Shown here in pieces: positions 1-64,000 of a DNA stretch of 64,000 nt; within the stretch, counting starts at the first letter, position 1; each line of letters opens with the position of its first letter. The notes beneath the pieces were generated by a model. It had not been told where the DNA came from. It ran no database searches and was given only the letters and a program-made list of their open reading frames with translations. This stretch comes from Desulfosoma sp. Its GTDB lineage: Bacteria; Desulfobacterota; Syntrophobacteria; Syntrophobacterales; DSM-9756. The position numbers and the translations under genes are program-made. The stretch lies in NCBI GenBank assembly GCA_037481835.1, contig JBBFKW010000011.1, forward strand, positions 95,163-159,162, read 5' to 3'.

Positions 1-577
1 CGACGATGGTTCGCCCTTCTTTTTCCTGCAGGGTTTTCAGCAGGGAGAAGATCTGGAGCTTTCGATGGACGTCCATGGCGGATACGGCCTCGTCCAAAAG
101 CAGCACCGGAGTGTCCTGAGCCAGGGCCTTGGCGACGAAAACCCTTTGCCGCTCCCCGCCGCTCACGCCGGTGATGGGCCGCTCGGCCAGATCCAGCGTC
201 TCGGTCCGTTCCATGGCCTGCCGCACGGCCTCCTCGTCCTCGGGCGTTTCATGCCCGCCCCGCTTCTGGTGAGGGTATCGTCCCATGGCCACCACGTCCC
301 AACAGGAAAAAGGGTAAGGGACATGGACGTCTTGAGGGACGACCGCGATGTGTCGGGCCCTTTCCCGGTGGGGGACCGTGACCAGGGGACGGCCGTTTAG
401 GCGGATGCGCCCCGCCGTTACCGGCAAAACGCCGCTCAGAGCGAGGATGAGCGTGGTCTTGCCGGATCCGTTTGGGCCCAAGACGCCGACAAACTCCCCC
501 GCCCCGATGGACAGGTGGACGTCGTGGAGGACCTTTCGGTCCGGATACCCGCAATGGACATGCTCGAGTTCAATCAC
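1..577 (-). CDS. ABC transporter ATP-binding subunit, iron-chelate/cobalamin family (BtuD/FecE-like); runs off the window edge
   Basis: Not in the ORF track; own translation from GTG 577: MIELEHVHCGYPDRKVLHDV..GPNGSGKTT (Walker A), LSGGERQRV signature, LLLLDEPT Walker B; GTGA overlap with the permease stop. Confidence 0.92.
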   Translation of the reverse strand, partial: MIELEHVHCGYPDRKVLHDVHLSIGAGEFVGVLGPNGSGKTTLILALSGVLPVTAGRIRLNGRPLVTVPHRERARHIAVVPQDVHVPYPFSCWDVVAMGRYPHQKRGGHETPEDEEAVRQAMERTETLDLAERPITGVSGGERQRVFVAKALAQDTPVLLLDEAVSAMDVHRKLQIFSLLKTLQEKEGRTIV

Positions 578-1728
578 AGCGCCACGGCCTTTTTCTTCCG
601 GATCAAAAGATAGGCGAAAAAAGGCGCTCCCAAAATGGCCGTCACCACCCCGAGAGGGATTTCGCGGCCGTCGGCAAGGATCGTTCGAGCCAGCGTATCG
701 GAGACCAGGGTGAGCAGGGCGCCGAGGATCATGGCGGCGGGAAGCAGCTGTTTGTGTGCCGGGCCGAGGCACAAACGGGCCACATGAGGGACCACCAGTC
801 CGATGAATCCCACAACCCCGCTCACGGCCACGGCGGCCGCCGCAACCAGGGACGCCGCGGCAAGGAGACGGCGCCGCACCCGATCCGTCGGAACGCCGCT
901 TTGAAACGCCGCGGTGTCTCCCAACGCCAGCAGATCCATTTCCCGGGCGTAAGCGAAAATCACCCACGATCCGCCGAGCATGTAGGGCAGAATGGCCATT
1001 ACGTGCTGCCAGCTTCGTCCCGAGAGGCTTCCCATGATCCAAAAGACGATGGCCGAAAGGGATTCCTCGTGGAGGCTCTTCAGGAGACTGATCCACGCTG
1101 AAAGAAAGGTGGAAATGATAATGCCGCCCAGGACCAGCGTGGTGGGATGGATCCTGCCCTGGAGCCGACCCAGGAGCAGCACCAGGCCGAGCGCCCCCAT
1201 GGCGCCCACGAAAGCGATCACGGGCAGCATCCCCATCCCAGCCAGTTTCCACGAAGTCCATCCGAAAAGAATCGCCGTGGACGCCCCAAAAGCCGCTCCG
1301 GTGGACACCCCCAGCGTAAAGGGGTCCGCCAGGGGATTGAGCAGGATGCCCTGGTAGACCGTGCCGGAAAGAGCCAGGGCGGCTCCCACGACCAAGGCCA
1401 ACACCACGCGGGCGAACCGGAGATGGACGACGATGTAGTGGGCCGTCGCCGCGTGCGTGTCGGGGACACCCGCCTCTAGGGGATGAAAGGCCGAGAGGAG
1501 CACCCGCCATAAGGTGTCGGGTTCCACGGGAAAGGGGCCCAGGGTGATGCAGTAGAGCGAAACCGCCGGGAGAAGAAGGAGCGCTGAAGCCCAGAAAAGG
1601 CGCGCTTTCATCCGCCGGGCGCGCCGCAACGGTCTTAAGGCTTCGGCTTTGTGCGGCCCCGGCGATGAGGGGAGGCTCGAGGCCTGCTGGGTTTTTTGAA
1701 AGTCCCGAAGGGTTTCCACATCGTTCAC
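574..1728 (-). CDS. FecCD/BtuC-family ABC permease (cobalamin/cobalt-chelate uptake)
   Basis: RFARV..NPLADPFTLGVSTGAA, GVVGFIGLVVPHVAR, EIPLGVVTAILGAPFF; start at GTG 1728 (overlaps cbiL stop) or ATG 1611. Confidence 0.92.
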   Translation of the reverse strand: MNDVETLRDFQKTQQASSLPSSPGPHKAEALRPLRRARRMKARLFWASALLLLPAVSLYCITLGPFPVEPDTLWRVLLSAFHPLEAGVPDTHAATAHYIVVHLRFARVVLALVVGAALALSGTVYQGILLNPLADPFTLGVSTGAAFGASTAILFGWTSWKLAGMGMLPVIAFVGAMGALGLVLLLGRLQGRIHPTTLVLGGIIISTFLSAWISLLKSLHEESLSAIVFWIMGSLSGRSWQHVMAILPYMLGGSWVIFAYAREMDLLALGDTAAFQSGVPTDRVRRRLLAAASLVAAAAVAVSGVVGFIGLVVPHVARLCLGPAHKQLLPAAMILGALLTLVSDTLARTILADGREIPLGVVTAILGAPFFAYLLIRKKKAVAL

Positions 1729-2441
1729 GTCGGGGCGCCGGTTTTCTTCACGATGAGAAGGGAAAGGTAGTGGGGTTTGAGGCTTTGCAGAGCCGCGAAG
1801 TCTTTTTCCACAATCTGACCGTCCAAGCCGCAGCGACTCACAAAGCAAACGCGATCCTGGAGTCCCAGGTCCTGAATCTTTTGCAAAATCTGGGGAAACT
1901 GCTTGTAGGCTTTCATGAGCACCACATTGTCCGAAAAAGGCAGCACCTCCGGCAGCCGTTCCCCGCCCTTGGCCCCGGAAATGACCGTCAGGGTTTCTTC
2001 GGCTTCCGAAAGCGGAACCCCCGCGCAGGCGGCCGCCGCCTGGTAGGACGTGATGCCAGGTACAATTTCCACGGGCACCTGAGGCAAGCGGTTTCGAATT
2101 TTTCGAAGAAGGTAAATAAAAGTGCTGAAGGTCATGGGGTCGCCGAGGGTAAGGAACGCCGTGTGGACGCCGGCTTTCAGGCGTTCCACGACGGTTTCAC
2201 AGTTGGCCCGCCACGCCGCTTCCAGGCGGTCCTTGTTGAAGGTCATGGGGAAATCCAGAAAGCTTACGGGGACTTCATGAGGGAGATGGGCTCGGACGAT
2301 ATCCAACGCGAGGCTGTAGTCGTTGGAAGACGACGAGGCGGCGAAGACATGGCCGACGCGGCCGAGGATCTTCACCGCCTTGAGGGTGAGCAGGTCCGGG
2401 TCTCCCGGGCCCACACCGATGCCGTAGAGTGTTCCAAGCAT
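1725..2441 (-). CDS. cbiL: Precorrin-2/cobalt-factor II C20-methyltransferase
   Basis: LYGIGVGPGDPDLLTLKA, FPMT, AFLTLGDPMTFSTF, IVPGITS, HYLSLLIV; ATG 2441. Confidence 0.92.
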   Translation of the reverse strand: MLGTLYGIGVGPGDPDLLTLKAVKILGRVGHVFAASSSSNDYSLALDIVRAHLPHEVPVSFLDFPMTFNKDRLEAAWRANCETVVERLKAGVHTAFLTLGDPMTFSTFIYLLRKIRNRLPQVPVEIVPGITSYQAAAACAGVPLSEAEETLTVISGAKGGERLPEVLPFSDNVVLMKAYKQFPQILQKIQDLGLQDRVCFVSRCGLDGQIVEKDFAALQSLKPHYLSLLIVKKTGAPT

Positions 2442-2446
2442 GGAAC

Positions 2447-3133
2447 CTATCCTTTCGTTTCCGGCGGGGCGGCCGCTCGAGCGAGTTCCATCAGGGCATG
2501 GAGAATGGCCACGGCCACCGGGCTTCCGCCCTTTCGGCCCAGCACGGTGATGGACGGCACGTCCTGACGGCGCCACAGGATTTCTTTGGCCGTATCCGCC
2601 TGCACAAACCCGACGGGAACGCCGATGAGCAGAGCCGGCCGGATGCCCTCTTCGTCGATGAGCCGCAGGATTTCCAAGAGGGCGGTGGGGGCGTTGCCGA
2701 TGGCGACAAGGGCTCCGTGCAGCTCGGGCGCGACGCGGCGAAAACCCGCGACGGTAAGGGTCACGCCGTCCCTTTCGGCCGCCTCCCGGGATGCCGGATC
2801 CGATGCGGGAACCTGCACGGCCGTGCCGAACCAACGGAGCCGAGTTGGGGAAAGGCCCACCTGCACCATGCGCGTGTCCGTGTAGAGGGCGGCACGGCGA
2901 TGCAGAGCGGCGCAGCCGGCCTCAAGAGCCCGTTCGTGGATCCGGATGCGCTCGGCGAATTCAAAGTCGCCCGTGGTGTGGATCACCCGGCGCACGACGG
3001 TCCACTGTTCGGGCGAAAAGTCGTGCGGCCCCATTTCGGCGTCAATGATTCGAAAGCTGGCCTCTTCAATGTCCTTGCCCGCCGAAACCAGGGGTGTGTC
3101 CCGGCCGGGCGGCGCTTTTGAAGGCGGAATCAT
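2447..3133 (-). CDS. cbiC: Precorrin-8X/cobalt-precorrin-8 methylmutase
   Basis: IEEASFRII, RVIHTTGDFE, IGNAPTAL, GVPVGFV, GRKGGSPVAVA; ATG 3133 with AAGGAG RBS. Confidence 0.95.
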   Translation of the reverse strand: MIPPSKAPPGRDTPLVSAGKDIEEASFRIIDAEMGPHDFSPEQWTVVRRVIHTTGDFEFAERIRIHERALEAGCAALHRRAALYTDTRMVQVGLSPTRLRWFGTAVQVPASDPASREAAERDGVTLTVAGFRRVAPELHGALVAIGNAPTALLEILRLIDEEGIRPALLIGVPVGFVQADTAKEILWRRQDVPSITVLGRKGGSPVAVAILHALMELARAAAPPETKG

Positions 3134-3151
3134 GTGGTGCCCGTCTCCTTG

Positions 3152-3189
3152 AAATAAAAAATCCTTGAAACGTTTCCGTTCCAAGGATT
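3152..3189 (-). terminator. Intrinsic terminator in the riboswitch expression platform
   Basis: Minus strand AATCCTTGGAACG-GAAA-CGTTTCAAGGATT (13-bp stem, GAAA loop) followed by a T-rich tract. Confidence 0.8.
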
Positions 3190-3287
3190 GCACCCGGTTT
3201 CCTTCATCCCCGTTGTCGCGAAAGAACCCTTGCCGCGGGGTCCTGTCGCGGGGAAGATCCCTTTGCCATCGGGATCTCTTCCCTTGA

Positions 3288-3456
3288 AGAAGTCAGGCAG
3301 GTCTTCTGGCTCACGGATCGTCCTACCGGCCGCCCTTCCCATCCCACGCCCGTGGAACAGTGGGTCTGTCGGCTTTCGTCCCCGTTCACAGCGGCGGGAC
3401 CGCGACGGAATCGCACCGTCTTCCCTCTTCAACCCGCATGCGGGTACCTGACTTCC
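3288..3456 (-). promoter_or_regulatory. Cobalamin (B12) riboswitch
   Basis: Minus strand AGGT..AAGAGGGAA-ACGGTG-CGATTCCG-GCGGTCCCGCCGCTGTGA..CCACTG..TGGGAAGG..GAGCCAGAAGACCTGCC (B12 box); upstream of cbiC-cbiL-ABC genes. Confidence 0.95.
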
Positions 3457-3597
3457 TTCGGCTTGTCAGAGAACAGAAAACTGTCTTCTTCTAGACCAAA
3501 GCGCCGATGCCGTCAACACCCCAAGCCGGCCCACAGCGGGAAAAAACCCAAGGGTCCGGGGGGGCGTGGAAGGGGGGGCAATCCCTCGGGCCTTTGT

Positions 3598-3675
3598 GTT
3601 GGGGTTCGCTTCGCTCACCCCAACCTACATCCTGGAACAAACCCGTAGGTTGGGGTGAGCGAAGCGAACCCCAAC
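3598..3675. repeat. Inverted pair of 31-bp GTAG-class REP-like elements (3598-3628, 3645-3675)
   Basis: GTAGGTTGGGGTGAGCGAAGCGAACCCCAAC and its exact reverse complement, 16-bp spacer; identical copies at 17587, 17730, 17877. Confidence 0.88.
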
Positions 3676-3711
3676 TTCCATTTTTCTCATGGAAACCAAC
3701 GAACCCTATCG

Positions 3712-3799
3712 CCCCAATCCCCTCTGCCCCAATGCCCCAAATCCCCAATCACGTAATGACCTAATGACCTAATGACCCAATGACCCAATAACCCCATAC
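3712..3799. repeat. Degenerate 8-bp tandem repeat array
   Basis: TAATGACC x3, CAATGACC, CAATAACC (3754-3793), preceded by five CCCC runs at about 8-bp period (3712-3746). Confidence 0.8.
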
Positions 3800-5530
3800 C
3801 TATTCATCTTCTTCCAATCGGATCATGCCCGATTTCTTGATGGCCGCCACACCCCCCTGCACGTTCACGGCGTTTTGGATGCCCGCCGCACGCAGCTGCA
3901 ACAAGGCTTCGTAGGATCGCACGCCCGAATTGCACACGACAAACAGCCGCTTGTCCTTGGGAACGGCGTCGAGCCGCTGGGCCAGGGTTTCCTGGGGGAT
4001 GTTGATCCAACGGTCGCCGAAGGCCTTGACGAAGGGTTCCGCGTTGCGCGGACCTCGCACGTCCAGGCACACCACGTCGGGGGCGGCGTCCTGGAGGAAG
4101 CAGGTTTCGAAATCGTCCGGGTCCGCGGTCACGTTGAGGCCGTCCAGGATATTTTCGGCGGTGTTGCCCAGAGCGTTGACGATGTCCATAGCTGCGGCGA
4201 AAGGCGGCGTGTAGGCCACTTCCAGGTTGGAAAGGTCGTCCACGGTGCCGCGGCGGGCCAAGAGGGCCGCGACGGCGTTGATGCGCCCCACGAGGGCGTC
4301 GCCGTTTCGGCTCACGCCCTGAATGCCGAGGAGCCGGCGCGTCTTTCGGTCCACCACGAGGGCCAGGGCCATGAGGTCTTGGGTGGGGTAGAAATGGGCG
4401 CGGTCAGCTTGGATCACCAGGGCCTGCACGGCATCGAAGCCTTCCGATACGGCCGTTTTGTGCGTGATGCCCGCCGTAGCCACGGCCATCTCAAAAATCT
4501 TCACGGCGAAAGATCCCACGGCCCCTTCGAACGTGGCGCACCCGCCTGCGATGTTGGTCCCGATGATGCGCCCTTGACGGTTGGCGAGAGATCCTTGCGG
4601 GAAATGGAAAGGCTTTCCCGTGATCCGATGAATCACCTCGATACAGTCGCCTCCAGCGTAAATGCAGGGATCCGACGTCTGCAGCCGCTGATTGACGACA
4701 ACGGCGCCGCGAGGGGATACGAGCAGGCCGGCTTGGGCCGCCAAAAACCCGTTGGGGCGGACGCCCACGGCCGTGATCACCAAGTCCGCCGGAAGGTCTC
4801 TTTGGTTCGTGCGCACCGTGAGCGATTCGCCGTCGTCGGCGGGGATCACTTCTCGAACCGTCTCCCCCGTGTACACGGCCACCCCGCGTTCGTCCAAATG
4901 GGCCGCCACCATGCGGGCGAGGGTCGGATCGAGCACGCCGGGAAGGACCTGGGGCGCGATTTCCACCAGGGACGTCTCCACACCCCACAGATCGGTCAAG
5001 GCTTCGGCCATTTCGCAGCCGATGGCCCCGGCCCCGACAATGACCGCGCGACCCACCGCCCCCTTGGACAGCATGTCCTTGATGGCCGAGGCGTCGTGGA
5101 GGTTGGAAACGCTCATGACCCGCGGGTGGTCCAACCCGGGGATGGGCAGTTTGTTGGGAAGGCTCCCCGTGGCCAGCACGAGGAAGTCGTAGGGGAGCTC
5201 CCGGTCCTCGTGAGTTTCCAAGCAGTGCACATGAAGGATTTTCCGCTCCCGGTCGATGGCTTCCGCCCGGGTTCGCGTCATCACGTGCACCCCCTTGGCT
5301 TTTTCGAAAAACTCGGGAGTGCGCAGCATGTGGAAACTCGTGCTCATGAGCGCCGACAGATCGCTCACATCCCCCGAGATGTAATAGGGAATGCCGCAGC
5401 CGCCGTAGGAAATGTATTGGTCCTGATCCACCATGACGACGTCGTAATCGGGACGGAGCCTCTTGATGCGGCAGGCCGCCTTGGGCCCCAGAGCCACCGC
5501 TCCCACGATGACCACACGCTGTGTCGCCAT
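3800..5530 (-). CDS. FAD-dependent CoA-disulfide reductase-like oxidoreductase with C-terminal rhodanese domain (Npsr/CoADR-RHD type)
   Basis: VVIVGAVALG, SYGGCG redox Cys, LVLATGS, GAGAIG, TSDPCIYAGGDC, AYTPPF, LDVRG..VCNSGVRS..NVQGG; start 5530-5545. Confidence 0.9.
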   Translation of the reverse strand: MATQRVVIVGAVALGPKAACRIKRLRPDYDVVMVDQDQYISYGGCGIPYYISGDVSDLSALMSTSFHMLRTPEFFEKAKGVHVMTRTRAEAIDRERKILHVHCLETHEDRELPYDFLVLATGSLPNKLPIPGLDHPRVMSVSNLHDASAIKDMLSKGAVGRAVIVGAGAIGCEMAEALTDLWGVETSLVEIAPQVLPGVLDPTLARMVAAHLDERGVAVYTGETVREVIPADDGESLTVRTNQRDLPADLVITAVGVRPNGFLAAQAGLLVSPRGAVVVNQRLQTSDPCIYAGGDCIEVIHRITGKPFHFPQGSLANRQGRIIGTNIAGGCATFEGAVGSFAVKIFEMAVATAGITHKTAVSEGFDAVQALVIQADRAHFYPTQDLMALALVVDRKTRRLLGIQGVSRNGDALVGRINAVAALLARRGTVDDLSNLEVAYTPPFAAAMDIVNALGNTAENILDGLNVTADPDDFETCFLQDAAPDVVCLDVRGPRNAEPFVKAFGDRWINIPQETLAQRLDAVPKDKRLFVVCNSGVRSYEALLQLRAAGIQNAVNVQGGVAAIKKSGMIRLEEDE

Positions 5531-5621
5531 TGCCATCCCTCTCATGCCGTTACCGGTTTCTGAAGCCGCGGGCGTCCCCCCAGGTCACAGCGCAGTTTGG
5601 GGTGCCCCAGCGGATCGGCAT

Positions 5622-5888
5622 TCATTGGTTGCCAAAGCCGCGAATTTCCCCGCAGTCCGGACAGGTCCAGGTGATGCCGTTACAGGTCATACCCCAGAAA
5701 TTTTCTTCCATGCAGTCGGAACACATCATGAACCCGCAGGGACACGTCCAGCAAAAGGGCTGTTCCGCGCCGCACACAGAGCACACGTACCGATGCGGCC
5801 GCCGCGCGCGGCGTCTCGGCGCCACGGCCGTTCCATTATCAACCGAGGACGCCTTCTCGTCCCCTTGCGGATATAGCTCTGATGCCAT
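5622..5888 (-). CDS. Small Cys-rich putative metal-binding (zinc-finger-like) protein
   Basis: 88 aa with CSVC, CWTCPC, CSDC, CPDC; GGAGGAG RBS upstream. Confidence 0.75.
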   Translation of the reverse strand: MASELYPQGDEKASSVDNGTAVAPRRRARRPHRYVCSVCGAEQPFCWTCPCGFMMCSDCMEENFWGMTCNGITWTCPDCGEIRGFGNQ

Positions 5889-6221
5889 GGACGCTCGTCT
5901 CTCCTCCCAGCCCCCTATAGCACCTCCGAGTCCCGTTAGACAAGGCGGCCGCCGGCACAGGGGGGCGCCTTGTCTGAGGAGCCTCCGTTGTCGGCGCGAG
6001 GCCTTCCCCCGGCTTTAAAGGGCATCGGGGATCCAAGATTTGCGGGAGGCCCATGCGGCACAGAAACGACGATGAACGGCGATTTGCTGTGCCCTGTTGA
6101 AGGGGCGGCCTCGCCTGCGACCGTGGACCGTTTTGGCCATCCGCGTAAGCGGGGCTGACAGGGTGACGAAAATTCCACCTCAGCCCAGGGGCGCCGTCGA
6201 ATCGTTTTTGATATCGACCCC

Positions 6222-6935
6222 TCATGGGATGCGGCTTTTGCGTCCCACCGCCAAATCGTGCACGGGAATGAGGATGTCGGCCATGGCGCGGACTTTTTGG
6301 ATGCTGTCGTAGGCGGCCAGGGCGTCGGTATGGACGCCGGGCGTTACGGCGGGCCCGGTGGCGGGAAAATTCTTGTCGTTGCAGCAAAACCCCGTGATCA
6401 CCGCGCGCCCTGCCTCCGTATTGACGATGACGGACTGCCCACCGGGGGTGTGGCCCGGCGTCCACACCAGTTCGATGCCGTCTCGAAAGACCACGTCCCC
6501 GCGGACCGTCTCGATCTTCACACCGTCCAGGATCCCCGGAACATAGCGGTGATCCAAAGGATGAGGGTTTTGATAGAAGGCGTATTCCTCTTCCTGCACC
6601 ACCACCACGGCGTTGGGGCACTTGGCGTCGTTTTCGCAATGGTCGTTATGGAGATGGGTGTGGATGATCACATCCACATCCTCGGGTTTCAACCCGACGG
6701 AAGCCAGAGCGTCTTCGAATTCCAAAATCTTCAAACCGTAGTGCTCGGCCACATGATCGGGCACCATGAACTCTTCCAGCCCTGAGTCCACCAAGATGAC
6801 TTCGTCGCCGCCCTCGATGACGAAAACGTAGATGGGAATCCAAATCCTTTTGCCGTAGTCCTTGAGGTACGTCATGATGCCCTGGTCCGTTTCGTTGGCG
6901 CCCACCACCAAGGGGCGAATGGTATACCGTCGCAT
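6222..6935 (-). CDS. MBL-fold metallo-hydrolase, AHL-lactonase-like family
   Basis: LVDSG, HTHLHNDH, TPGHTPGGQS, IPVHD; ATG 6935 with AAAGGAG. Confidence 0.88.
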   Translation of the reverse strand: MRRYTIRPLVVGANETDQGIMTYLKDYGKRIWIPIYVFVIEGGDEVILVDSGLEEFMVPDHVAEHYGLKILEFEDALASVGLKPEDVDVIIHTHLHNDHCENDAKCPNAVVVVQEEEYAFYQNPHPLDHRYVPGILDGVKIETVRGDVVFRDGIELVWTPGHTPGGQSVIVNTEAGRAVITGFCCNDKNFPATGPAVTPGVHTDALAAYDSIQKVRAMADILIPVHDLAVGRKSRIP

Positions 6936-7059
6936 GCCCGTTTCTCCTTTTCGATTCCGCATGTCAACCGCATCAGCCTCCCGCACGGCTCGATCACCTG
7001 CCCCAAGGAAAGACATGGGATCGGAGAAATGTCAAGAAAGGTCGATGGATGAGGCGGCG

Positions 7060-8880
7060 CTATCGGGACTCTGATCGCCTGTTGAGGAGCCAGTCGATGA
7101 CCCGGCCTGGGTCGGGTTGGGGAATCTCGGAACTTGGGGGCTGGGACGGTTTTGGGAGGCTTGAGGGCTGGTGGGCGGGTTCGGCGCCGCTCGCCGGCCC
7201 CGGTTCGGACGGCGTAGCGGTTAAAGGGGTTCCCTCGGAGGTCTTAACGGCGTGTGGAACGGATTCCGGGCGGGAGGGAACAGGGGGACTGGGCGCCGTC
7301 TCGGTGATCGGGGGGGATGGGGAGGCAGGGGCCTGAAAGGAGGCTTCCCCCTCGGGCTTTTCCGGCAGGGCCTGCGATGGAGCGGCTCTTGCCCCTGAGG
7401 TCGGCGAACGAGGCCGTTCGGGTTGCTCCCTGGATGGGGGGACTGCAGCGACGGATCTGGCGTTCTTGTTCGGGCTCACCGTTTTTTCGGCCGCTTTAGC
7501 CTTGAATTTGTGTTGCAACGCTTCGTGCTCGGCGATCCGCACCTTTTCCGGGTCCCAAGAACCAGGCCCAACCGTAAGGGACACCATACCGGAGGCGTCA
7601 AGAGAATCGGGCGATGCGGCCCGCTCCAGCAGAGCCGGGCTCAACACCGGGTGGCGGGAAAAAGTCGAGAGGCTGCCTCGGGGTTCGAACGGTTGTCCAA
7701 GAGCCGAAGATTCTTCACGGCTTTTCTTCAGGGCATCGCTCTTATCCGGCGCTTCCTGCCGTGTTTTCTTTTCGGACTGTGGATCCCCCGCCGAGGCGTC
7801 ATGGGGTTCGGCGGTGCCTTTTTCAGAAGGGGGCAGGGGCTTTACGATACGCTGGCCGTTGGAATCTACACCGGCCGCCGCCGGTGCCGTCTCTTGTCTC
7901 TTCTCCGGCACTCCCGAAGGTGCCGTAAAGGATTGGAGGCGCTTCACGCCTTCCAGAACCCATGTCCATGCCGTTTTCGGCCCTTCCGGGAGCCATACAA
8001 GCGCCGCCGCCAGCACGGCGGCGCACAGACCCGCCAAGGCGATTTTCCGATGTCTCCAAGGCTTGGCTTGAGTCCGGCCTTCCAGGTCGGCGATGACTTC
8101 CCGCACGATTTGCGGGGTCACGGGTTTTCGGCCGTAGCCGAAACCCGTAATAAAAGCGTTGTCGCAAATGATGTTGATCCTTCGGGGGATCCCCTGCGCT
8201 TCCTTGACGATGAGCTCCAGGGCTCCTTGCGTGAATACCTCCCGCGGGGCACTCTGAACCAGAGCCAGCCGGTGGCGGATGTAATCCACGCTTTCCTTGG
8301 GGGTGAGCGGCTTCAAGGTGGTTCGGATGGCGATGCGTTGCTTGAGCTGCCTGAGCTGGTGAAGATTGAGGGTGTTTTCCAGTTCCGGTTGGCCGATGAG
8401 AATGATCTGGATGAGCTTGTCCTTGGTACTCTCCAGATTGGAAAGCATGCGAAGGTTTTCCAGAGTCTCTACGGGCATGTTTTGGGCTTCGTCGATAATG
8501 AGCACCACGTTCCAACCGTCTTGATATTCCTTGATGAGGACCGTGTGGAGGTGGTGAACCATCTCATAAGGGTCCAGGTCGGGCGGTTCCAAACCGAGCT
8601 CACGGTAAATGACCCGAAGCAGCCCCGTGAAAGACACGTTGGCGTTGAAGACGAGGACCGTCTTGATATGGGTGCGGTCGTAGCGTTCCAGGTAGCTGCG
8701 CACAATGGTCGTCTTCCCCAGGCCGATTTCCCCCGTGATGGTGATGAACCCTTTGCGCTGCTGGACTCCGTAAATGATGGCCGCCAAGGCTTCCTTATGA
8801 CTCGGACTTAGATACAGAAAATCCGGATCCGGCGTGATGTGGAAGGGTTCCGCCCGGAACCCGTAAAAATCGAGATACAT
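7060..8880 (-). CDS. exeA: ExeA/GspA-family AAA ATPase with TM helix and Pro/Ser-rich tail
   Basis: MYLDFYGFRAEPFHITPDPDFLYLSPSHKEALA, GEIGLGKTT, IIDEAQN, LIGQPEL, QLKQRI, GIPRRINIICDNA. Confidence 0.88.
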   Translation of the reverse strand: MYLDFYGFRAEPFHITPDPDFLYLSPSHKEALAAIIYGVQQRKGFITITGEIGLGKTTIVRSYLERYDRTHIKTVLVFNANVSFTGLLRVIYRELGLEPPDLDPYEMVHHLHTVLIKEYQDGWNVVLIIDEAQNMPVETLENLRMLSNLESTKDKLIQIILIGQPELENTLNLHQLRQLKQRIAIRTTLKPLTPKESVDYIRHRLALVQSAPREVFTQGALELIVKEAQGIPRRINIICDNAFITGFGYGRKPVTPQIVREVIADLEGRTQAKPWRHRKIALAGLCAAVLAAALVWLPEGPKTAWTWVLEGVKRLQSFTAPSGVPEKRQETAPAAAGVDSNGQRIVKPLPPSEKGTAEPHDASAGDPQSEKKTRQEAPDKSDALKKSREESSALGQPFEPRGSLSTFSRHPVLSPALLERAASPDSLDASGMVSLTVGPGSWDPEKVRIAEHEALQHKFKAKAAEKTVSPNKNARSVAAVPPSREQPERPRSPTSGARAAPSQALPEKPEGEASFQAPASPSPPITETAPSPPVPSRPESVPHAVKTSEGTPLTATPSEPGPASGAEPAHQPSSLPKPSQPPSSEIPQPDPGRVIDWLLNRRSESR

Positions 8881-8961
8881 GGATGGCACGCTCGTATGGC
8901 TTCAAAGTAAACGTTCAGTGCATGCACGCTTAAGTTCGAAAATGCCGCCATGTCGGACGGA

Positions 8962-9888
8962 TCACGGGAGTCCCTGAAGATACGCCCTGTCTTCCGGCGA
9001 GAGCGTTCCTGTATCCGAGCATTCCCAGATAATATCCTGAACTTTGGCTTGCGCTTCAAAACTGAGTTTTTTCCCGAAAGTGAGTTCAACAATTTCATAG
9101 AGGCATGACAAGCCGGTGATGGCTCCCGGCGTATACTGATTTTCGCTCCCTGGGGCCGATAAGTGTGCCGCGAGGCAATAAGTCGGGACACAGAAAGTCG
9201 AAAGGCCGGGTTGCAGCTTATAAGGAGGGACGTGAAGTACCATCATCGGCTGGTAGCTGCTGTCTTGCGGGTAAAAAACCATACCCGGCGGAAGCATAAA
9301 TTCCATGGCTTCCGAAGATTCATTAATGAAGGTCACAGAAACTTGAAAAGTCGCGCCTATGGTGGGGGGAAGGCATCCATAAATGCATTGGGCGTTGTCG
9401 CCACAGTTTTGCATACATTGGATCATCTGTTGAATCGTTGCGGGATCGAGGCTGCTGAGATCATAACAACTCTCGTCTCCCCCCGCGACGCTTTGAATGC
9501 GTGCGGGAAGGGCCTGCAGCCGGGTGAGTTTCCAATAAGCACCGGAAGGATCTTGAGGGTTTGGGGTATAGGTCAGGTCCAAATCGAAAGGTTGGCCTCT
9601 GTACATGACCACGGCGTTAAGAATGTTCAGAGAGGCGTCCAGGACGCCGCCTTGAGGTCCCGCGACGGGTGTGGGTCCCGCCCAGGTGAGCTTCCAATAG
9701 GCCCCTGAAGGATCCTGGGGCAAAGTGACGAAATCAAAAAGGCCTCGATAGCGCTCGGATCCGACCGTCACGTAGGGAAGGGTCAGTTTCAGGGCGTCGT
9801 CGGCCGTGCCGCCGGCTCCGTAACCCGGCGCCGGTATTCCCGCCATCAGGACCATGGCGAGAATCACCCAAGAAGCTTTGCGAATCAT
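8962..9888 (-). CDS. Secreted protein with two 54-aa-spaced repeats and a thioester-domain-like C-terminus
   Basis: Signal peptide, GGAG RBS, PQDPSGAYWKLT twice, YQPMM..TYCL..VQDIIW. Confidence 0.8.
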   Translation of the reverse strand: MIRKASWVILAMVLMAGIPAPGYGAGGTADDALKLTLPYVTVGSERYRGLFDFVTLPQDPSGAYWKLTWAGPTPVAGPQGGVLDASLNILNAVVMYRGQPFDLDLTYTPNPQDPSGAYWKLTRLQALPARIQSVAGGDESCYDLSSLDPATIQQMIQCMQNCGDNAQCIYGCLPPTIGATFQVSVTFINESSEAMEFMLPPGMVFYPQDSSYQPMMVLHVPPYKLQPGLSTFCVPTYCLAAHLSAPGSENQYTPGAITGLSCLYEIVELTFGKKLSFEAQAKVQDIIWECSDTGTLSPEDRAYLQGLP

Positions 9889-9918
9889 GGCCTTTCTCCT
9901 TTTTGTGGTGAGGTTTTT

Positions 9919-10908
9919 TTAAAGGAGCTCCTTGATGGCTTCCAACACGGGATTCACATCCTTGGATTTCGGCAATTCCAGCGGCTTGATGCTGCCCAAT
10001 GCGGTTCGAACGCAGTCGTATTGTTCCCAGCCCTTGAGTTCATAGGTAAGATCCACGTTCTTCCATTTGGGATGTCCGTGCTGGCGCAACCAGTCTTGGT
10101 TTTCATAGAGAATCTTGGCAAACTGCCCCACTTCGCCGCATTGTCGGAACCGGTAATCGTAAGTGATGAGCACGGCCTTGACGGCGGCCGTGGGAACTTC
10201 CTCCTTTTGCCAGTCGTACGTCCCTGCAGGAATGACGGCCTGAGGGTAAAATTCCGTCACGTTCTTATTGGTAATGGGGATCAGCTTGAGCTTGTCCTCG
10301 GCTTTGACGTTCTCTTTGAAAAGTTTCACAGGATAACCGGCCACGTAGAACATGGCGTCCAGCGTGCCGGCTTTGATGCGTTCCAGCGCTTCCTCGGTGC
10401 CCACCGGGGCCAATTCCGCAGGTTTGACTTTAGAGATTTCAAAAAGAAGCTTGGCTGTAAGATAGGTTCCGCTGCCTTCCTTGTCGATGGCGACCCGCTT
10501 GCCCTCCAAGTCATCGAAGTCGTTGATGTCGTTTCGTCCCACCAAATGGATTTCCTCGTTGTACAGAGGAAACACCATTTTGATTTTCTGGGCGATGCGT
10601 TTAAGAGCCGGGTTTGTCTGGACCTTGGCCACGAAGGCCAAGACATCCGATTGGACGATCCCGAGCTGAACGCCGGGCCGTTTAAAGACCGCGTAGACGT
10701 TTTCAACCGACCCTGTGGAATTGAAGACCTCCAAGTCATAGCCCCGCGCTTTCATGAGTTCCTGCAGGTTCAGCCCGAACTGATAGTAGGTTCCCTTGGG
10801 CCCTCCGGTGACGATGCCCAACTTTATGGCAACCGCGGGGGACGCCGCGAAAACGACGACAAGGGCCGCACCCAACGCCCACAGGATCAGCCGACGAGTG
10901 CACCGCAT
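9919..10908 (-). CDS. TAXI-family TRAP solute-binding protein
   Basis: IVTGGPKGTYYQFG, STGSVEN, GIVQSD, LYNEEIHLV, GSGT; ATG 10908 with AAGGAGG. Confidence 0.88.
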   Translation of the reverse strand: MRCTRRLILWALGAALVVVFAASPAVAIKLGIVTGGPKGTYYQFGLNLQELMKARGYDLEVFNSTGSVENVYAVFKRPGVQLGIVQSDVLAFVAKVQTNPALKRIAQKIKMVFPLYNEEIHLVGRNDINDFDDLEGKRVAIDKEGSGTYLTAKLLFEISKVKPAELAPVGTEEALERIKAGTLDAMFYVAGYPVKLFKENVKAEDKLKLIPITNKNVTEFYPQAVIPAGTYDWQKEEVPTAAVKAVLITYDYRFRQCGEVGQFAKILYENQDWLRQHGHPKWKNVDLTYELKGWEQYDCVRTALGSIKPLELPKSKDVNPVLEAIKELL

Positions 10909-11128
10909 GGAGGCCTCCTTTTTCGTTCGGTGGATGAAAAGAGTCCGACTTGTCGGAACCCCTTCGGCCGAATGCCAAAGCCGGGGATTTATTGCGAGCA
11001 ATCCTCCCGTTTCCGGGATGGCGTTCAAACCGGCATTGCTTTGGAAAACCTCTACCAAAGCTTTACCGAGGGGGCAACAAGAGATTCACGAGGAGGGATG
11101 GGGCCGGCTCTGGTTCGCGACGCCCCAA

Positions 11129-12835
11129 TCAAAAAAGGTCGCTATCCGCCCTGGTGAAAAAGAAGCGGTGCATGTCCCCTGTATCCAAGGGCCTTTGGAA
11201 AGGAACGTAAACAAACCATAGGCCTTGGGGTTCCGGCTGGTGTTGAAACCCGATGGTGCGGAGCTCTCCGGTGAGCCACTCCGGGGCCTTTGAAAGCCAT
11301 AGGCTCAACGTGTGCACACCCAAGGCGCGTCCCAGCCATTGAAACCCTCGTGCCAACGCCTGGGGATGGGCGGGGTCCACAAAAAAGTCTCCCACCACGG
11401 CGCCGTTGGATTTTTTCTCGGCGACCATGTAGGCCGCCAGGCCCCCGAACCGGCGACGGACTTCGACCTTTACGTAGTTCCTGTCCGGATCAGCAAAGCG
11501 CCAGTTCAGGTAAGGGCTTTTCCGGACCACGAGAAAGCGCCCATAGGCGCGCTTTGCCCTTTCATAGAGGGCGTCGTGGTCCGGGCCGAACTTTTCAAAG
11601 CTGCGGCAGGAGTAACGCAGCATGGACGCCTTCGAGACCGCCAGGGCGTCGACGGCCGCGGTGTATTCGTCCACGGGGTAGACCGGCCGGTAGCCGAGGA
11701 AGAGTTTTCCCATCTTTTGAATGTTGCCCGTGTTGAAGCCATATACGAAGGGCACCTGATGGTCGCAGTAGCGCGCAAAGAAATAAAGAGCCGTTCGCAC
11801 CAAAACGGAGGTTTTCCCGAAGCCCACATGGCGGACCCCCGGGTGGGTCATGGTGTCCCCGACCTGAAGGACCGCGGCGGGTGTTGCATCGGATTCGATG
11901 TCCTCCACGGGAACGAAGTAGCCGGAAAAATTAGCGACGATACGATCCTCGCCGTCCCGGCATACGGCCACGGCGTCCCGGCCGAAAGGGCACTCTCGAT
12001 ATTTCCAGCGCCAATGTTCGATGGAGCGCGGCACTGAAAAAATCCGGCAAAAAAGGTCCACCAATGCCGGATCGTCTTCCTGGGGACAAGGCCGGATGCA
12101 ATAGGCGTCTTTTTCGGCTTCTATTATTTCGTATCCCCAGGCTCCGCTTTCATGCATCCGTTTTTGCTTGTGCCATCCGGCCGCCAGGCGGTCACGGTCT
12201 TCGCCGGGCGGCAGGTCGCTGAGCCGCTCGAGAACGGCGGCGCATGTGGGGGCCGTCCGGGGTCCGATGGCCTTGTTGTGGCGAATCTTGAAGCCGGCTT
12301 CAGCCAAGCTGATCGTGTAGGCGCGCTTGGGTTTGACGGCGGTTTCCCGTGCGCTGTCTTCTTCGTAGATCATTTCATCGCACAAAAGAATCCGGCCGTT
12401 GGACCGGAGCAACTCCCGGCAGGCGTTGAAGAGGTCCGAGAGCGAAGGAAAATACTGGGTAGATTCGAAAAACACGATCCAATCGTAGGAACCGGGTTTC
12501 CACCAGGAAGGATGCCTTCCTTCAAACGGTTCGCAAAGGAACGTCACTTTGGGGTGCGCACAGTGCGTTTCCGCGTATCGGATCATGGGGGGCTCGGGAG
12601 CCAGCGCCGTGACCCGATGGCCTCTGAGGGCCAGTTGCTGGGCGAAGTGCCCGAAACCGCACCCCACGTCCAGAACGGACAGGGATTCTCCCTGAATGCG
12701 CTCCAGCATGAGCGCGGTCAGATTGTTCTGGGCGTCTTCCAGGGACGCGGTGTCATCGTCCCAATAGCCGAAATGGAGGTCATGGCCCTTGACGATGCGA
12801 CGGTAGACGGAAAAAGGAAAGGACAGCTCTTCCAT
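11129..12835 (-). CDS. Class I SAM methyltransferase fused to GNAT acetyltransferase-like domains
   Basis: LHFGYW, VLDVGCGFG; C-half HWRWKY..P, GDTMTHP..R, VYGFN, YLNWRF. Confidence 0.8.
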   Translation of the reverse strand: MEELSFPFSVYRRIVKGHDLHFGYWDDDTASLEDAQNNLTALMLERIQGESLSVLDVGCGFGHFAQQLALRGHRVTALAPEPPMIRYAETHCAHPKVTFLCEPFEGRHPSWWKPGSYDWIVFFESTQYFPSLSDLFNACRELLRSNGRILLCDEMIYEEDSARETAVKPKRAYTISLAEAGFKIRHNKAIGPRTAPTCAAVLERLSDLPPGEDRDRLAAGWHKQKRMHESGAWGYEIIEAEKDAYCIRPCPQEDDPALVDLFCRIFSVPRSIEHWRWKYRECPFGRDAVAVCRDGEDRIVANFSGYFVPVEDIESDATPAAVLQVGDTMTHPGVRHVGFGKTSVLVRTALYFFARYCDHQVPFVYGFNTGNIQKMGKLFLGYRPVYPVDEYTAAVDALAVSKASMLRYSCRSFEKFGPDHDALYERAKRAYGRFLVVRKSPYLNWRFADPDRNYVKVEVRRRFGGLAAYMVAEKKSNGAVVGDFFVDPAHPQALARGFQWLGRALGVHTLSLWLSKAPEWLTGELRTIGFQHQPEPQGLWFVYVPFQRPLDTGDMHRFFFTRADSDLF

Positions 12836-12867
12836 GGAAAGACGGCGGCTCCTTCAATTCCTTGCCT

Positions 12868-14052
12868 TTAGGGCTGTGTGGATTCGACGACAAATGAGAA
12901 TCGGATCCTCCTGGAACCTATGGAGGCGTTCACAGAGCCGATTCTTCCGAAATATCGGCCGGGGCTCAATCGCTCGAAACAGTCCTCGGGAAATTCCGCA
13001 ACCCTTCCGGTTCCAAAAGCGGCCGCCGCCGGGATGAAATTGGCGTTGGGGCTCCACTCGAAAAGCCACGGCCGCGTGATCTCAGGCGGAACGAAAATCC
13101 GGAAGGGTTTACAATACCTAGGCATCGTTTCCCCCGGATCAGCCTCAGCCATGTCCCGATGCCGAACCTGCGGCACGTGCCGAACGAACAATTCATACCA
13201 TGGAAAGTGTTTCCTCAAAAAGATCTTGTGGGAATCGGCCATGAGCCGCCTCTTGATGTGTACGCCTTCCAGACCGCAGCGGTCGAATTCGTGAACGACC
13301 GCCGCTTTCGGGCACACAACCAAGCGCCATCCCCTTTCCCGCATGCGGACAAACAGGTCCGTATCTTCAAAGTAGAGGAAAAACCGGGGGTCAAAGAGCC
13401 CTCCGACATCGCGGACGGCTTCGGCACGCAGAAGCACCGAACCGCCCGAGAGGTTTTTCACGGGAAAGGGGGTCATCGTTGCCCATGCGCGCACTGCCTG
13501 TCGGCGCCACAACTCGCCTGCCGCCCGCAGGAACGGCGCGGCACGAAAACCCAACCTGTCGGCCACAGAGAGCATCAAAATCCAGTTTGGGGGAACAGAA
13601 GGGGGCAAAAGGAATCGGCACAGGGGATCCCAGTAAATCTTGGGCCCGACGGCCCCAATGCGCCCGTCGGCGTTGAGAACGTCGAGCATGTTCTCAAGAC
13701 AACGGCCTAGCAGGTAGGCGTCGGGATTGAGGAGCAGCAGAGCGTCCCCCGGGCATTTTTTCCAAGCCATGGTGCAGGCTTGTCCGAAACCCAGATTGTG
13801 CGGGGCCACGATCAATCGGACCGGTTTGGGAAGATCGCGTTCCAAGACGGCCGCTTCTTGCGGACTTTCACTGTTGTCCACGACCACGACGGTTACCGAT
13901 GCGGGGCAAGGGGAAGCCAAAATCGAAGCCACCGCTCGAAGGGTCAGCGTCGCACTGAAATAGTTGACCACGATCGCGACGACTCGGCGGATGGGAGCAG
14001 CCGATCTTGGGGACGGAAGCCGCCCTGGGCTGAGAGGATACCAAAGAGGCAT
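12868..14052 (-). CDS. GT2 glycosyltransferase
   Basis: AIVVNY, VVDNS, NLGFG, LLNPD, FDPRFFLYFEDTDL. Confidence 0.9.
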   Translation of the reverse strand: MPLWYPLSPGRLPSPRSAAPIRRVVAIVVNYFSATLTLRAVASILASPCPASVTVVVVDNSESPQEAAVLERDLPKPVRLIVAPHNLGFGQACTMAWKKCPGDALLLLNPDAYLLGRCLENMLDVLNADGRIGAVGPKIYWDPLCRFLLPPSVPPNWILMLSVADRLGFRAAPFLRAAGELWRRQAVRAWATMTPFPVKNLSGGSVLLRAEAVRDVGGLFDPRFFLYFEDTDLFVRMRERGWRLVVCPKAAVVHEFDRCGLEGVHIKRRLMADSHKIFLRKHFPWYELFVRHVPQVRHRDMAEADPGETMPRYCKPFRIFVPPEITRPWLFEWSPNANFIPAAAAFGTGRVAEFPEDCFERLSPGRYFGRIGSVNASIGSRRIRFSFVVESTQP

Positions 14053-14261
14053 GGAAAGGCTATTCTCCTTGCATAGAATGTCGCCTTTCCGCTAGCAGCT
14101 CTCGGGGTCGGTGTCAAAACCGTTTTGGCAGGGTTTCGTTCAGAAAGACTTCCAAAAACGACGGGACTTGACCGCATTCCGGTCTTGTATGCTATGCTGC
14201 GCGCGAGAAAAAACAAAGAGGCGGGCATGGCGCCGTCGCCCATCATGGAGCGTTCAAGAGC

Positions 14262-15890
14262 ATGATCCAGACCCTGAGAACCTTGTGGGAAAGAGTGCGG
14301 CCGGTTTCCGAGGGCCCTCTTACGCTTACGGCGGCCCAAGGACCGAACGGGGCCAAGTTGGAAAAGATGCCGGTCTTTCCCGTGCTGGAGGAAACGGATT
14401 TCCCCGATGCGCCTCCACGCTACAATCCCCTGCCCGTCTCGTACCTCAAGCGGTTCAAGGTCTTGCCCGTGGAAGAGACCGATCACGGCGTCACGGTGGT
14501 CATGGTGGATCCTTTGGACCTGGCGACCCAGGAAGTGGTTCGAAAAGCGTACGGCAAGCCGCTGAAAATCTACCGGGCGTCCGCCGAAGCCATCGCCCAG
14601 TTCATATACCAGTGGTACGAAGCGGACAGCGCGCTCCAAGACACCGAAGGAGAACTGGAAGAGAGCGCGGATTTGGATGCCCACCTGTGGGACAACCCCG
14701 AGCATCTTCGGGATATGGCCTCCGAGGCGCCCATCGTCCGTCTGGTCAATCACTTGATTTCCCGGGCCGTGGACGTGGGCGCGTCGGACATCCACATCGA
14801 GCCGCTGAAAAAGCTGGTCAAGGTGCGCTACCGCATCGACGGCGTCCTCCATGATCAGGAGGACATCCCCAAGAAATTCCAGGCGGCCATCGCCTCTCGG
14901 ATCAAGCTCATGGCCCGCATGAACATCGCCGAAATGCGCCTCCCCCAGGACGGTCGCATCAAGTTCAAAATGGCCAAGAAGGAAATCGACATTCGCGTCT
15001 CCAGTCTTCCCACGGTTTTCGGCGAGAGTCTGGTGTTGCGCCTCTTGCAAAAGGAAGACATCCTCCTGGATCTCGACATCCTCGGCTTTCCCAAGGATCT
15101 CCTCGGCCGATTCAAGCAGATCATTTCCCTCCCTTACGGCATCCTTCTCGTCACGGGGCCTACCGGGTCGGGGAAGACGACGACCCTCTACGCCGCCATC
15201 AATGAAATCAACAGCCCGGACCGCAAGATCGTCACCGTGGAAGACCCCGTAGAATACCAGCTCGACGGGGTCAACCAGGTGCAGGTGCAGCCGAAGATCG
15301 GGCTGACTTTTGCTCATTGTCTTCGCTCCTTCCTTCGGCAAGACCCGGACGTGATGCTCGTCGGGGAAATCCGAGATCTGGAAACGGCCGAAATCGCCAT
15401 CCAGGCGGCCCTGACCGGCCACATGGTTTTTTCGACCCTGCACACCAACGATGCCGCCGGAGCCATCACCCGGCTGGAAGACATGGGTGTGGAACCCTTC
15501 ATGATCACCTCCGCCGTCGTGGCCGTGCTCGCCCAAAGGCTGGTCCGCAAAGTGTGTTCGGCGTGTATGGACGAAATCGTCCTGAGCGAGGAAGAACGGC
15601 GCATCCTGGCCCAGGAGTTTTCCGTCTCTCCAGAGGCCGTGCCGGCCTCTTACCGGAAAGGGCGAGGGTGCGACCAATGCGGCGGGACGGGATACCGCGG
15701 TCGTATCGGCCTTTTCGAATTCCTGCCGGTGGACGAACCGATCCAGCGCGAAATCCTCAAAGGCTCCGACCGCAACGCCATCGTCGCCAAGGCGGTGGAA
15801 TTGGGCATGCGGACCCTGCGCCGTGACGGTCTGGAAAAGGTGGTGGACGGGATCACCACCTTTGAAGAAGTCATTCGGGTGACACGGTAA
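14262..15890 (+). CDS. gspE: Type II secretion ATPase GspE
   Basis: ASDIHIEP, RLPQDGRI, TGPTGSGKTTTLY, EDPVEY, LRQDPD, TGHMVFSTLHTN, CxxC..CxxC, GYRGRIG. Confidence 0.95.
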   Translation: MIQTLRTLWERVRPVSEGPLTLTAAQGPNGAKLEKMPVFPVLEETDFPDAPPRYNPLPVSYLKRFKVLPVEETDHGVTVVMVDPLDLATQEVVRKAYGKPLKIYRASAEAIAQFIYQWYEADSALQDTEGELEESADLDAHLWDNPEHLRDMASEAPIVRLVNHLISRAVDVGASDIHIEPLKKLVKVRYRIDGVLHDQEDIPKKFQAAIASRIKLMARMNIAEMRLPQDGRIKFKMAKKEIDIRVSSLPTVFGESLVLRLLQKEDILLDLDILGFPKDLLGRFKQIISLPYGILLVTGPTGSGKTTTLYAAINEINSPDRKIVTVEDPVEYQLDGVNQVQVQPKIGLTFAHCLRSFLRQDPDVMLVGEIRDLETAEIAIQAALTGHMVFSTLHTNDAAGAITRLEDMGVEPFMITSAVVAVLAQRLVRKVCSACMDEIVLSEEERRILAQEFSVSPEAVPASYRKGRGCDQCGGTGYRGRIGLFEFLPVDEPIQREILKGSDRNAIVAKAVELGMRTLRRDGLEKVVDGITTFEEVIRVTR

Positions 15891-17098
15891 TGCCTCGATT
15901 TTTCTACGAAGGCGTGGACCTTCAGGGCCGCAGGGTGCGAGGGGCTGAAGAGGCGCCCGACCGCGAGAGTTTGCTCGTGACCCTGAGCGGCAAGGGCGTC
16001 CATGTCCTGCGCTGGTCCGAAACCCCCTTGGGCCGGCAACGCCTGTCCTTTTTCCAAAAGGGGCGCCTTACGGCGAAACAGCGGCTGGAATTCATCGCCG
16101 AACTGGCGCACTTGGTTCGCTCGGGCGTCCCCCTGGACCGATGCCTCCAGATTTTGGCCGATTCCACCACCACGGAGCGCGTCCGCCAACTGGCCGCCAC
16201 CCTGCGCGACGGCCTACGAGAAGGCCAGAGTCTTTCCGAGGCCATGGCTCAGAAAGCGCCTGAATTCGGTGAACTTACCGTGAGTATGATTCGGGTCGGA
16301 GAAGCGGGCGGGGTCTTGGACGATTCCTTGGAAAAGCTCGCCGGGTTCATGGCGAGGACGGAAGAGATCAAGCGCTTTATCGTCTCTTCGTCCATTTATC
16401 CCATCGTGCTGCTTTTCGTTGGGATCGCCTCCGTGGCTTCCATTTTGGGTTTCGTCATTCCCAAGTTCGCCGCCATCCTGGAAGACCTGGGGCCCAACAT
16501 CCCGGCGGCCACGCGAGCCCTCATCGTGGTGAGCGCCGTCTTTCGCGGTTTCTGGTGGCTGTTCGCCCTGCTGATCCTCGTTTTCGGGGCGGCGATCGTC
16601 GCCTATGCCCGTAAGCCTAAAAACCGCGATCGACTCCATGCCCTCTTGTTGAAAATCCCCTTCTTGGGGCCTCTCATGCTGGAAGTGGAACTCGCCCGCA
16701 TGACACGCACTCTGGGCACGCTTTTGCAAAGCGGGGTGCCTCTTCTCAAGTCGTTGTCCATCGCCCGGGCCGTGGCCCGCAACGTGGTCGTCAAGGAAGC
16801 GCTCCAGGAGATTTATGAAAGGGTCCAGCAGGGGATGGCCATGAGCGCCCTCATGCGCCAGTCGCCCGTTTTCCCGGCCATGGTGGTGCACATGACGGCC
16901 ATCGGGGAAGAGACCGGGGAACTGGGCCGAATCCTGGGTGCCGTAGCCGACAACTTGGAAAAGGAGATCCAGAGCAAGACGAAAGCGGCGCTGGCCCTCT
17001 TGGAACCCGTGGTCATCGTGGGCATGGGGATTCTCATCGGCGGCATGGTCATTTCCATGCTCTTGGCCATTTTCGGAATCCATGAAATCTCCTTTTGA
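15890..17098 (+). CDS. gspF: T2SS inner membrane platform protein GspF
   Basis: SGVPLD, VGEAGG, YPIVL, SGVPLL, IGEETGEL, LLEP; coupled to gspE. Confidence 0.93.
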   Translation: MPRFFYEGVDLQGRRVRGAEEAPDRESLLVTLSGKGVHVLRWSETPLGRQRLSFFQKGRLTAKQRLEFIAELAHLVRSGVPLDRCLQILADSTTTERVRQLAATLRDGLREGQSLSEAMAQKAPEFGELTVSMIRVGEAGGVLDDSLEKLAGFMARTEEIKRFIVSSSIYPIVLLFVGIASVASILGFVIPKFAAILEDLGPNIPAATRALIVVSAVFRGFWWLFALLILVFGAAIVAYARKPKNRDRLHALLLKIPFLGPLMLEVELARMTRTLGTLLQSGVPLLKSLSIARAVARNVVVKEALQEIYERVQQGMAMSALMRQSPVFPAMVVHMTAIGEETGELGRILGAVADNLEKEIQSKTKAALALLEPVVIVGMGILIGGMVISMLLAIFGIHEISF

Positions 17099-17540
17099 GC
17101 GCTTCGGGTTTACCTTGGTCGAGCTCCTCGTGGTGATGGCCATCATGGCCGTCTCGCTCGCCCTGATTTTTGCCACCGTGGGAAGCGGGCTGGGCAGGAA
17201 GCAGGACCGCCGCTTTGCCGTGGAGCTGGGCGGACTCTTGAGAAAAGCGAGGAACCAGGCCATGGCGGGCGGCGTTCCCGTGGCCGTCGTATTTTCCGAA
17301 GAAAGCCGCCGGTGCTGGATCGCCGAACCCGGGGAAGGGTTCGTGGATATTCCCGCCGAGTTGGAAATCCAGGCGCTGGGACTGCTCCGCGCGGAGAACG
17401 TCCTTTACCTCGTCTTCTACCCGGACGGAGCTTCCAGCGGTGCGGAACTGGAGGTCGTCCGAAGGGGGGCGGTTTTGAGCCGCATTCGGGTGGATCCTTT
17501 GACGGGGCTGGCTCTGGCTGTCGTCGGAGAGGGCGGCTAG
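17082..17540 (+). CDS. gspH: Minor pseudopilin GspH/FimT-like
   Basis: G|FTLVELLVV, ARNQA, FYPDGASSG, VDPLTG. Confidence 0.85.
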   Translation: MKSPFERFGFTLVELLVVMAIMAVSLALIFATVGSGLGRKQDRRFAVELGGLLRKARNQAMAGGVPVAVVFSEESRRCWIAEPGEGFVDIPAELEIQALGLLRAENVLYLVFYPDGASSGAELEVVRRGAVLSRIRVDPLTGLALAVVGEGG

Positions 17541-17580
17541 GAGCTCGTCCGATCATGATGCGTCGTCGCTCCGGAGCCGA

Positions 17581-17907
17581 ATGCACGTTGGGGTTCGCTT
17601 CGCTCACCCCAACCTACGAATCTGTTCAAGGATATCGGCCGACGAGATGGAGGCTTCTATGAAAGTCGCGCTCAGAGTGTGAAAAGCCCTGACTTTCATC
17701 GTTCGTTGTCTCGCCGGGGCAAGATGCACGTTGGGGTTCGCTTCGCTCACCCCAACCTACGAATCTGTTCAAGGATGTCGGCCGACGAGATGGAGGCTTA
17801 TGTGAAAATCGCGCTCAAAGTGTGAAAAGCCCGGACTTTCATCGTTCGTTGTCTCGCCGGGGCACGATGTTGAGACGTAGGTTGGGGTGAGCGAAGCGAA
17901 CCCCAAC
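17581..17907. repeat. BIME/REPIN-like mosaic: two 143-bp tandem units, each with an inverted REP, then a forward REP
   Basis: REPs at 17587-17617, 17730-17760, 17877-17907; units 17581-17723 and 17724-17866 nearly identical. Confidence 0.88.
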
Positions 17908-17924
17908 ACCAACCACTTCATGGG

Positions 17925-18410
17925 ATGAACGGCGTGTGGGGAACAAATCGGAGGCGCACGGGGCGCCCGGTTGGGCTGAGGCCTGGAAGCTGGACTGGGA
18001 ATTTGCGGCCCTCGCAGGCCGCACGGGGTTTTACCCTGCTCGAGGTCTTGATCGCTCTCACGGTCATGGGCATTACCGTGGCGGTCCTCTTTTACGGATT
18101 TTCCCAATCGGCGCGGCTGCAAATGAAGGCCCACGAGGTCATGGAAGCCTCCCGGGTGGCCCGCCTCGTTTTGGCCGACCGCGCCCTTCTTTCGGAGGCC
18201 ACGGCGAGAGGGCGCCTGAACGGCCCGGTGGATGGGGAGCCCGGGTGGTTTTACTCCCTGGAAGCGCGCCCGCTGGTGGTGCCCCTGGACAAGCGGGCGG
18301 AAGCCTACGAAGACCCCAACATGGTGGAACTGACCCTGTGCGTGTATTCCGAGGAATCGGGCCGAAGCGGATCGCGATGCCTTGTGGGCTGGGTCGAAAG
18401 GAAGGGATGA
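17925..18410 (+). CDS. gspI: Minor pseudopilin GspI-like
   Basis: G|FTLLEVLIALTV prepilin motif; position in operon; start uncertain (17925 or TTG 18003). Confidence 0.8.
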   Translation: MNGVWGTNRRRTGRPVGLRPGSWTGNLRPSQAARGFTLLEVLIALTVMGITVAVLFYGFSQSARLQMKAHEVMEASRVARLVLADRALLSEATARGRLNGPVDGEPGWFYSLEARPLVVPLDKRAEAYEDPNMVELTLCVYSEESGRSGSRCLVGWVERKG

Positions 18411-19147
18411 GGGCGATCCGCGGTTCTTCCCTGAATCCTTTTTCTTCTCAGGCCGTGGGGCGTTTCGGGAAACGGGCTCCTTCCAAGGCTTTTCGGGGGT
18501 TTACCCTGGTGGAAGTCCTGGTGGCCATGGCCCTTACGGCCATGGTGGTCACCCTGCTCGGCACGGCCATGCGCTCCGGCCTCCTTTCCTGGCGCAAGCT
18601 GGGCCTGGAAAATCAAGCGGATATTTTTTCTTACGCCGTGCCGGCATCCCTCGGGCGCTACGTGGAATTCATGGCCACGGAAGCGACACCCTGGAAAGGC
18701 CGCGAGGGGCATCTCTTCCCCCTGTGCGGGTCGGCTCGAGGCATCACCTTTTACAGCACCTACGGTCCTGCGGGTTCCAGCCGGCAGGGCCTTCGACTCA
18801 TCGGCTACCTCTACGATCCGTCTCAAAACACGCTGGATGTCTACGATGTGGACATCCTAGAAAAAGAAGGGGAGGAGACGGATCTGCTCGCCCTGGCGAA
18901 AGGCCTCTTGGAGGGGCGCGACAACGTGGGCCCTCCGATGAGCCGTTACGGCGATGTCACTGAGTTCCGCGTGGCCTACGGCGATACGGATTCCTCGGAC
19001 GGGGCGGGGCAAAACCTTCTGTGGCAGGACCAATGGGCCTGCGAGGAGAATCCCCGGGCTCCGCGAGGGGTTCGGCTTGTTTTCGGTGTGAGGTCCGGAG
19101 CGAGCGAAAGGGTCACGTCATGGATTTTCCCAACCCGGGTGCCGTAA
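18407..19147 (+). CDS. gspJ: Minor pseudopilin GspJ-like
   Basis: G|FTLVEVLVAMAL, WQDQW..PRGVRL C-terminus; ATGA overlap with gspI. Confidence 0.82.
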   Translation: MRAIRGSSLNPFSSQAVGRFGKRAPSKAFRGFTLVEVLVAMALTAMVVTLLGTAMRSGLLSWRKLGLENQADIFSYAVPASLGRYVEFMATEATPWKGREGHLFPLCGSARGITFYSTYGPAGSSRQGLRLIGYLYDPSQNTLDVYDVDILEKEGEETDLLALAKGLLEGRDNVGPPMSRYGDVTEFRVAYGDTDSSDGAGQNLLWQDQWACEENPRAPRGVRLVFGVRSGASERVTSWIFPTRVP

Positions 19148-19974
19148 GGCCCTTTTCGAGATCCCACAGAGGACGGTTTGCGGGGGAGCCCGGGGCCGTG
19201 CTGGTTTTTGTCCTGTGGGCCTTGGCTTTGCTGTCCTTTTTGGGATTGCAGGTGGCCGTGGCGTCCCGGCTGCGGGCTTGGGAGGCCCTTGGGGCATGGG
19301 ATCAGCTGCAAAGGGCCGAAGCCCTGCGGTCGGTTTTGCGCTATTACGCCGTTTCGGGAAAAAACAACAATGCGATGCGGCCTGGAATATGGTATCGGTG
19401 GTTTGTGGGCGGCCAGGAAGTATGGGTGTCCTTGGAGAAAGAATCGTCCAAAATCCAGGTCGTGGAAGCCAACGACGCCAGGCTGCGCCAGGCCTTGACC
19501 GATTTTCTGCCCCTGTCGGACCCGCGGGAGGTGGACGAGCTGGTGGATGCCCTTCTGGACTGGCAGGATGCGGACGATTTGGTCCGGCTTCACGGGGCCG
19601 AAGCCGAATGGTACCTTCAAAGAGGGCTGCCGCCGCCGACCAATCGGCCCTTCGCGAGCTTGTGTGAAATCCAGAAGGTTCGAGGCGTCTCTCCCGAACT
19701 GTTTTGGGGCGATCCTCTGGAAGAGGCCTACACCACATGGGAACAGGAAGACGTGGGGGGTGAAACGGACATGATCGTGCCCGAACGGCGGTCCCTGGCG
19801 GATCTTTTGACCGTCGTCGGATCGAAGGCGGAACGGGTCACGGTGCTCATGCCTTATAGAGAAAATGTTTACGAGGTGGCCGTCGTGGTGGGAAAAGCCG
19901 GCACCGACGGGTGGGTGGTGGCGGATCGATGTCACGGCTTTGTCATGTCCGGCTTTCTTTCGGAAAAGTACTGA
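19120..19974 (+). CDS. gspK: Minor pseudopilin GspK
   Basis: GAVLVFVLW, ESSKI, DALLDWQDADD, HGAE..Y, NRPF..EI..VRG. Confidence 0.88.
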   Translation: MDFPNPGAVRPFSRSHRGRFAGEPGAVLVFVLWALALLSFLGLQVAVASRLRAWEALGAWDQLQRAEALRSVLRYYAVSGKNNNAMRPGIWYRWFVGGQEVWVSLEKESSKIQVVEANDARLRQALTDFLPLSDPREVDELVDALLDWQDADDLVRLHGAEAEWYLQRGLPPPTNRPFASLCEIQKVRGVSPELFWGDPLEEAYTTWEQEDVGGETDMIVPERRSLADLLTVVGSKAERVTVLMPYRENVYEVAVVVGKAGTDGWVVADRCHGFVMSGFLSEKY

Positions 19975-20052
19975 AAAACGCCTTCAGGGTGGACGATTGG
20001 GGGACGCGAGCAGACGGGCGGACGGTCCCCAGGTGGGTATCCCCATGGGGAG

Positions 20053-21375
20053 GTGACACGGGCTTTGTTGGCGGGCGCACGCATTCTCGGGGTCTATCTG
20101 GATGAAAACCGGCTGGATTATGTCCATGCGGTGAAACGCTGGGGGCGGGTGCGCCTTGAGCCGCTGGAAAACCGGAAGCCGGCCTGCGGAACTTTGGAAG
20201 ACGGCGGTCCCAAAGGGCTGGAGACGTTCTTGCGCGATCTTTCCCCCAAGTCCGACAGGCGCCTTGCCATCGGCCTTCCGCGGGCCCTGTTCTTCGTTCG
20301 GGACATGGCCGTGCCGCCCGTGCCCATGGAAGATGCCCTGGAGGCTGTGCGAAACGCCTTGCCCATTCATGTGCATCTTCCCCTCGAAGACATTTATTGG
20401 GACGTGGATCTGGTGAGGCGCCACGACAAGACGGTGGCGGCCACCCTAATCTACGTGGAAAAAAAAGCCGTGGACGGCATCCTCTCGGTGCTTTCCGACA
20501 CGGGCCATCGAGACCGGCTCGAAGGCCTCTTTCCCATCTCCTTCGGCCTTGCGGCCTGGCTTCGCGCAGGAGGCCGTCCTCCCATGGGGCTGGTGAGGCG
20601 GGAGGACGGCTTGCAGGAGGTGCTCGCCGTGGATCAGGACGGCGTGGTCCGCACCCGATTGTTGGACCCATCCGAAGGCGTGTGGGGCCGGGATGAACTG
20701 ATGAGCTTCCTGCAGGCCCAGTGGGGTGTCACCCCTGAAAACGTCCAGGATTGGACGGCGACCTCGCAGAGTGCCCATCTTCTCGATTCTCCCTTTTCCC
20801 ATGATTGGCCCCATCCGTCGTTAAATCTCGGGACGGCGACCGCCTTCGCCCTTCTCCGCACCGGGCCGATCCTGTGCACGGACGGCAGAGCGCCGCGGGT
20901 TCCGGGGTTTCATCCCGCCAAGGTCGTGGTGCCGCTCCTTTTGGTCCTTGGCCTTACGGCCTGGGGCCTTTCCTGGCACGTGGAACGCCGCACGGCGGCT
21001 CTGGAAATGAAAGCGGCGCGCTTGGCGGAAGAAACGAAACGGCTGGAAGCCGAACTCAAACCGCTGGAAAAAAACGCCCAGGAAATGGAACAGCTCAAGA
21101 AGCTCATCAAGGAGGCGGACGTCTATATCAAGGGAAAACCGCGATTCTACGAGCTCCTGAACGACATTGCGGAGCGTGTCCCGGAGGGGACATGGATTTC
21201 CCAGTTCAATTATTCCGCGGGCAAGATGACCGCCTCTTTTCAGAGCCCGGATTCCATGAAGACCATAGAAAAGCTCAGGGAGTCCCCTCTACTCAAGGAC
21301 GTGAAACTCCAAGGGTCGGTCAACCGCGGTCGGGACAACAAGGAAACGTTCAACGTGGTCTTGGAGCTGAAATGA
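20053..21375 (+). CDS. gspL: GspL/PilN-domain assembly platform protein
   Basis: Cytoplasmic domain, TM helix, coiled coil, LLNDIAERVPEGTWI..LRESPLLKDV..ETF (PilN-like). Confidence 0.8.
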   Translation: MTRALLAGARILGVYLDENRLDYVHAVKRWGRVRLEPLENRKPACGTLEDGGPKGLETFLRDLSPKSDRRLAIGLPRALFFVRDMAVPPVPMEDALEAVRNALPIHVHLPLEDIYWDVDLVRRHDKTVAATLIYVEKKAVDGILSVLSDTGHRDRLEGLFPISFGLAAWLRAGGRPPMGLVRREDGLQEVLAVDQDGVVRTRLLDPSEGVWGRDELMSFLQAQWGVTPENVQDWTATSQSAHLLDSPFSHDWPHPSLNLGTATAFALLRTGPILCTDGRAPRVPGFHPAKVVVPLLLVLGLTAWGLSWHVERRTAALEMKAARLAEETKRLEAELKPLEKNAQEMEQLKKLIKEADVYIKGKPRFYELLNDIAERVPEGTWISQFNYSAGKMTASFQSPDSMKTIEKLRESPLLKDVKLQGSVNRGRDNKETFNVVLELK

Positions 21376-21968
21376 TTCAATTGTGGGGGCGCAGAACGCG
21401 GCGCTGGGCCGGGATCGCCGTTTTGGGGGTGATCCTCTGGGGGCTGTGGTATTTCATGGACTGTGCCCCCAAGATGGCCTCGGCCTCGGCCGTCGAAGCG
21501 TCCGTGGAATTGGAAAGGGCCAAGCAGGACAAGCTCCGCACCCAGATCGCCAAGATCAAGGAAGACCTGTCCCACCAGGCCCAGATGGCCGAAGAACTGG
21601 GCCGGGTGGAACAGCTGCTTCTCGAGGCCAAGAGCCTCGATGAAGCGGCGGCCAAGATGCAACAGCGCATCCAGGAATCCTTCGAAAAGACGGGCATCCA
21701 GGTGCAGGCGTACAACGTTTTGAGTCCCGGGGCGTGGGAGGAGATTCCCATGGCCCAGGTGGAATTCCGGCTACGCGCCGACGATGCGGCTCTGGCGGGG
21801 CTGCTCAAGTTTTTGGAAGACGAGGAAAAGCTGGTGCGTGTGGAATCCTTGACCGTGGCGTATCGACCGGCCAAGGATTTTCCTCTTTCCGTCACGCTGC
21901 GGGTGGGCACGCTGTTTGTGGATACGAAGAGCCTGAAGACGTTCTTGGGTCAACCATCGAAAAAGTGA
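21372..21968 (+). CDS. gspM: GspM/PilO-like protein
   Basis: ATGA overlap, N-terminal TM, coiled coil, AAAKMQQ, LAGLLKFLE..VRVESLTV. Confidence 0.8.
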   Translation: MIQLWGRRTRRWAGIAVLGVILWGLWYFMDCAPKMASASAVEASVELERAKQDKLRTQIAKIKEDLSHQAQMAEELGRVEQLLLEAKSLDEAAAKMQQRIQESFEKTGIQVQAYNVLSPGAWEEIPMAQVEFRLRADDAALAGLLKFLEDEEKLVRVESLTVAYRPAKDFPLSVTLRVGTLFVDTKSLKTFLGQPSKK

Positions 21969-21989
21969 GGCGCTGGAGGAGAGGCGACG

Positions 21990-24287
21990 ATGGGGGTGCG
22001 AAGGTCCGCATGGACGATGGGAATGCGAGCCGGGGTGATTGTTTTGGCCGTGTGGGTGAGCGGGTGTTCGACGACGCCGTTCCCGCAGCGCCCCACAGGC
22101 GGCCCTTCGGCCCCCCCGGCCGTATCGGCTCCGGTCCTGCCGGCGCCCGAAGGCGCTCCAACCGCCCCGAGGAGCACCGAAGCGGTCATCAGCGCCCCTA
22201 CTCAGGGGTCCCTGACGAAAGTGCCGCCTCGCGACCTTTCCTACACGGGCCGCCCGGTCAGCGGGGCCGCTTCGGATGTGGCCGCCAAGGGCCCTCGAAA
22301 AGAACCCGAGCAGCAGAAGACCGTGGACATCGACATGGCTTTCGATGCCGCCGACCTCTACCAGGTGCTGGATGCGACTATTTACCAGCTTTTCGGCGTG
22401 AACTACATCGTGGATCCGAGCATCAAAGCCAAGGTCACCTTCCGGGCGAAGGGGGCGTACACGAAAGCCGCCTTCCTTAAGCTGCTCAACGATGTGCTCC
22501 AGGTGAGCGGTCTCGCCTTGGTGCCGGGTCCCGGGGATATGGTCAAGGTCGTGCGCAAGGATTTGAGCGGCGGGCTGAGCGCCGCGGGCGTCGAAGCCGT
22601 TCCCGTGGAAACGGGCTACACGGACGTGACCCGCCTCATCCGTCTGCGGTACCTCGGGGCGGAAACCGCCGCAGCCAACATCAAACCGTTCCTTTCCCCC
22701 AACGCCGTCGTGGTTCCGGACAAGGCGAGCAACGCCTTGGTCATTACGGACACGCTGACCAACATCGAAAAGGTGGCCGGGGTGCTCGCCCTGATGGATG
22801 TGGATCGCATCCAGGAGATCTCGTGGAGGATCTTTCCGCTGCTCCATGCGGAGGCGGACCAGGTGGCCCAGGAGCTGACGGAAATCCTTGGAAAGGAAGG
22901 CCTTTTCATGCGCCCGGGAACGGAGCCGGGCAGCTTCCAGGTTTTTGCCATCAAGAGCCTGAATGCGGTTTTTATGGCGTCCCGGTGGTCGTCGATCATC
23001 GATCAGGCGGCGCGCTGGATTGCCGTCATCGACCGGCCCGGTGAAGCCGGCCAAGGTATCTATGTCTATTTCGTGGAAAACGGGTCAGCCGTGGAACTGG
23101 CCGATGTGCTCGCCCGGGTCTACGGCCTGTCCACCTCCACGTCGCGCACCCTCAGGACCGACACGCGATCGACGACAAGCGTGTCGCGCTCCTCCAAGTC
23201 GCTCACCTCCAAGTCCCCCACATCCCTCACGAGCGCGGCCGGCGGGACCGGCCTTTCCACGGAAAGGCCTTCGGCCGCAGGGGCTTCAACAGCCCCGGAG
23301 CGTTCGGCCATCGGCGCGGCCGCAGGGCAGGTGGGCGAAGAAGTGGCGTTCATCCCCGACGAGGCGACCAATAGCATCGTCATCAAGGCCAGGGAAAAGG
23401 ATTACCGGATCATCCGAGGTGTCTTGGAAAAACTGGACCAAATCCCGCGCCAGGTGCTCATCAATGTGATCATCGCCGAACTGTCTCTTTCCGGTTCGGC
23501 GGAATACGGCATCGAGTGGTTCCTGCAGGGCCACTACAAGGATTACACGGGCCAGTTCGTCCTGGACAACGCCCGATCCCGGGCCGTAAACACCGCCTTG
23601 GGAAGCGGCACGGGTTTCGCCGCGGCGGTCTTCGACAGCACGGATTTCCTCAGAGGCCTCATCAGCGCCTTGGGCAAGGATACCTCCCTGAACATTCTTT
23701 CTTCTCCCAACATCATGGCTTCGGACAACAAGGAAGCCTACATCGAAGTGGCCGAGGAAATTCCCATCGTCACGGGGGAAGTGACGAGCCAGGAGACCAC
23801 GGCGACTTCGCGGACGATCCAATACCGCAAGACGGGCATCATTCTGAAGGTGACGCCGCACATCAATACCAGCGGTCTGGTGAAGATGGACATTTCCCAG
23901 GAAGTGAGCCAACCGGGAGAAAAAGACCCGGACCTCAAGACGACTTCCATCATCAGCCGCGTGGCGGAAACCTCTCTGGTCGTGCAAGACGGCCAGATGA
24001 TCGTCATCGGCGGTTTGATGCGCAACCGCGATTCGGTGAGCCGCTCGGGCATTCCGGGCTTGCGCAACGTGCCCCTTCTGAAATATGTTTTCGGCAGCGA
24101 GGGTAAGGAAAACTCCAAGACGGAACTCATCATCCTGATCACGCCGCGGGTCGTTCGCGATCGCAGGGAAGCGGAAGCCGTCACGCAGGAATTTTCGAAA
24201 AAGGTCCAAGGGCTTCGGGAAATGTTGCAGTCCCGGGGGGCCGTGGTGGAGGAAAACTTTAAAGCTTCCGAACCGGCAGGACGATAA
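21990..24287 (+). CDS. gspD: Secretin GspD (lipoprotein-type)
   Basis: Lipobox VSGC, NYIVDP, PRQVLINVIIAE, LSSPNIMASDNKEA, TGIILKVTPHIN, GIPGL..P, KTELIILITPRV. Confidence 0.95.
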   Translation: MGVRRSAWTMGMRAGVIVLAVWVSGCSTTPFPQRPTGGPSAPPAVSAPVLPAPEGAPTAPRSTEAVISAPTQGSLTKVPPRDLSYTGRPVSGAASDVAAKGPRKEPEQQKTVDIDMAFDAADLYQVLDATIYQLFGVNYIVDPSIKAKVTFRAKGAYTKAAFLKLLNDVLQVSGLALVPGPGDMVKVVRKDLSGGLSAAGVEAVPVETGYTDVTRLIRLRYLGAETAAANIKPFLSPNAVVVPDKASNALVITDTLTNIEKVAGVLALMDVDRIQEISWRIFPLLHAEADQVAQELTEILGKEGLFMRPGTEPGSFQVFAIKSLNAVFMASRWSSIIDQAARWIAVIDRPGEAGQGIYVYFVENGSAVELADVLARVYGLSTSTSRTLRTDTRSTTSVSRSSKSLTSKSPTSLTSAAGGTGLSTERPSAAGASTAPERSAIGAAAGQVGEEVAFIPDEATNSIVIKAREKDYRIIRGVLEKLDQIPRQVLINVIIAELSLSGSAEYGIEWFLQGHYKDYTGQFVLDNARSRAVNTALGSGTGFAAAVFDSTDFLRGLISALGKDTSLNILSSPNIMASDNKEAYIEVAEEIPIVTGEVTSQETTATSRTIQYRKTGIILKVTPHINTSGLVKMDISQEVSQPGEKDPDLKTTSIISRVAETSLVVQDGQMIVIGGLMRNRDSVSRSGIPGLRNVPLLKYVFGSEGKENSKTELIILITPRVVRDRREAEAVTQEFSKKVQGLREMLQSRGAVVEENFKASEPAGR

Positions 24288-24403
24288 CACAGTAAGCACT
24301 GTGTGTCGGGGAAGGTTCGCCCCTGCGCGCGAGCGCCTTCGGCGCCGGAAGAGTGGGGCGGACCGTGTCCTAGAGCGAAGAGCCTGATCAAGGAGGGTCT
24401 TCC

Positions 24404-26314
24404 ATGAAGGTTCGGGTGAAGGGCTTGGGGTTTGCCGTGTGGTGCGCGCTGCTGTGCGCGCTTTTCCTGGTTCCCTGTGCCGGCTGGGGTCAGGATGACA
24501 ACGGCAAGGACAACGAAACCCTCGTGGTTTCGCCGAGTTTTGTGGACGTGGGGACGTTCCGGCTCCTTCCCGGGCAGAGCCTGGAACCGGGCTCCTTTAC
24601 CGTGACGGTCACGGGCGGACCGAAGGTTTCGGATAACCAAACCTCCACCTTCCTCGCCTCCAGCGATGCGGTCTGGCTCAAGCTGGAACCCACCAAGGGG
24701 GACATCCCGGGGACCATCACGGTCACCGTGACCATTTCCGAACTCATGGAAGGGACCTTTTCCGGGACCATCACGGTGGTCTCCGGGCTCAATCCCGAAA
24801 AATCCGCCACCGTGGCTGTCTCTTTAACGGTCATTCGAACGCCGGGGAACCTCTTGACCGTCTCCCCGACGGAAATCCAGCTGGATTTCACCACGGCGGA
24901 TCTTTCGCCGCGGTCCTTCCCCGTCTCCGTCCGCAACGCCGACCCGACGGACACGACCTTTCTGTGGTCCGCGGCCTCCGGCGTCCCGTGGCTCACGCTC
25001 TCACCTTCCGACGGCAGGGGCAACACCACGGCGACCCTCACGGTGGATCCCACGAAAATCCCCATTCTTGCGGATGAATCTTACGTGGAGGGAAAGGTCG
25101 TCTTTCATTCGAGCCTGAACACCGAGCCGGTGGAGCTCGTGGTGAAAGCCCGGGTCATCCGGGTGTCCAAGGAGCGCTTGACGGTCTACCCCGCGTATCT
25201 CTTCTGGAGCCTGGAACGGACTGCGGAAGGGCTTTTGGGTGAGGCTTCGACGCAGACGCTCTTCGTCATTTCCCAGGAGGCGGGATGGTACGCTCTGGTG
25301 GACGTGCCCTTCTTGGACGTCTCCGTGGATCCCGACCTCAATGTCCCCGGGGCCACGGGGCGGTCCGGATCCATTCAAGTCACCCCCGTCACGTCGGTCC
25401 TCCAATCCATGGGATACGGCCGCTTTACGGGGCGCATCACCGTCTACAACGCCACCGCCGATGCCTTCCGGATCATTCCGGTCACGGTGGATGTGCGCCG
25501 TCCCGGCGAAGCCATATCCGGTCCGCCGGTTTCCGTGAGCATTTCCCAGACGACCTCCGGCTTCCTGCTGGTGGAAACGGTGGATTCGGCCTGGCTTGAG
25601 CTCATTTTGGCCGCGCCGGATCTTGCGATCCGCTACAACAGCCAGGCCGCCTGCACCCAGGCCGGAGGCCGCTGGGTGGATCCCGACGGGGCCTTGGGCA
25701 GTCTGGACGAAACGTGCAGTCTGGACGAGAAGATTTACCTGCTCGTGGCGTTCCCCGATGCCCTTCCCGGCGTCGTCTATGCGCTTTCCGCCCAGCATCC
25801 CAACGGGTTCGCCGTGGCGTTTCGAAGCGGCGTGAAACAGGAAGGGGCCGATGATTTTTACTACGCCTCGGGCCCCATCGGGTCCATTCCGCTGGGCCCC
25901 GTGCGTCTTTTGGGCTTGCAGGGCCGGATCATCGTCAGTTCCCGCGTGGGGCGGTCCCTGGCCGATGCCGTGGAAGTGCAACGGGCCCAGATCAATGTGC
26001 GCACACCCGAAGGCACATGGCTCGTCTCGGAAACCTACCAGGGCGGCATCTATGATTATGGGGAGGAAAGACCGCTTCGGCTGCAGCGGGATCCGGGGAC
26101 TTTCAACTTTAAGGGAACATGGGGAGAGACCCCCGTGACGTGCCGGGCCGGAGACGGGGTGCACACGCTTTATGTGCTGGAATTTATCGAAAGAGGTGTG
26201 GCATACGTCTATGAAATTACGTCCCTGTCTTCCCAGAAGATGACGGGACGGTGGACCTTCCAGTACGGGAAACAATGGGAGGCCTTTGAAGCGACCCGGG
26301 TCGCTTTCCGGTAA
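24404..26314 (+). CDS. Secreted protein with tandem BACON/Ig-like domains
   Basis: Signal peptide; repeated VSP..WL.L.P.G..TVTV units (SDAVWLKLEPTKG, GVPWLTLSPSDG, DVPFLDVS). Confidence 0.75.
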   Translation: MKVRVKGLGFAVWCALLCALFLVPCAGWGQDDNGKDNETLVVSPSFVDVGTFRLLPGQSLEPGSFTVTVTGGPKVSDNQTSTFLASSDAVWLKLEPTKGDIPGTITVTVTISELMEGTFSGTITVVSGLNPEKSATVAVSLTVIRTPGNLLTVSPTEIQLDFTTADLSPRSFPVSVRNADPTDTTFLWSAASGVPWLTLSPSDGRGNTTATLTVDPTKIPILADESYVEGKVVFHSSLNTEPVELVVKARVIRVSKERLTVYPAYLFWSLERTAEGLLGEASTQTLFVISQEAGWYALVDVPFLDVSVDPDLNVPGATGRSGSIQVTPVTSVLQSMGYGRFTGRITVYNATADAFRIIPVTVDVRRPGEAISGPPVSVSISQTTSGFLLVETVDSAWLELILAAPDLAIRYNSQAACTQAGGRWVDPDGALGSLDETCSLDEKIYLLVAFPDALPGVVYALSAQHPNGFAVAFRSGVKQEGADDFYYASGPIGSIPLGPVRLLGLQGRIIVSSRVGRSLADAVEVQRAQINVRTPEGTWLVSETYQGGIYDYGEERPLRLQRDPGTFNFKGTWGETPVTCRAGDGVHTLYVLEFIERGVAYVYEITSLSSQKMTGRWTFQYGKQWEAFEATRVAFR

Positions 26315-26378
26315 AGGAAAGGGCTCGAGGGCGTTCGGGCCGGACGCGATGGCTCAGGACGGTCGTGAGGAGAGGGCG

Positions 26379-27560
26379 ATGATCAGGAAATGCATGGCGA
26401 TAGGGCTGTGGCTGTTGGTCCTTTCCGGCTGTGGCACGTCGGTGATGGAGCTCAAGACGCCCGTGGCCAGGGAATCTTCCGCGGGGGAATTCAAGCGCGT
26501 GGTGGTCCTGCCGTTTTCCGACTACACGCCCGAGGATTCCCTCTACGGCTACTGGAGGCGCAACGTCCTGATCAACGAAGCCCTGACCGATGAGCTCATC
26601 CGGTTCGGTTTTTCGTCGGTGATCTATGAAGATGTCATCGCCTACCTCCTGGATCGGGGCATCATCCAGGACGCCACACCCGATGAAGGCAAGAGCGCGG
26701 CGACGGCCACTTTGGAAAAGGAACTGGCCAAGGACTGGTCTTCGGGGATGAAGGCGGAAATCCTCCGCGCCATCTACCAAAACGAGGCCAACAGGCGTGC
26801 GGCGGAGCCCTACTGGAACCGGGAACGTCTGATCTCCCTCGACAGCGACGCCGTGAGGGGACTGGGCGCCCGTTTCCGGGCGGACTACGTCCTTCGGGGT
26901 CGGGTCCTGGTGTTCCACTCGGGTCAGGAAGACAGCTTCAACCCGGTCCAGACGGGCCTTCTGCCTTTCTTCTTCAAGGTGGGATCCCGCACGGTTTTCG
27001 GGGTCGCCCAGAGTGACACCTACGAGATGATCGACAAAATGGCCATCGGAGGCCTGGTCGGGGCCGCCTTGGCCAAGGACAATTGGCCTGTGGAAGACAA
27101 TGACAAGAAGTTCGTCGGGGCGCCGCGCTTCGGCGGGGGCCTTGTCCATGAGGAAGACTATGCGAGCTTGAACACGGCCATTTGGGGGGCGGCGGGAGCC
27201 GGCATCGCCTTTCTGGCGCACAAGGGAGGCCGCGTGGACAGCGCGTGGGTGCAGCTGCGGATGATCGCCCAAGATGCCCGCACGGGCCAGATCGTGTGGG
27301 TGAACCGCGCGGAAGTGAAGGTCATGCCCAAAACCGTCTTCGGGGAAAAAGACGTGGATGTCTTGACCAGCGAAGCGATCCAACACGCCGTGGGCCGGCT
27401 CGTGGATAACTTCGTGGCGAGCCTGACCGGCCGGGAAGTCGTCCGAAGCCGCGTGGACGGCACGTTTTATGTCACGCCCGCAGGCGGGATCCTCGCCCCG
27501 GACCGCACCCGGTACGGCACCATCCACGTGGGACCGCCCGTGGCACCCGCGGTGCAGTAA
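26379..27560 (+). CDS. Lipoprotein with CsgG/HfaB/PelC-like fold features
   Basis: Lipobox LSGC; VVVLPFSDYT, LGARFRADYVLRGRV, VQLRMIAQDARTGQIVW. Confidence 0.7.
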   Translation: MIRKCMAIGLWLLVLSGCGTSVMELKTPVARESSAGEFKRVVVLPFSDYTPEDSLYGYWRRNVLINEALTDELIRFGFSSVIYEDVIAYLLDRGIIQDATPDEGKSAATATLEKELAKDWSSGMKAEILRAIYQNEANRRAAEPYWNRERLISLDSDAVRGLGARFRADYVLRGRVLVFHSGQEDSFNPVQTGLLPFFFKVGSRTVFGVAQSDTYEMIDKMAIGGLVGAALAKDNWPVEDNDKKFVGAPRFGGGLVHEEDYASLNTAIWGAAGAGIAFLAHKGGRVDSAWVQLRMIAQDARTGQIVWVNRAEVKVMPKTVFGEKDVDVLTSEAIQHAVGRLVDNFVASLTGREVVRSRVDGTFYVTPAGGILAPDRTRYGTIHVGPPVAPAVQ

Positions 27561-27630
27561 AGAGGAGCCCATGGACTTTATCGGCGAGGAACGTCCGCAA
27601 AGGGTGAAGCTGCTCGGGACGTTCCCGCCC

Positions 27631-27660
27631 TTGACTTCCTAGCCCCTAGGGGGATATTAA
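27631..27660 (+). promoter_or_regulatory. Candidate sigma70 promoter upstream of the subtilase cassette
   Basis: TTGACT-N18-TATTAA in an AT-rich intergenic gap. Confidence 0.45.
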
Positions 27661-27685
27661 GAATTTATTCTGGCAAGCGGCTGGT

Positions 27686-27805
27686 CTTCCGTGCACCAAA
27701 TCCTCTAGCGCTCCCATTCCCGTTGGGCTCTTTTTCAAGAAGATTTCTCCCGTTTTTTATCTCGTTCAGAGCGTAGGCTTCCGTGCACCGAACCCTCTAG
27801 CGCTC
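27686..27805. repeat. 28-bp direct repeat, 92-bp period
   Basis: CTTCCGTGCACCAAATCCTCTAGCGCTC (27686) vs CTTCCGTGCACCGAACCCTCTAGCGCTC (27778), 2 mismatches. Confidence 0.8.
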
Positions 27806-27886
27806 TCGTTGTTGCTTCGCTGTATTTCTCGACGGTCCGTTCCCGTTCTCAGACTAATGCCTTTTACCGGTTCAAAGGAGTCTAGG

Positions 27887-29797
27887 GTGCGATCCGGAAT
27901 ACCTCAACCCCCATACGGAAGCCTCTGCGGGCTGATTTGCCTCGTGCTCCTTGCGGCCATCGTCTGGGCGGTTTCCATTGGCGCCGCATGCGCGCAGGAA
28001 CCCCCGCCCTATGTTCCCGGCGAAATTCTCGTGAAGTTCAAGGACGGGACCTTCGCCCGGCAAGGGGATCGAAGAACCCGGGCCGCTTTGGAAGAGCGGC
28101 GCGTGTTACAGGCTTTGGGCCTGCGCGTGGATCGGCATTGGCCGGAGCTGGGCATTCACCGTGGCAGATTGGAAGCCGGCGTGACGATGGAAGAAGCCTT
28201 GCAAAACCTCCGGTCCCGCCCCGATGTGGAATTCGCCGAACCCAACTACCTCCGCCATAAATTGGAGATTGTGCCCAACGACCCCTATTACGGCGAACAA
28301 TGGGCCTTGGAAAAGATGGGCATGCCCCTGGCGTGGGAGGTGAGCACCGGAAGTGAGGGCATCCTCTTGGCCGTGGTGGACAGCGGCGTGGATTTCGGCC
28401 ATGAAGATCTGGCTGGAAAGATTTGGAAAAATCCCGGCGAAGTGTGCGGAAACGGCTGGGATGACGACCACGACGGGTACGTGGACGACTGCTACGGCGT
28501 CAACGTCATCACGGGCCGGGGCGATCCCATGGACGACGACGGCCACGGGACCCACCTTGCCGGGACCGCCGCCGCGGTGGGCTACAACGGCCGCGGCATG
28601 GCCGGCGTGGATTGGCACACGAAAATCCTTCCCATAAAATTCTTAGGGGAAGGGGGCGGCAATGTGGCCGACTTCGTGGAAGCCGTCTCCTTCGCCAAGG
28701 CGCGGGGCGTTCGGGTCATGAACATGAGCTTCGGGGCTTATTCCTATTCCGAGGCGGAAAAACAGGCCATCGCCGGAGCTCCCAATATCCTTTTCGTGGC
28801 GGCGGCGGGCAACGAACGCTACGACAACGATTTCCATCCCCTTTATCCGGCAAGCTACGACCTTCCCAACCTCATCTCTGTCGCCTCCAGCAACAAGTCG
28901 GACAAACTTTCGGTTTTTTCGAACTACGGGGTCCAAACGGTCCACGTGGCGGCTCCCGGCGAAAACATTCTGGGCACCCTTCCCGGAAACGACTACGACA
29001 ACCTTACGGGAACGTCCATGTCCACGGCCCTCGTCAGCGGTCTGGCCGCACTGATCTTTTCAATGTATCCTTCAGCAACGCCGGCTGCCGTTAAAGGTCG
29101 TATTTTGCGTACAGCGGACCAAAACGACGCCCTTCAAGGCATCCTCTCGAAAGGACGGGTCAATGCCTACCGAGCGCTTGTCGAACCGGTCGCAGGACCC
29201 TACATCTTTCGACTGATCCCCGACAGTGGACCTGCGGGATCTCAGGTCGTCATTCGGGGTTGTTCTTTCGGACGCTCTCCGGGGGCCGTTCGTTTCAGCG
29301 CCAATGTGCCGGCTGAAATTATCTCATGGGCTGACGAGGTCATTGTGGTCAAAGTCCCCGATGGGGCCATTCCTGGAGGTGTGGTTGTACACACAGCCGA
29401 CGGGGCTGAAAGCAACGGGGCTTTCTTCACTGTGACGGCCAAGATTGCGGGAGGGCTGAGATTTGTCTTTCCTGAAATTCGGGCCAATCCGTCCCATGTA
29501 CCCATCCTGGTTCTCAGCAACCCTTCAAAAGATCCGGCACTAGTTCATCTCCGGGTCATCGAAGCCACTTCAAGGACAAAGACGTTGAAAGTTATCCACT
29601 TGGAAGGCTTGGAAAAGTGGATCGAAAACCTGAGCGGTTACGCGCCCCGCCCTGAGCAGTTGCTTATGGTTGACTGCCAGTCTGAAAGCCTCGTGGGAGC
29701 AGCGGTGGTGACATTCAGGGAGGACATGAGAAGTATTTACGTCGCGCCTCTCATTAAGGCGCAGCCGACAGATTTTGAGGAGGTGAGTCCCCGGTGA
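27887..29797 (+). CDS. S8 subtilisin-like serine protease with prodomain, IPT/TIG domain and C-terminal beta domain
   Basis: YVPGEILVKFK, VEFAEPNY, VVDSG, HGTHLAG, AAAGN, GTSMST; IPT-like GSQVVIRG..FG..IISW..I.VKVP; GTG 27887 after AAGGAG. Confidence 0.92.
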   Translation: MRSGIPQPPYGSLCGLICLVLLAAIVWAVSIGAACAQEPPPYVPGEILVKFKDGTFARQGDRRTRAALEERRVLQALGLRVDRHWPELGIHRGRLEAGVTMEEALQNLRSRPDVEFAEPNYLRHKLEIVPNDPYYGEQWALEKMGMPLAWEVSTGSEGILLAVVDSGVDFGHEDLAGKIWKNPGEVCGNGWDDDHDGYVDDCYGVNVITGRGDPMDDDGHGTHLAGTAAAVGYNGRGMAGVDWHTKILPIKFLGEGGGNVADFVEAVSFAKARGVRVMNMSFGAYSYSEAEKQAIAGAPNILFVAAAGNERYDNDFHPLYPASYDLPNLISVASSNKSDKLSVFSNYGVQTVHVAAPGENILGTLPGNDYDNLTGTSMSTALVSGLAALIFSMYPSATPAAVKGRILRTADQNDALQGILSKGRVNAYRALVEPVAGPYIFRLIPDSGPAGSQVVIRGCSFGRSPGAVRFSANVPAEIISWADEVIVVKVPDGAIPGGVVVHTADGAESNGAFFTVTAKIAGGLRFVFPEIRANPSHVPILVLSNPSKDPALVHLRVIEATSRTKTLKVIHLEGLEKWIENLSGYAPRPEQLLMVDCQSESLVGAAVVTFREDMRSIYVAPLIKAQPTDFEEVSPR

Positions 29798-30267
29798 GAC
29801 TGATCGGGTGGTTGGGCTTGGTGAGTTTTCTGCTGGTTTCGTGCGGCGGCCTGCGTTTCGGGGGGCTGTCGCCGGAACAATCCCTGCGTCAAAGGGCCGA
29901 AGCGTATTGGACCGCTCAGAAGAGTAAGAACTGGAAAGAGGTTCGCACCTACGTGGATCCTGAGATTGTCGGGACACTGGATAAATATTTCAAGAGAAGG
30001 GAAGAGTCCCAAAGTTATTCCACCATTGTTTCTGCAGAAATTAAGGATCTGGAGGTTCGAGGGGACACGGGGCGCACGGTCACGGACGTTTCCGCGCAGC
30101 TGACCCATCCCCTGTTGGGCGGTAAAGCCTATATGGTTAAACAGACCGTGGAGGAACGCTGGGTCCGGCGCGGGGGGGTCTGGTACGTGGTGATCGAATC
30201 CCCGAGCCTGGAGGATTTTCTGAAAAAGTTACATTCAAAACCCGGCGATCCAGCTTCGGGGGGCTGA
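29794..30267 (+). CDS. Lipoprotein, NTF2-like features
   Basis: Lipobox LVSC; LRQRAEAYWTA..Y.DP..EERWVRRGGVWY. Confidence 0.75.
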   Translation: MRLIGWLGLVSFLLVSCGGLRFGGLSPEQSLRQRAEAYWTAQKSKNWKEVRTYVDPEIVGTLDKYFKRREESQSYSTIVSAEIKDLEVRGDTGRTVTDVSAQLTHPLLGGKAYMVKQTVEERWVRRGGVWYVVIESPSLEDFLKKLHSKPGDPASGG

Positions 30268-30361
30268 AGAAAGGAGGTGAGAAAGGCCTGAATGGAAGAC
30301 AGATCCTTGGATAAACGGGGGAAAAGCTTTTGGTGAGGTTTTAGAAAACAAAGGAGAAAGA

Positions 30362-30805
30362 ATGATGAGGAAAGTGGCGAGTGTCCTTTTGGTTCTGGCG
30401 ATGGTCCTTGCGGTCGGGATGGCTTATGCCGGAGATGCCAGAGTTCCTATGGAACTGCAAGCGCAATTCGAACAACAAACGGGCACCAAGGCCAGCTACT
30501 ATCTTTGGTTCCCTGTCGTCGCTGAATATCCCAAAGACCTTAATTGGACGAACTTTCTCATTCTGTCAAACTATACCGGTGGGAACATCGTAATTGGATG
30601 TTGGTACACCTCTTTCCAGAGGACTCAAACCCTTCAGACGTACGAACTCGGGAAATTTGAGAAGCTGATTCTGCCCGTCGGGCAAACGGTGGGTTCCAAC
30701 CAAGGCTACGACATCCTGTGCGGATCGGACAACTTCTTCGGTGGAGCCGTTCTCTTGTTTGAAGGGGGTTCTCTGGCCACCTCCATGCCGTGGGTTTACT
30801 TCTAA
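30362..30805 (+). CDS. Small secreted beta-rich protein (putative surface structural subunit)
   Basis: AAGGAG RBS, signal peptide ending AYA, C-terminal PWVYF, own terminator. Confidence 0.8.
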   Translation: MMRKVASVLLVLAMVLAVGMAYAGDARVPMELQAQFEQQTGTKASYYLWFPVVAEYPKDLNWTNFLILSNYTGGNIVIGCWYTSFQRTQTLQTYELGKFEKLILPVGQTVGSNQGYDILCGSDNFFGGAVLLFEGGSLATSMPWVYF

Positions 30806-30857
30806 TCAACAAACAAAAGGTCTCGTGAAGCTGTCTTGAGGCAGGAGTGAGGGGAAT

Positions 30858-30899
30858 GGGTCCCGTGAGCCGGTTTAGATTCACGGGGCCCTTTATTTT
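30858..30899 (+). terminator. Intrinsic terminator
   Basis: GGGTCCCGTGA..TCACGGGGCCC followed by TTTATTTT. Confidence 0.8.
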
Positions 30900-30976
30900 C
30901 CTCGGCGGAAAAGGGCGCGGAATGGCCGTGAAAAACCTTTAGAACTCTTCCCTCGGCAATATTTCGATTTTAGGTA

Positions 30977-31519
30977 TTACGGTTTTTGAAAGAAAAAGAT
31001 GTTGTTCAGGCCCAGCTGAAAGCGCGCATGGCGCTCCAGGGCAAAACCATGACGACGGAATATGGGGGGGATGCGGCGTATATCGAAACGGTGATGTTCT
31101 TCCGCAGATATCCCGTCGGCGAGGCGCAATCCGACAAGAACCTTGAGAATACCGTCCACGGCAGGGTGAGGCACTGTGGCGATGAGGCGACCGCCTTTGC
31201 GCAAGACCCGAAAAGCTTCTGCCGCGAGGGAATCCTTGTCGTCCACATGTTCCAGAACGGCCAGCATCGTGATGACATCCACGGACGCATCGGGCAGGGG
31301 GATTCGGGCACAGGCGCTGCCCCGTAGGAAATGGATTCGGCCTTCCGTGCGGTTCGGGCACAGGGGGTCCAGACAGAACCCGCTCTGGATGCGTTCTTGG
31401 AGAAAATAGAGAAACGAACCATCGTGGCCGCCGATGTCCAACAGCACGCACCGTCGGGGTATATGGGGCGCTACCACGCGATAGCGCCATATGCGGAGCA
31501 ACCGGTCTAGGATTTTCAT
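30977..31519 (-). CDS. Class I SAM methyltransferase
   Basis: LLDIGGHDG, LPDASVDVITMLAVLEHV, RVLRKGGRLIATVP. Confidence 0.85.
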   Translation of the reverse strand: MKILDRLLRIWRYRVVAPHIPRRCVLLDIGGHDGSFLYFLQERIQSGFCLDPLCPNRTEGRIHFLRGSACARIPLPDASVDVITMLAVLEHVDDKDSLAAEAFRVLRKGGRLIATVPHPAVDGILKVLVGLRLADGISAEEHHRFDIRRIPPIFRRHGFALERHARFQLGLNNIFFFQKP

Positions 31520-31567
31520 CGGGTTTCTCGAATGGTCATGACTCCGCTTCGTTCCTATCCGCTTTGG

Positions 31568-32728
31568 TCACCGCGCCTCGATGCGGAACACGGAAAGGAG
31601 AAAAGCTGAGAAAACGACCTGAATCCCGGCAGCCATAAAAAGGCCCGAGGGGACGACCAAGCGCATGACCTGTGACGGGTCCAAGGAGGAGAAGTGCGCG
31701 GACCTCCATACCATGAAAGAATAAAAGGCTCCAGCAAAACCCAGCAAGAACAAAAGCCCACCCAAGGCGATTCCGTACTCGAGCCGTGCTCGAAAAACGG
31801 CGGAAATGGCTTCCGGCTTTACGGGCAGTATGCCCCGCCGATAGGCATATTCTGTAGAGACCAGGTAAAATAAAACGATTTGAAGTCCCAATAGGCACCC
31901 AAAAGCGGCATAGGTCATGGTATGGACATCAAGGACGATCCGGCCGAATTGGAGCGGGCGAACAGCCACCGCAAGAAGCAGCAGTAGACTTACCACTGTC
32001 AAGAAAAGGCCGGGATAGAAGAAGAGCCACTTAGGACTGTAAACTAAAAGAAAACGCAGATGGCGCCACCCGTCTCGCCATGTCCGCAGGTGCGAAGGAC
32101 GCCCCCTGCCGTCGCGGCTGAGCACGGTGGGCACCTCGGCCATGCGCATGCGTCGTAAAGAGGCCTTCACGATCATCTCGCTGGCGAATTCCATGCCGGT
32201 GGTTTTGAGATCCAACGCCTGAACTGCATCTTTGCGAAATCCGCGAAGCCCGCAGTGGAAATCCCCAAGATTGGTTCGGAAGAAAAGATTTCCGAGGTAG
32301 CTGAGAACGGGATTCCCGAGATAGCGATGGATGAAGGGCATGGCCCCTGGTTTGATCCCGCCGAGGAATCGGTTTCCGATGACGAAGTCGTAGCCGCTTC
32401 GGAGCTTTTCGAGAAAAGGTTCCAGATTCAGAAAGTCGTAGGAATCGTCGCTGTCTCCCATGATGATGTAAGTGCCGCGCGCCGCGGCTATGCCTCCTAG
32501 GAGCGCACTGCCGTAACCCTTCTTCTCCACCGAAACGACTCGAGCTCCTAAGGCTTGGGCGATCTGCACGGAATCGTCCGTGCTGCCGTTGTCTGCAACG
32601 ACCACCTCGCCTCGAACTTTGTTTCGACTGAGAAAGCTCTGCGCCTTCTTGATGCACGTGCCCACGGTGCGAGACTCGTTGAGGCACGGCATGACAATGG
32701 AAAGTTCCACTTCTGAGGTGTCCTTCAC
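31568..32728 (-). CDS. DPM-synthase-like GT2 (polyprenyl-phosphate glycosyltransferase) with C-terminal TM helices
   Basis: SIVMPCLNE, ADNGSTD, GYGSAL, MGDSDDSYD, DFHCGLRGF, GMEFASEM, HLRTWRDGWRHLR. Confidence 0.9.
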   Translation of the reverse strand: MKDTSEVELSIVMPCLNESRTVGTCIKKAQSFLSRNKVRGEVVVADNGSTDDSVQIAQALGARVVSVEKKGYGSALLGGIAAARGTYIIMGDSDDSYDFLNLEPFLEKLRSGYDFVIGNRFLGGIKPGAMPFIHRYLGNPVLSYLGNLFFRTNLGDFHCGLRGFRKDAVQALDLKTTGMEFASEMIVKASLRRMRMAEVPTVLSRDGRGRPSHLRTWRDGWRHLRFLLVYSPKWLFFYPGLFLTVVSLLLLLAVAVRPLQFGRIVLDVHTMTYAAFGCLLGLQIVLFYLVSTEYAYRRGILPVKPEAISAVFRARLEYGIALGGLLFLLGFAGAFYSFMVWRSAHFSSLDPSQVMRLVVPSGLFMAAGIQVVFSAFLLSVFRIEAR

Positions 32729-32767
32729 GAAAAGGCTCCTATGACAATCTCATCGACGCGGACTCCA

Positions 32768-35743
32768 TTACCACCTGCCCCCTTCGGAGCTTCGTTCCCG
32801 CTCAAGGTCGGCGAGGGTGCGCTGGGTGCGTTCCCTCACCGGAAAATACGCCGCATCCAGCTTTTTCTGTCTTTCTTCCAAAACGCGAGGATCTTTGGGA
32901 ACCCTATAGAGGGACGTCGTTTTTTCCACGTAAACGAACGTATTCCCGTGGGCGTAGCGTTGCCATAGGTTCCAGTCTTCCAGGTAGTCGATTCCCGTGT
33001 CGAATCCTCCTCTTTCCTCGAAAAGCCGCCGCCGGCACAGGATCGCCTGGATGGGGATGTAGTTGTATTCCTGAAGCAGGTGAGGATCGAAAGGCTGGCG
33101 GTGTTTGTCACGTTGTACATATTCACCTTCCGTCAACGGGCCGTTGAGGCCTCCCGAGGCGGGCACTTCCCATGAGAGGGCGTAGGCCGCCGCAGCGCGG
33201 TCATCGCTCAGGAGCGCTTTCACAAGAGTTTCCACGTGGTCGGCGTAAAGCAGGTCGTCGTCGTCGAGAAATAGAAAGAACTCGCCCTTTGCGGCTCTCA
33301 GCCCCGCATTGCCCGCCTCGGCCCGTCCGACTTTCGGCAAGGGAACGTAGCGCACGGGGAAGGGGCTGCGCTCTGAAAGTTCGTCCACAAGATCCCTGTG
33401 AGACGTTCCACCGTCTTCCACAAGGATCCACTCGATACGCGGGTATGTCTGGTGAAAGACGCTGTAGGCCGTCTGCAGGAGAAGAAGTCGGCGTCCCGCC
33501 ATGGTCCGCGTGATGATGGAAACCAAGGGAAAACCGTTCTCGTGATCGGCGAGATGCAGGTCGCAGAAAGCCCCCTCCCGGCGCCTCTCGTAATCGAAGC
33601 CTCGAAAGGGGAAAATGCCTCGGTGGGAATCGCCAAATCTGGCAAGGAGCAAAGACGGTGCGTGCCGTAGCCAGTCCGTGACAATCTTTTTTGCCAGGAT
33701 ACGCCGCGATCGGGGAAAGGGAGATTGCAAAAAAGGGCCGACTGCCATGAAAAAAACGGCGGCAGCATCCCGAAGGGTTCCGTAGCGCGTGCGTACGAAA
33801 AAATTGGCGGTGATGCTTCCGGTATATTGCGCCGGCTTAATGGCCCCGGGTTCGCTGTAGGCGTAATGAAACACGCGGGCTATGGGGCAGTAGCGCAGAC
33901 GGTGCCCGTGGGCCCGCAGGCGATACGACAGCTCCACATCCTCGCCGTAAAGAAAAATCCTCCGGTCGTAACCTCCCACATCTTCGAAAGCCCGGCGCCG
34001 AAGGAGGATGCAGGCGTGGGAACACCAAGCGGTTTCCCAGGTGACCGGGTCGTAGTGCTTTGGATGTTCGTAAGGAAGTTGACGCAATTCCCACGCCGCC
34101 GTGCGGGGATCGTCCTGGACGGCGACCCCTACGACGCGGCTGATGGCATCCGGCGTGAACCTAAGATCCGGATTACTCACCAGGATGAACGGGGCGTTGC
34201 CGTGAGCGATGGCGGTGTTGTGTCCGACCCCGAAGCCCACATTGGGCGCTTCATGGATTTGAAAATCAAGAAAGGCCTGACCGTTTTGCTTTCGGAATTG
34301 GCGGAGGAGACCCACGGTGTCGTCCCGGGATCCATTGTCCACCACGAGCAGTCGGATTTTCGACAAAGGGTACTGCTGCGTGGAGAGACTTTCTAGAAAG
34401 CCTGGAAGCCACACGGCGCTGTTGAACGTGACCAGGCTGAGATCGATCGGCGGAGGTTCATCGGCCAGGGCTCGACATGTGTAAGGCGCGGGAAGAGGGG
34501 GGTCTCTCAGCCATTCCTCTCGATGGGCGAGCAGAGTTGCGGCGCACCGAGCGTTGTTTGGGGAGTCGAAAAGGCCCGTGAGTCTGGAACGCACCGTGTC
34601 CAAGGTGCGCTGGGCAAAGGAAGCCCAAGTCCGGGTGAGCGGGACTCGAACAAACAAGGACCTGATTTTCTGCCTGAGGGCCGGAAGCCGCCACCGCAGG
34701 GACCGAAGGCTCCGCGCGGTGTTTCGCAAAGGTTCAGTGTAACGCCAGGACCGCGAGTTCAAAACGTCGCGCAGCTGCCCCTCCAATTCGTCGATGCGGC
34801 TCTGCATGACGGATTGAAGGGCGATAACCCTTTCCTCTCCTTGCTTCAGTGCGGCCGCAACCCTTTCCTCTCCATCCTTCGCCACCTCCTGAATCCTTGC
34901 GTGACTTTCCTGCAGCTGCCGGCGAAGCTCGGAAAGGTCCGCTTCGAGCTTTTCGCTCCATTTTTGGGATTGGACCAAGTTGTCGTAAAGAAGGACGGCC
35001 TCCTCCCGAACGGCCCGAATATGACGCTGGGCACTTAGCAAAGCCATGGTGGAGCGTTGAGGCTTTCCCGTCGCCATGAGCAGAATAAGATCGTGGGTTT
35101 CCACGACACAGAAGGCTTCGGCGGCTTTGACGCCGGGCTCCAGCGTATAGGATCGGAACCGATTGAGTCCCTCGATCTGTTCGTGGTACGGCTGTCGGGC
35201 CAGTTGAGTTCGAAAGCAGGTCGAGGCTCGCCGCTTTTTCGCAAGCCACGGGGAAATGTCGAAGAGCACCGTCGGATCCAGCGGCACGCCCACTTCGTAC
35301 ATGGCGACGCGCAAGGGTCGGCGCCGTTCCATCACCACCTGAAGCGCCGCTTCGGCGCAGGCGCGATGATCCCGGTGCATTTCCCAAAGGGAAGGCACAA
35401 AGAGGATGTCCGGCTGGCAGTGCTCCAGCCAGCGCCGAAGGGCGGCTTTCAAAGAGGTCGATTCCAGCAGGAGACCGTCTCGAAAACCGAAAAAGCGGGG
35501 CGGCGGATAGCCGAGAATGCGAGATGCGCGGATGGATTCGTCTCTTCGTTCAATGCGTTCGTCCATGTCGTCTGGACCCGAAGCGACGGCCACATGAATC
35601 CGCACCCCTTGTTCGGCCAGTGCGGCCAACGTCCCCCCGCATCCGAAGACCTCATCGTCGCAGTGAGGCGCAAGCACCGCCGCGTTTCGTACATCAAAAG
35701 TCTTTACAGAAGCATAGGGCGTGAAAAAACTTTCCAAATCCAT
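32768..35743 (-). CDS. Multidomain PIG-L deacetylase + coiled coil + two GT2 domains
   Basis: APHCDDE/HRDH; coiled coil ending SRSWRYTEPLR; VVDNGSRD..SNPD..FLYGEDVE; LVEDG..FLDDDD..EDW; ATG 35743. Confidence 0.85.
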   Translation of the reverse strand: MDLESFFTPYASVKTFDVRNAAVLAPHCDDEVFGCGGTLAALAEQGVRIHVAVASGPDDMDERIERRDESIRASRILGYPPPRFFGFRDGLLLESTSLKAALRRWLEHCQPDILFVPSLWEMHRDHRACAEAALQVVMERRRPLRVAMYEVGVPLDPTVLFDISPWLAKKRRASTCFRTQLARQPYHEQIEGLNRFRSYTLEPGVKAAEAFCVVETHDLILLMATGKPQRSTMALLSAQRHIRAVREEAVLLYDNLVQSQKWSEKLEADLSELRRQLQESHARIQEVAKDGEERVAAALKQGEERVIALQSVMQSRIDELEGQLRDVLNSRSWRYTEPLRNTARSLRSLRWRLPALRQKIRSLFVRVPLTRTWASFAQRTLDTVRSRLTGLFDSPNNARCAATLLAHREEWLRDPPLPAPYTCRALADEPPPIDLSLVTFNSAVWLPGFLESLSTQQYPLSKIRLLVVDNGSRDDTVGLLRQFRKQNGQAFLDFQIHEAPNVGFGVGHNTAIAHGNAPFILVSNPDLRFTPDAISRVVGVAVQDDPRTAAWELRQLPYEHPKHYDPVTWETAWCSHACILLRRRAFEDVGGYDRRIFLYGEDVELSYRLRAHGHRLRYCPIARVFHYAYSEPGAIKPAQYTGSITANFFVRTRYGTLRDAAAVFFMAVGPFLQSPFPRSRRILAKKIVTDWLRHAPSLLLARFGDSHRGIFPFRGFDYERRREGAFCDLHLADHENGFPLVSIITRTMAGRRLLLLQTAYSVFHQTYPRIEWILVEDGGTSHRDLVDELSERSPFPVRYVPLPKVGRAEAGNAGLRAAKGEFFLFLDDDDLLYADHVETLVKALLSDDRAAAAYALSWEVPASGGLNGPLTEGEYVQRDKHRQPFDPHLLQEYNYIPIQAILCRRRLFEERGGFDTGIDYLEDWNLWQRYAHGNTFVYVEKTTSLYRVPKDPRVLEERQKKLDAAYFPVRERTQRTLADLERERSSEGGRW

Positions 35744-35837
35744 CCAGCCGCATCCTTCGGCACGTGAGGGTAAAAGCTGCGCCGCCGTTGAAACTGATTT
35801 CTCGAGAAAACTTAACACGTTGTCGGCACAGCGTTTT

Positions 35838-37625
35838 CTACCAATTGGCCGCTGGGCGGTCAAGGCCATTATGGGACCGGCACCTGGTCAGATCTCTGAG
35901 GCTCGACAAGGTCAATCCGATGTAAATGGCGGTCATGGTAGACAACGGAGCCGTGTAGCGGGGTTCGATTCCCGGAAAGGAGGTGACATGGATGTAGGAG
36001 AGAATAGCCGCGAGCGCGGCGCAGGAGCTGAGAACGGCGATGGCGAATCCCCAAGTTGCGCTTGAAATTGCTTTCCTAAAAAAGATGAGGCTTATCAACA
36101 TATGGGTCGCCAACGAGGCGTAGAAGACCCTCGGATAAACGAACCGAAACAATTGGGCGATTCTGGAAAGAAGGTGAAATCGACGGGATCCTTCCAGCAG
36201 CGATGCGCCATCCCTGGAAGGCATGGGTTCTTCGCGGGTCATCAGGCGGAAAAGGGCGATGGAAGGGGCATCTCCCGTGGAATAAGGCGGCATGAGGTCG
36301 AGCCCTTCCAAGGAGACGCCAAGATGCAGGATCCGAGCGAACATCAGGGCGACGGGTCGCAGATCGTCCCATCGCCACGGCGGGGCGAGGGACGAGCGAT
36401 GCGGCCCGCACGGGATTCTTTTTTCGTCGCACGCGGCGTTGATTTCCAAGGCAAGCTTTTCGTAGTACGCTCGGGCCGCCGGTGCCGATTTATGATGGCC
36501 CGCCGCCGCCGCCGCTTCCCTCAAGGCCCAGACGAACCATGCCCCGTAAATGTCGCAGGGTTCCTTGTCCGCCTTGTCCCAGGCGGCCCGCCATACACCC
36601 GATGCATCGTGGCTTAAGACGAAATCGATTCCCCTTTGGGTTGCCGGGTCCAGGGTTCCCGCCATGGAGGCGCGTTTCAGATAGAAAAGAGCGCAGGTCC
36701 AGACGGAGTCCTCCCGTTCCAAGAACGGGCGCAGTTCCCGGAACGAAGGGCTGGCGTCGTAGAGTTTCATGCGCACATCCCTGGGAACGGGGACAGCCGG
36801 CTTGAAAACCTCGGGTTGCACCCGACTCAATGCCCCGTAAGCGTCTCGAAAGAAACTGGATTTTACTTCCACTGTTTCCCAAATTCCATACCAGGCCTTG
36901 TTGACGGCCGAAACACAACCGATGGTCAGCCCCAGGACCAGCAAAGGGATCACGACGAAAAACGCACTCTTGAAAAGGTCTTTTTTGCGGTCTTCCCCTG
37001 CGCCCAGTCGGCGCCAAAGGAAATGACCGGCCGCCACGGCGTAGAACGGGACGATCCAGACGGATTCTTCCCGGGTCAGCCAAAAACAACCCAGGGTGAG
37101 CCCGAGAAGCACGGCCAACCCCATGCGGCCGCGGCCCCAAGCCTCGCCCTCTTGGAACAAAAGCACCGCCAGGGAGACGACGAGGACGGCCAGGGATTGG
37201 AACACGTATTCCCTGAGCACCATGGCCGTATGAGCGGCGTAACTCGTGGGATGAAACAAGAGGACCATGAACAGAAACAGGGCGCCCACCGAGCCAAGAC
37301 GCCGAGCCAGGGCCCAGGCCGCCGAACCCGCCGAAAGCACGTACAGGGCATGCTGGGTCTTGAGAAGCGGCAGATGCAGGTGATGCGCAGCGGCGATCCA
37401 CAGAGGGTAAAAAGGGCCTTTGACCAGGGTCCTTTCGTCGTAAGGCCCCAGCCATCGGCTGGCGGCGATGGATCGGGCCAGGTCGATGAAAAGACGGGAA
37501 TCGTACCGGGCGTCGCTCAAAGCCGAGAGCTTCTGGTCCTGGAGCAGATAGAACCTCAGGGCGACCGCCCCGAGGGCGGCCAGGCACACGACGATGTTCA
37601 CTGGACGGGAGCTCTTGAGACCCAT
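35838..37625 (-). CDS. Multi-pass membrane protein, GT-C-like glycosyltransferase
   Basis: About 10-12 TM helices, first loop DARYD..LARSI..KGPFYPLW, LTREES, RY near C-terminus. Confidence 0.6.
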   Translation of the reverse strand: MGLKSSRPVNIVVCLAALGAVALRFYLLQDQKLSALSDARYDSRLFIDLARSIAASRWLGPYDERTLVKGPFYPLWIAAAHHLHLPLLKTQHALYVLSAGSAAWALARRLGSVGALFLFMVLLFHPTSYAAHTAMVLREYVFQSLAVLVVSLAVLLFQEGEAWGRGRMGLAVLLGLTLGCFWLTREESVWIVPFYAVAAGHFLWRRLGAGEDRKKDLFKSAFFVVIPLLVLGLTIGCVSAVNKAWYGIWETVEVKSSFFRDAYGALSRVQPEVFKPAVPVPRDVRMKLYDASPSFRELRPFLEREDSVWTCALFYLKRASMAGTLDPATQRGIDFVLSHDASGVWRAAWDKADKEPCDIYGAWFVWALREAAAAAGHHKSAPAARAYYEKLALEINAACDEKRIPCGPHRSSLAPPWRWDDLRPVALMFARILHLGVSLEGLDLMPPYSTGDAPSIALFRLMTREEPMPSRDGASLLEGSRRFHLLSRIAQLFRFVYPRVFYASLATHMLISLIFFRKAISSATWGFAIAVLSSCAALAAILSYIHVTSFPGIEPRYTAPLSTMTAIYIGLTLSSLRDLTRCRSHNGLDRPAANW

Positions 37626-37632
37626 GAGGCGG

Positions 37633-38829
37633 TCATCTTTGGGCGGAAACGGGACCGGGAGCGCCGCGCTGCACGGCGTCGCGCAGGGCCCGGTAAGGGT
37701 CGCCGGCCGGGTCGGGCCGCTTGGGAACGACTTTCAGATAACGTTCCACCCGCTCTTCCAAAACCACGTCGGGGTTGTACGTGCGGACAAAGCGCTCCAG
37801 TGTCTCCACTTCCGGCGGTTCCGACGTGCAGACCGTTTGCGCGAAATATTGGGTGATGTAGGGACGCAACCGAGTGAAAAAGGAGTCCCGGAAAACGAGC
37901 GCCGATTTGCCCTCGCTCCGACACGCCGTGACGATCAAGGCCGGCTCTTCCGAATCCATGGGATCGTTTTCCCTATAATCGGGGCAGCGGAAAAGCCCCG
38001 GACGGAGCATGGGGACCTCCGTTTCTTTGAGAAAATCCTGCAGGCTGAGCATCCGCGCCAAGTCTCCCCCTCTCGCTTGCCGCCACACGAAATCTTCCGG
38101 GCCGTAACCCCGGGCAAAGAGGCCCGGAACTTCAGCCGAAAGGTGCGCCAGGACCGTGTTGTGGGCCACGGCCGCCCCCAGATCGTTCCAGTGGGAGTCG
38201 GTCTTGTGGTAAAGCCGGCCGAAGGTCTTGGCCCTGCGAAGGGGTTCCCTCAGGTCGATCACCGGCACCGGCGAACCGTCCATGGCTTCCATGAACTGCT
38301 CGAGACGGGAGCGGCTCCCCAGGACGCGCACCCGAGACGGGTAGTATTCCGGGTAAACGGTGTGCTTGTCCGGTGCGATGATAAAAAGGTACGGGATGCC
38401 CTTTTCTTTGAGCCAAAAGTACTTCGCTTCGAGAGCGACGCGCCATCGGTCGAGTTCCTCCGGCGTCAAGGGATCCGTCCGCCGGTAGTCTTCCAGGCTG
38501 TTGCCGTCCTTCGGGTCGGTGTAATAGAGCCAGCCGTCTTTTCCCACGAGCACGCGCGGGCTGCCGGAGCTTCCCACGGCCAGGGTCATGAGATGATAGG
38601 CCTGCACGAGACGATGCCGCAAGCCGAAGTGGTCGTCGAACCATTTTTCGAAGGCCTTGGGGAAAGCGACGAGCTCTTCCATGGTCCTGGGCCGTTGGGG
38701 AAAAGGGGCAAAAGTGCGCCTTTCCGCAAGGGATGCGGGCTCTGTGCGGGTCCACACCAAGGGAAGCCAAAGGGCCAAGACAAATGTCGCCGTAAGGATC
38801 CAGTCCATGGGCCGATGAGACGTCTCCAT
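37633..38829 (-). CDS. algJ: AlgJ/AlgX-family SGNH-like O-acetyltransferase
   Basis: DHFGLR, GKDGWLYY, IAPDKH.VYPE, KTDSHWN, FRDSF; ATG 38829 with GGAGG. Confidence 0.88.
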   Translation of the reverse strand: METSHRPMDWILTATFVLALWLPLVWTRTEPASLAERRTFAPFPQRPRTMEELVAFPKAFEKWFDDHFGLRHRLVQAYHLMTLAVGSSGSPRVLVGKDGWLYYTDPKDGNSLEDYRRTDPLTPEELDRWRVALEAKYFWLKEKGIPYLFIIAPDKHTVYPEYYPSRVRVLGSRSRLEQFMEAMDGSPVPVIDLREPLRRAKTFGRLYHKTDSHWNDLGAAVAHNTVLAHLSAEVPGLFARGYGPEDFVWRQARGGDLARMLSLQDFLKETEVPMLRPGLFRCPDYRENDPMDSEEPALIVTACRSEGKSALVFRDSFFTRLRPYITQYFAQTVCTSEPPEVETLERFVRTYNPDVVLEERVERYLKVVPKRPDPAGDPYRALRDAVQRGAPGPVSAQR

Positions 38830-38845
38830 AGGGTTCCTCCGGCTT

Positions 38846-40303
38846 TCAGAACCGGAAATAGATGAACGGATTGTAGGTCCCCGCCGCAAGATGAGCCGCG
38901 GAGGCCAAAAGCAAGAAGGCCAAGAGGGCATAGTGACCCAGGGAAAAGGCCGCCCGGGTAAGATCCGATGCGGCGCGGAGGATTCGGGCCCTGAGCTTTT
39001 CGCTCCAGGCCGGGGCGAGAGGCGCGGCGAAAAGGCAGCCTATCCCGAGGGTCCAAAGCGTTTTCGGGTCGCAGTAGAGCAGCACATCCTGGGTCGCCGG
39101 GCCGGCATGCCCGAACCCGAACAGCCTCTCCAGGTACCCCAAGGCGTACGACACGCTTTCCGCCCTGAAAAACACCCAGCCCAGCACTACGAGCGTTAGG
39201 GTGTACATGTGCTGGAGCGGTCGCCAGAGTCGGGGGACAAGGGATTGCCAGAGGGACGTTCGTTCGAGGACGAGGTAAAAGCCGTGGAGCGTTCCCCAGG
39301 CGAGAAAGGTCCAGCCGGCGCCGTGCCACAATCCGCACAGGAAAAAGACGAGCCACAGGTTCAGAGCGGTCCGAGCCGGCGAGATGCGGTTGCCTCCCAG
39401 GGGAATGTAGAGGTAGTCCCGAAACCACGAAGACAGGGTCATGTGCCATCGGCGCCAGAATTCCCTCAGGGATCGGCTTGCATAGGGATAATGGAAATTC
39501 TCCGGAAATTCAAACCCGAACATGCGCCCGAGTCCGATGGCCATATCGGAATACCCCGAAAAGTCGTAATAGATCTGTAGCGAGTAACAGACAAGGCCAA
39601 GCCAGGCCATGCCGGGTGTCAACTGAACGGCGGGAAAGGCGAACATCGTGTCCGCTACTTGCCCAAGGGGATTGGCCACAAGGACCTTCTTGGACAGGCC
39701 GAAGATGAACCGCTTCACCCCTGAAGAAAATCCCGGCAGGGAGACCGTCCGGGAGGCGATCTGGGCGGCGATCTGCCGATACCGCACGATGGGGCCGGCG
39801 ATGAGCTGGGGGAACAGGGCGATGTAGAGGCCGCAGTGGAGGGGATTGCGTTGCAGGGGGGCGTGCTTACAGGAGATATCGATGACGTAGGACATGGCCT
39901 GGAAGGTAAAAAAGGAAATGCCGATGGGCAAAGGGACGGGTTCGTGCTCAATGGGCGAAAGACCGCACGAGGTCAAAACCGTGTTGATGTTGGCGATCAA
40001 GAAATTGGCGTACTTGTAATACACGAGGATCAAGAGGTTGACGATGACGACCAAAGCCAGGGCGCGCTTTTCCGTGATGCCGAAGACGGGACGCTCTGCG
40101 CTCCGGTGGAGGAGGATGGCGCCGCCGTAGTTGAGCAGCACGGAGAAGAGAATGACGGCGATGTAACGGGGTTCTCCCCAGGCGTAAAAGACGAGGCTGA
40201 CGAGCAGGAGAAAGACGTTTCGGTACTTTTGCGCAAGGAGGAAATGTCCCGCCAAGGTGAAGGGGAGAAACAGGAAAAGGAAGATGGGAGAGGCGAAAAC
40301 CAC
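38846..40303 (-). CDS. algI: MBOAT O-acyltransferase, AlgI-like
   Basis: LPIGISFFTFQ, FPQLIAGPIVRY, DFSGYSDMAIG, FWRRWHMTLS, GLWHGA, YNPFIYFRF. Confidence 0.93.
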   Translation of the reverse strand: MVFASPIFLFLFLPFTLAGHFLLAQKYRNVFLLLVSLVFYAWGEPRYIAVILFSVLLNYGGAILLHRSAERPVFGITEKRALALVVIVNLLILVYYKYANFLIANINTVLTSCGLSPIEHEPVPLPIGISFFTFQAMSYVIDISCKHAPLQRNPLHCGLYIALFPQLIAGPIVRYRQIAAQIASRTVSLPGFSSGVKRFIFGLSKKVLVANPLGQVADTMFAFPAVQLTPGMAWLGLVCYSLQIYYDFSGYSDMAIGLGRMFGFEFPENFHYPYASRSLREFWRRWHMTLSSWFRDYLYIPLGGNRISPARTALNLWLVFFLCGLWHGAGWTFLAWGTLHGFYLVLERTSLWQSLVPRLWRPLQHMYTLTLVVLGWVFFRAESVSYALGYLERLFGFGHAGPATQDVLLYCDPKTLWTLGIGCLFAAPLAPAWSEKLRARILRAASDLTRAAFSLGHYALLAFLLLASAAHLAAGTYNPFIYFRF

Positions 40304-40352
40304 GCGGCTTGTCCTTGCCCTGCCGAACCTTTGTCATCCGTCACGTTCCGGC

Positions 40353-41546
40353 TCAGGCCGAGCGCCCTTTCTTTCGGGCTCTGAATCGGAACCGTTCCGT
40401 AAGCAGGGATTGTTCGTCGCCGAACCCCGCGGCGACGATGGTTTGGATGAACCGGCTTCCTGCGGGTGTCGGCGGGGACTGGTCCCGTTCCATGGAATCC
40501 ACCGCCCACCCGGCCTGGTCCAAAAGCAGCGTCAGATCCTTTTCCGTGAAAAAGCGCAGATGGGTCGAGCACAAAAACCCCGCGGGAACCATTTCGAAGC
40601 GACCCAGGGCCAGGTCCATGACCACGGACCAGTGGCCCGTGTTGGGCACGCTGGCGATGAGCACCCCGTCGGCGGTGAGCGCATCGCAGAGGCGTCGGAG
40701 CACCCCCGACGGGTCCCGCAGGTGTTCGATGACGTCCCCGCAGACGACGGCGTCGAAGCGCCGGTCGAACCGGGCCTCTTCCACCGGGAGCGTGATCACG
40801 GCATCGTAAAAGCTGGCCGCCGCCCGGGCCATGTGGGGATTGCGTTCGATCCCCGTGACGTGACAGGGCCTGAGGCTCTTGAGCCATCGGCCGAGGGCGC
40901 CGTAGGCGCAGCCCACGTCCAGAATACATCGGGCGGTTTCGGGAATGAGCCGGACGAGGTCCTCCCGAGGCGACTCATGGACGAACGCAAACCGATGGAC
41001 GAAGCAGGCGTCCACCATGCCGATTCGTCCCTCATGGGCCCAGTGGGGCCAAAGCGCGTCGAGAGGGGTTTCGTCGGGAAGGTCGTCGAGCGCCTCCCGC
41101 CGGAGGAAGAGGCACGGCCATTCCGCCTCGGCAGGGACCCTGCGCGGCTCCGGGGAGCGCGAGGCCCTGAGGATGTCCGCCGTTTCCAGGAACGTGCGTA
41201 CCGTGTGGTAGGGGTAGGCAAGCGGGGCCTGCTGAGCGGCATGCCGGGCGGGGCTGAGCGCCGGCATGAGGGCTGCCCATGGGCCGCGGGAGAGCCGTTC
41301 GGGGATGATTGCAAAAATGTGGGGCGTGACGAGCACCTCGTCTTCGTTGACAACAAAAACCGTATCCGCTCGGGCGAAGGAGCGCAGGGAGCCGACCGTG
41401 TCCAAGCTCAGGGGCGATCGGCACAGGATCCGCGAGGTGCTGGAAAAGGCTTCCAGGTACCGGAGGCAGAACCGTCGGCTGAAAAGAACCTCTTCGATGG
41501 GATGGGGCTCCCCGAAGCGCAACACGATATCCAGGGTATGCCTCAT
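40353..41546 (-). CDS. Class I SAM methyltransferase with degenerate GT2-like N-terminus
   Basis: ILDVGCAYG, FDAVVCGDVIEHLRDP, ASVPN..HWS, THLRFFT; ATGA overlap with wzt. Confidence 0.82.
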   Translation of the reverse strand: MRHTLDIVLRFGEPHPIEEVLFSRRFCLRYLEAFSSTSRILCRSPLSLDTVGSLRSFARADTVFVVNEDEVLVTPHIFAIIPERLSRGPWAALMPALSPARHAAQQAPLAYPYHTVRTFLETADILRASRSPEPRRVPAEAEWPCLFLRREALDDLPDETPLDALWPHWAHEGRIGMVDACFVHRFAFVHESPREDLVRLIPETARCILDVGCAYGALGRWLKSLRPCHVTGIERNPHMARAAASFYDAVITLPVEEARFDRRFDAVVCGDVIEHLRDPSGVLRRLCDALTADGVLIASVPNTGHWSVVMDLALGRFEMVPAGFLCSTHLRFFTEKDLTLLLDQAGWAVDSMERDQSPPTPAGSRFIQTIVAAGFGDEQSLLTERFRFRARKKGRSA

Positions 41547-42817
41547 GAAGCCCCCCCGTCTTCCCGGGACCTTTGTCCAGGTTCGGTATGGACCGGTTCC
41601 CAGCGGTATTCCATTTCGATGAGTCCGACTTCCGTGCGCTGCCGCCCGTCGGCTTCGATCCGAAACGGGGCCGATTCCTTCTGGTGGTAGATCTGGACCC
41701 CGGAGGCGTCGATGAGGTAGCCCATGGCGTAGAATTCCCCGTGCAGGAGCGGCACCTTGGGGTAAAGGACGCGAACGGCCGCAGTGCACGGCCCCTGAAA
41801 AAACTTTTGGGATACCCGGGATAGATTCACCGCATGGCACACGAGCCCGTCGTTTCTCTGGATGCCCACTCCCAGGGCGAAAGGTACGGGTTCGGTCACC
41901 TCGCATTCCACGAAGATTTCCACATCATCTCCCGTATGGAGGCACAAGGGCTCCGTCGACCCGTTGACCCTGACGGATGTGAGGCGAAGCGGCGAGAGGT
42001 CTTCAGCCGGGGGCGCCTGCGGCTCTTGTTCCGCAGAAGGCCGAGATTTTTCCCGCATGTGGTTTTCATAGGCGGCGGTGACTACCGTGGCGGGACCGTC
42101 CATGTGCACGGAGCCGTTTCGGAGCCACAGGGCTCTTTGGCAGAGCACATTCACGGTATACAGGGAATGGCTGCAAAAGAGGATGGTCTTGCCCTGCTTT
42201 TGAAACTCCAGGATGCGGTCGATGCATTTCTTTTGGAAGTACTGGTCCCCTACGCTCAGGGCTTCGTCGATGACCAGGATGTCCGGATCCACGCTCGTGG
42301 CGATGGAAAAGGCCAAACGGACCACCATGCCCGAGGAATAGGTCTTGATGGGCTGGTCGATGAAAGGGCCCAATTCCGCAAAGTCGATGACGCTCTGTTC
42401 GCAGGCTCGGATGTCGGCATCGCTCAGTCCCAGCAAAGAGGCGTTCAAATAGATGTTCCGACGGCCGGTGAATTCGGGATGGAACCCGGCTCCCAGTTCC
42501 AGCAACGCGGCGACCCTCCCACCCACCTGGACTTCCCCGGAGGTCGGCGAGAGCGTTCCGGCCACGATCTTGAGCAGCGTGCTCTTCCCCGCGCCGTTGT
42601 CCCCGACAATCCCGACGCATTCCCCGGGCCGCACGTCCAGGCTCACGTCCCTCAGGCTGTGAAAGGGTTGGTGGTACGGCCGTCGAAGCAGGGCTTCCTT
42701 GAGCCGATCCGTGGGTGTGCCGTAGAGCCGGTAGGTTTTGGTCACCTTCCGGATCCGAACGGCGCCTATGGGGCATGGGGCGTCGTCGAAGAGATTCCCG
42801 CGTTTCGGCTCGGTCAC
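41543..42817 (-). CDS. wzt: Polysaccharide ABC exporter ATPase with C-terminal Wzt_C domain
   Basis: GDNGAGKST, LLELGAGFHPEFTGR, YSSGMVVRLAF, DEALSVGD, about 170-aa C-terminal extension. Confidence 0.92.
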   Translation of the reverse strand: MTEPKRGNLFDDAPCPIGAVRIRKVTKTYRLYGTPTDRLKEALLRRPYHQPFHSLRDVSLDVRPGECVGIVGDNGAGKSTLLKIVAGTLSPTSGEVQVGGRVAALLELGAGFHPEFTGRRNIYLNASLLGLSDADIRACEQSVIDFAELGPFIDQPIKTYSSGMVVRLAFSIATSVDPDILVIDEALSVGDQYFQKKCIDRILEFQKQGKTILFCSHSLYTVNVLCQRALWLRNGSVHMDGPATVVTAAYENHMREKSRPSAEQEPQAPPAEDLSPLRLTSVRVNGSTEPLCLHTGDDVEIFVECEVTEPVPFALGVGIQRNDGLVCHAVNLSRVSQKFFQGPCTAAVRVLYPKVPLLHGEFYAMGYLIDASGVQIYHQKESAPFRIEADGRQRTEVGLIEMEYRWEPVHTEPGQRSREDGGAS

Positions 42818-42821
42818 GGTC

Positions 42822-43625
42822 TTAAAGGACGTCGGCGAAGGCACGTTTGGACCTCGTAAAAAACCACACGCCCACACTATACAGCACGAGGGCGCTCAAG
42901 GCGAGCCCGGAAAAGATCTCCCAGCGGAAGGTGTGGGAAAGAAGGGCGTCTCGGAAACATCCCACGCTGTAGGTCATGGGGTTCACCCACATCCACGGCC
43001 GGATGGATTCGGGGACGAAAGACAAGGGGTAGAGGACGGGCGTGGCGTAGAACCAGACCATGAGAAGGACGCCTAGGGAGTGCTGCACATCCCGCACGAA
43101 GACGACGAGAGCGGCGACGAGAAGGCCCATGCCGCAGCACAGGAGGAACTGCAAGGCGAGAAACAACGGAAGGAACAGCCAGTAGACGGACCCATAGCCC
43201 TTCCAGAGAAGGAAAACAAGGTAGAGAAGAAAGCCGACCCCATGGGTCACGAAGGCGCTCAGAGCCGAAGACAACGGCAGGAGTTCTACGGGGAAGATGA
43301 CCTTGGTGACCAGACCCGCGTTGCCCACCACGCTGGATGCGGACCGGGCCGTGGTATCGGAAAAGATCAGCCACGGGAAATAGCCGGCGAGAAAATAGAC
43401 GGTGAAACTGTCCGTTCCCGACGAGGCGGGGTCGAGCCGCACCCGGAACACGGCGGCGAAGATGAAGGCGTAGACGAGAATGCTCGCCACTGGTTCCAGC
43501 ACGATCCAGAACAGCCCCGCGAAGGATCCCGCATACCGGCCGAGGATTTCCTTGGAGACGAAACTCCTGAGGATCGTTCGATGCCGCAGGGCGTACAGAA
43601 ACGGCCGGATCATAGTGGAGGCCAT
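42822..43625 (-). CDS. wzm: Polysaccharide ABC exporter permease
   Basis: RYAGSFAGLFW..P, LVTKVIFP, FVRD, FYATPVLYP, NPM, FADVL; ATG 43625 with AAGGAG. Confidence 0.92.
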   Translation of the reverse strand: MASTMIRPFLYALRHRTILRSFVSKEILGRYAGSFAGLFWIVLEPVASILVYAFIFAAVFRVRLDPASSGTDSFTVYFLAGYFPWLIFSDTTARSASSVVGNAGLVTKVIFPVELLPLSSALSAFVTHGVGFLLYLVFLLWKGYGSVYWLFLPLFLALQFLLCCGMGLLVAALVVFVRDVQHSLGVLLMVWFYATPVLYPLSFVPESIRPWMWVNPMTYSVGCFRDALLSHTFRWEIFSGLALSALVLYSVGVWFFTRSKRAFADVL

Positions 43626-43720
43626 CGGACTCCTTCGTGTTGAAACCCTCATGGAAATGCCGCCGAAAGGCGGTGTGGAAAAACTCAAGCGTTGAGAACC
43701 GGAGGGGACGCCGCGGCAAT

Positions 43721-43760
43721 AACAAAAGAAGAGGGCAGGGTCGCCCCCTGCCCCCTTTTT
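43721..43760 (-). terminator. Intrinsic terminator after the S-layer-like gene
   Basis: Minus strand AGGGGGCAGGG..CCCTGCCCTCT followed by TCTTTTGTT. Confidence 0.8.
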
Positions 43761-43786
43761 CCGCCATTCCCATCAACTACTACAAA

Positions 43787-45169
43787 TTAAAAATCACGCG
43801 CATCAGGAATGTTGGAGTAGTGGTAGTTCACCATGTCGTTAATGTCTGTAGCGGGGTAAACAGTTTCGTCGTCCACGGTCACCGCAACGGCTCCGTCGGT
43901 CCAGGCGCCGTAGCGCAGCGACGTGAACACACCACCCAGGGTGATGTCGAACAGAGTCGGGATCACAGGGGCGCCGTAGTAGGTCAGCTGAGAACGATCA
44001 CCCCAGATGCTGTTGTTGTCGACAACCGTTACATCCGGATCCGTAGCCTTGAAGGTGTAGCGAGCCCACCCTTCGGCGAAGGGGAAGTCAAAGGTCAGGA
44101 TCGGCTGCACTTCGTAGCAGAACTTATCCGGAGCCGGAGACGGCGAAAAGACGCGCGTGGTCGAATTTTCGCTCAAATCGTAGATCTTGCGATCCACCCT
44201 GATGCAGGCAAGGGGATTGGTTTTGGCAACTTTTCGGAAATACGGGCTGGGCAAGCCGTCGAACAAGCTTTTGGTCGGGAAGCTGAACATGTGAACGGTG
44301 ACCTCGGCAAGGTCGAACGGGAAGTTCACGTAGGGCATGGCCACGTTGTTCTTGGCCAGGGCGGCCTCGATATCGGCCAAGGTGTTCGCCGAATCGCCCT
44401 CATCCAAAGGCGTGGACTCACCGCTGGGAATGTAAACGAGGTTCTGGTAGTCGGCCAAAGTCGTGGCATTTAGGCCTGCGATGTTGTAGAGGAAGGCGTA
44501 GGTCAGCTCCATCCAGCCGGCGAGAATGTTCAGCGGCTGCGCCTTGTCGATAAAGGCATTATCACCGCTGTAAGCCGTCAGATCATTGGGGTTGGCATCA
44601 TTAAAAGCTTCATACCATGCTTTGATGTCCTTCTTGGCGACACCGGGGGCTCTCCCAAGTTTCTGCGTGTCCGGATCGGTACCCGCACCATCGACGTCCA
44701 CATCCGTTGCCGCGTTGATGACGTAGATATAGCCGAGCCAGTTGCCGTCAGGGGCATCGGGGACGACAAGGGGCTGCATGACGATGTTGTCCAGGGAGGC
44801 CCACTGGCCGTCGGCCGTCAGCATGCTGTCGTCGTAGCTGATGAGATAAACCTTGCCGTCATCCAGAGTGGCAATGTAGCCGGTCCAGACGTCTGCAGGC
44901 GAAAGGTAAATCAGGAAGTCCAGAACTTCCTCGCTGAGGGCCCACGTCTTGATGACCACCTTGGCAACCGTGGAATGGGACTCATCGGTGTTGACGACGG
45001 TCAGCTTGGTCCAGATGCCCGTCTGGTCCGTGTAATAGAAGGGGAAGAACAAGAGGTCGCCCTTGTTGTTGGGGGCGATCTTCACATGGCCGGGATCCGC
45101 GGCCATGACCGGAGCGGCCGCCAGCATGAGGGCGGCGGCGAAAAACAGAGCCTTGGCGAAACGTTTCAT
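43787..45169 (-). CDS. Secreted acidic cell-surface (S-layer-like) protein
   Basis: GAGGAGG RBS, Ala-rich signal peptide, GDLLFFPFYY..TKLTVVNT..KV..SEEVLDFLIYLSPADVWTG (resembles, from memory, proteobacterial 'cell surface protein' N-termini), Asp/Thr/Asn-rich, C-terminal Phe. Confidence 0.7.
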   Translation of the reverse strand: MKRFAKALFFAAALMLAAAPVMAADPGHVKIAPNNKGDLLFFPFYYTDQTGIWTKLTVVNTDESHSTVAKVVIKTWALSEEVLDFLIYLSPADVWTGYIATLDDGKVYLISYDDSMLTADGQWASLDNIVMQPLVVPDAPDGNWLGYIYVINAATDVDVDGAGTDPDTQKLGRAPGVAKKDIKAWYEAFNDANPNDLTAYSGDNAFIDKAQPLNILAGWMELTYAFLYNIAGLNATTLADYQNLVYIPSGESTPLDEGDSANTLADIEAALAKNNVAMPYVNFPFDLAEVTVHMFSFPTKSLFDGLPSPYFRKVAKTNPLACIRVDRKIYDLSENSTTRVFSPSPAPDKFCYEVQPILTFDFPFAEGWARYTFKATDPDVTVVDNNSIWGDRSQLTYYGAPVIPTLFDITLGGVFTSLRYGAWTDGAVAVTVDDETVYPATDINDMVNYHYSNIPDARDF

Positions 45170-45230
45170 GGATTTCCTCCTCGATGGATGTTCGACATGG
45201 AATCAAGCCTACGGGACAAAGCTAGCATCT

Positions 45231-45794
45231 CTAATTGCTCTTTCTCACCTCCCTTCCTTCGGAATGGGTGCCCGGTTCACGCGCCATGCCGGCACCGAAG
45301 CCGAGCTCGGGAAACAAAAGGGATGGCTTCACGGCATGGTGCCATCCGCTGTCCGTCTTCACCCAATGATCGATCTTTGCGGGACTCGGCAGCCCTTGGG
45401 CCGGCGCCGGGGTTTTCAACTTCAGGGGCACCTCGTAAAGGTAGGCCGATCGAGCCCTCGGGACCCCCACCTCCAGGACCTGGAGCTTCTTCGGGTCCGT
45501 CAAAAATTCAAGGGTCTTCAAGTACCTTTCCTTCGGGAGGAGCTGGCGGACGTAGTCGGCTTCCATGTCATAGACGTCCTCAAGCCTCCCGTCCAGGGCC
45601 GCCGCCCAATAGGCCGTGAAAACTTTCTTCAACTCGGGATCGGGCCAGGCCCCCGACGCTTTGGCGTCCTCGGAAAAGACGATCCGCTTTTCCCCTCCGG
45701 AAACCGAGGTCTTGGACGAAGAACCCGTGTCCCCGCATGCCAGGAAAGCACCTAGAGCGTAGAGCAGAAAACATGCCAAAATGGTCTTCTTCAT
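45231..45794 (-). CDS. Lipoprotein, NTF2-like features
   Basis: Lipobox FLAC; LKKVFTAYWAA..Y..E..DHWVKTDSGWHH; ATG 45794. Confidence 0.75.
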   Translation of the reverse strand: MKKTILACFLLYALGAFLACGDTGSSSKTSVSGGEKRIVFSEDAKASGAWPDPELKKVFTAYWAAALDGRLEDVYDMEADYVRQLLPKERYLKTLEFLTDPKKLQVLEVGVPRARSAYLYEVPLKLKTPAPAQGLPSPAKIDHWVKTDSGWHHAVKPSLLFPELGFGAGMAREPGTHSEGREVRKSN

Positions 45795-45808
45795 GGGCTG
45801 GGCATGTC

Positions 45809-46438
45809 CTATTTTATGGCTACCCGGTAGGCGGCCATGAGTTCCTGGAAGACGGAAGCTTCCACGCGCTTTTTCACTTGCTGACGGATGAAGTCTTCGA
45901 TGTGAGAGGCCACTTCGCTCAGAGGAAGAACGTCTTCCTCGGTGATGAACGGCATGGGGTTCGTGCGCCATTTTTCCGCCCCCGGGTCCTTGAGGAATCG
46001 CTCGGGGAAGGCCCTGTAATAGGACTGGATCGCTTCCGGCTCCAGCTTCATGATTTTCAGGCGGTATTGAACGTACGCGTTGGCCAGGGCGAGCCGCTTT
46101 TGGACGGGATCGTCCGGAACCATCCCCTCGGGAAGCTCAAGCCTTAGTTTTTCCGCCTCCCGGGCGAAGAGAAAGGTTTGCACCGTGTAGCGCCGGTACT
46201 CCTTCTCGGACGTTTGAAACATGGTGTGCGTGCTGAAAAAATCGATCATGTCCCGGACGTCCTTTTCGGTCACGCGAAAGCCGTCTTCCCCTTCGGCGAC
46301 GACGCCCGCTTCGGGGGCACCCTGAGGGGGCGTTGGAGGGGAAGCGGCCCCTTGTTCGGACGCCCACGCCGAAAAGGCGCCGCATGCCCACAGGAGCAGC
46401 ATGAGCACGGTCCATCTTGCCAAAAAGTCACTGCGCAT
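45809..46438 (-). CDS. Periplasmic SurA/PrsA-like chaperone lacking a parvulin domain (putative)
   Basis: Signal peptide; VTEKDV, FAREAEKLRL, EAIQSYY..PERF, PLSEV..I. Confidence 0.55.
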   Translation of the reverse strand: MRSDFLARWTVLMLLLWACGAFSAWASEQGAASPPTPPQGAPEAGVVAEGEDGFRVTEKDVRDMIDFFSTHTMFQTSEKEYRRYTVQTFLFAREAEKLRLELPEGMVPDDPVQKRLALANAYVQYRLKIMKLEPEAIQSYYRAFPERFLKDPGAEKWRTNPMPFITEEDVLPLSEVASHIEDFIRQQVKKRVEASVFQELMAAYRVAIK

Positions 46439-46508
46439 CGATCGAACATCCTTCCGAAACTCGGGATCCGCCCGTTATGGAAACCCGTGGGATTCCTTCC
46501 AAGGGCGC

Positions 46509-47957
46509 TCAAGGAACGATGTCTAGCACTTCGAGAAACACGCCGTCAAGCCCGACGGGAAGCGGCCGCCTCGCCGTTTCCAATCCCTGCGCATCAAAGA
46601 AAACGAGTTCGTAAGGAACGAAGGGAGGATACAGGGGCTGAACGGTTCCCAGGTAAAACCCCCCGGCCGGATCGACGACAGCGGAAGCCTTGATTTCCTG
46701 GGTGGGGACGGAAACCAAGCGGACTTCCTGGATCTTTCGGGAATCGGGCGCATCCGCCGCCATGAGTACCGTCCCGGCAAGGCGGGATCCCGTCCCCAAA
46801 GCGGCCGGTCGGGCCGCCATCAGAACCGTGATGTCCAGGAAAATCGTCCCGTCTTCTCCGGTTCGAAGGGCCAAGGCCACCGCCCCGCCGAAGGCCTCCG
46901 GGCTCAGGGCGTAAGGGCTCGCCTGATAGGCCCAGCGGGCGGCTTCCGCCTGAACGATCCCTTGCCATGCGGCCGCCGTCAACTGGTCCACCCCCATGGA
47001 AACATCCAGGGGAACGGAGACCTGCAAGGGAGGCGAGAGCACGAGCCAATCCAAAAGCTCCGCCTCCGTCGGCGCAAGGGACGGGTCCGGAGGGGTCGAT
47101 CCTTCTCCCGCCGAGGCCAAGGCTCGAACTTCCTCATAGAGTTTGGCATTCCACAGGACGACGGGCACCGGCTCCAAGGCAAACGGTCCGGGATTTCCGG
47201 TGAGCGTGGAAAGGAGCACGGGAAAGATCCCGCGGCCGGGATCTCGGCGCCAGCGGTTCAGCTGCTGGAAAAGATGGAGTTCCAGATCGTGGAGGATGTG
47301 GGCGCCGGCATCCACGACGAGGACGTAGGCGTTTTGGGGAACACCGTTCACGGTGATTTTACCCGCCCGGCAGGATACGCCGACGTCCCGCACGTAGGGG
47401 TTGAGAAGAACCGTATCCCGAAGATTGGAGGCGGCCAGTTCCCGTGCCAGAACCTGGCGGAACAGGGCTTCCGCCGCCGCCTCGGGCTGGACGAAGTTGC
47501 GGAACGTCAACCCGGTGACGATTTCTCCTTTTTCGACCGCGGGGTAGCCGTGTTCGGTGAAACGTTCCGCCAGCGGCGGGAGATCGAAGGAGGCGCTGCC
47601 GCCTTCCGCCTGGGCCATGAGAGATTCCGCCGTATCGGCCGCGGTGCGGGATAGCGCCTCGTTGGTCACGAATCGCGGCATGCCCTGGGCGGCCAGGGTT
47701 TGGAAGAAAGGCTTTTCCTGCAGGGGAAAGCGCGTCTCGGGAAACAAGGCGGCGATGGTTTCCGCAGGGTGGGCACGAAGGGCTTGCGTCATCTGAAGGA
47801 AGCGCGCTTCCAGTTCGGGAACGGAGTCGGCTCGGGCCGTTCGAGCCCAACCCGCCGGCAAAAACATGAGGCACACGAAGGCGGCGGCCAAGGTTTTGAA
47901 ACCGTGCGCCTTGGTTTTTGCGCCCCGACGGCGATTTGGGTTCTGTGCCAGAATCAT
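46509..47957 (-). CDS. Exported protein with two degenerate CAP/SCP-like domains
   Basis: Signal-like N-terminus; NEALSRTA..ERF..GY..GE..LLNPYVRDVGV; second LNRWRRDP..VLWNAKL. Confidence 0.6.
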   Translation of the reverse strand: MILAQNPNRRRGAKTKAHGFKTLAAAFVCLMFLPAGWARTARADSVPELEARFLQMTQALRAHPAETIAALFPETRFPLQEKPFFQTLAAQGMPRFVTNEALSRTAADTAESLMAQAEGGSASFDLPPLAERFTEHGYPAVEKGEIVTGLTFRNFVQPEAAAEALFRQVLARELAASNLRDTVLLNPYVRDVGVSCRAGKITVNGVPQNAYVLVVDAGAHILHDLELHLFQQLNRWRRDPGRGIFPVLLSTLTGNPGPFALEPVPVVLWNAKLYEEVRALASAGEGSTPPDPSLAPTEAELLDWLVLSPPLQVSVPLDVSMGVDQLTAAAWQGIVQAEAARWAYQASPYALSPEAFGGAVALALRTGEDGTIFLDITVLMAARPAALGTGSRLAGTVLMAADAPDSRKIQEVRLVSVPTQEIKASAVVDPAGGFYLGTVQPLYPPFVPYELVFFDAQGLETARRPLPVGLDGVFLEVLDIVP

Positions 47958-48028
47958 GGTCCCGCCTTTTGTTCTGAAGACTTGGAAACTTCCCCAAAGA
48001 GATTGCGTTGGACGGCGGAAACCTCTCA

Positions 48029-48045
48029 TGCAGAAGGCGAGCCAA
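48029..48045 (-). promoter_or_regulatory. Candidate sigma54 -24/-12 promoter
   Basis: Minus strand TTGGCTCGCCTTCTGCA (GG-N10-GC), about 70 bp upstream of ATG 47957. Confidence 0.65.
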
Positions 48046-48085
48046 ATCCCATGGTGGCCTATCCGTTGGGCGCATCGGGTCCGGG

Positions 48086-48128
48086 CGTTGGTCGAATCCG
48101 ACCAAGGGGTGGTCGGATTCGACCAACG
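48086..48128. promoter_or_regulatory. Tandem palindromic binding sites (putative enhancer/UAS)
   Basis: TTGGTCG-AATC-CGACCAA (48088) and TGGTCG-GATT-CGACCA (48110), centres 21 bp apart; whole element is a 19-bp inverted repeat. Confidence 0.65.
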
Positions 48129-48148
48129 GGGAAAAGCCACCTCGCGAA

Positions 48149-50185
48149 TCAGCCCGAAGGGAGCAAACGGCGGGCGAGCGCCCGGGCTTCGGCGTTTTCG
48201 GGGGAAAGCTTGAGGGCCTTGTCCAGAGCGCTCCGGGCGGCTTCCGTCCTGCCCAACCGCAGGGAAAGCTCGGCCTTGAGCAGCCAGAGGGCGGCGGATT
48301 GGGGCCGACGGGCCAAGGCCGTCTCCACGGCCTTTTCCGCCTCGCCGGGACGGCCGTTTTCCAAGTGGATGAACGCCAGGTTGTGCACGGCATCCACAGC
48401 GTCCGGGTGAGCGGCAACGAACGGGGCCAGAACCTCAATGGCCTGGTCGGGCTGTTTTTGTTCCACGAAGAGGTTGGCCAGGTTGAGCGCGGCCTTTTCC
48501 ATGTTGGGATCCGCGTGCAGGGCTCTTTCGTAGTAGGACCGGGCCGTGTCGTAGAGGCGCATTTTGTGGTACGCCAAGGCGGTGTTGTAGAGCGCCTTGG
48601 GGTTTTCCGGCCGAAGGGCCAGGGCCCGCTGAAAGGCGGGGACGGCTTCCCCAATGAGGCCCCGGCGGGCCAGGCTCAGCCCCAAGTTCAGCTGGGCGTC
48701 GAAACTGTTCGGGCGAAGGTTTAGGGCCGTCTCGAAAGCCTTCTGGGCGCGTTCGTTTTCGCCCCGGTCCATCAAGGCCTGTCCCAAATTGTTGTAGGCC
48801 CTGGCATTGTTCGGATTTCTCTCGATGGCTTCCTGCCACAGCCGCACCGGATCCCGCCAGACCCGGTTGCGCCCATGGGTCGCCGCGCCCAAAGCCACAA
48901 TGGCGGCGACGGCGACAATGACCCCGGCCTTAGGCCAACGTTCGGCGATGAAAAAGAAAACTTGGGCCGCAACCCAGCAGAAGCCCACCGACGGAAGATA
49001 GAGACGGTGTTCGAAAAGGGCGTCCCGGATGGGAAAAAGGCTGGATTCCACGGAGAGCGCGATGAAAAACCAGCCGACGGCGAGGCTGAAAAGCGGGTTC
49101 CGGCGAAGGGCCGCAACCGCCGCCGTAGCGAGGCTCAGGAGAATCAGGGCGGCCACGGGGGTCCAGCCGGAAAGAAAAGAGCGTGTGAACGGGTAGGCGT
49201 AGTCCACGCACTGGCGGACGGGCGCAAGGAGCAGCCCGATATAGAGGCAGATCACGCGAAGCTGGGTGACGGCGTAGGTCCATCGGTCCACCGCCGTGGT
49301 TTCGCGGCTCAGCCGGTCGGCGTCTTCCAGGAGGCGGCCGAGATCGAACCCCGCCGAAAAGACGCCCATGTTGTAGAAGAGAAAACCGACAAAGAGGACC
49401 AGAAAAGGAAGAGAGACGAGAGCCTTTCGGGACCAGCCGCGCCCTGAGCGGTCGAAGACGACGTATTCCACCAAAACGATCATGAGCGGCAGGCTGGCCG
49501 TGTTTTGCTTGCTCAGGAAAGCGAGCAGTCCGGACACAAGACAAAGAAGGAAATAAAAGACCGGGACGGCGTACGGCGAGCCCAGGCTCGGTGATGAGGG
49601 AGCGTCTTCGGCCCGACGGGCCCACAGGGCGCGCCTTCCCTTCACGTAAAACAGCACGGACGCCAGGAAAAACATGGCGGCCACGGCCGTGTATCTCTGG
49701 ACGATGTACGTCACCGCCTGCGTCTGGATGGGATGGCACGCAAAAAGGAGCGCCGCCGTCAAGGCGAACCAGCGGGGCGGGAGCTTCGTCGGGGGATATC
49801 GGCCTGTTTTTTCCAGGGCGCCAAGAAGGTTCAAGGTAAGGGCGTAAACCAAAAGGACGTTCACGGCATGGACGGCGATGTTGACCAGGTGATAGCCGAC
49901 GACATCGAGGCCTCCCCAGGCCTTGTTCAGGGAGAAGGTGAGATCCACCAAGGCCCGGGGGTGCTTCCAGAAAGAGGCCTTGAGCAGAGCGGAGGGGTTG
50001 TCGATTCTGGGGTTTTCCACAATGGAAGAGTGGTCGTCGAAAACGAACGGGACATGAAGGGCGTTGGCATAGCACAGGAACGTCACGACGATGAGGATGA
50101 AAATGTGGAAAAACACGGAACCGATGTTCTTGTTGTCCGGCCGTTCGCCTTTATCCGCTGCGGCATGCTGCGAAAGGGTCGTCAT
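48149..50185 (-). CDS. TMTC-like GT-C protein O-glycosyltransferase with C-terminal TPRs
   Basis: FVFDD, YHLVNIAVHAVN, HPIQTQAVTYIVQR, SKQ, EHRLYLPS, RNRVW..LW, then multiple TPRs. Confidence 0.85.
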   Translation of the reverse strand: MTTLSQHAAADKGERPDNKNIGSVFFHIFILIVVTFLCYANALHVPFVFDDHSSIVENPRIDNPSALLKASFWKHPRALVDLTFSLNKAWGGLDVVGYHLVNIAVHAVNVLLVYALTLNLLGALEKTGRYPPTKLPPRWFALTAALLFACHPIQTQAVTYIVQRYTAVAAMFFLASVLFYVKGRRALWARRAEDAPSSPSLGSPYAVPVFYFLLCLVSGLLAFLSKQNTASLPLMIVLVEYVVFDRSGRGWSRKALVSLPFLVLFVGFLFYNMGVFSAGFDLGRLLEDADRLSRETTAVDRWTYAVTQLRVICLYIGLLLAPVRQCVDYAYPFTRSFLSGWTPVAALILLSLATAAVAALRRNPLFSLAVGWFFIALSVESSLFPIRDALFEHRLYLPSVGFCWVAAQVFFFIAERWPKAGVIVAVAAIVALGAATHGRNRVWRDPVRLWQEAIERNPNNARAYNNLGQALMDRGENERAQKAFETALNLRPNSFDAQLNLGLSLARRGLIGEAVPAFQRALALRPENPKALYNTALAYHKMRLYDTARSYYERALHADPNMEKAALNLANLFVEQKQPDQAIEVLAPFVAAHPDAVDAVHNLAFIHLENGRPGEAEKAVETALARRPQSAALWLLKAELSLRLGRTEAARSALDKALKLSPENAEARALARRLLPSG

Positions 50186-50188
50186 GGT

Positions 50189-52252
50189 TTACCACCGGTA
50201 TCGAAGTTGAAGGAGGACGGTCAAGGGGGGGCCGTCGATGAGGCTGTAGGTCCCCGGAATTTCATAACGGCGGTCCGCCAGGTTGGTTACCGAGGCTGTG
50301 AGATCCAGCTTGGGCGTGAGAAAATCCTTGTAGACGGCGTCCGCATCCACGAGCCAGGTGCCGGGGACCGTCTCTCGAACGGTCCCCCTGGGGTAGATGA
50401 GGCTTGTTTCGCCGAAATAGCGCAGCCGTATGCGGCCGGAAAGGCGCGGCGCCGGGGACCACAGGAGCGCCACGTTCCCGAAGGTTTCCGGCCCGGCGTC
50501 GTAGGGATATTTGAGGTCCACGACGGTTTCTTCTAGGGCGCCCCCCGGGCCCACGATGGAAAATTCCGTGTAGCGGTAGGTTTCGTCCGGGCCGCTGTGG
50601 GTGAAGGCGGTAAGATGCCCCTGCACGGCGAGGGTCTGGGTGAGTTTGAGCCGGGCCGACGCCTCCATGCCCCAAAATTCCTGGTCGTTGGGCAGGGAGA
50701 CGCCCGCGAAGGGGTCTTCCATCACGTGGTCCGCGATTTGGGTGTAAAAGCCCGTCACATCCGCGCTGAACCGGTCGTGGGGACGCCATGACGCCTGCAC
50801 GGAAAAGTTCCGGGCTTTTTCCAGGTCCTTCCGGGATCGGTCTTCCACGTACTGGCGCCCGTAAGGGCTTCGAAAGGACGTGCCGTAGAGAAACTTCATG
50901 GTGAAAATATCCGTGGGGTGCCAGACGAGCCCGAGGCTCGTGTTGAGGCAGTCTTCGTATTCGTTGTGGGCATCGAAGCGCAATCCCGCCACCACGTCCC
51001 ACCAGCGCGTCTTGTGCAGGTACTGGATGAAGGCCGAACCCAGGGAGTGTTCCAGGTTTTTCGTGGCGTAGTCGGGAAGGAAGGCCGTGTTGTCCGCCCC
51101 CAGGAAGTCGGGAAAGTAGCTTTTCCAGATGAGAGCGTCTTCAACCCGGGTGCTTTTGAAGGAGGCGCCGGCCGTAATGAGGCCTCGGCCCGTCCAGAGG
51201 GACCGTTCCACGAGCGTTTCCGCGTAGAGGGTCTCTTCCCGCTGGGAAAGGCTCCGGTCGATGACCCGCGTTTCCGGGGAAAGGGAAAAATAGTAGGCGG
51301 AGGCCTTGAGGGACGTGTCCAGGCCTAGGCGGCTTTGGAAATCGGCCTTGAGATGGCCCAGGGCGTTTTTCCTTTCCTCGATCCACGATTGGTTCTGGTC
51401 GGCTGCGGAGACGGTGTACGGCGACGCGTCCTGGGCGAACCGGCCGGAAAGGGTGAAATGTTCCCCGAGCGTCAGGGTGCCGGAAAAATCGACGGTCTTT
51501 TGCGTTTCCGGGCTTTCGGAACCGAAGCGCTCGGAAGGGGGCGCGGGCCCTCCGCCGGGTCCGTCCCAGAAGCGCACGACGGACGCCCGGTCTTGGTCGG
51601 GGTGCCGTTCCCCCAGGGTGAGAGACCCGAAGCCGGACCAGCGGGCGCCGGCCCCCCCGACGTTCACGTAAGCCTGCCGCGATTCTTCGCCGGCGCTCAT
51701 CAGGGCGCCGGTTTCCACCCCCTGAAAGTCCTTTCCCGTGAGCGGCACCACGTTGACGACCCCGGAAAAGGCGTCCAGGCCCCAGAGCACGGAAGACGCC
51801 CCGCGGACGATTTCGATGCGTTTGACCGCGGCCAGGGAAAGGTCCTGGTCCAGCTGATGGAAACTCTTGGAAACTTCCGAGCGCAGCGGCACGGCGTCGT
51901 AGAGAAAGAGGGTGCTTTCGGGAATGCCTCGAAGATAGGGGCGGGTTCCGTATTCCTTGGGTGCCATGTAAAAACCCGGCTGATATTCCAGGACGCGGCG
52001 AAGAGTGGTGTCGCCCCGGTCCCAGAAGTCCTTTCGGGTCAAAACCTGGGCCACGGCCGGAGCCTTGGCGGCGCTTTCTTCCCGGCGGCTCGCCAGGGTG
52101 AGCACATCCGTGTCCTCGCCGAGAAACAGGAGGCTCGTGCCGTCGTCGAAAGAGGCTAAAGCCGGATCGGCGGCACCGGCCGCGGTCCCGCTCGAGGCGG
52201 CCTGCCACAGAAGGCAGACGGCGATGAGGAATGGGCCAAGGCGGTTTTTCAT
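50189..52252 (-). CDS. TonB-dependent outer membrane receptor
   Basis: Signal, LASRREE..KAPA, plug VKRIEIVRGASSVLWG..GVVNV, VTNLADRRY, C-terminal LRYRW; ATG 52252. Confidence 0.9.
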   Translation of the reverse strand: MKNRLGPFLIAVCLLWQAASSGTAAGAADPALASFDDGTSLLFLGEDTDVLTLASRREESAAKAPAVAQVLTRKDFWDRGDTTLRRVLEYQPGFYMAPKEYGTRPYLRGIPESTLFLYDAVPLRSEVSKSFHQLDQDLSLAAVKRIEIVRGASSVLWGLDAFSGVVNVVPLTGKDFQGVETGALMSAGEESRQAYVNVGGAGARWSGFGSLTLGERHPDQDRASVVRFWDGPGGGPAPPSERFGSESPETQKTVDFSGTLTLGEHFTLSGRFAQDASPYTVSAADQNQSWIEERKNALGHLKADFQSRLGLDTSLKASAYYFSLSPETRVIDRSLSQREETLYAETLVERSLWTGRGLITAGASFKSTRVEDALIWKSYFPDFLGADNTAFLPDYATKNLEHSLGSAFIQYLHKTRWWDVVAGLRFDAHNEYEDCLNTSLGLVWHPTDIFTMKFLYGTSFRSPYGRQYVEDRSRKDLEKARNFSVQASWRPHDRFSADVTGFYTQIADHVMEDPFAGVSLPNDQEFWGMEASARLKLTQTLAVQGHLTAFTHSGPDETYRYTEFSIVGPGGALEETVVDLKYPYDAGPETFGNVALLWSPAPRLSGRIRLRYFGETSLIYPRGTVRETVPGTWLVDADAVYKDFLTPKLDLTASVTNLADRRYEIPGTYSLIDGPPLTVLLQLRYRW

Positions 52253-53640
52253 GAAACCAGGCGCCTGTTGTTTCGCAGGTAGTCGATGTATTGCCGGTAC
52301 AGGACGCGGAACTTGGCCCGTGTAAGCCCCAGGAGCCGCGCCGCGGCGCTTTGGTTGTTGTTGGCCATGGCGAGGGCCTGTTCGACGAGTTCCATTTCCA
52401 GGATTTCCAGGTTGATGCCCTGGGCGGGGAGCTTGAAAGACGCTCCCCCGTCGCTTTCGCCGCCGGCCGAAGGCTTGAGGAAAATTAGGTGTTCCGCCGT
52501 GATCCGCCGGCTTTTCTTGGCCAGGATGCAGGCCCGTTCCATGACGTTGGCCAGTTCCCGAACGTTTCCCGGCCAGGTGTATTTCACGAGGAGATCCATG
52601 GCTCCCGGCGTGATTTCCATGTCCTGGGATTCGAAAAATTTGCCGGCGAAATGACGGGCCAGGAGCGGCACGTCTTCGAGCCGATCCCTCAAGGGCGGAA
52701 GCTCGATGGGAAACACGTTGATTCGGTAAAAGAGGTCCGCACGGAAACGCCCTTCCTGCACGAGGCCCTCCAGGTCCTGGTTGGTGGCGCACACGATGCG
52801 CACGTCCACGGGGATTTCCGTCTGCCCGCCGATGCGCTGGATCTTTTTTTCCTGCAGGACCCTCAAGAGCTTCGCCTGGGCGTCCAGAGGCATGTCGCCG
52901 ATTTCATCGAGAAAAAGGGTTCCCTGGGACGCCGTTTCGAACTTGCCCAGGCTGCGCCGGTCGGCGCTGGTGAACGCCCCCTTTTCGTGGCCGAACAGTT
53001 CGGATTCGATGAGCCCCTGGGGGATGGCCGCACAGTTTACGGGCACGAACCGCTTGCGGTGCCGGGGGCTCATGTTGTGGATGAACCGGGCCAGGAGTTC
53101 CTTTCCCGTGCCGGATTCGCCTCGGATGAGCACCGTCGTGTCTTCTTCGGCCACGGCCTTGACGAGGTCCACGACCCTTTTCATGGCTTCCGACCGGAAG
53201 ATGATCTCCTCGGAACCGCTCATGCGGCGCAGTTCGTTGCGAAGGTCCTTGTTTTCTTCAAGGATGCGGGAAAGGTTCAGGGTGCGTTCCACCGTGGCGA
53301 GGATGCGCTCTTCCTCGAAGGGCTTGGAAATGTAGTCCACCACGCCGTCCTGGAGGGATTCCACGGCGGATTCCACGGTGGCGAACGCGGTGATGAAGAT
53401 GACGGGAATGTCCATTCCGAGGTTCTTCATTTCCCGGAACAGTTCGCGGCCGTCCAGGTGAGGCATGCGGATGTCCGTGATCACGAGATCGTAGGGCCTT
53501 TGAGAAAGCCTATCCAGGGCTTCCCGGCCGTCCTCGGCCTGATCGGCCGTATGCCCCCGGTTTTCCAGCATCATGGAAAGGAGATGCCGCATCTTTTTTT
53601 CATCGTCGACCACAAGGATCCGCGCCATATCACGCCTCAT
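52249..53640 (-). CDS. NtrC-family sigma54-dependent response regulator
   Basis: ILVVDDE, TDIRMP, GESGTGKE, ESELFGHEKGAFTSA, LFLDEIG, WPGNVREL, Fis-like HTH. Confidence 0.93.
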   Translation of the reverse strand: MRRDMARILVVDDEKKMRHLLSMMLENRGHTADQAEDGREALDRLSQRPYDLVITDIRMPHLDGRELFREMKNLGMDIPVIFITAFATVESAVESLQDGVVDYISKPFEEERILATVERTLNLSRILEENKDLRNELRRMSGSEEIIFRSEAMKRVVDLVKAVAEEDTTVLIRGESGTGKELLARFIHNMSPRHRKRFVPVNCAAIPQGLIESELFGHEKGAFTSADRRSLGKFETASQGTLFLDEIGDMPLDAQAKLLRVLQEKKIQRIGGQTEIPVDVRIVCATNQDLEGLVQEGRFRADLFYRINVFPIELPPLRDRLEDVPLLARHFAGKFFESQDMEITPGAMDLLVKYTWPGNVRELANVMERACILAKKSRRITAEHLIFLKPSAGGESDGGASFKLPAQGINLEILEMELVEQALAMANNNQSAAARLLGLTRAKFRVLYRQYIDYLRNNRRLVS

Positions 53641-53643
53641 CCG

Positions 53644-55041
53644 TCACGGCCCGATTTCCTGCAGGGGAATCGTCAAGGTAAAACGGGCGCCGCCTTCCTG
53701 CCGATTGACGAAATCCACCGAACCGCCGTGGGCTCGGGCCACCTGGGCGACGAAGGCCAGCCCCAGCCCCGTGCCCTTGGCCCGCGTCGTAAAAAAGGGC
53801 TCAAAAATGCGGGGGGAGACTTCCTCGGGAACCCCCGGCCCTTGGTCCGTCACGTGCACCGTCCAAAACGGGCCGTCTTGAGAGGTTTCCACCGTGACCG
53901 TCCCGGCCCCGTCGCAGGCGTCCACGGCGTTTTGAATGAGGTTCCCGACGGCCCGCATGATCAGGTCCCGGTCGATCCGGGCCGGCGCGGTATTTTCCGA
54001 GATCCTCGCCTGGATTGCAAGGCCGGGGGTTTCGATGTGCAGCCGGTGCCGTTCCACGACGTCTCGAACGACGTCGTTCAGGTCGCACAGGGTAAAATGG
54101 GGCTTGGCGGGTTTGGAAAAGAGCAGGAAGTCTTCGATGAGGCGGTTCAGCCGGTGGATTTCGTCTTCCATGTATCGCACCAGGATGTCGTCTTCGGAAA
54201 GGGCGAATTTCCTTTTGAGCAAATCCAGGGAGCTCTTGATAATCCCCAGGGGGTTTTTCACCTCGTGGGCCACGACCATGGCCACTCGGCCCATGTCGGC
54301 GAAGGATTTCTGCCGGATCATTTCCTGGTAGGCTTCTTCCAAGGCCCGGCGGTTTTCTTCCAAAGCGTCGAGCATGGTGTTGAAGGCATGGGCCACGGTG
54401 CGCGCTTCCGGGATGGGACTCAACGGAGCCCGCACGGAAAGGTCGCCTGCGGCCACGTCTTGGGCCGCTTCGGCCAGCTTGTGGATGGGGGTGAGAAGGG
54501 ATCGGGCGAAGAGGAAAAAGAAAACGAGGGCCGAGGCGACGATGGCGACGGAAATGAAAAGGAAAGTGATGGCCAAGTCCCGGGACAGGGCTTGGATGTG
54601 GGCGAGGCTGAAGGCGATGCGCACCGATCCCAGGACGCCGGATTCGGGTTCGGCGCCGCCGGGGATTGGGGATGCTGCCACGTCCCCGATCTTTCGCAGT
54701 CTTACCGCCGATTCGCTCGTCGTCGTCGGCCCTTTGAACGGTTTTTGGGATCGCGCGACCACATCACCCCGGGCGTCCAGGATTTCCGCGAACACGAGGC
54801 TTTCATCGCTCATGAGGTTTTCGGCCAGCCTCTGGAGCATGCGGCGGTCTTCGATGAGCAGGCCCAATTCGCAGTTTCGGGCCAGGTTGTCCGCCATGAA
54901 CTGGTTGCGCTCCCGAAAGCGGGCTTCCGTAAAGTCCCGGATCATGTTCAACCCGATGAGGCCGAGGGCGGACACCGCCCCGGCGATGAGGAAAAAGCCC
55001 ACCAGGATGAGGCGCGCCAGAAATCCGAGACGCCGTGTCAT
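53644..55041 (-). CDS. HAMP-domain sensor histidine kinase
   Basis: Two TMs, HAMP, VAHEVKNPL, NLIQNA, DQGPG, FEPFFTT, GTGLGL; ATG 55041. Confidence 0.92.
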   Translation of the reverse strand: MTRRLGFLARLILVGFFLIAGAVSALGLIGLNMIRDFTEARFRERNQFMADNLARNCELGLLIEDRRMLQRLAENLMSDESLVFAEILDARGDVVARSQKPFKGPTTTSESAVRLRKIGDVAASPIPGGAEPESGVLGSVRIAFSLAHIQALSRDLAITFLFISVAIVASALVFFFLFARSLLTPIHKLAEAAQDVAAGDLSVRAPLSPIPEARTVAHAFNTMLDALEENRRALEEAYQEMIRQKSFADMGRVAMVVAHEVKNPLGIIKSSLDLLKRKFALSEDDILVRYMEDEIHRLNRLIEDFLLFSKPAKPHFTLCDLNDVVRDVVERHRLHIETPGLAIQARISENTAPARIDRDLIMRAVGNLIQNAVDACDGAGTVTVETSQDGPFWTVHVTDQGPGVPEEVSPRIFEPFFTTRAKGTGLGLAFVAQVARAHGGSVDFVNRQEGGARFTLTIPLQEIGP

Positions 55042-55976
55042 CTCGCAGCTCCTTTGGGATAATCTAAGAGACGGCGCACGACGTTTTCGTTGACGACGAC
55101 GTCGTAAGAAGGGATGGTCGTGGGGCACTGCCCGGATCTCAGGTAGAGGTCCAAGAGGAAGGCGGTGGCCGCACCGATTTTTTCGTAGTCCAGGACGAAC
55201 GCCATGGCGGCGCCCACTTCCAGGAAATACCGATTGTAGCCGATGGAGGGAACGTTTTGGAACAGGGCCGTTTCCACCACGTATTCGACCAGGGCTTTGG
55301 AATCGATGGCCGGATCCGGGATGATCCACAGGGCGTCCATGTGGGGCAGGCTTTCGGCGAGGCGTTCGGGAACCTTCTTGGGGCCGTCCACGGCGATGGG
55401 CTGCACGGTGATGCCGAGAGTGCGGGCGTGGGCCTCGGCTTTTTGGAGAAAGAGGCGGTTTTCCGCGGAGGAGTAAAGAACGCCGAGGCGGGTTCTCCCC
55501 GGGAGGGTTCGGATGACGGCCTCCAGCTGCTCGGCTGCGGGAATGGTCAAGGCGATGCCGCACGGCGCCGTTTCGGCTTCGGGGAGAAGCTTCATGGGAT
55601 CCAAAACGACCGAAAAGACCCGAGGCCTTCCGGTGGCGCGCGAGACGGCGTCCACGACCGAGAGGGCTTCGGGGCCGATGGCCACGTAGGCGTCCACGGA
55701 CGCTTGGATAAGTTCCGCCTGGCCGGGGCGAAAGTCTCCTTGAGTGTCTTGGGGCAGAGTGATAGGCTGTCGGGCGTGGATGCGGTGTTCGGCCAGGGCG
55801 GCCGTAAGGCCTTTGAGGGCTTCCAGGTAGGGTCGAAGGGGTGCCGAGACGACGATGGCGACGCGCCGGGGGGGCTCGGTCCCGTGCGGGTCCGGGACGG
55901 CCGGAGATCCCGAGCCGACATGCGGCAAAAAGGCGCAGGCCATGAGGAATATGGAAAGAAAAATCGTCTTTTTCAT
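55038..55976 (-). CDS. Periplasmic ABC_sub_bind-type substrate-binding protein
   Basis: Signal; AIGPEA, VFSVVLDP, LGVLYS, DALWIIPD, DYEKIG, VVVN; ATG 55976. Confidence 0.8.
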   Translation of the reverse strand: MKKTIFLSIFLMACAFLPHVGSGSPAVPDPHGTEPPRRVAIVVSAPLRPYLEALKGLTAALAEHRIHARQPITLPQDTQGDFRPGQAELIQASVDAYVAIGPEALSVVDAVSRATGRPRVFSVVLDPMKLLPEAETAPCGIALTIPAAEQLEAVIRTLPGRTRLGVLYSSAENRLFLQKAEAHARTLGITVQPIAVDGPKKVPERLAESLPHMDALWIIPDPAIDSKALVEYVVETALFQNVPSIGYNRYFLEVGAAMAFVLDYEKIGAATAFLLDLYLRSGQCPTTIPSYDVVVNENVVRRLLDYPKGAAR

Positions 55977-56192
55977 GCCGTCCCAAAGCCTGAGTATGGG
56001 GCAGAACTCCCGGGGAATGTGCCCGAAAACGGCCGGAAGCACAAGAGATGAGGCAAAAAGTGCGCCGATCGGGGCCGGATGGTCCTCGCGGGCGCCACTT
56101 TTGGATGGTCGGGAAGGCGTGAGGCGGGCATTCCGCCCAAAGCCTTTCTCGAGCCGTGCAGGGACAAGAAACTACACAGGAGGATGGCTGCA

Positions 56193-56945
56193 ATGAAGAA
56201 GAAACGGATGCACGGGATTCTTGTCTTAGGGTTGAGCCTTGCCGTGTTCGTGCTGTGCGGCGGGACCGGATTGTCGGCGAGTCCGGGGACGGAGGGCGAC
56301 AGGGCCTTGCCGCCCATGGTGACCAAGCATCTCTTGGTGCCGGAATCCAACACGTCTCAAGGTGGTGCCGGTCCCGTCAACGCCTCGCGGGTCACCTTCA
56401 CGGGGATCCTGAACACGCCCAAGGGGACGAAGGCGCTCTTGGAAACGGGGGCAGCCTCCAAAGAAGGGGCGTCTCCGGCCGGCTGGTACGCCGTGGGCGA
56501 CACCGTGGGGCCCTACGTGCTGAAAGAGATCCAGGCCAATACGGTGGTTCTGGAAGGGAACGGCGACACGCTGCGGCTGCCGCTCTACGGCCCGGACAAG
56601 GACAGGCCGCAACCTGTGGAAGTGGCCGCCGGCCCGCTGGATAAGGGACAAATTCCTCAAAGGGGTGGCGAGCAGGCCCAGGGACAGGGACAGGAACAAC
56701 AAGGCCAACAGCCCGGTCCTTTCGGCCCGGCGCCCAAGGGGGCCGTCCAGGGCAAGGGAACCACCCCACCGGGACAGACGTCGCCTCCTGCTCAAAGCGG
56801 CGGGGCGAATCCGTTGCAACAGGCCATCGAAAAAGCTCGGCAGGGCCAGGGCCAGGGCTCGACGCAAGGACCTTTCCCGCCGCCCCAAGGCTCGGGTTCG
56901 GGGAGCAACCCCTTCATGGAAATTTTGAAAAAGAAGAACCCGTAA
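56193..56945 (+). CDS. gspC: GspC-like T2SS protein (TM + HR-like domain + Q/G/P-rich tail)
   Basis: AGGAGG RBS; VTFTGIL..KALL..YAVGDTVGPYVLKEIQANTVVLEGNG..LPL. Confidence 0.6.
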   Translation: MKKKRMHGILVLGLSLAVFVLCGGTGLSASPGTEGDRALPPMVTKHLLVPESNTSQGGAGPVNASRVTFTGILNTPKGTKALLETGAASKEGASPAGWYAVGDTVGPYVLKEIQANTVVLEGNGDTLRLPLYGPDKDRPQPVEVAAGPLDKGQIPQRGGEQAQGQGQEQQGQQPGPFGPAPKGAVQGKGTTPPGQTSPPAQSGGANPLQQAIEKARQGQGQGSTQGPFPPPQGSGSGSNPFMEILKKKNP

Positions 56946-57059
56946 CCTGCAAGGACCCAGGGCCGGTTTGTCTTTCGGACGGAGGGCGGACCTACAGGCC
57001 CGCACAAAGCGGGGCCGTGACACCCACGCCTCGAGAAAGGGCCCCTTCTCGGCATGGCT

Positions 57060-57914
57060 CTAGCAACGCCGGTCCCATAGTAAAGACACACTAAAATGGG
57101 CGGCAAGGCCGAGCGCCACGAAGGGGGCAAGGATACCGGAACATTGCGGGTGGTGCTTGCAAAATAGACGGAATGCGCTGCGATGGAAGTGGGTGTGGGC
57201 GCTCAGGCGTTGGTGGCGGCGACTCACCCCCACGTGATGGATTACGCTGGACGCCGGATGGTAGACGGTCTGCCATCCGGCGTTTTTCATCCGAGCGCAT
57301 AAGTCCGCGTCTTCCCAAAAAAGAAAGAAGCCTTCGTCGAAACCTGAGACGGATTGGAAGGCGGCGCGCCGAATGATCATGCAGGCTCCGGAGACCCAAT
57401 CCACCACTCGGGGCCCAAGGTCGTCCCTTTCCAAATTGACAATGTTTTTCCGGGAAAATCGGTTCCTCGGGAAACGCCTGGTCAGGGGCGATGTCCTGCC
57501 GAACAGGACGGTGGACAGAGAAGGGAAGGATCGGGCCGAGCCTTGAACGGATCCGTCCCCGTTGAGGATCTTGGGGCCAAGAATCCCTACGGTAGGATGT
57601 TCTTCCATGAATGACAATAGCTCCGACCAGGGCCCTTCCAAAAAAAGGCTGTCGGGATTGACCACAATAAATAGGGGAGCGTGGGTCTTTCGACACAGGT
57701 TGTTTACGGCTTTGCCAAAGCCCAGGTTGCTCGGGTTTCGATACACACTGACTTGGGGCGGCATTCCCAGCAGCGTCCAATCCACGCTTGACCCGTTGTC
57801 CGCGATATGAAAGGAGGGGGAGTAACGGCTGAGCGAGGTGGCAAGGATGGAGCGAACACAATTGACGGTTTCGTTTTCACTATGGTAGTTGACGATGAAA
57901 ACGTCTAAAGCCAT
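57060..57914 (-). CDS. GT2 glycosyltransferase (WbbL/rhamnosyltransferase-like)
   Basis: IVNY, ADNGS, NLGFG, VNPD, VDWVSGACM, GFDEGFFLFWEDADLC. Confidence 0.9.
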   Translation of the reverse strand: MALDVFIVNYHSENETVNCVRSILATSLSRYSPSFHIADNGSSVDWTLLGMPPQVSVYRNPSNLGFGKAVNNLCRKTHAPLFIVVNPDSLFLEGPWSELLSFMEEHPTVGILGPKILNGDGSVQGSARSFPSLSTVLFGRTSPLTRRFPRNRFSRKNIVNLERDDLGPRVVDWVSGACMIIRRAAFQSVSGFDEGFFLFWEDADLCARMKNAGWQTVYHPASSVIHHVGVSRRHQRLSAHTHFHRSAFRLFCKHHPQCSGILAPFVALGLAAHFSVSLLWDRRC

Positions 57915-58102
57915 GGTCCCGTTCCTCTCGGTAGCCCTGTGGGAAAGATGAACCGCGCGCCTCATGGAAAGCGGGGCTCGGCCGAGCGGGTCTCCATAGC
58001 ACTTTTAGCACGAACCATGCAAGGGGAGAGCCGAGAAAAAGAGCTTGGGATTGCCAGCTGGTAACGAAACGGGCAAGCGGTCTAGAAAAGGATACGAAAA
58101 GG

Positions 58103-59080
58103 TTGAGTCGAAAGGTCCTGATTACAGGGGTTGCGGGCTTCATTGGATCTCATCTGGCGGATCGGCTGCTTTCAGACGGCGTGGATGTCGTCGGCATTGA
58201 CAACTTGTCCACGGGGAGCTTGCAAAACATCTCTCACCTTGCCGCCCATGGTGCATTTCGCCTGGTTGTGGACACCATCCTCAACGAGCGCCTGATGGAC
58301 GAGCTGGTGGGCCGGTGCGACGAGGTCTACCACCTGGCGGCGGCGGTGGGCGTAAAGCTCATCATGAACCGCCCGGTGGAGACGCTGGAAACCAACGTGC
58401 GGGGAACCGAGGTGGTCCTTCGGTGCGCCAACCGCCACAAGAAAAAGGTGCTCATCACGTCCACGTCCGAAGTGTACGGCAAGGCCATGGACGACAACGG
58501 CGGCGCCCCCCTTCGGGAAGACGGCGACAGCCTCATCGGACCCACGTCCCGGCGCCGCTGGGCCTACGCCTGTTCCAAGGCCTTGGACGAGTTTCTCGCC
58601 CTGGCCTATCACGAAGAAAAGAAGCTTCCCGTCATCGTCGTGCGCCTGTTCAACACGGTGGGACCACGCCAGACAGGCCAATACGGGATGGTTGTCCCCA
58701 ACTTCGTCCAGAAGGCGCTGCTCAACAAGCCCATCATTGTCTACGGCGACGGGTCCCAGTCCCGGTCCTTCACCCACGTCTCCGACGTCGTGGAAGCCCT
58801 GGTGCGCCTCATGGCCGAACCGCGGGCCGTGGGTCAGGTCGTCAACGTGGGGAACCCCCAGGAAATCACCATCCGCGAACTGGCCGAGCTGGTCAGGGAA
58901 ATGACCGGAAGCCGATCGGAAATCGAATACATCCCCTATGAACGGGCCTACGGACCCGGTTTTGAAGACATGCGGCGCCGCTGCCCGGATATTACGAAAC
59001 TCAAGGAACTCACCGGCTATACGCCCCGGGTGGACTTGAGGGGCATCATTGAGAGCGTCATCGCGCACTACCAGACTTGA
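58103..59080 (+). CDS. NAD-dependent nucleotide-sugar epimerase/dehydratase (UDP-GlcA decarboxylase-like SDR)
   Basis: ITGVAGFIGSHL, HLAAAVGV, TSTSEVYG, YACSK, RLFNTVGPRQ. Confidence 0.9.
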   Translation: MSRKVLITGVAGFIGSHLADRLLSDGVDVVGIDNLSTGSLQNISHLAAHGAFRLVVDTILNERLMDELVGRCDEVYHLAAAVGVKLIMNRPVETLETNVRGTEVVLRCANRHKKKVLITSTSEVYGKAMDDNGGAPLREDGDSLIGPTSRRRWAYACSKALDEFLALAYHEEKKLPVIVVRLFNTVGPRQTGQYGMVVPNFVQKALLNKPIIVYGDGSQSRSFTHVSDVVEALVRLMAEPRAVGQVVNVGNPQEITIRELAELVREMTGSRSEIEYIPYERAYGPGFEDMRRRCPDITKLKELTGYTPRVDLRGIIESVIAHYQT

Positions 59081-59095
59081 GCGAGGATAGGGGCT

Positions 59096-61042
59096 ATGGA
59101 GATCGCTCTGTATTGGATTCGGGCCCTGGGGTTGTTTGCCGGCGCCTTGGCCCTCGCCTGGCGGCTGACGCCGATCGTGGGGCGCTGGGCCGCCCGACAC
59201 GGCAAGGTGGCCGTTCCCCGGGAAGACCGCTGGCACAAAAAAGCCACACCGCTTTTGGGCGGTATGGCCATTGTCGGGGCGTTCTATGCCGTGACAACCC
59301 TAGCCATGTTTGTCGGGCTCATGGGTGCCGGCTCTCGCTCCCTCGTGCCTGTGCTGCCGCTCCTGCTCTGCGGCGTGGGCATGTTCCTCCTCGGGCTCTG
59401 GGACGATTTCCGAAACCTCTCCCCCCAGACCAAACTCGTGGGACAGATCGTCCTGGCGGCTGTCCTGGTCTTCTACGGCTACAAGATCGATTGGTTCGTG
59501 TCCAAGACGGCCAACACCTTTTTGAGCATTCTATGGATCGTGGGGATCACCAACGCCTTTAACCTCTTGGACAACATGGACGGGTTGAGCGCCGGTGTGG
59601 CGGCGGTGGCCGCTTTTTTCCTGCTGGCTTTTGAAACCGTGACGGGAGGGGGACTCCCCGCGGATCCCCACATGCTCCTCGTGCCCATCTTTCTCGGGGC
59701 CGTCCTTGGCTTTCTGCGCCACAACGCCTACCCCGCCTCCATCTTCATGGGCGATTGCGGCAGCCTGTTCCTCGGGTTCCTGCTCGCCGGCATCAGCACC
59801 CAGAACGAGCTCAGCCGCCACGGGCACCTGGTGCCCATCGTTTTGGCGCCCCTGTTCGTTTTCTGCCTTCCCGTGGCGGACATGGCCCTGGTTTCCGTCA
59901 TGCGCACGGTTTTTTGCCGCTCCGTCGCCTGCGGCGGCCGGGATCACACCTCCCACCGGCTCGTGGCCATAGGCCTGGATGAAAAAAGGGCCGTGCGGGT
60001 TCTTTACGGCTTTTCGGCTCTGGGAGGGGCCGTGGCGCTCCTGAGCGCCCTGGACATGGGCCTCTTCTATGCCGCCGGGTCGCTTTTCGTGCTCTTGACG
60101 GTGGTTTTTCTCGTGCGGCTCGCCCAGGTGCGGGTATACCCTCCCGGGGAAAAGAGCCTCTTGGAAAAGAAACCGGCCCTCACAGTCCTCTGGGTGCAGT
60201 TCACCTACAAGAAACGCGTCTTCGAAGTCCTTCTGGATGTCTTTCTCATTTCCTTTTGTTATTGGCTGGCCTATTACCTGCGCTACGAAAGGTGGGCCGA
60301 TCCCGGGGCGTTTCCTCTCTTTTTGAACAGCCTTCCCGTGGTGCTCGTCTGCTGCCTGGCCGCCTACGTGGGGTGTGGGATTTACAGAGGGGTGTGGCGC
60401 TATACGACGCTTTCGGATGTGAGCGCTCATGCCATGGCGGTGAGCGCGGGGGTGTGCCTGAGCGTGGCGGTCCTGGTTTTCGCTTACGATTTCAGAGGGT
60501 ATTCGCGGACCGTCTTTGCCATCTTCTGGATGCTGACCCTGATTTCCCTGGCGGGGTCCCGGCTTTCCTTCCGCCTTCTTTCGGAATTTCTAAACAAGCT
60601 CGCCCAAAAAACCGGCCGGCGGACCCTCATCTACGGGGCCAACCGAAGCGGTGGGTACGTTCTCCAGGAACTCCTGGAAAACAAGGCACTGGGCTTGGTT
60701 CCTGTCGGGTTCATCGACGAGGATGAGCGCACGGTGCGGCGGCGTCTTTTCGGCTACAAGGTCCTGGGGAGCCTCCGGAACCTGCGCAAGCTCATCCGGC
60801 GCTACGGGGTCCAGGAAATCATCGTGGCCTCCCGCGATGTCTCCCAAGAAATCGCCGAAACCTTGAATGCGGTATGCCGGGAGATGGGTGTCGTCCTGAG
60901 GCGGGCCGAGCTGCAGCTCTTTCCGTGCGGGGAAGCCGCTCTTCGTGAGAAAGAGGCAACCCTGGTTCCGGGGACAACCCCGCCTGCCGGGACCACGTCG
61001 CCTCCAGCCCCAAAAGCCGCCGGCATGGGAAACACGGTCTAG
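59096..61042 (+). CDS. MraY/WecA-family phosphoglycosyl transferase fused to a CapD/WbaP-type membrane + CoA-binding-like domain
   Basis: PLLGG, GLWDD, NAFNLLDNMDGL, FMGDCGS, DHTSHRL; then YRGVWRY, RTLIYGA, VGFIDED. Confidence 0.85.
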   Translation: MEIALYWIRALGLFAGALALAWRLTPIVGRWAARHGKVAVPREDRWHKKATPLLGGMAIVGAFYAVTTLAMFVGLMGAGSRSLVPVLPLLLCGVGMFLLGLWDDFRNLSPQTKLVGQIVLAAVLVFYGYKIDWFVSKTANTFLSILWIVGITNAFNLLDNMDGLSAGVAAVAAFFLLAFETVTGGGLPADPHMLLVPIFLGAVLGFLRHNAYPASIFMGDCGSLFLGFLLAGISTQNELSRHGHLVPIVLAPLFVFCLPVADMALVSVMRTVFCRSVACGGRDHTSHRLVAIGLDEKRAVRVLYGFSALGGAVALLSALDMGLFYAAGSLFVLLTVVFLVRLAQVRVYPPGEKSLLEKKPALTVLWVQFTYKKRVFEVLLDVFLISFCYWLAYYLRYERWADPGAFPLFLNSLPVVLVCCLAAYVGCGIYRGVWRYTTLSDVSAHAMAVSAGVCLSVAVLVFAYDFRGYSRTVFAIFWMLTLISLAGSRLSFRLLSEFLNKLAQKTGRRTLIYGANRSGGYVLQELLENKALGLVPVGFIDEDERTVRRRLFGYKVLGSLRNLRKLIRRYGVQEIIVASRDVSQEIAETLNAVCREMGVVLRRAELQLFPCGEAALREKEATLVPGTTPPAGTTSPPAPKAAGMGNTV

Positions 61043-61086
61043 ATTCTTCCAAAAGTCGGCCGCGAAGGCGAACCTCCCCCAAACAC

Positions 61087-61491
61087 TTATTCCTCGTCAA
61101 AAGGCGCCGTGCCGGGAGGGTCACTCTCAACGCTCGGGTTTGGGACCTCTTGCCGTTCCTCCAGCCTCGCTTCTAGGATGGCCAGGCGCTGGGCGAGGCG
61201 TCGCATATTCTGTTCGCGGCGGCATCGATCTAAGTCCTGCGTCAAGCTCTTGATGAAGAGCAAAGCTAGGGCGAAGATTATAGCCAGAATCGGCGGGTAG
61301 TGCACGCCGAGTGCCTTGCCGACTTTGTCCACAATCTTTGGAAAAACTCCTAGCACGAAGGCACCACTGGCCACGGCGATCCACCAGAGGGCATAGCGCA
61401 CTTGCATCCGGTCACGCCGCACGAGGTAAAGGATGGCCACGCAGAGAAGCGTGCCGATGACGGCCGAAGTCCAGTGGGGGGAGAGCTTCAC
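61087..61491 (-). CDS. DUF2304-family membrane protein (GacJ-like)
   Basis: LVRR..YALWW, FPKIVD..LGVHYPP, RRLAQRLAIL; GTGA overlap with the GT2 gene. Confidence 0.8.
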   Translation of the reverse strand: MKLSPHWTSAVIGTLLCVAILYLVRRDRMQVRYALWWIAVASGAFVLGVFPKIVDKVGKALGVHYPPILAIIFALALLFIKSLTQDLDRCRREQNMRRLAQRLAILEARLEERQEVPNPSVESDPPGTAPFDEE

Positions 61492-62225
61492 GGGGCCTCT
61501 CCCGAGTTCAAGGTCCGAGATGCCCTGTTCTTTATAAAGGCAAAAAAAGGGTACGGTCTTTGGCTCACGGAGACGATCCCCGAATAAACGAGGTACCAAA
61601 AGACGGCCCGCCACGTGTGGAACACGCGGCTGTGGCCGTTTCGGCGAGGGCCCATGGTTACGGGCACCTCCGAAAAGCGCAGTCCCGCCCGTTTGAGGAA
61701 AAGGAGGACGCCCACATCCTGGTAATCCAGAAGCGAGGCTTCGCGGCTCGCGAGGATTTTGAGAGCCGGCCGATTGTAGGCGCGAAATCCCGATGTGAGA
61801 TCGGCCACATCGAGCCCCGTGATCCGGCGAAATATCAGCCAGGTGAGGCGGCGGGCCGCGCTGCCTCGATCCACGCAGGATCCGATGACCACATCACTGT
61901 GGCCTTGGAAAAGGGGTTCCAGGATGCGGGGGATGTCTTCCGGCCGATGCTGACCGTCCCCGTCCATGGTGACGAGGATCCGGCAGCCGTGCGCCAGCGA
62001 GTAACGAATGCCGGCCTGGGTCGCACACCACGCTCCGAGGTGTATGGGGAGGGGGAGGACGACGGCGCCCGCGTCCCGAGCCTTTCGGGCCGTGTCGTCG
62101 GTGCTGAAATCGTCCACGACGACCACGGCGCCGTTGAATGCGCGGCGAACGCCCCCCACCACATCCCCGATGGACGCCCCCTCATTGTGCGCTGGAATGA
62201 CGACCCACACCTTTTCCGTACCCAT
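61488..62225 (-). CDS. DPM1/GacI-like GT2 (polyprenyl-phosphate sugar synthase)
   Basis: VIPAHNE, VVDDFSTD, TMDGDGQH, DLTSGFRAYN, EVPV.M..R..G.S. Confidence 0.88.
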   Translation of the reverse strand: MGTEKVWVVIPAHNEGASIGDVVGGVRRAFNGAVVVVDDFSTDDTARKARDAGAVVLPLPIHLGAWCATQAGIRYSLAHGCRILVTMDGDGQHRPEDIPRILEPLFQGHSDVVIGSCVDRGSAARRLTWLIFRRITGLDVADLTSGFRAYNRPALKILASREASLLDYQDVGVLLFLKRAGLRFSEVPVTMGPRRNGHSRVFHTWRAVFWYLVYSGIVSVSQRPYPFFAFIKNRASRTLNSGEAP

Positions 62226-63381
62226 CGCCCCCCGCAACCTTCCCGTAAAGCCCCAGCACATCACGGGCCACGGAATCGATGTGAAAATGGGCCCGAAACC
62301 GCTCCCCACCTTGCTTTCCCATGGCTTCGCGAGCCTCAGGGTCCCGCGCCAAAGCCCTCAAGGCGCCGGCCAAATCCTCCGCATCACCGGGGCGGACGAG
62401 CACTCCCGTTTCCCCGTGGCGGACCACCCACCCCATGCCGGATCCGGGAACATCGGACGCTACGACGGGTTTTTCATAGCGCATGGCCTCGAGGAGCACA
62501 AGGCCGAAGGCCTCCGTCCGTTCCTTGGACGGAAGGCACAGAACGTCGCAGGTAGCCGCCAAAGCGTGGAGTCTCTCGTCGGGAACCCAGCCGGCGAAAA
62601 AGACCCGGGTTTGCAGCCCGCATCGCCGGGAAAGTTCCCGGAGCTTTTTTCCCTCAGGCCCCGTGCCGACGATCACGGCCCGAGCCTCCGGAACGCGGGC
62701 CACGGCCCGGATCAAAACATCATGGCCCTTATAATAGGTCAGGCGCCCCACGCTGAGAACCCTTAAGCCATCAGGGGCCCACATTCTTTCTGCATCGGCC
62801 CGGGCGGAAACCGCCGGTTCCGGAACCCTCAGGGGATCGATCCCCAGGGGGACGATGCGACACTTGGCCCGCCAGGGTTTCAAGGGCTCGCTGGTTTCGA
62901 GGTACGGAGGCGACGTGGCAATGACGGCCCGGGCTTGGCGAAGGAGGCGCGTTTCCAGGGGCCGGTAGATCCGATAAGCCGCCGTCAGTCGCCGATCGAT
63001 GGCGCTCGGGACCACGTCGGCATGCCAGTGCACAACCCATGGAATCTTTCGGGCCTCCGGCACGGCCAGCGCCCAGAAGGCGCTCGTATTCGGGACGTGC
63101 AGATGGAGAAGATCCGGGCGAAAACGGTGGATCATCTTTTTAAAAGCGGAAAGAAAAGCTGGGCTTATAGGGGCGTAGAGCACGGCGCCGCAGCTGGGAA
63201 CCCGAAGTACCCAAGGGTCTTTATCAATATTCCCGACTGTGACCCAATCGGACCGTTGGTTGTGTACCAGAACAGAGATCGGCACCCCGCATCGTGCCAA
63301 AGCATGCACCAAATCTCGCAGAAAATTCTCCATGCCGCCCGCGTAGGGAGGGTAATATTTACCGACATGCATGGCCCTCAT
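62182..63381 (-). CDS. GT4 glycosyltransferase
   Basis: GKYYPP..GGME, HWHAD, VGRLTYYKG, ERTEAFGLVLLEAM. Confidence 0.92.
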   Translation of the reverse strand: MRAMHVGKYYPPYAGGMENFLRDLVHALARCGVPISVLVHNQRSDWVTVGNIDKDPWVLRVPSCGAVLYAPISPAFLSAFKKMIHRFRPDLLHLHVPNTSAFWALAVPEARKIPWVVHWHADVVPSAIDRRLTAAYRIYRPLETRLLRQARAVIATSPPYLETSEPLKPWRAKCRIVPLGIDPLRVPEPAVSARADAERMWAPDGLRVLSVGRLTYYKGHDVLIRAVARVPEARAVIVGTGPEGKKLRELSRRCGLQTRVFFAGWVPDERLHALAATCDVLCLPSKERTEAFGLVLLEAMRYEKPVVASDVPGSGMGWVVRHGETGVLVRPGDAEDLAGALRALARDPEAREAMGKQGGERFRAHFHIDSVARDVLGLYGKVAGGDGYGKGVGRHSSAQ

Positions 63382-63668
63382 GGGCCGCCTCTCCCACCGC
63401 CCTCGCCCCACGATCAAAGGGGAGTTTCATGCGTGTTTTGGGGGTCGTGTGAGCACTGTGAAAACCTTTGTTTTGGTACTCTATATAGAGGCCGCCGTCA
63501 AGGACGTGGGCCATGGCGACGCAAAGCCTATCCGGACCAAGGGTATCGCATGTTTTCCTGGGAAACATGGACCGATGTGAGTGGAAAAAGTCTGTCCCAT
63601 TCCATACGCGAAGGAACGAGCTTGCCCGAAGGGAGATTCGTTGCAGCACTCCCGGGGAATATTCCCTT

Positions 63669-63950
63669 TGTGCCAATGATAGTGAGACACCTTCGCCTTA
63701 TTAAATGAGTGCAAGGCGGGTAGGAGAAGGCGTGATATGTCATCCGCTCAAAATGCCAACCACGGCACAGGGATGGGGGCAACGGAAGGAGCTCGTAGAG
63801 CGACTGGAGTTGCCCCCATCGGGGCACATCGCAATCCACCGGATCCGGAAGTGATGGAAAAGAAACCCCGACGAACCTTTACGGCTTCCTACAAACTGTG
63901 CATCCCGCAAGAAGCCGATGCCTGAAGCGAGCCCGGCGAGATAGGCCCTC
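63669..63950 (+). mobile_element. IS3-family insertion sequence remnant (left end plus truncated orfA)
   Basis: TG-starting end TGTGCCAATGATAGTGAGACACC followed by an orfA fragment. Confidence 0.8.
63737..63950 (+). pseudogene. IS3-family transposase OrfA fragment
   Basis: PDPEVMEKKPRRTFTASYKL..EADA*SEPGEIG; in-frame TGA at 63923 and truncation by a second IS end. Confidence 0.8.
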
Positions 63951-64000
63951 TGTGCCAATGACTGTGAGACACCTGCCCCTTGTTAAATTAGTGTAGGGCG
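63951..64000 (+). mobile_element. Left end of a second related IS3-family element (continues beyond window)
   Basis: 42/50 nt identical to 63669-63718. Confidence 0.75.

Follow-up and report, generated by a model that had tools for sequence, protein, structure and literature searches.

A locus in Desulfosoma sp. probably builds a single-subunit S-layer of the NpdA type, whose subunit would be exported by a type II secretion system (T2SS), folded by a chaperone, held by O-polysaccharide and expressed under sigma54. The locus lies in a window (the whole stretch of DNA analysed) of 64,000 nucleotides, and its features are listed in Table 1. S-layer genes are hard to recognise by sequence. Here the candidate S-layer protein (SLP) is tied to a family with tested members, which extends the NpdA coat family to sulfate-reducing bacteria. 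Confidence in this reading is tempered by low identity to NpdA, a separate clade, uninformative codon bias and the occurrence of the T2SS without SLP elsewhere. The original prediction, a glycosylated lattice with two subunit types, was partly supported overall. Its gene content was confirmed by family searches, which recovered the T2SS, BACON, subtilase, Wzm/Wzt, initiator, MBOAT and methyltransferase genes and the module of TonB-dependent receptor (TBDR), substrate-binding protein (SBP), histidine kinase (HK) and sigma54-dependent response regulator (bEBP).

Table 1. Features of the window, numbered from its first nucleotide
Feature	Position	Strand	Basis or remark
ExeA-like AAA ATPase, low-complexity C-terminus	7060..8889	-	match below cut-off
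Secreted Cys-rich protein without family, accessory	8962..9888	-	sequence
TAXI SBP	9919-11058		outside the gene order shared with G002
Methyltransferase and GT2	11129..14052	-	family matches
T2SS operon gspE F H I J K L M D	14262..24287	+	GspE, GspD above NCBIfam cut-offs; no gspG
Exported BACON-domain protein	24404..26314	+	kept in G001
Lipoprotein without family, 424-aa ORF	26286..27560	+	kept in G001
S8 subtilase with IPT and C-terminal DUF5719/ASRT-like domain	27809..29797	+	family matches
NTF2-fold lipoprotein, second copy	29794..30267	+	family match
147-aa secreted single DUF5719/ASRT-fold domain	30362..30805	+	homologous to subtilase C-terminal domain
Terminator-like hairpin	30835..30900	+	z -2.55
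Glycan synthesis and tailoring: methyltransferases, GT2s, deacetylase-GT2 fusion, AlgX-like, MBOAT	30977..41906	-	family matches
595-aa membrane protein, among tailoring genes	within 30977..41906	-	no family
wzt and wzm (ABC-2 polysaccharide exporter)	41543..43688	-	directly behind SLP terminator
Intrinsic-terminator-like hairpin 3' of SLP gene	43715..43775	-	-37.1 kcal/mol, z -6.1
SLP, NpdA family, Desulfobacterota branch	43787..45169	-	homology, predicted fold
NTF2-fold lipoprotein, directly upstream of SLP gene	45231..45794	-	probable start 45794, in an ORF listed from 45971
SurA/PrsA-like chaperone, short form	45809..46438	-	no parvulin domain detected; longer orthologs carry Rotamase
Exported CAP-domain protein, first gene behind sigma54-type site	46509..47957	-	likely start 47957
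Sigma54-type -24/-12 site, 88 nt upstream of CAP start	48029..48045	-	conserved at CAP starts
Multi-TM + TPR protein (TMTC-like architecture)	48149..50185	-	named by architecture
TBDR	50189..52208	-	ORF 50189-52792, true start approximate
bEBP	52249..53640	-	family match
HAMP HK	53644..55100	-	ORF 53644-56193, true start approximate
Periplasmic SBP, ABC_sub_bind	55038..56042	-	family match
GspC-like protein	56079..56945	+	named by position: orthologs in beta/gamma loci immediately precede gspD
GT2, epimerase/dehydratase, WecA/MraY-type initiator, DUF2304, GT2, GT4	57060..63417	both	family matches

The candidate S-layer protein and NpdA

In Delftia and Paracidovorax citrulli, NpdA has been proven to be the S-layer protein, and deletion of npdA abolishes the S-layer (PMC10765051). 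Its layer is tetragonal and requires LPS for assembly (PMC3110197). Judged by profile comparison, SLP is a full-length NpdA homolog, in keeping with the S-layer identity originally proposed for it. From the tree described below, it is assigned to a sister subfamily of the NpdA proteins of the beta/gamma-proteobacteria. Profile-profile alignment of SLP with NpdA (hhalign) gave a probability of 99.7%, with an E of 3.8e-27 over 356 columns. Validated NpdA was represented by the P. citrulli protein P0463, an identification based on its cluster names (ABM34689.1/A1TUQ1) and on its mature mass of 52,394 Da, which is exactly NpdA's printed mass. The window-family profile matched P0463 with 99.4 bits across both domains and, reciprocally, the only match to the NpdA profile across 26,739 genome ORFs was SLP (E 1.2e-21). 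Identity between the lead sequences of the two profiles was 18%, and pairwise BLAST aligned only 141 N-terminal residues. NpdA has been reported only from beta/gamma-proteobacteria, whereas SLP, which is about 100 aa shorter, fell outside that described clade. In a quick, midpoint-rooted tree of 40 rows it was placed in a separate 20-row clade (SH-aLRT 97), a clade without a tested member. Our literature searches found no description of a Desulfobacterota branch of NpdA and no S-layer protein named for these sulfate reducers.

The mature protein has 437 aa, a pI of 4.2 and two predicted beta-sandwich domains. Its N-terminal signal peptide of 23 aa (cleavage site judged by eye) is of the Sec type, and SLP would cross the inner membrane via Sec. 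The C-domain model aligned to TM1070 (Z 9.3, rmsd 3.0, 106 residues), the only row with Z>=8, and structural matches to the N-domain were at noise level, with a Z of about 5 (4.9). SLP matched no family in Pfam or NCBIfam, its profile found nothing better than E 2.1 among PDB sequences, and its model returned nothing at E<=0.001 in Foldseek and only clusters without names in the Atlas. The two domains did not match each other in hhalign, nor did the BACON protein, a 308-aa protein or the CAP C-terminus match either of them. SLP codon usage lies at the 52nd percentile of CAI and carries no high-expression signal, in a genome where codon bias is weak.

Secretion, lipoprotein and glycan genes

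The window holds the only T2SS in the genome, and the single copy of gspG is on another contig (G000:C12:110953-111267). SLP would leave the cell through this T2SS, completed by the orphan gspG, and may then assemble as a lattice on the outer membrane. Among 80 related loci, many of them incomplete, gspD was within 10 kb of the SLP gene in 45. Four genomes of the phylum have a GspC-like gene but no other gsp gene within about 20 kb of SLP. In the window the gsp cluster is near SLP, yet not directly upstream, with gspD 19 kb away on the other strand. The sister genome G001 has an intact T2SS without SLP, and G006 has a T2SS without a match to SLP or the lipoprotein, suggesting either that the T2SS has other uses or that the loss was recent. 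The claim of a dedicated T2SS was therefore weakened by its being the sole system, by its survival in G001 after SLP loss and by the distant gspG; its place among the SLP neighbours stood. Repeats at 17540-17925 belong to a genome-wide palindrome and are not part of the system.

The NTF2-fold lipoprotein gene lay directly upstream of an NpdA-family gene in 69/72 and 41/42 assessable cases in two surveys. Searching Foldseek with its model matched only NTF2-like domains. The lipoprotein may be a core factor for assembly or hand-over of the S-layer protein. Another possible explanation is that it serves as pilotin or adaptor of the T2SS, or as an accessory of glycan export, and that its place before SLP is mere operon order. 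This would suit its position between gspD and the SLP gene in beta/gamma loci, the orphan SLP paralogs that have no adjoining lipoprotein, and its presence in 53/401 phylum genomes compared to 8 with sequence-detectable SLP. In 20 further genomes it was found inside the gsp operon in three and beside GT4/wzt in five. However, the lipoprotein stays with SLP when gspD is 21 kb off on the opposite strand, as in the window, or not nearby, as in other loci; a second cassette carries its own lipoprotein copy in the window, L023 and L038; and G001 and G006 have gspD with no lipoprotein match. We consider the pilotin or accessory role somewhat unlikely. The predicted complex of SLP and lipoprotein scored 0.01 against a mark of 0.32, which says nothing either way. 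The gene after the lipoprotein encoded an acidic secreted protein in 6 of the 20 further genomes. When such proteins from SLP-negative genomes were tried as SLP homologs, only that of G677 matched (79-82%), and the others were not counted since their values were 28% or less. No NTF2-fold lipoprotein gene directly upstream of an S-layer gene, and no SurA/PrsA-like chaperone in such loci, was found reported in our literature searches. The lipoprotein may mark S-layers that have so far gone undetected.

The chaperone family was found in 70 of 110 loci scanned, and the window member may help fold SLP. Among the 80 related loci, again with many incomplete, wzm was within 10 kb of SLP in 42 and wzt in 36. 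The window has three methyltransferases, an MBOAT and AlgX-like pair and one WecA/MraY-type initiator; it has no O-antigen ligase or STT3 gene, both of which are on other contigs. Elsewhere the genome carries lpxC, five Wzy_C/WaaL matches and one STT3 match. In our analysis, anchoring of SLP by O-polysaccharide fits better, and has better precedent, than glycosylation of SLP. The polysaccharide would be exported by the Wzm/Wzt pathway and tailored by the acyl and methyl enzymes.

The sigma54-type site and the regulators

A sigma54-type site precedes the CAP-chaperone-lipoprotein-SLP run and may drive these genes in this lineage. Such sites occurred at CAP starts in 14 of 20 loci, compared to 0 of 20 on the antisense strand and a background of 4.9%, with the score using a consensus set up for this analysis, thresholds chosen after inspection and related loci that are not independent. 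All but one of the 14 sites precede the predicted CAP start, and nine have the ATG 14-22 nt after the GC; in L230 the site falls inside signal-peptide codons. Where the regulator module is upstream the site was present in 6/9 cases, and L185 and L213 have the regulator without the site. Chaperone-first loci without CAP had it in 5/31. A scan close to SLP found sites in 10/31 Desulfobacterota-type loci versus 2/31 and 3/31 in controls, and in 3/49 beta/gamma loci; this enrichment is weaker than that at CAP starts, and several of the loci are close kin. A sigma54-like site at 45763-45779, 610 nt before SLP and common to four close relatives, was discounted because it falls in the lipoprotein's signal-peptide codons. 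Literature searches found no report of a sigma54-type promoter before a CAP-chaperone-lipoprotein-S-layer run.

The HK/bEBP/TBDR module adjoins the SLP run in several Desulfobacterota loci. Together with the site, this recurrence agrees with the proposal that the locus has its own sigma54 signalling, as far as motif and gene order can indicate. The simplest activator would be the adjacent SBP-HK-bEBP, sensing import by the TBDR; the bEBP has 72 other tblastn matches in the genome. Two gene names call for qualification. The CAP domain has a Pfam match in orthologs and none in the window protein. The proposed TMTC-like transferase has the TM and TPR architecture, with Pfam matching TPR families only and nothing in the membrane domain.

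The second cassette, conservation and related systems

As predicted, the window has two lipoprotein and secreted-protein cassettes with terminators (hairpins at z -6.1 and -2.6). The 147-aa protein of the second had been taken for a second lattice subunit, and the subunits themselves could bear the glycan of the Wzm/Wzt pathway or a sugar added by a TMTC enzyme. Each secreted protein does have its own lipoprotein copy and terminator, a likeness to ASRT/DUF5719 folds is seen in both the 147-aa protein and the SLP C-domain (TM 0.72-0.78 to such clusters in the Atlas for the 147-aa model), and the order subtilase-lipoprotein-147-aa protein is repeated in G002 and L023. PMC3958437 describes NpdA as glycosylated, SLP carries three N-x-S/T sequons, and the genome has the one STT3 match. 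Yet the 147-aa protein is rare, with 6 close homologs among 33 candidates and presence in 2/110 loci scanned and 0/80 metagenome loci (three loci overall). It matched the subtilase C-terminal domain with 95.9% probability in hhalign and had no sequence match to SLP (probability <=0.5%), and its codon use is atypical (4th percentile). For glycosylation, the window lacks a ligase or oligosaccharyltransferase, and the TM+TPR gene is in only 14/80 loci. A two-subunit glycoprotein lattice is thus improbable, and the role of second subunit is not supported. From its sequence, the 147-aa protein appears to be an accessory exported protein. The subtilase and the BACON protein would likewise be accessory surface proteins; the latter is not tied to SLP since it is retained in G001. 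The 424-aa lipoprotein, searched in 11 genomes, was found only as its own copy.

A broader idea is that a lipoprotein and an ASRT-fold secreted protein form a general unit of T2SS S-layers, with the lipoprotein nucleating, anchoring or handing over the subunit and marking hidden SLPs, and that the Desulfobacterota coat is sigma54-switchable by a relay of receptor, binding protein and kinase and uses a shared docking domain to display a protease. We regard this as doubtful. Given a conserved lipoprotein and a sigma54 switch, the folding, anchoring and regulation of T2SS-exported S-layers would become testable.

Across two phyla, genes of the SLP family have the T2SS, chaperone and Wzm/Wzt as conserved neighbours, and one sister genome, G002, shows synteny over the whole locus. 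With 48 window genes as queries, order was kept there except for the TAXI SBP, which is probably a passenger, the GT2 at 57060-57965 and the full-length GT4; gene linkage therefore exceeds chance. G001 has lost SLP, both NTF2-fold lipoproteins, the chaperone, CAP, the TM+TPR gene, wzm/wzt and HK/bEBP together. SLP is patchy (8/401 phylum genomes, 2/41 relatives), which, along with its separate clade, the predicted sugar binding of ASRAH domains (PMC2739507) and the T2SS retained in G001, would suit an NpdA homolog diverged to a sugar-binding adhesin or matrix protein in a loose envelope island around a general-purpose T2SS, but the full-length homology, the single copy with a strong terminator, the co-loss and a neighbourhood of lipoprotein, chaperone, T2SS and wzm/wzt shared with the locus of the Delftia-named protein make this very improbable.

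The proposed single-subunit S-layer would be of a kind already known, and the claim of an undescribed combination was not upheld. The NpdA loci of Delftia acidovorans Cs1-4 and Paracidovorax citrulli AAC00-1 (PMC3110197, PMC10765051) have a homologous subunit with a Sec signal and gsp genes, and the npdA-T2SS linkage is published. The Delftia-named locus also has the NTF2-fold lipoprotein, chaperone and wzm/wzt. To this layout the window adds CAP, TM+TPR, TBDR-SBP-HK-bEBP and the sigma54-type site, and it differs in the position of gspD and the location of gspG. The conserved partners lipoprotein, chaperone and Wzm/Wzt, absent from the main text of PMC10765051, make a short candidate list that is open to knockout in Delftia acidovorans, whose layer is easily visible. 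By layout, the Aeromonas VapA/AhsA/AvsA locus (PMC4413209; bioRxiv 2025.04.15.648961) likewise combines T2SS, S-layer gene, wzm-wzt and glycosyltransferases. In strain AH-1 the order is spsE..D-vapA-wzm-wzt, and a wzt mutant has no O-antigen (PMC4413209), which is made by the ABC-2 route for which the window has exporter genes. In contrast to the window, the AH-1 table lists neither a lipoprotein nor a chaperone gene from spsD to vapA, and AvsA is modelled with three domains compared to two in SLP.

PEP-CTERM/exosortase systems also place an ExeA-like ATPase, a TPR protein, an HK and a sigma54 regulator beside polysaccharide genes. The NCBIfam matches of the window to these systems were all below curated cut-offs or generic, and no exosortase was matched among 50 window proteins scanned. 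The likeness to the ASRAH/ASRT-DUF5719 superfamily (PMC2739507) is one of fold, and Pfam gave nothing above its cut-off. As in the window, the published gene for Slr4 of Pseudoalteromonas tunicata (PMC7821379) has a T2SS cluster beside it. Neither SLP nor the 147-aa protein matched Pfam Slr4 (PF19526) at E up to 0.01, and the Atlas structural neighbours of the latter include one cluster in which 16% of the members are Slr4.

The predicted S-layer protein and its relationship to NpdA

The product originally proposed as one of two lattice subunits (SLP; coordinates in the table) had no Pfam or NCBIfam match. Among 8000 candidates, 190 homologs were found at E<=0.001, the closest named ones labelled Desulfosoma sp., and a profile from 119 family sequences retrieved 3012 representatives at 50% clustering. 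The AlphaFold model contains two beta-sandwich domains (pLDDT 90.7, pTM 0.93). The only structural match of the C-domain with Z>=8 was TM1070 (Z 9.3, rmsd 3.0, 106 residues), described in PMC2739507 as a tetrameric ASRAH domain with predicted sugar binding; matches of the N-domain had Z of about 5.

The family was followed into the Comamonadaceae, where a protein was found whose cluster is represented by P0463, by name a P. citrulli sequence (ABM34689.1/A1TUQ1). Its mass minus the first 25 residues is 52,393.6 Da, and the printed mass of NpdA, a proven S-layer protein, is 52,394 (PMC10765051). Because the accession in that paper, WP_011797163, was not among the four accessions listed, P0463 was identified as NpdA by species, signal length, and mass. 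The window-family profile matched both domains of P0463 (99.4 bits), and an NpdA profile (47 sequences) matched only SLP among the genome's 26,739 ORFs. Comparison of the two profiles with hhalign gave 99.7% (E 3.8e-27, 356 columns, 18% identity). This homology over both domains and the reciprocal sole match support the S-layer reading. In a quick tree of 40 rows with a midpoint root, SLP fell in a 20-row, mainly Desulfobacterota clade, separate from the Pseudomonadota clade. Judged from sequence, the family is a sister subfamily to NpdA.

The best 80 of 125 GTDB loci came from Desulfobacterota-type genomes and from Ottowia, Nitrotoga, Usitatibacter, Dokdonella, Rudaea, and Lysobacter, names that are included among the npdA carriers of PMC10765051. 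SLP was patchy, being present in 2 of 41 relatives, 6 of 122 genomes of the class, and 8 of 401 of the phylum. The literature searched, mainly open-access, contained nothing on such a locus or on NpdA-like proteins in Desulfobacterota, and a term search of PMC12175726 and bioRxiv 2025.04.02.646754 gave no matches. We read the locus as a T2SS-linked S-layer locus of the NpdA type, with a predicted lattice, in a phylum new to this family. This kind of S-layer was known; the searched literature does not describe its occurrence in this phylum, the conserved partners, or a predicted sigma54 layer specific to the lineage.

Distant SLP homologs of 600-675 aa in Syntrophobacterales (L011-L014; genomes G023, G072-G074) have no upstream lipoprotein. 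Neither do tandem and orphan NpdA paralogs of Comamonadaceae (L119, L134, L157-L167), which are possible S-layer variation cassettes. Loci on short contigs that were binned as Balneolaceae, Heimdallarchaeota, Rikenella, and Opitutae (L016, L039, L043, L070) may have been misassigned. Many metagenome contigs of 1.3-2.0 kb among L182-L253 hold little beyond the SLP gene (27-260 nt before, 11-110 nt after); they may be assembled transcripts, or the contigs may break off at a variable gene.

Conserved neighbors and the extent of the module

Window ORFs were scored by codon use, with an NCBIfam scan of 50 proteins and Pfam scans of 27 and 10 proteins. The window is positions 95163-159162 of contig C11 in its 3.63 Mb genome (G000). 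The envelope gene list of the original prediction was correct; gspG lies outside the window as a single copy among unrelated genes, far from the T2SS operon. PMC10765051 remarks on comparable gaps in gsp clusters. The GspC-like gene is also apart from the gsp run, and tblastn revealed no second T2SS-type gspD/gspF set in the genome. Synteny was seen in the relative G002, where the 48 query proteins recur in the same order except for the TAXI SBP, one GT2, and a full-length GT4.

Features of the locus and its surroundings
Feature	Position	Strand
Cobalamin riboswitch	3279-3466	-
Cys-rich secreted protein	8962-9888	-
gspE, F, H, I, J, K, L, M, D	14262-24287	
REP-like palindromic repeats	17540-17925	
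BACON protein	24404-26314	
424-aa lipoprotein	26286-27560	
NTF2-fold lipoprotein, second copy	29794-30267	
Second-cassette secreted protein	30362-30805	
595-aa membrane protein	35838-37625	
SLP	43787-45169	-
NTF2-fold lipoprotein	45231-45794	-
SurA/PrsA-like chaperone	45809-46438	
CAP protein	46509-47957	
Inverted repeat	48095-48135	
TM+TPR protein	48149-50185	
GspC-like protein	56079-56945	
GT2 lacking in G002	57060-57965	
GT2 + DUF2304 pair	61087-62309	
gspG	C12:110953-111267	
Region holding this orphan gspG	C12:110734-111273	

Other features were the riboswitch (124.6 bits) upstream of precorrin methylmutase and BtuC/FecCD permease genes; repeats between gspH and gspI, whose 26-mer has 189 matches genome-wide with both strands counted; and the Cys-rich protein, with an internal repeat and atypical codon use, seen only in the window and G002.

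In tblastn with window proteins against the best 80 of 125 GTDB loci, many of them short, gspD was found in 45, wzm in 42, and wzt in 36. Iterated profiles over 110 loci placed the small lipoprotein family in 81 and the chaperone, whose long forms carry a Rotamase domain, in 70. The lipoprotein was immediately 5' of SLP in 69 of 72 assessable GTDB ORFs (3 no; 4 too short; ORFs <300 aa excluded) and in 41 of 42 metagenome cases; of the 80 metagenome loci compared, 30 were too short and 8 had no complete ORF. The other loci retrieved gave 31 yes, 22 no, and 16 short, the negatives coming chiefly from secondary paralogs and from distant proteins of Syntrophobacterales. Cys and Trp residues recur across the family in an invariant-like pattern; its predicted model is NTF2-like, and no Pfam family matched above cut-off. 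Both copies in the genome lie in the window, each preceding one secreted protein. The main text of PMC10765051 does not mention lipoprotein, peptidyl, glycosyl, Desulfo, or deltaproteo; Fig. S5 might show such genes.

The lipoprotein profile matched 53 of 401 phylum genomes, including all 8 with SLP, and may mark undetected S-layers. Twenty higher-scoring places, 19 in SLP-negative genomes, were inspected. An acidic secreted protein came next in 6, two of these with CAP upstream and wzm/wzt downstream, and the SLP profile matched just 1 of the 6. Three other places were within gsp operons, 5 adjoined GT4/wzt, and 6 were unclear; the lipoprotein may instead be a T2SS or glycan accessory. In L260, L266, L275, L261, L276, and L259, from genomes without detectable SLP, the lipoprotein is followed by acidic secreted proteins of 290-400 aa, which are candidate divergent S-layer proteins.

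The same-genus relative G001 lacks SLP, the lipoproteins, chaperone, CAP, TM+TPR, wzm/wzt, tailoring genes, and HK/bEBP, and this joint loss outlines a module. It retains the gspE-D run and the genes for BACON, the GspC-like protein, the 424-aa lipoprotein, the epimerase, and WecA, with subtilase, TBDR, and SBP only as fragments. T2SS without SLP was present in both G001 and G006. The BACON protein and 424-aa lipoprotein survive the SLP loss, with 75-89% conservation in G001 and G002, and are possibly a second T2SS-linked surface system. The 424-aa lipoprotein, which has homologs in L200 and L212, contains glycine-zipper-like segments and may be CsgG/PelC-like.

Predicted sigma54 sites

The HK-bEBP-TBDR module, with SBP where the locus extends far enough, stands before CAP-chaperone-lipoprotein-SLP in the window, G002, L020, L031, L032, L037, L185, L213, and L230; in L028 it is downstream on the opposite strand. 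Sites were scored from -250 to +150 of the CAP ORF start with a score built on the sigma54 consensus, and the mark of >=19.5 was set after inspection. Once 3 of 23 loci with too short a flank were set aside, such sites occurred in 14 of the remaining 20, compared to 0 of 20 in antisense and 4.9% of 4000 random windows; kin are not independent, yet the loci come from several orders. Thirteen of the 14 precede the predicted CAP start, nine with the ATG 14-22 nt behind the GC, and the L230 site is within signal-peptide codons. The proposal that the locus has its own sigma54 signalling is supported by the enrichment of predicted sites and by the module adjoining in several loci; L185 and L213, which have the module, have no site at the CAP start. 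The adjacent bEBP may be the one that acts at the CAP promoter. A perfect inverted repeat with a single copy in the genome stands at the end of the TM+TPR gene, some 50 nt ahead of the sigma54-type site, and may serve as a terminator or bind an activator.

The second cassette and the glycan

A second lattice subunit had been proposed for the other secreted protein, and this was not upheld. It had 6 close homologs among 33 candidates and occurred elsewhere only in G002 and L023 (110 loci scanned), always behind subtilase and lipoprotein. In profile-profile comparison it matched the C-terminal domain of the subtilase (95.9%, E 6e-9) but gave no match to SLP, and its Atlas model resembles DUF5719/ASRT domains. 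We read it as a putative accessory surface or docking domain.

Like the window with its predicted S-layer gene, A. hydrophila AH-1 has T2SS genes, an S-layer gene, and wzm-wzt in one locus. Published accounts give its order as spsE..D, vapA, wzm, wzt, and glycosyltransferases, with O-antigen lost in wzt mutants (PMC4413209); place the AvsA gene between pulD and rfbD (bioRxiv 2025.04.15.648961); describe NpdA assembly as LPS-dependent and tetragonal (PMC3110197) and NpdA as glycosylated (PMC3958437); and report T2SS linkage for Slr4 (PMC7821379) and, with locus tags, in PMC4572682. Outside the window, the genome carries lpxC, five Wzy_C/WaaL matches, and a single STT3 match; SLP has three sequons. 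A glycan acting as an O-polysaccharide anchor for SLP is the better reading, and SLP itself may be glycosylated. The GT2 + DUF2304 pair and the 595-aa membrane protein may resemble the streptococcal GacI/GacJ/GacL side-chain system.
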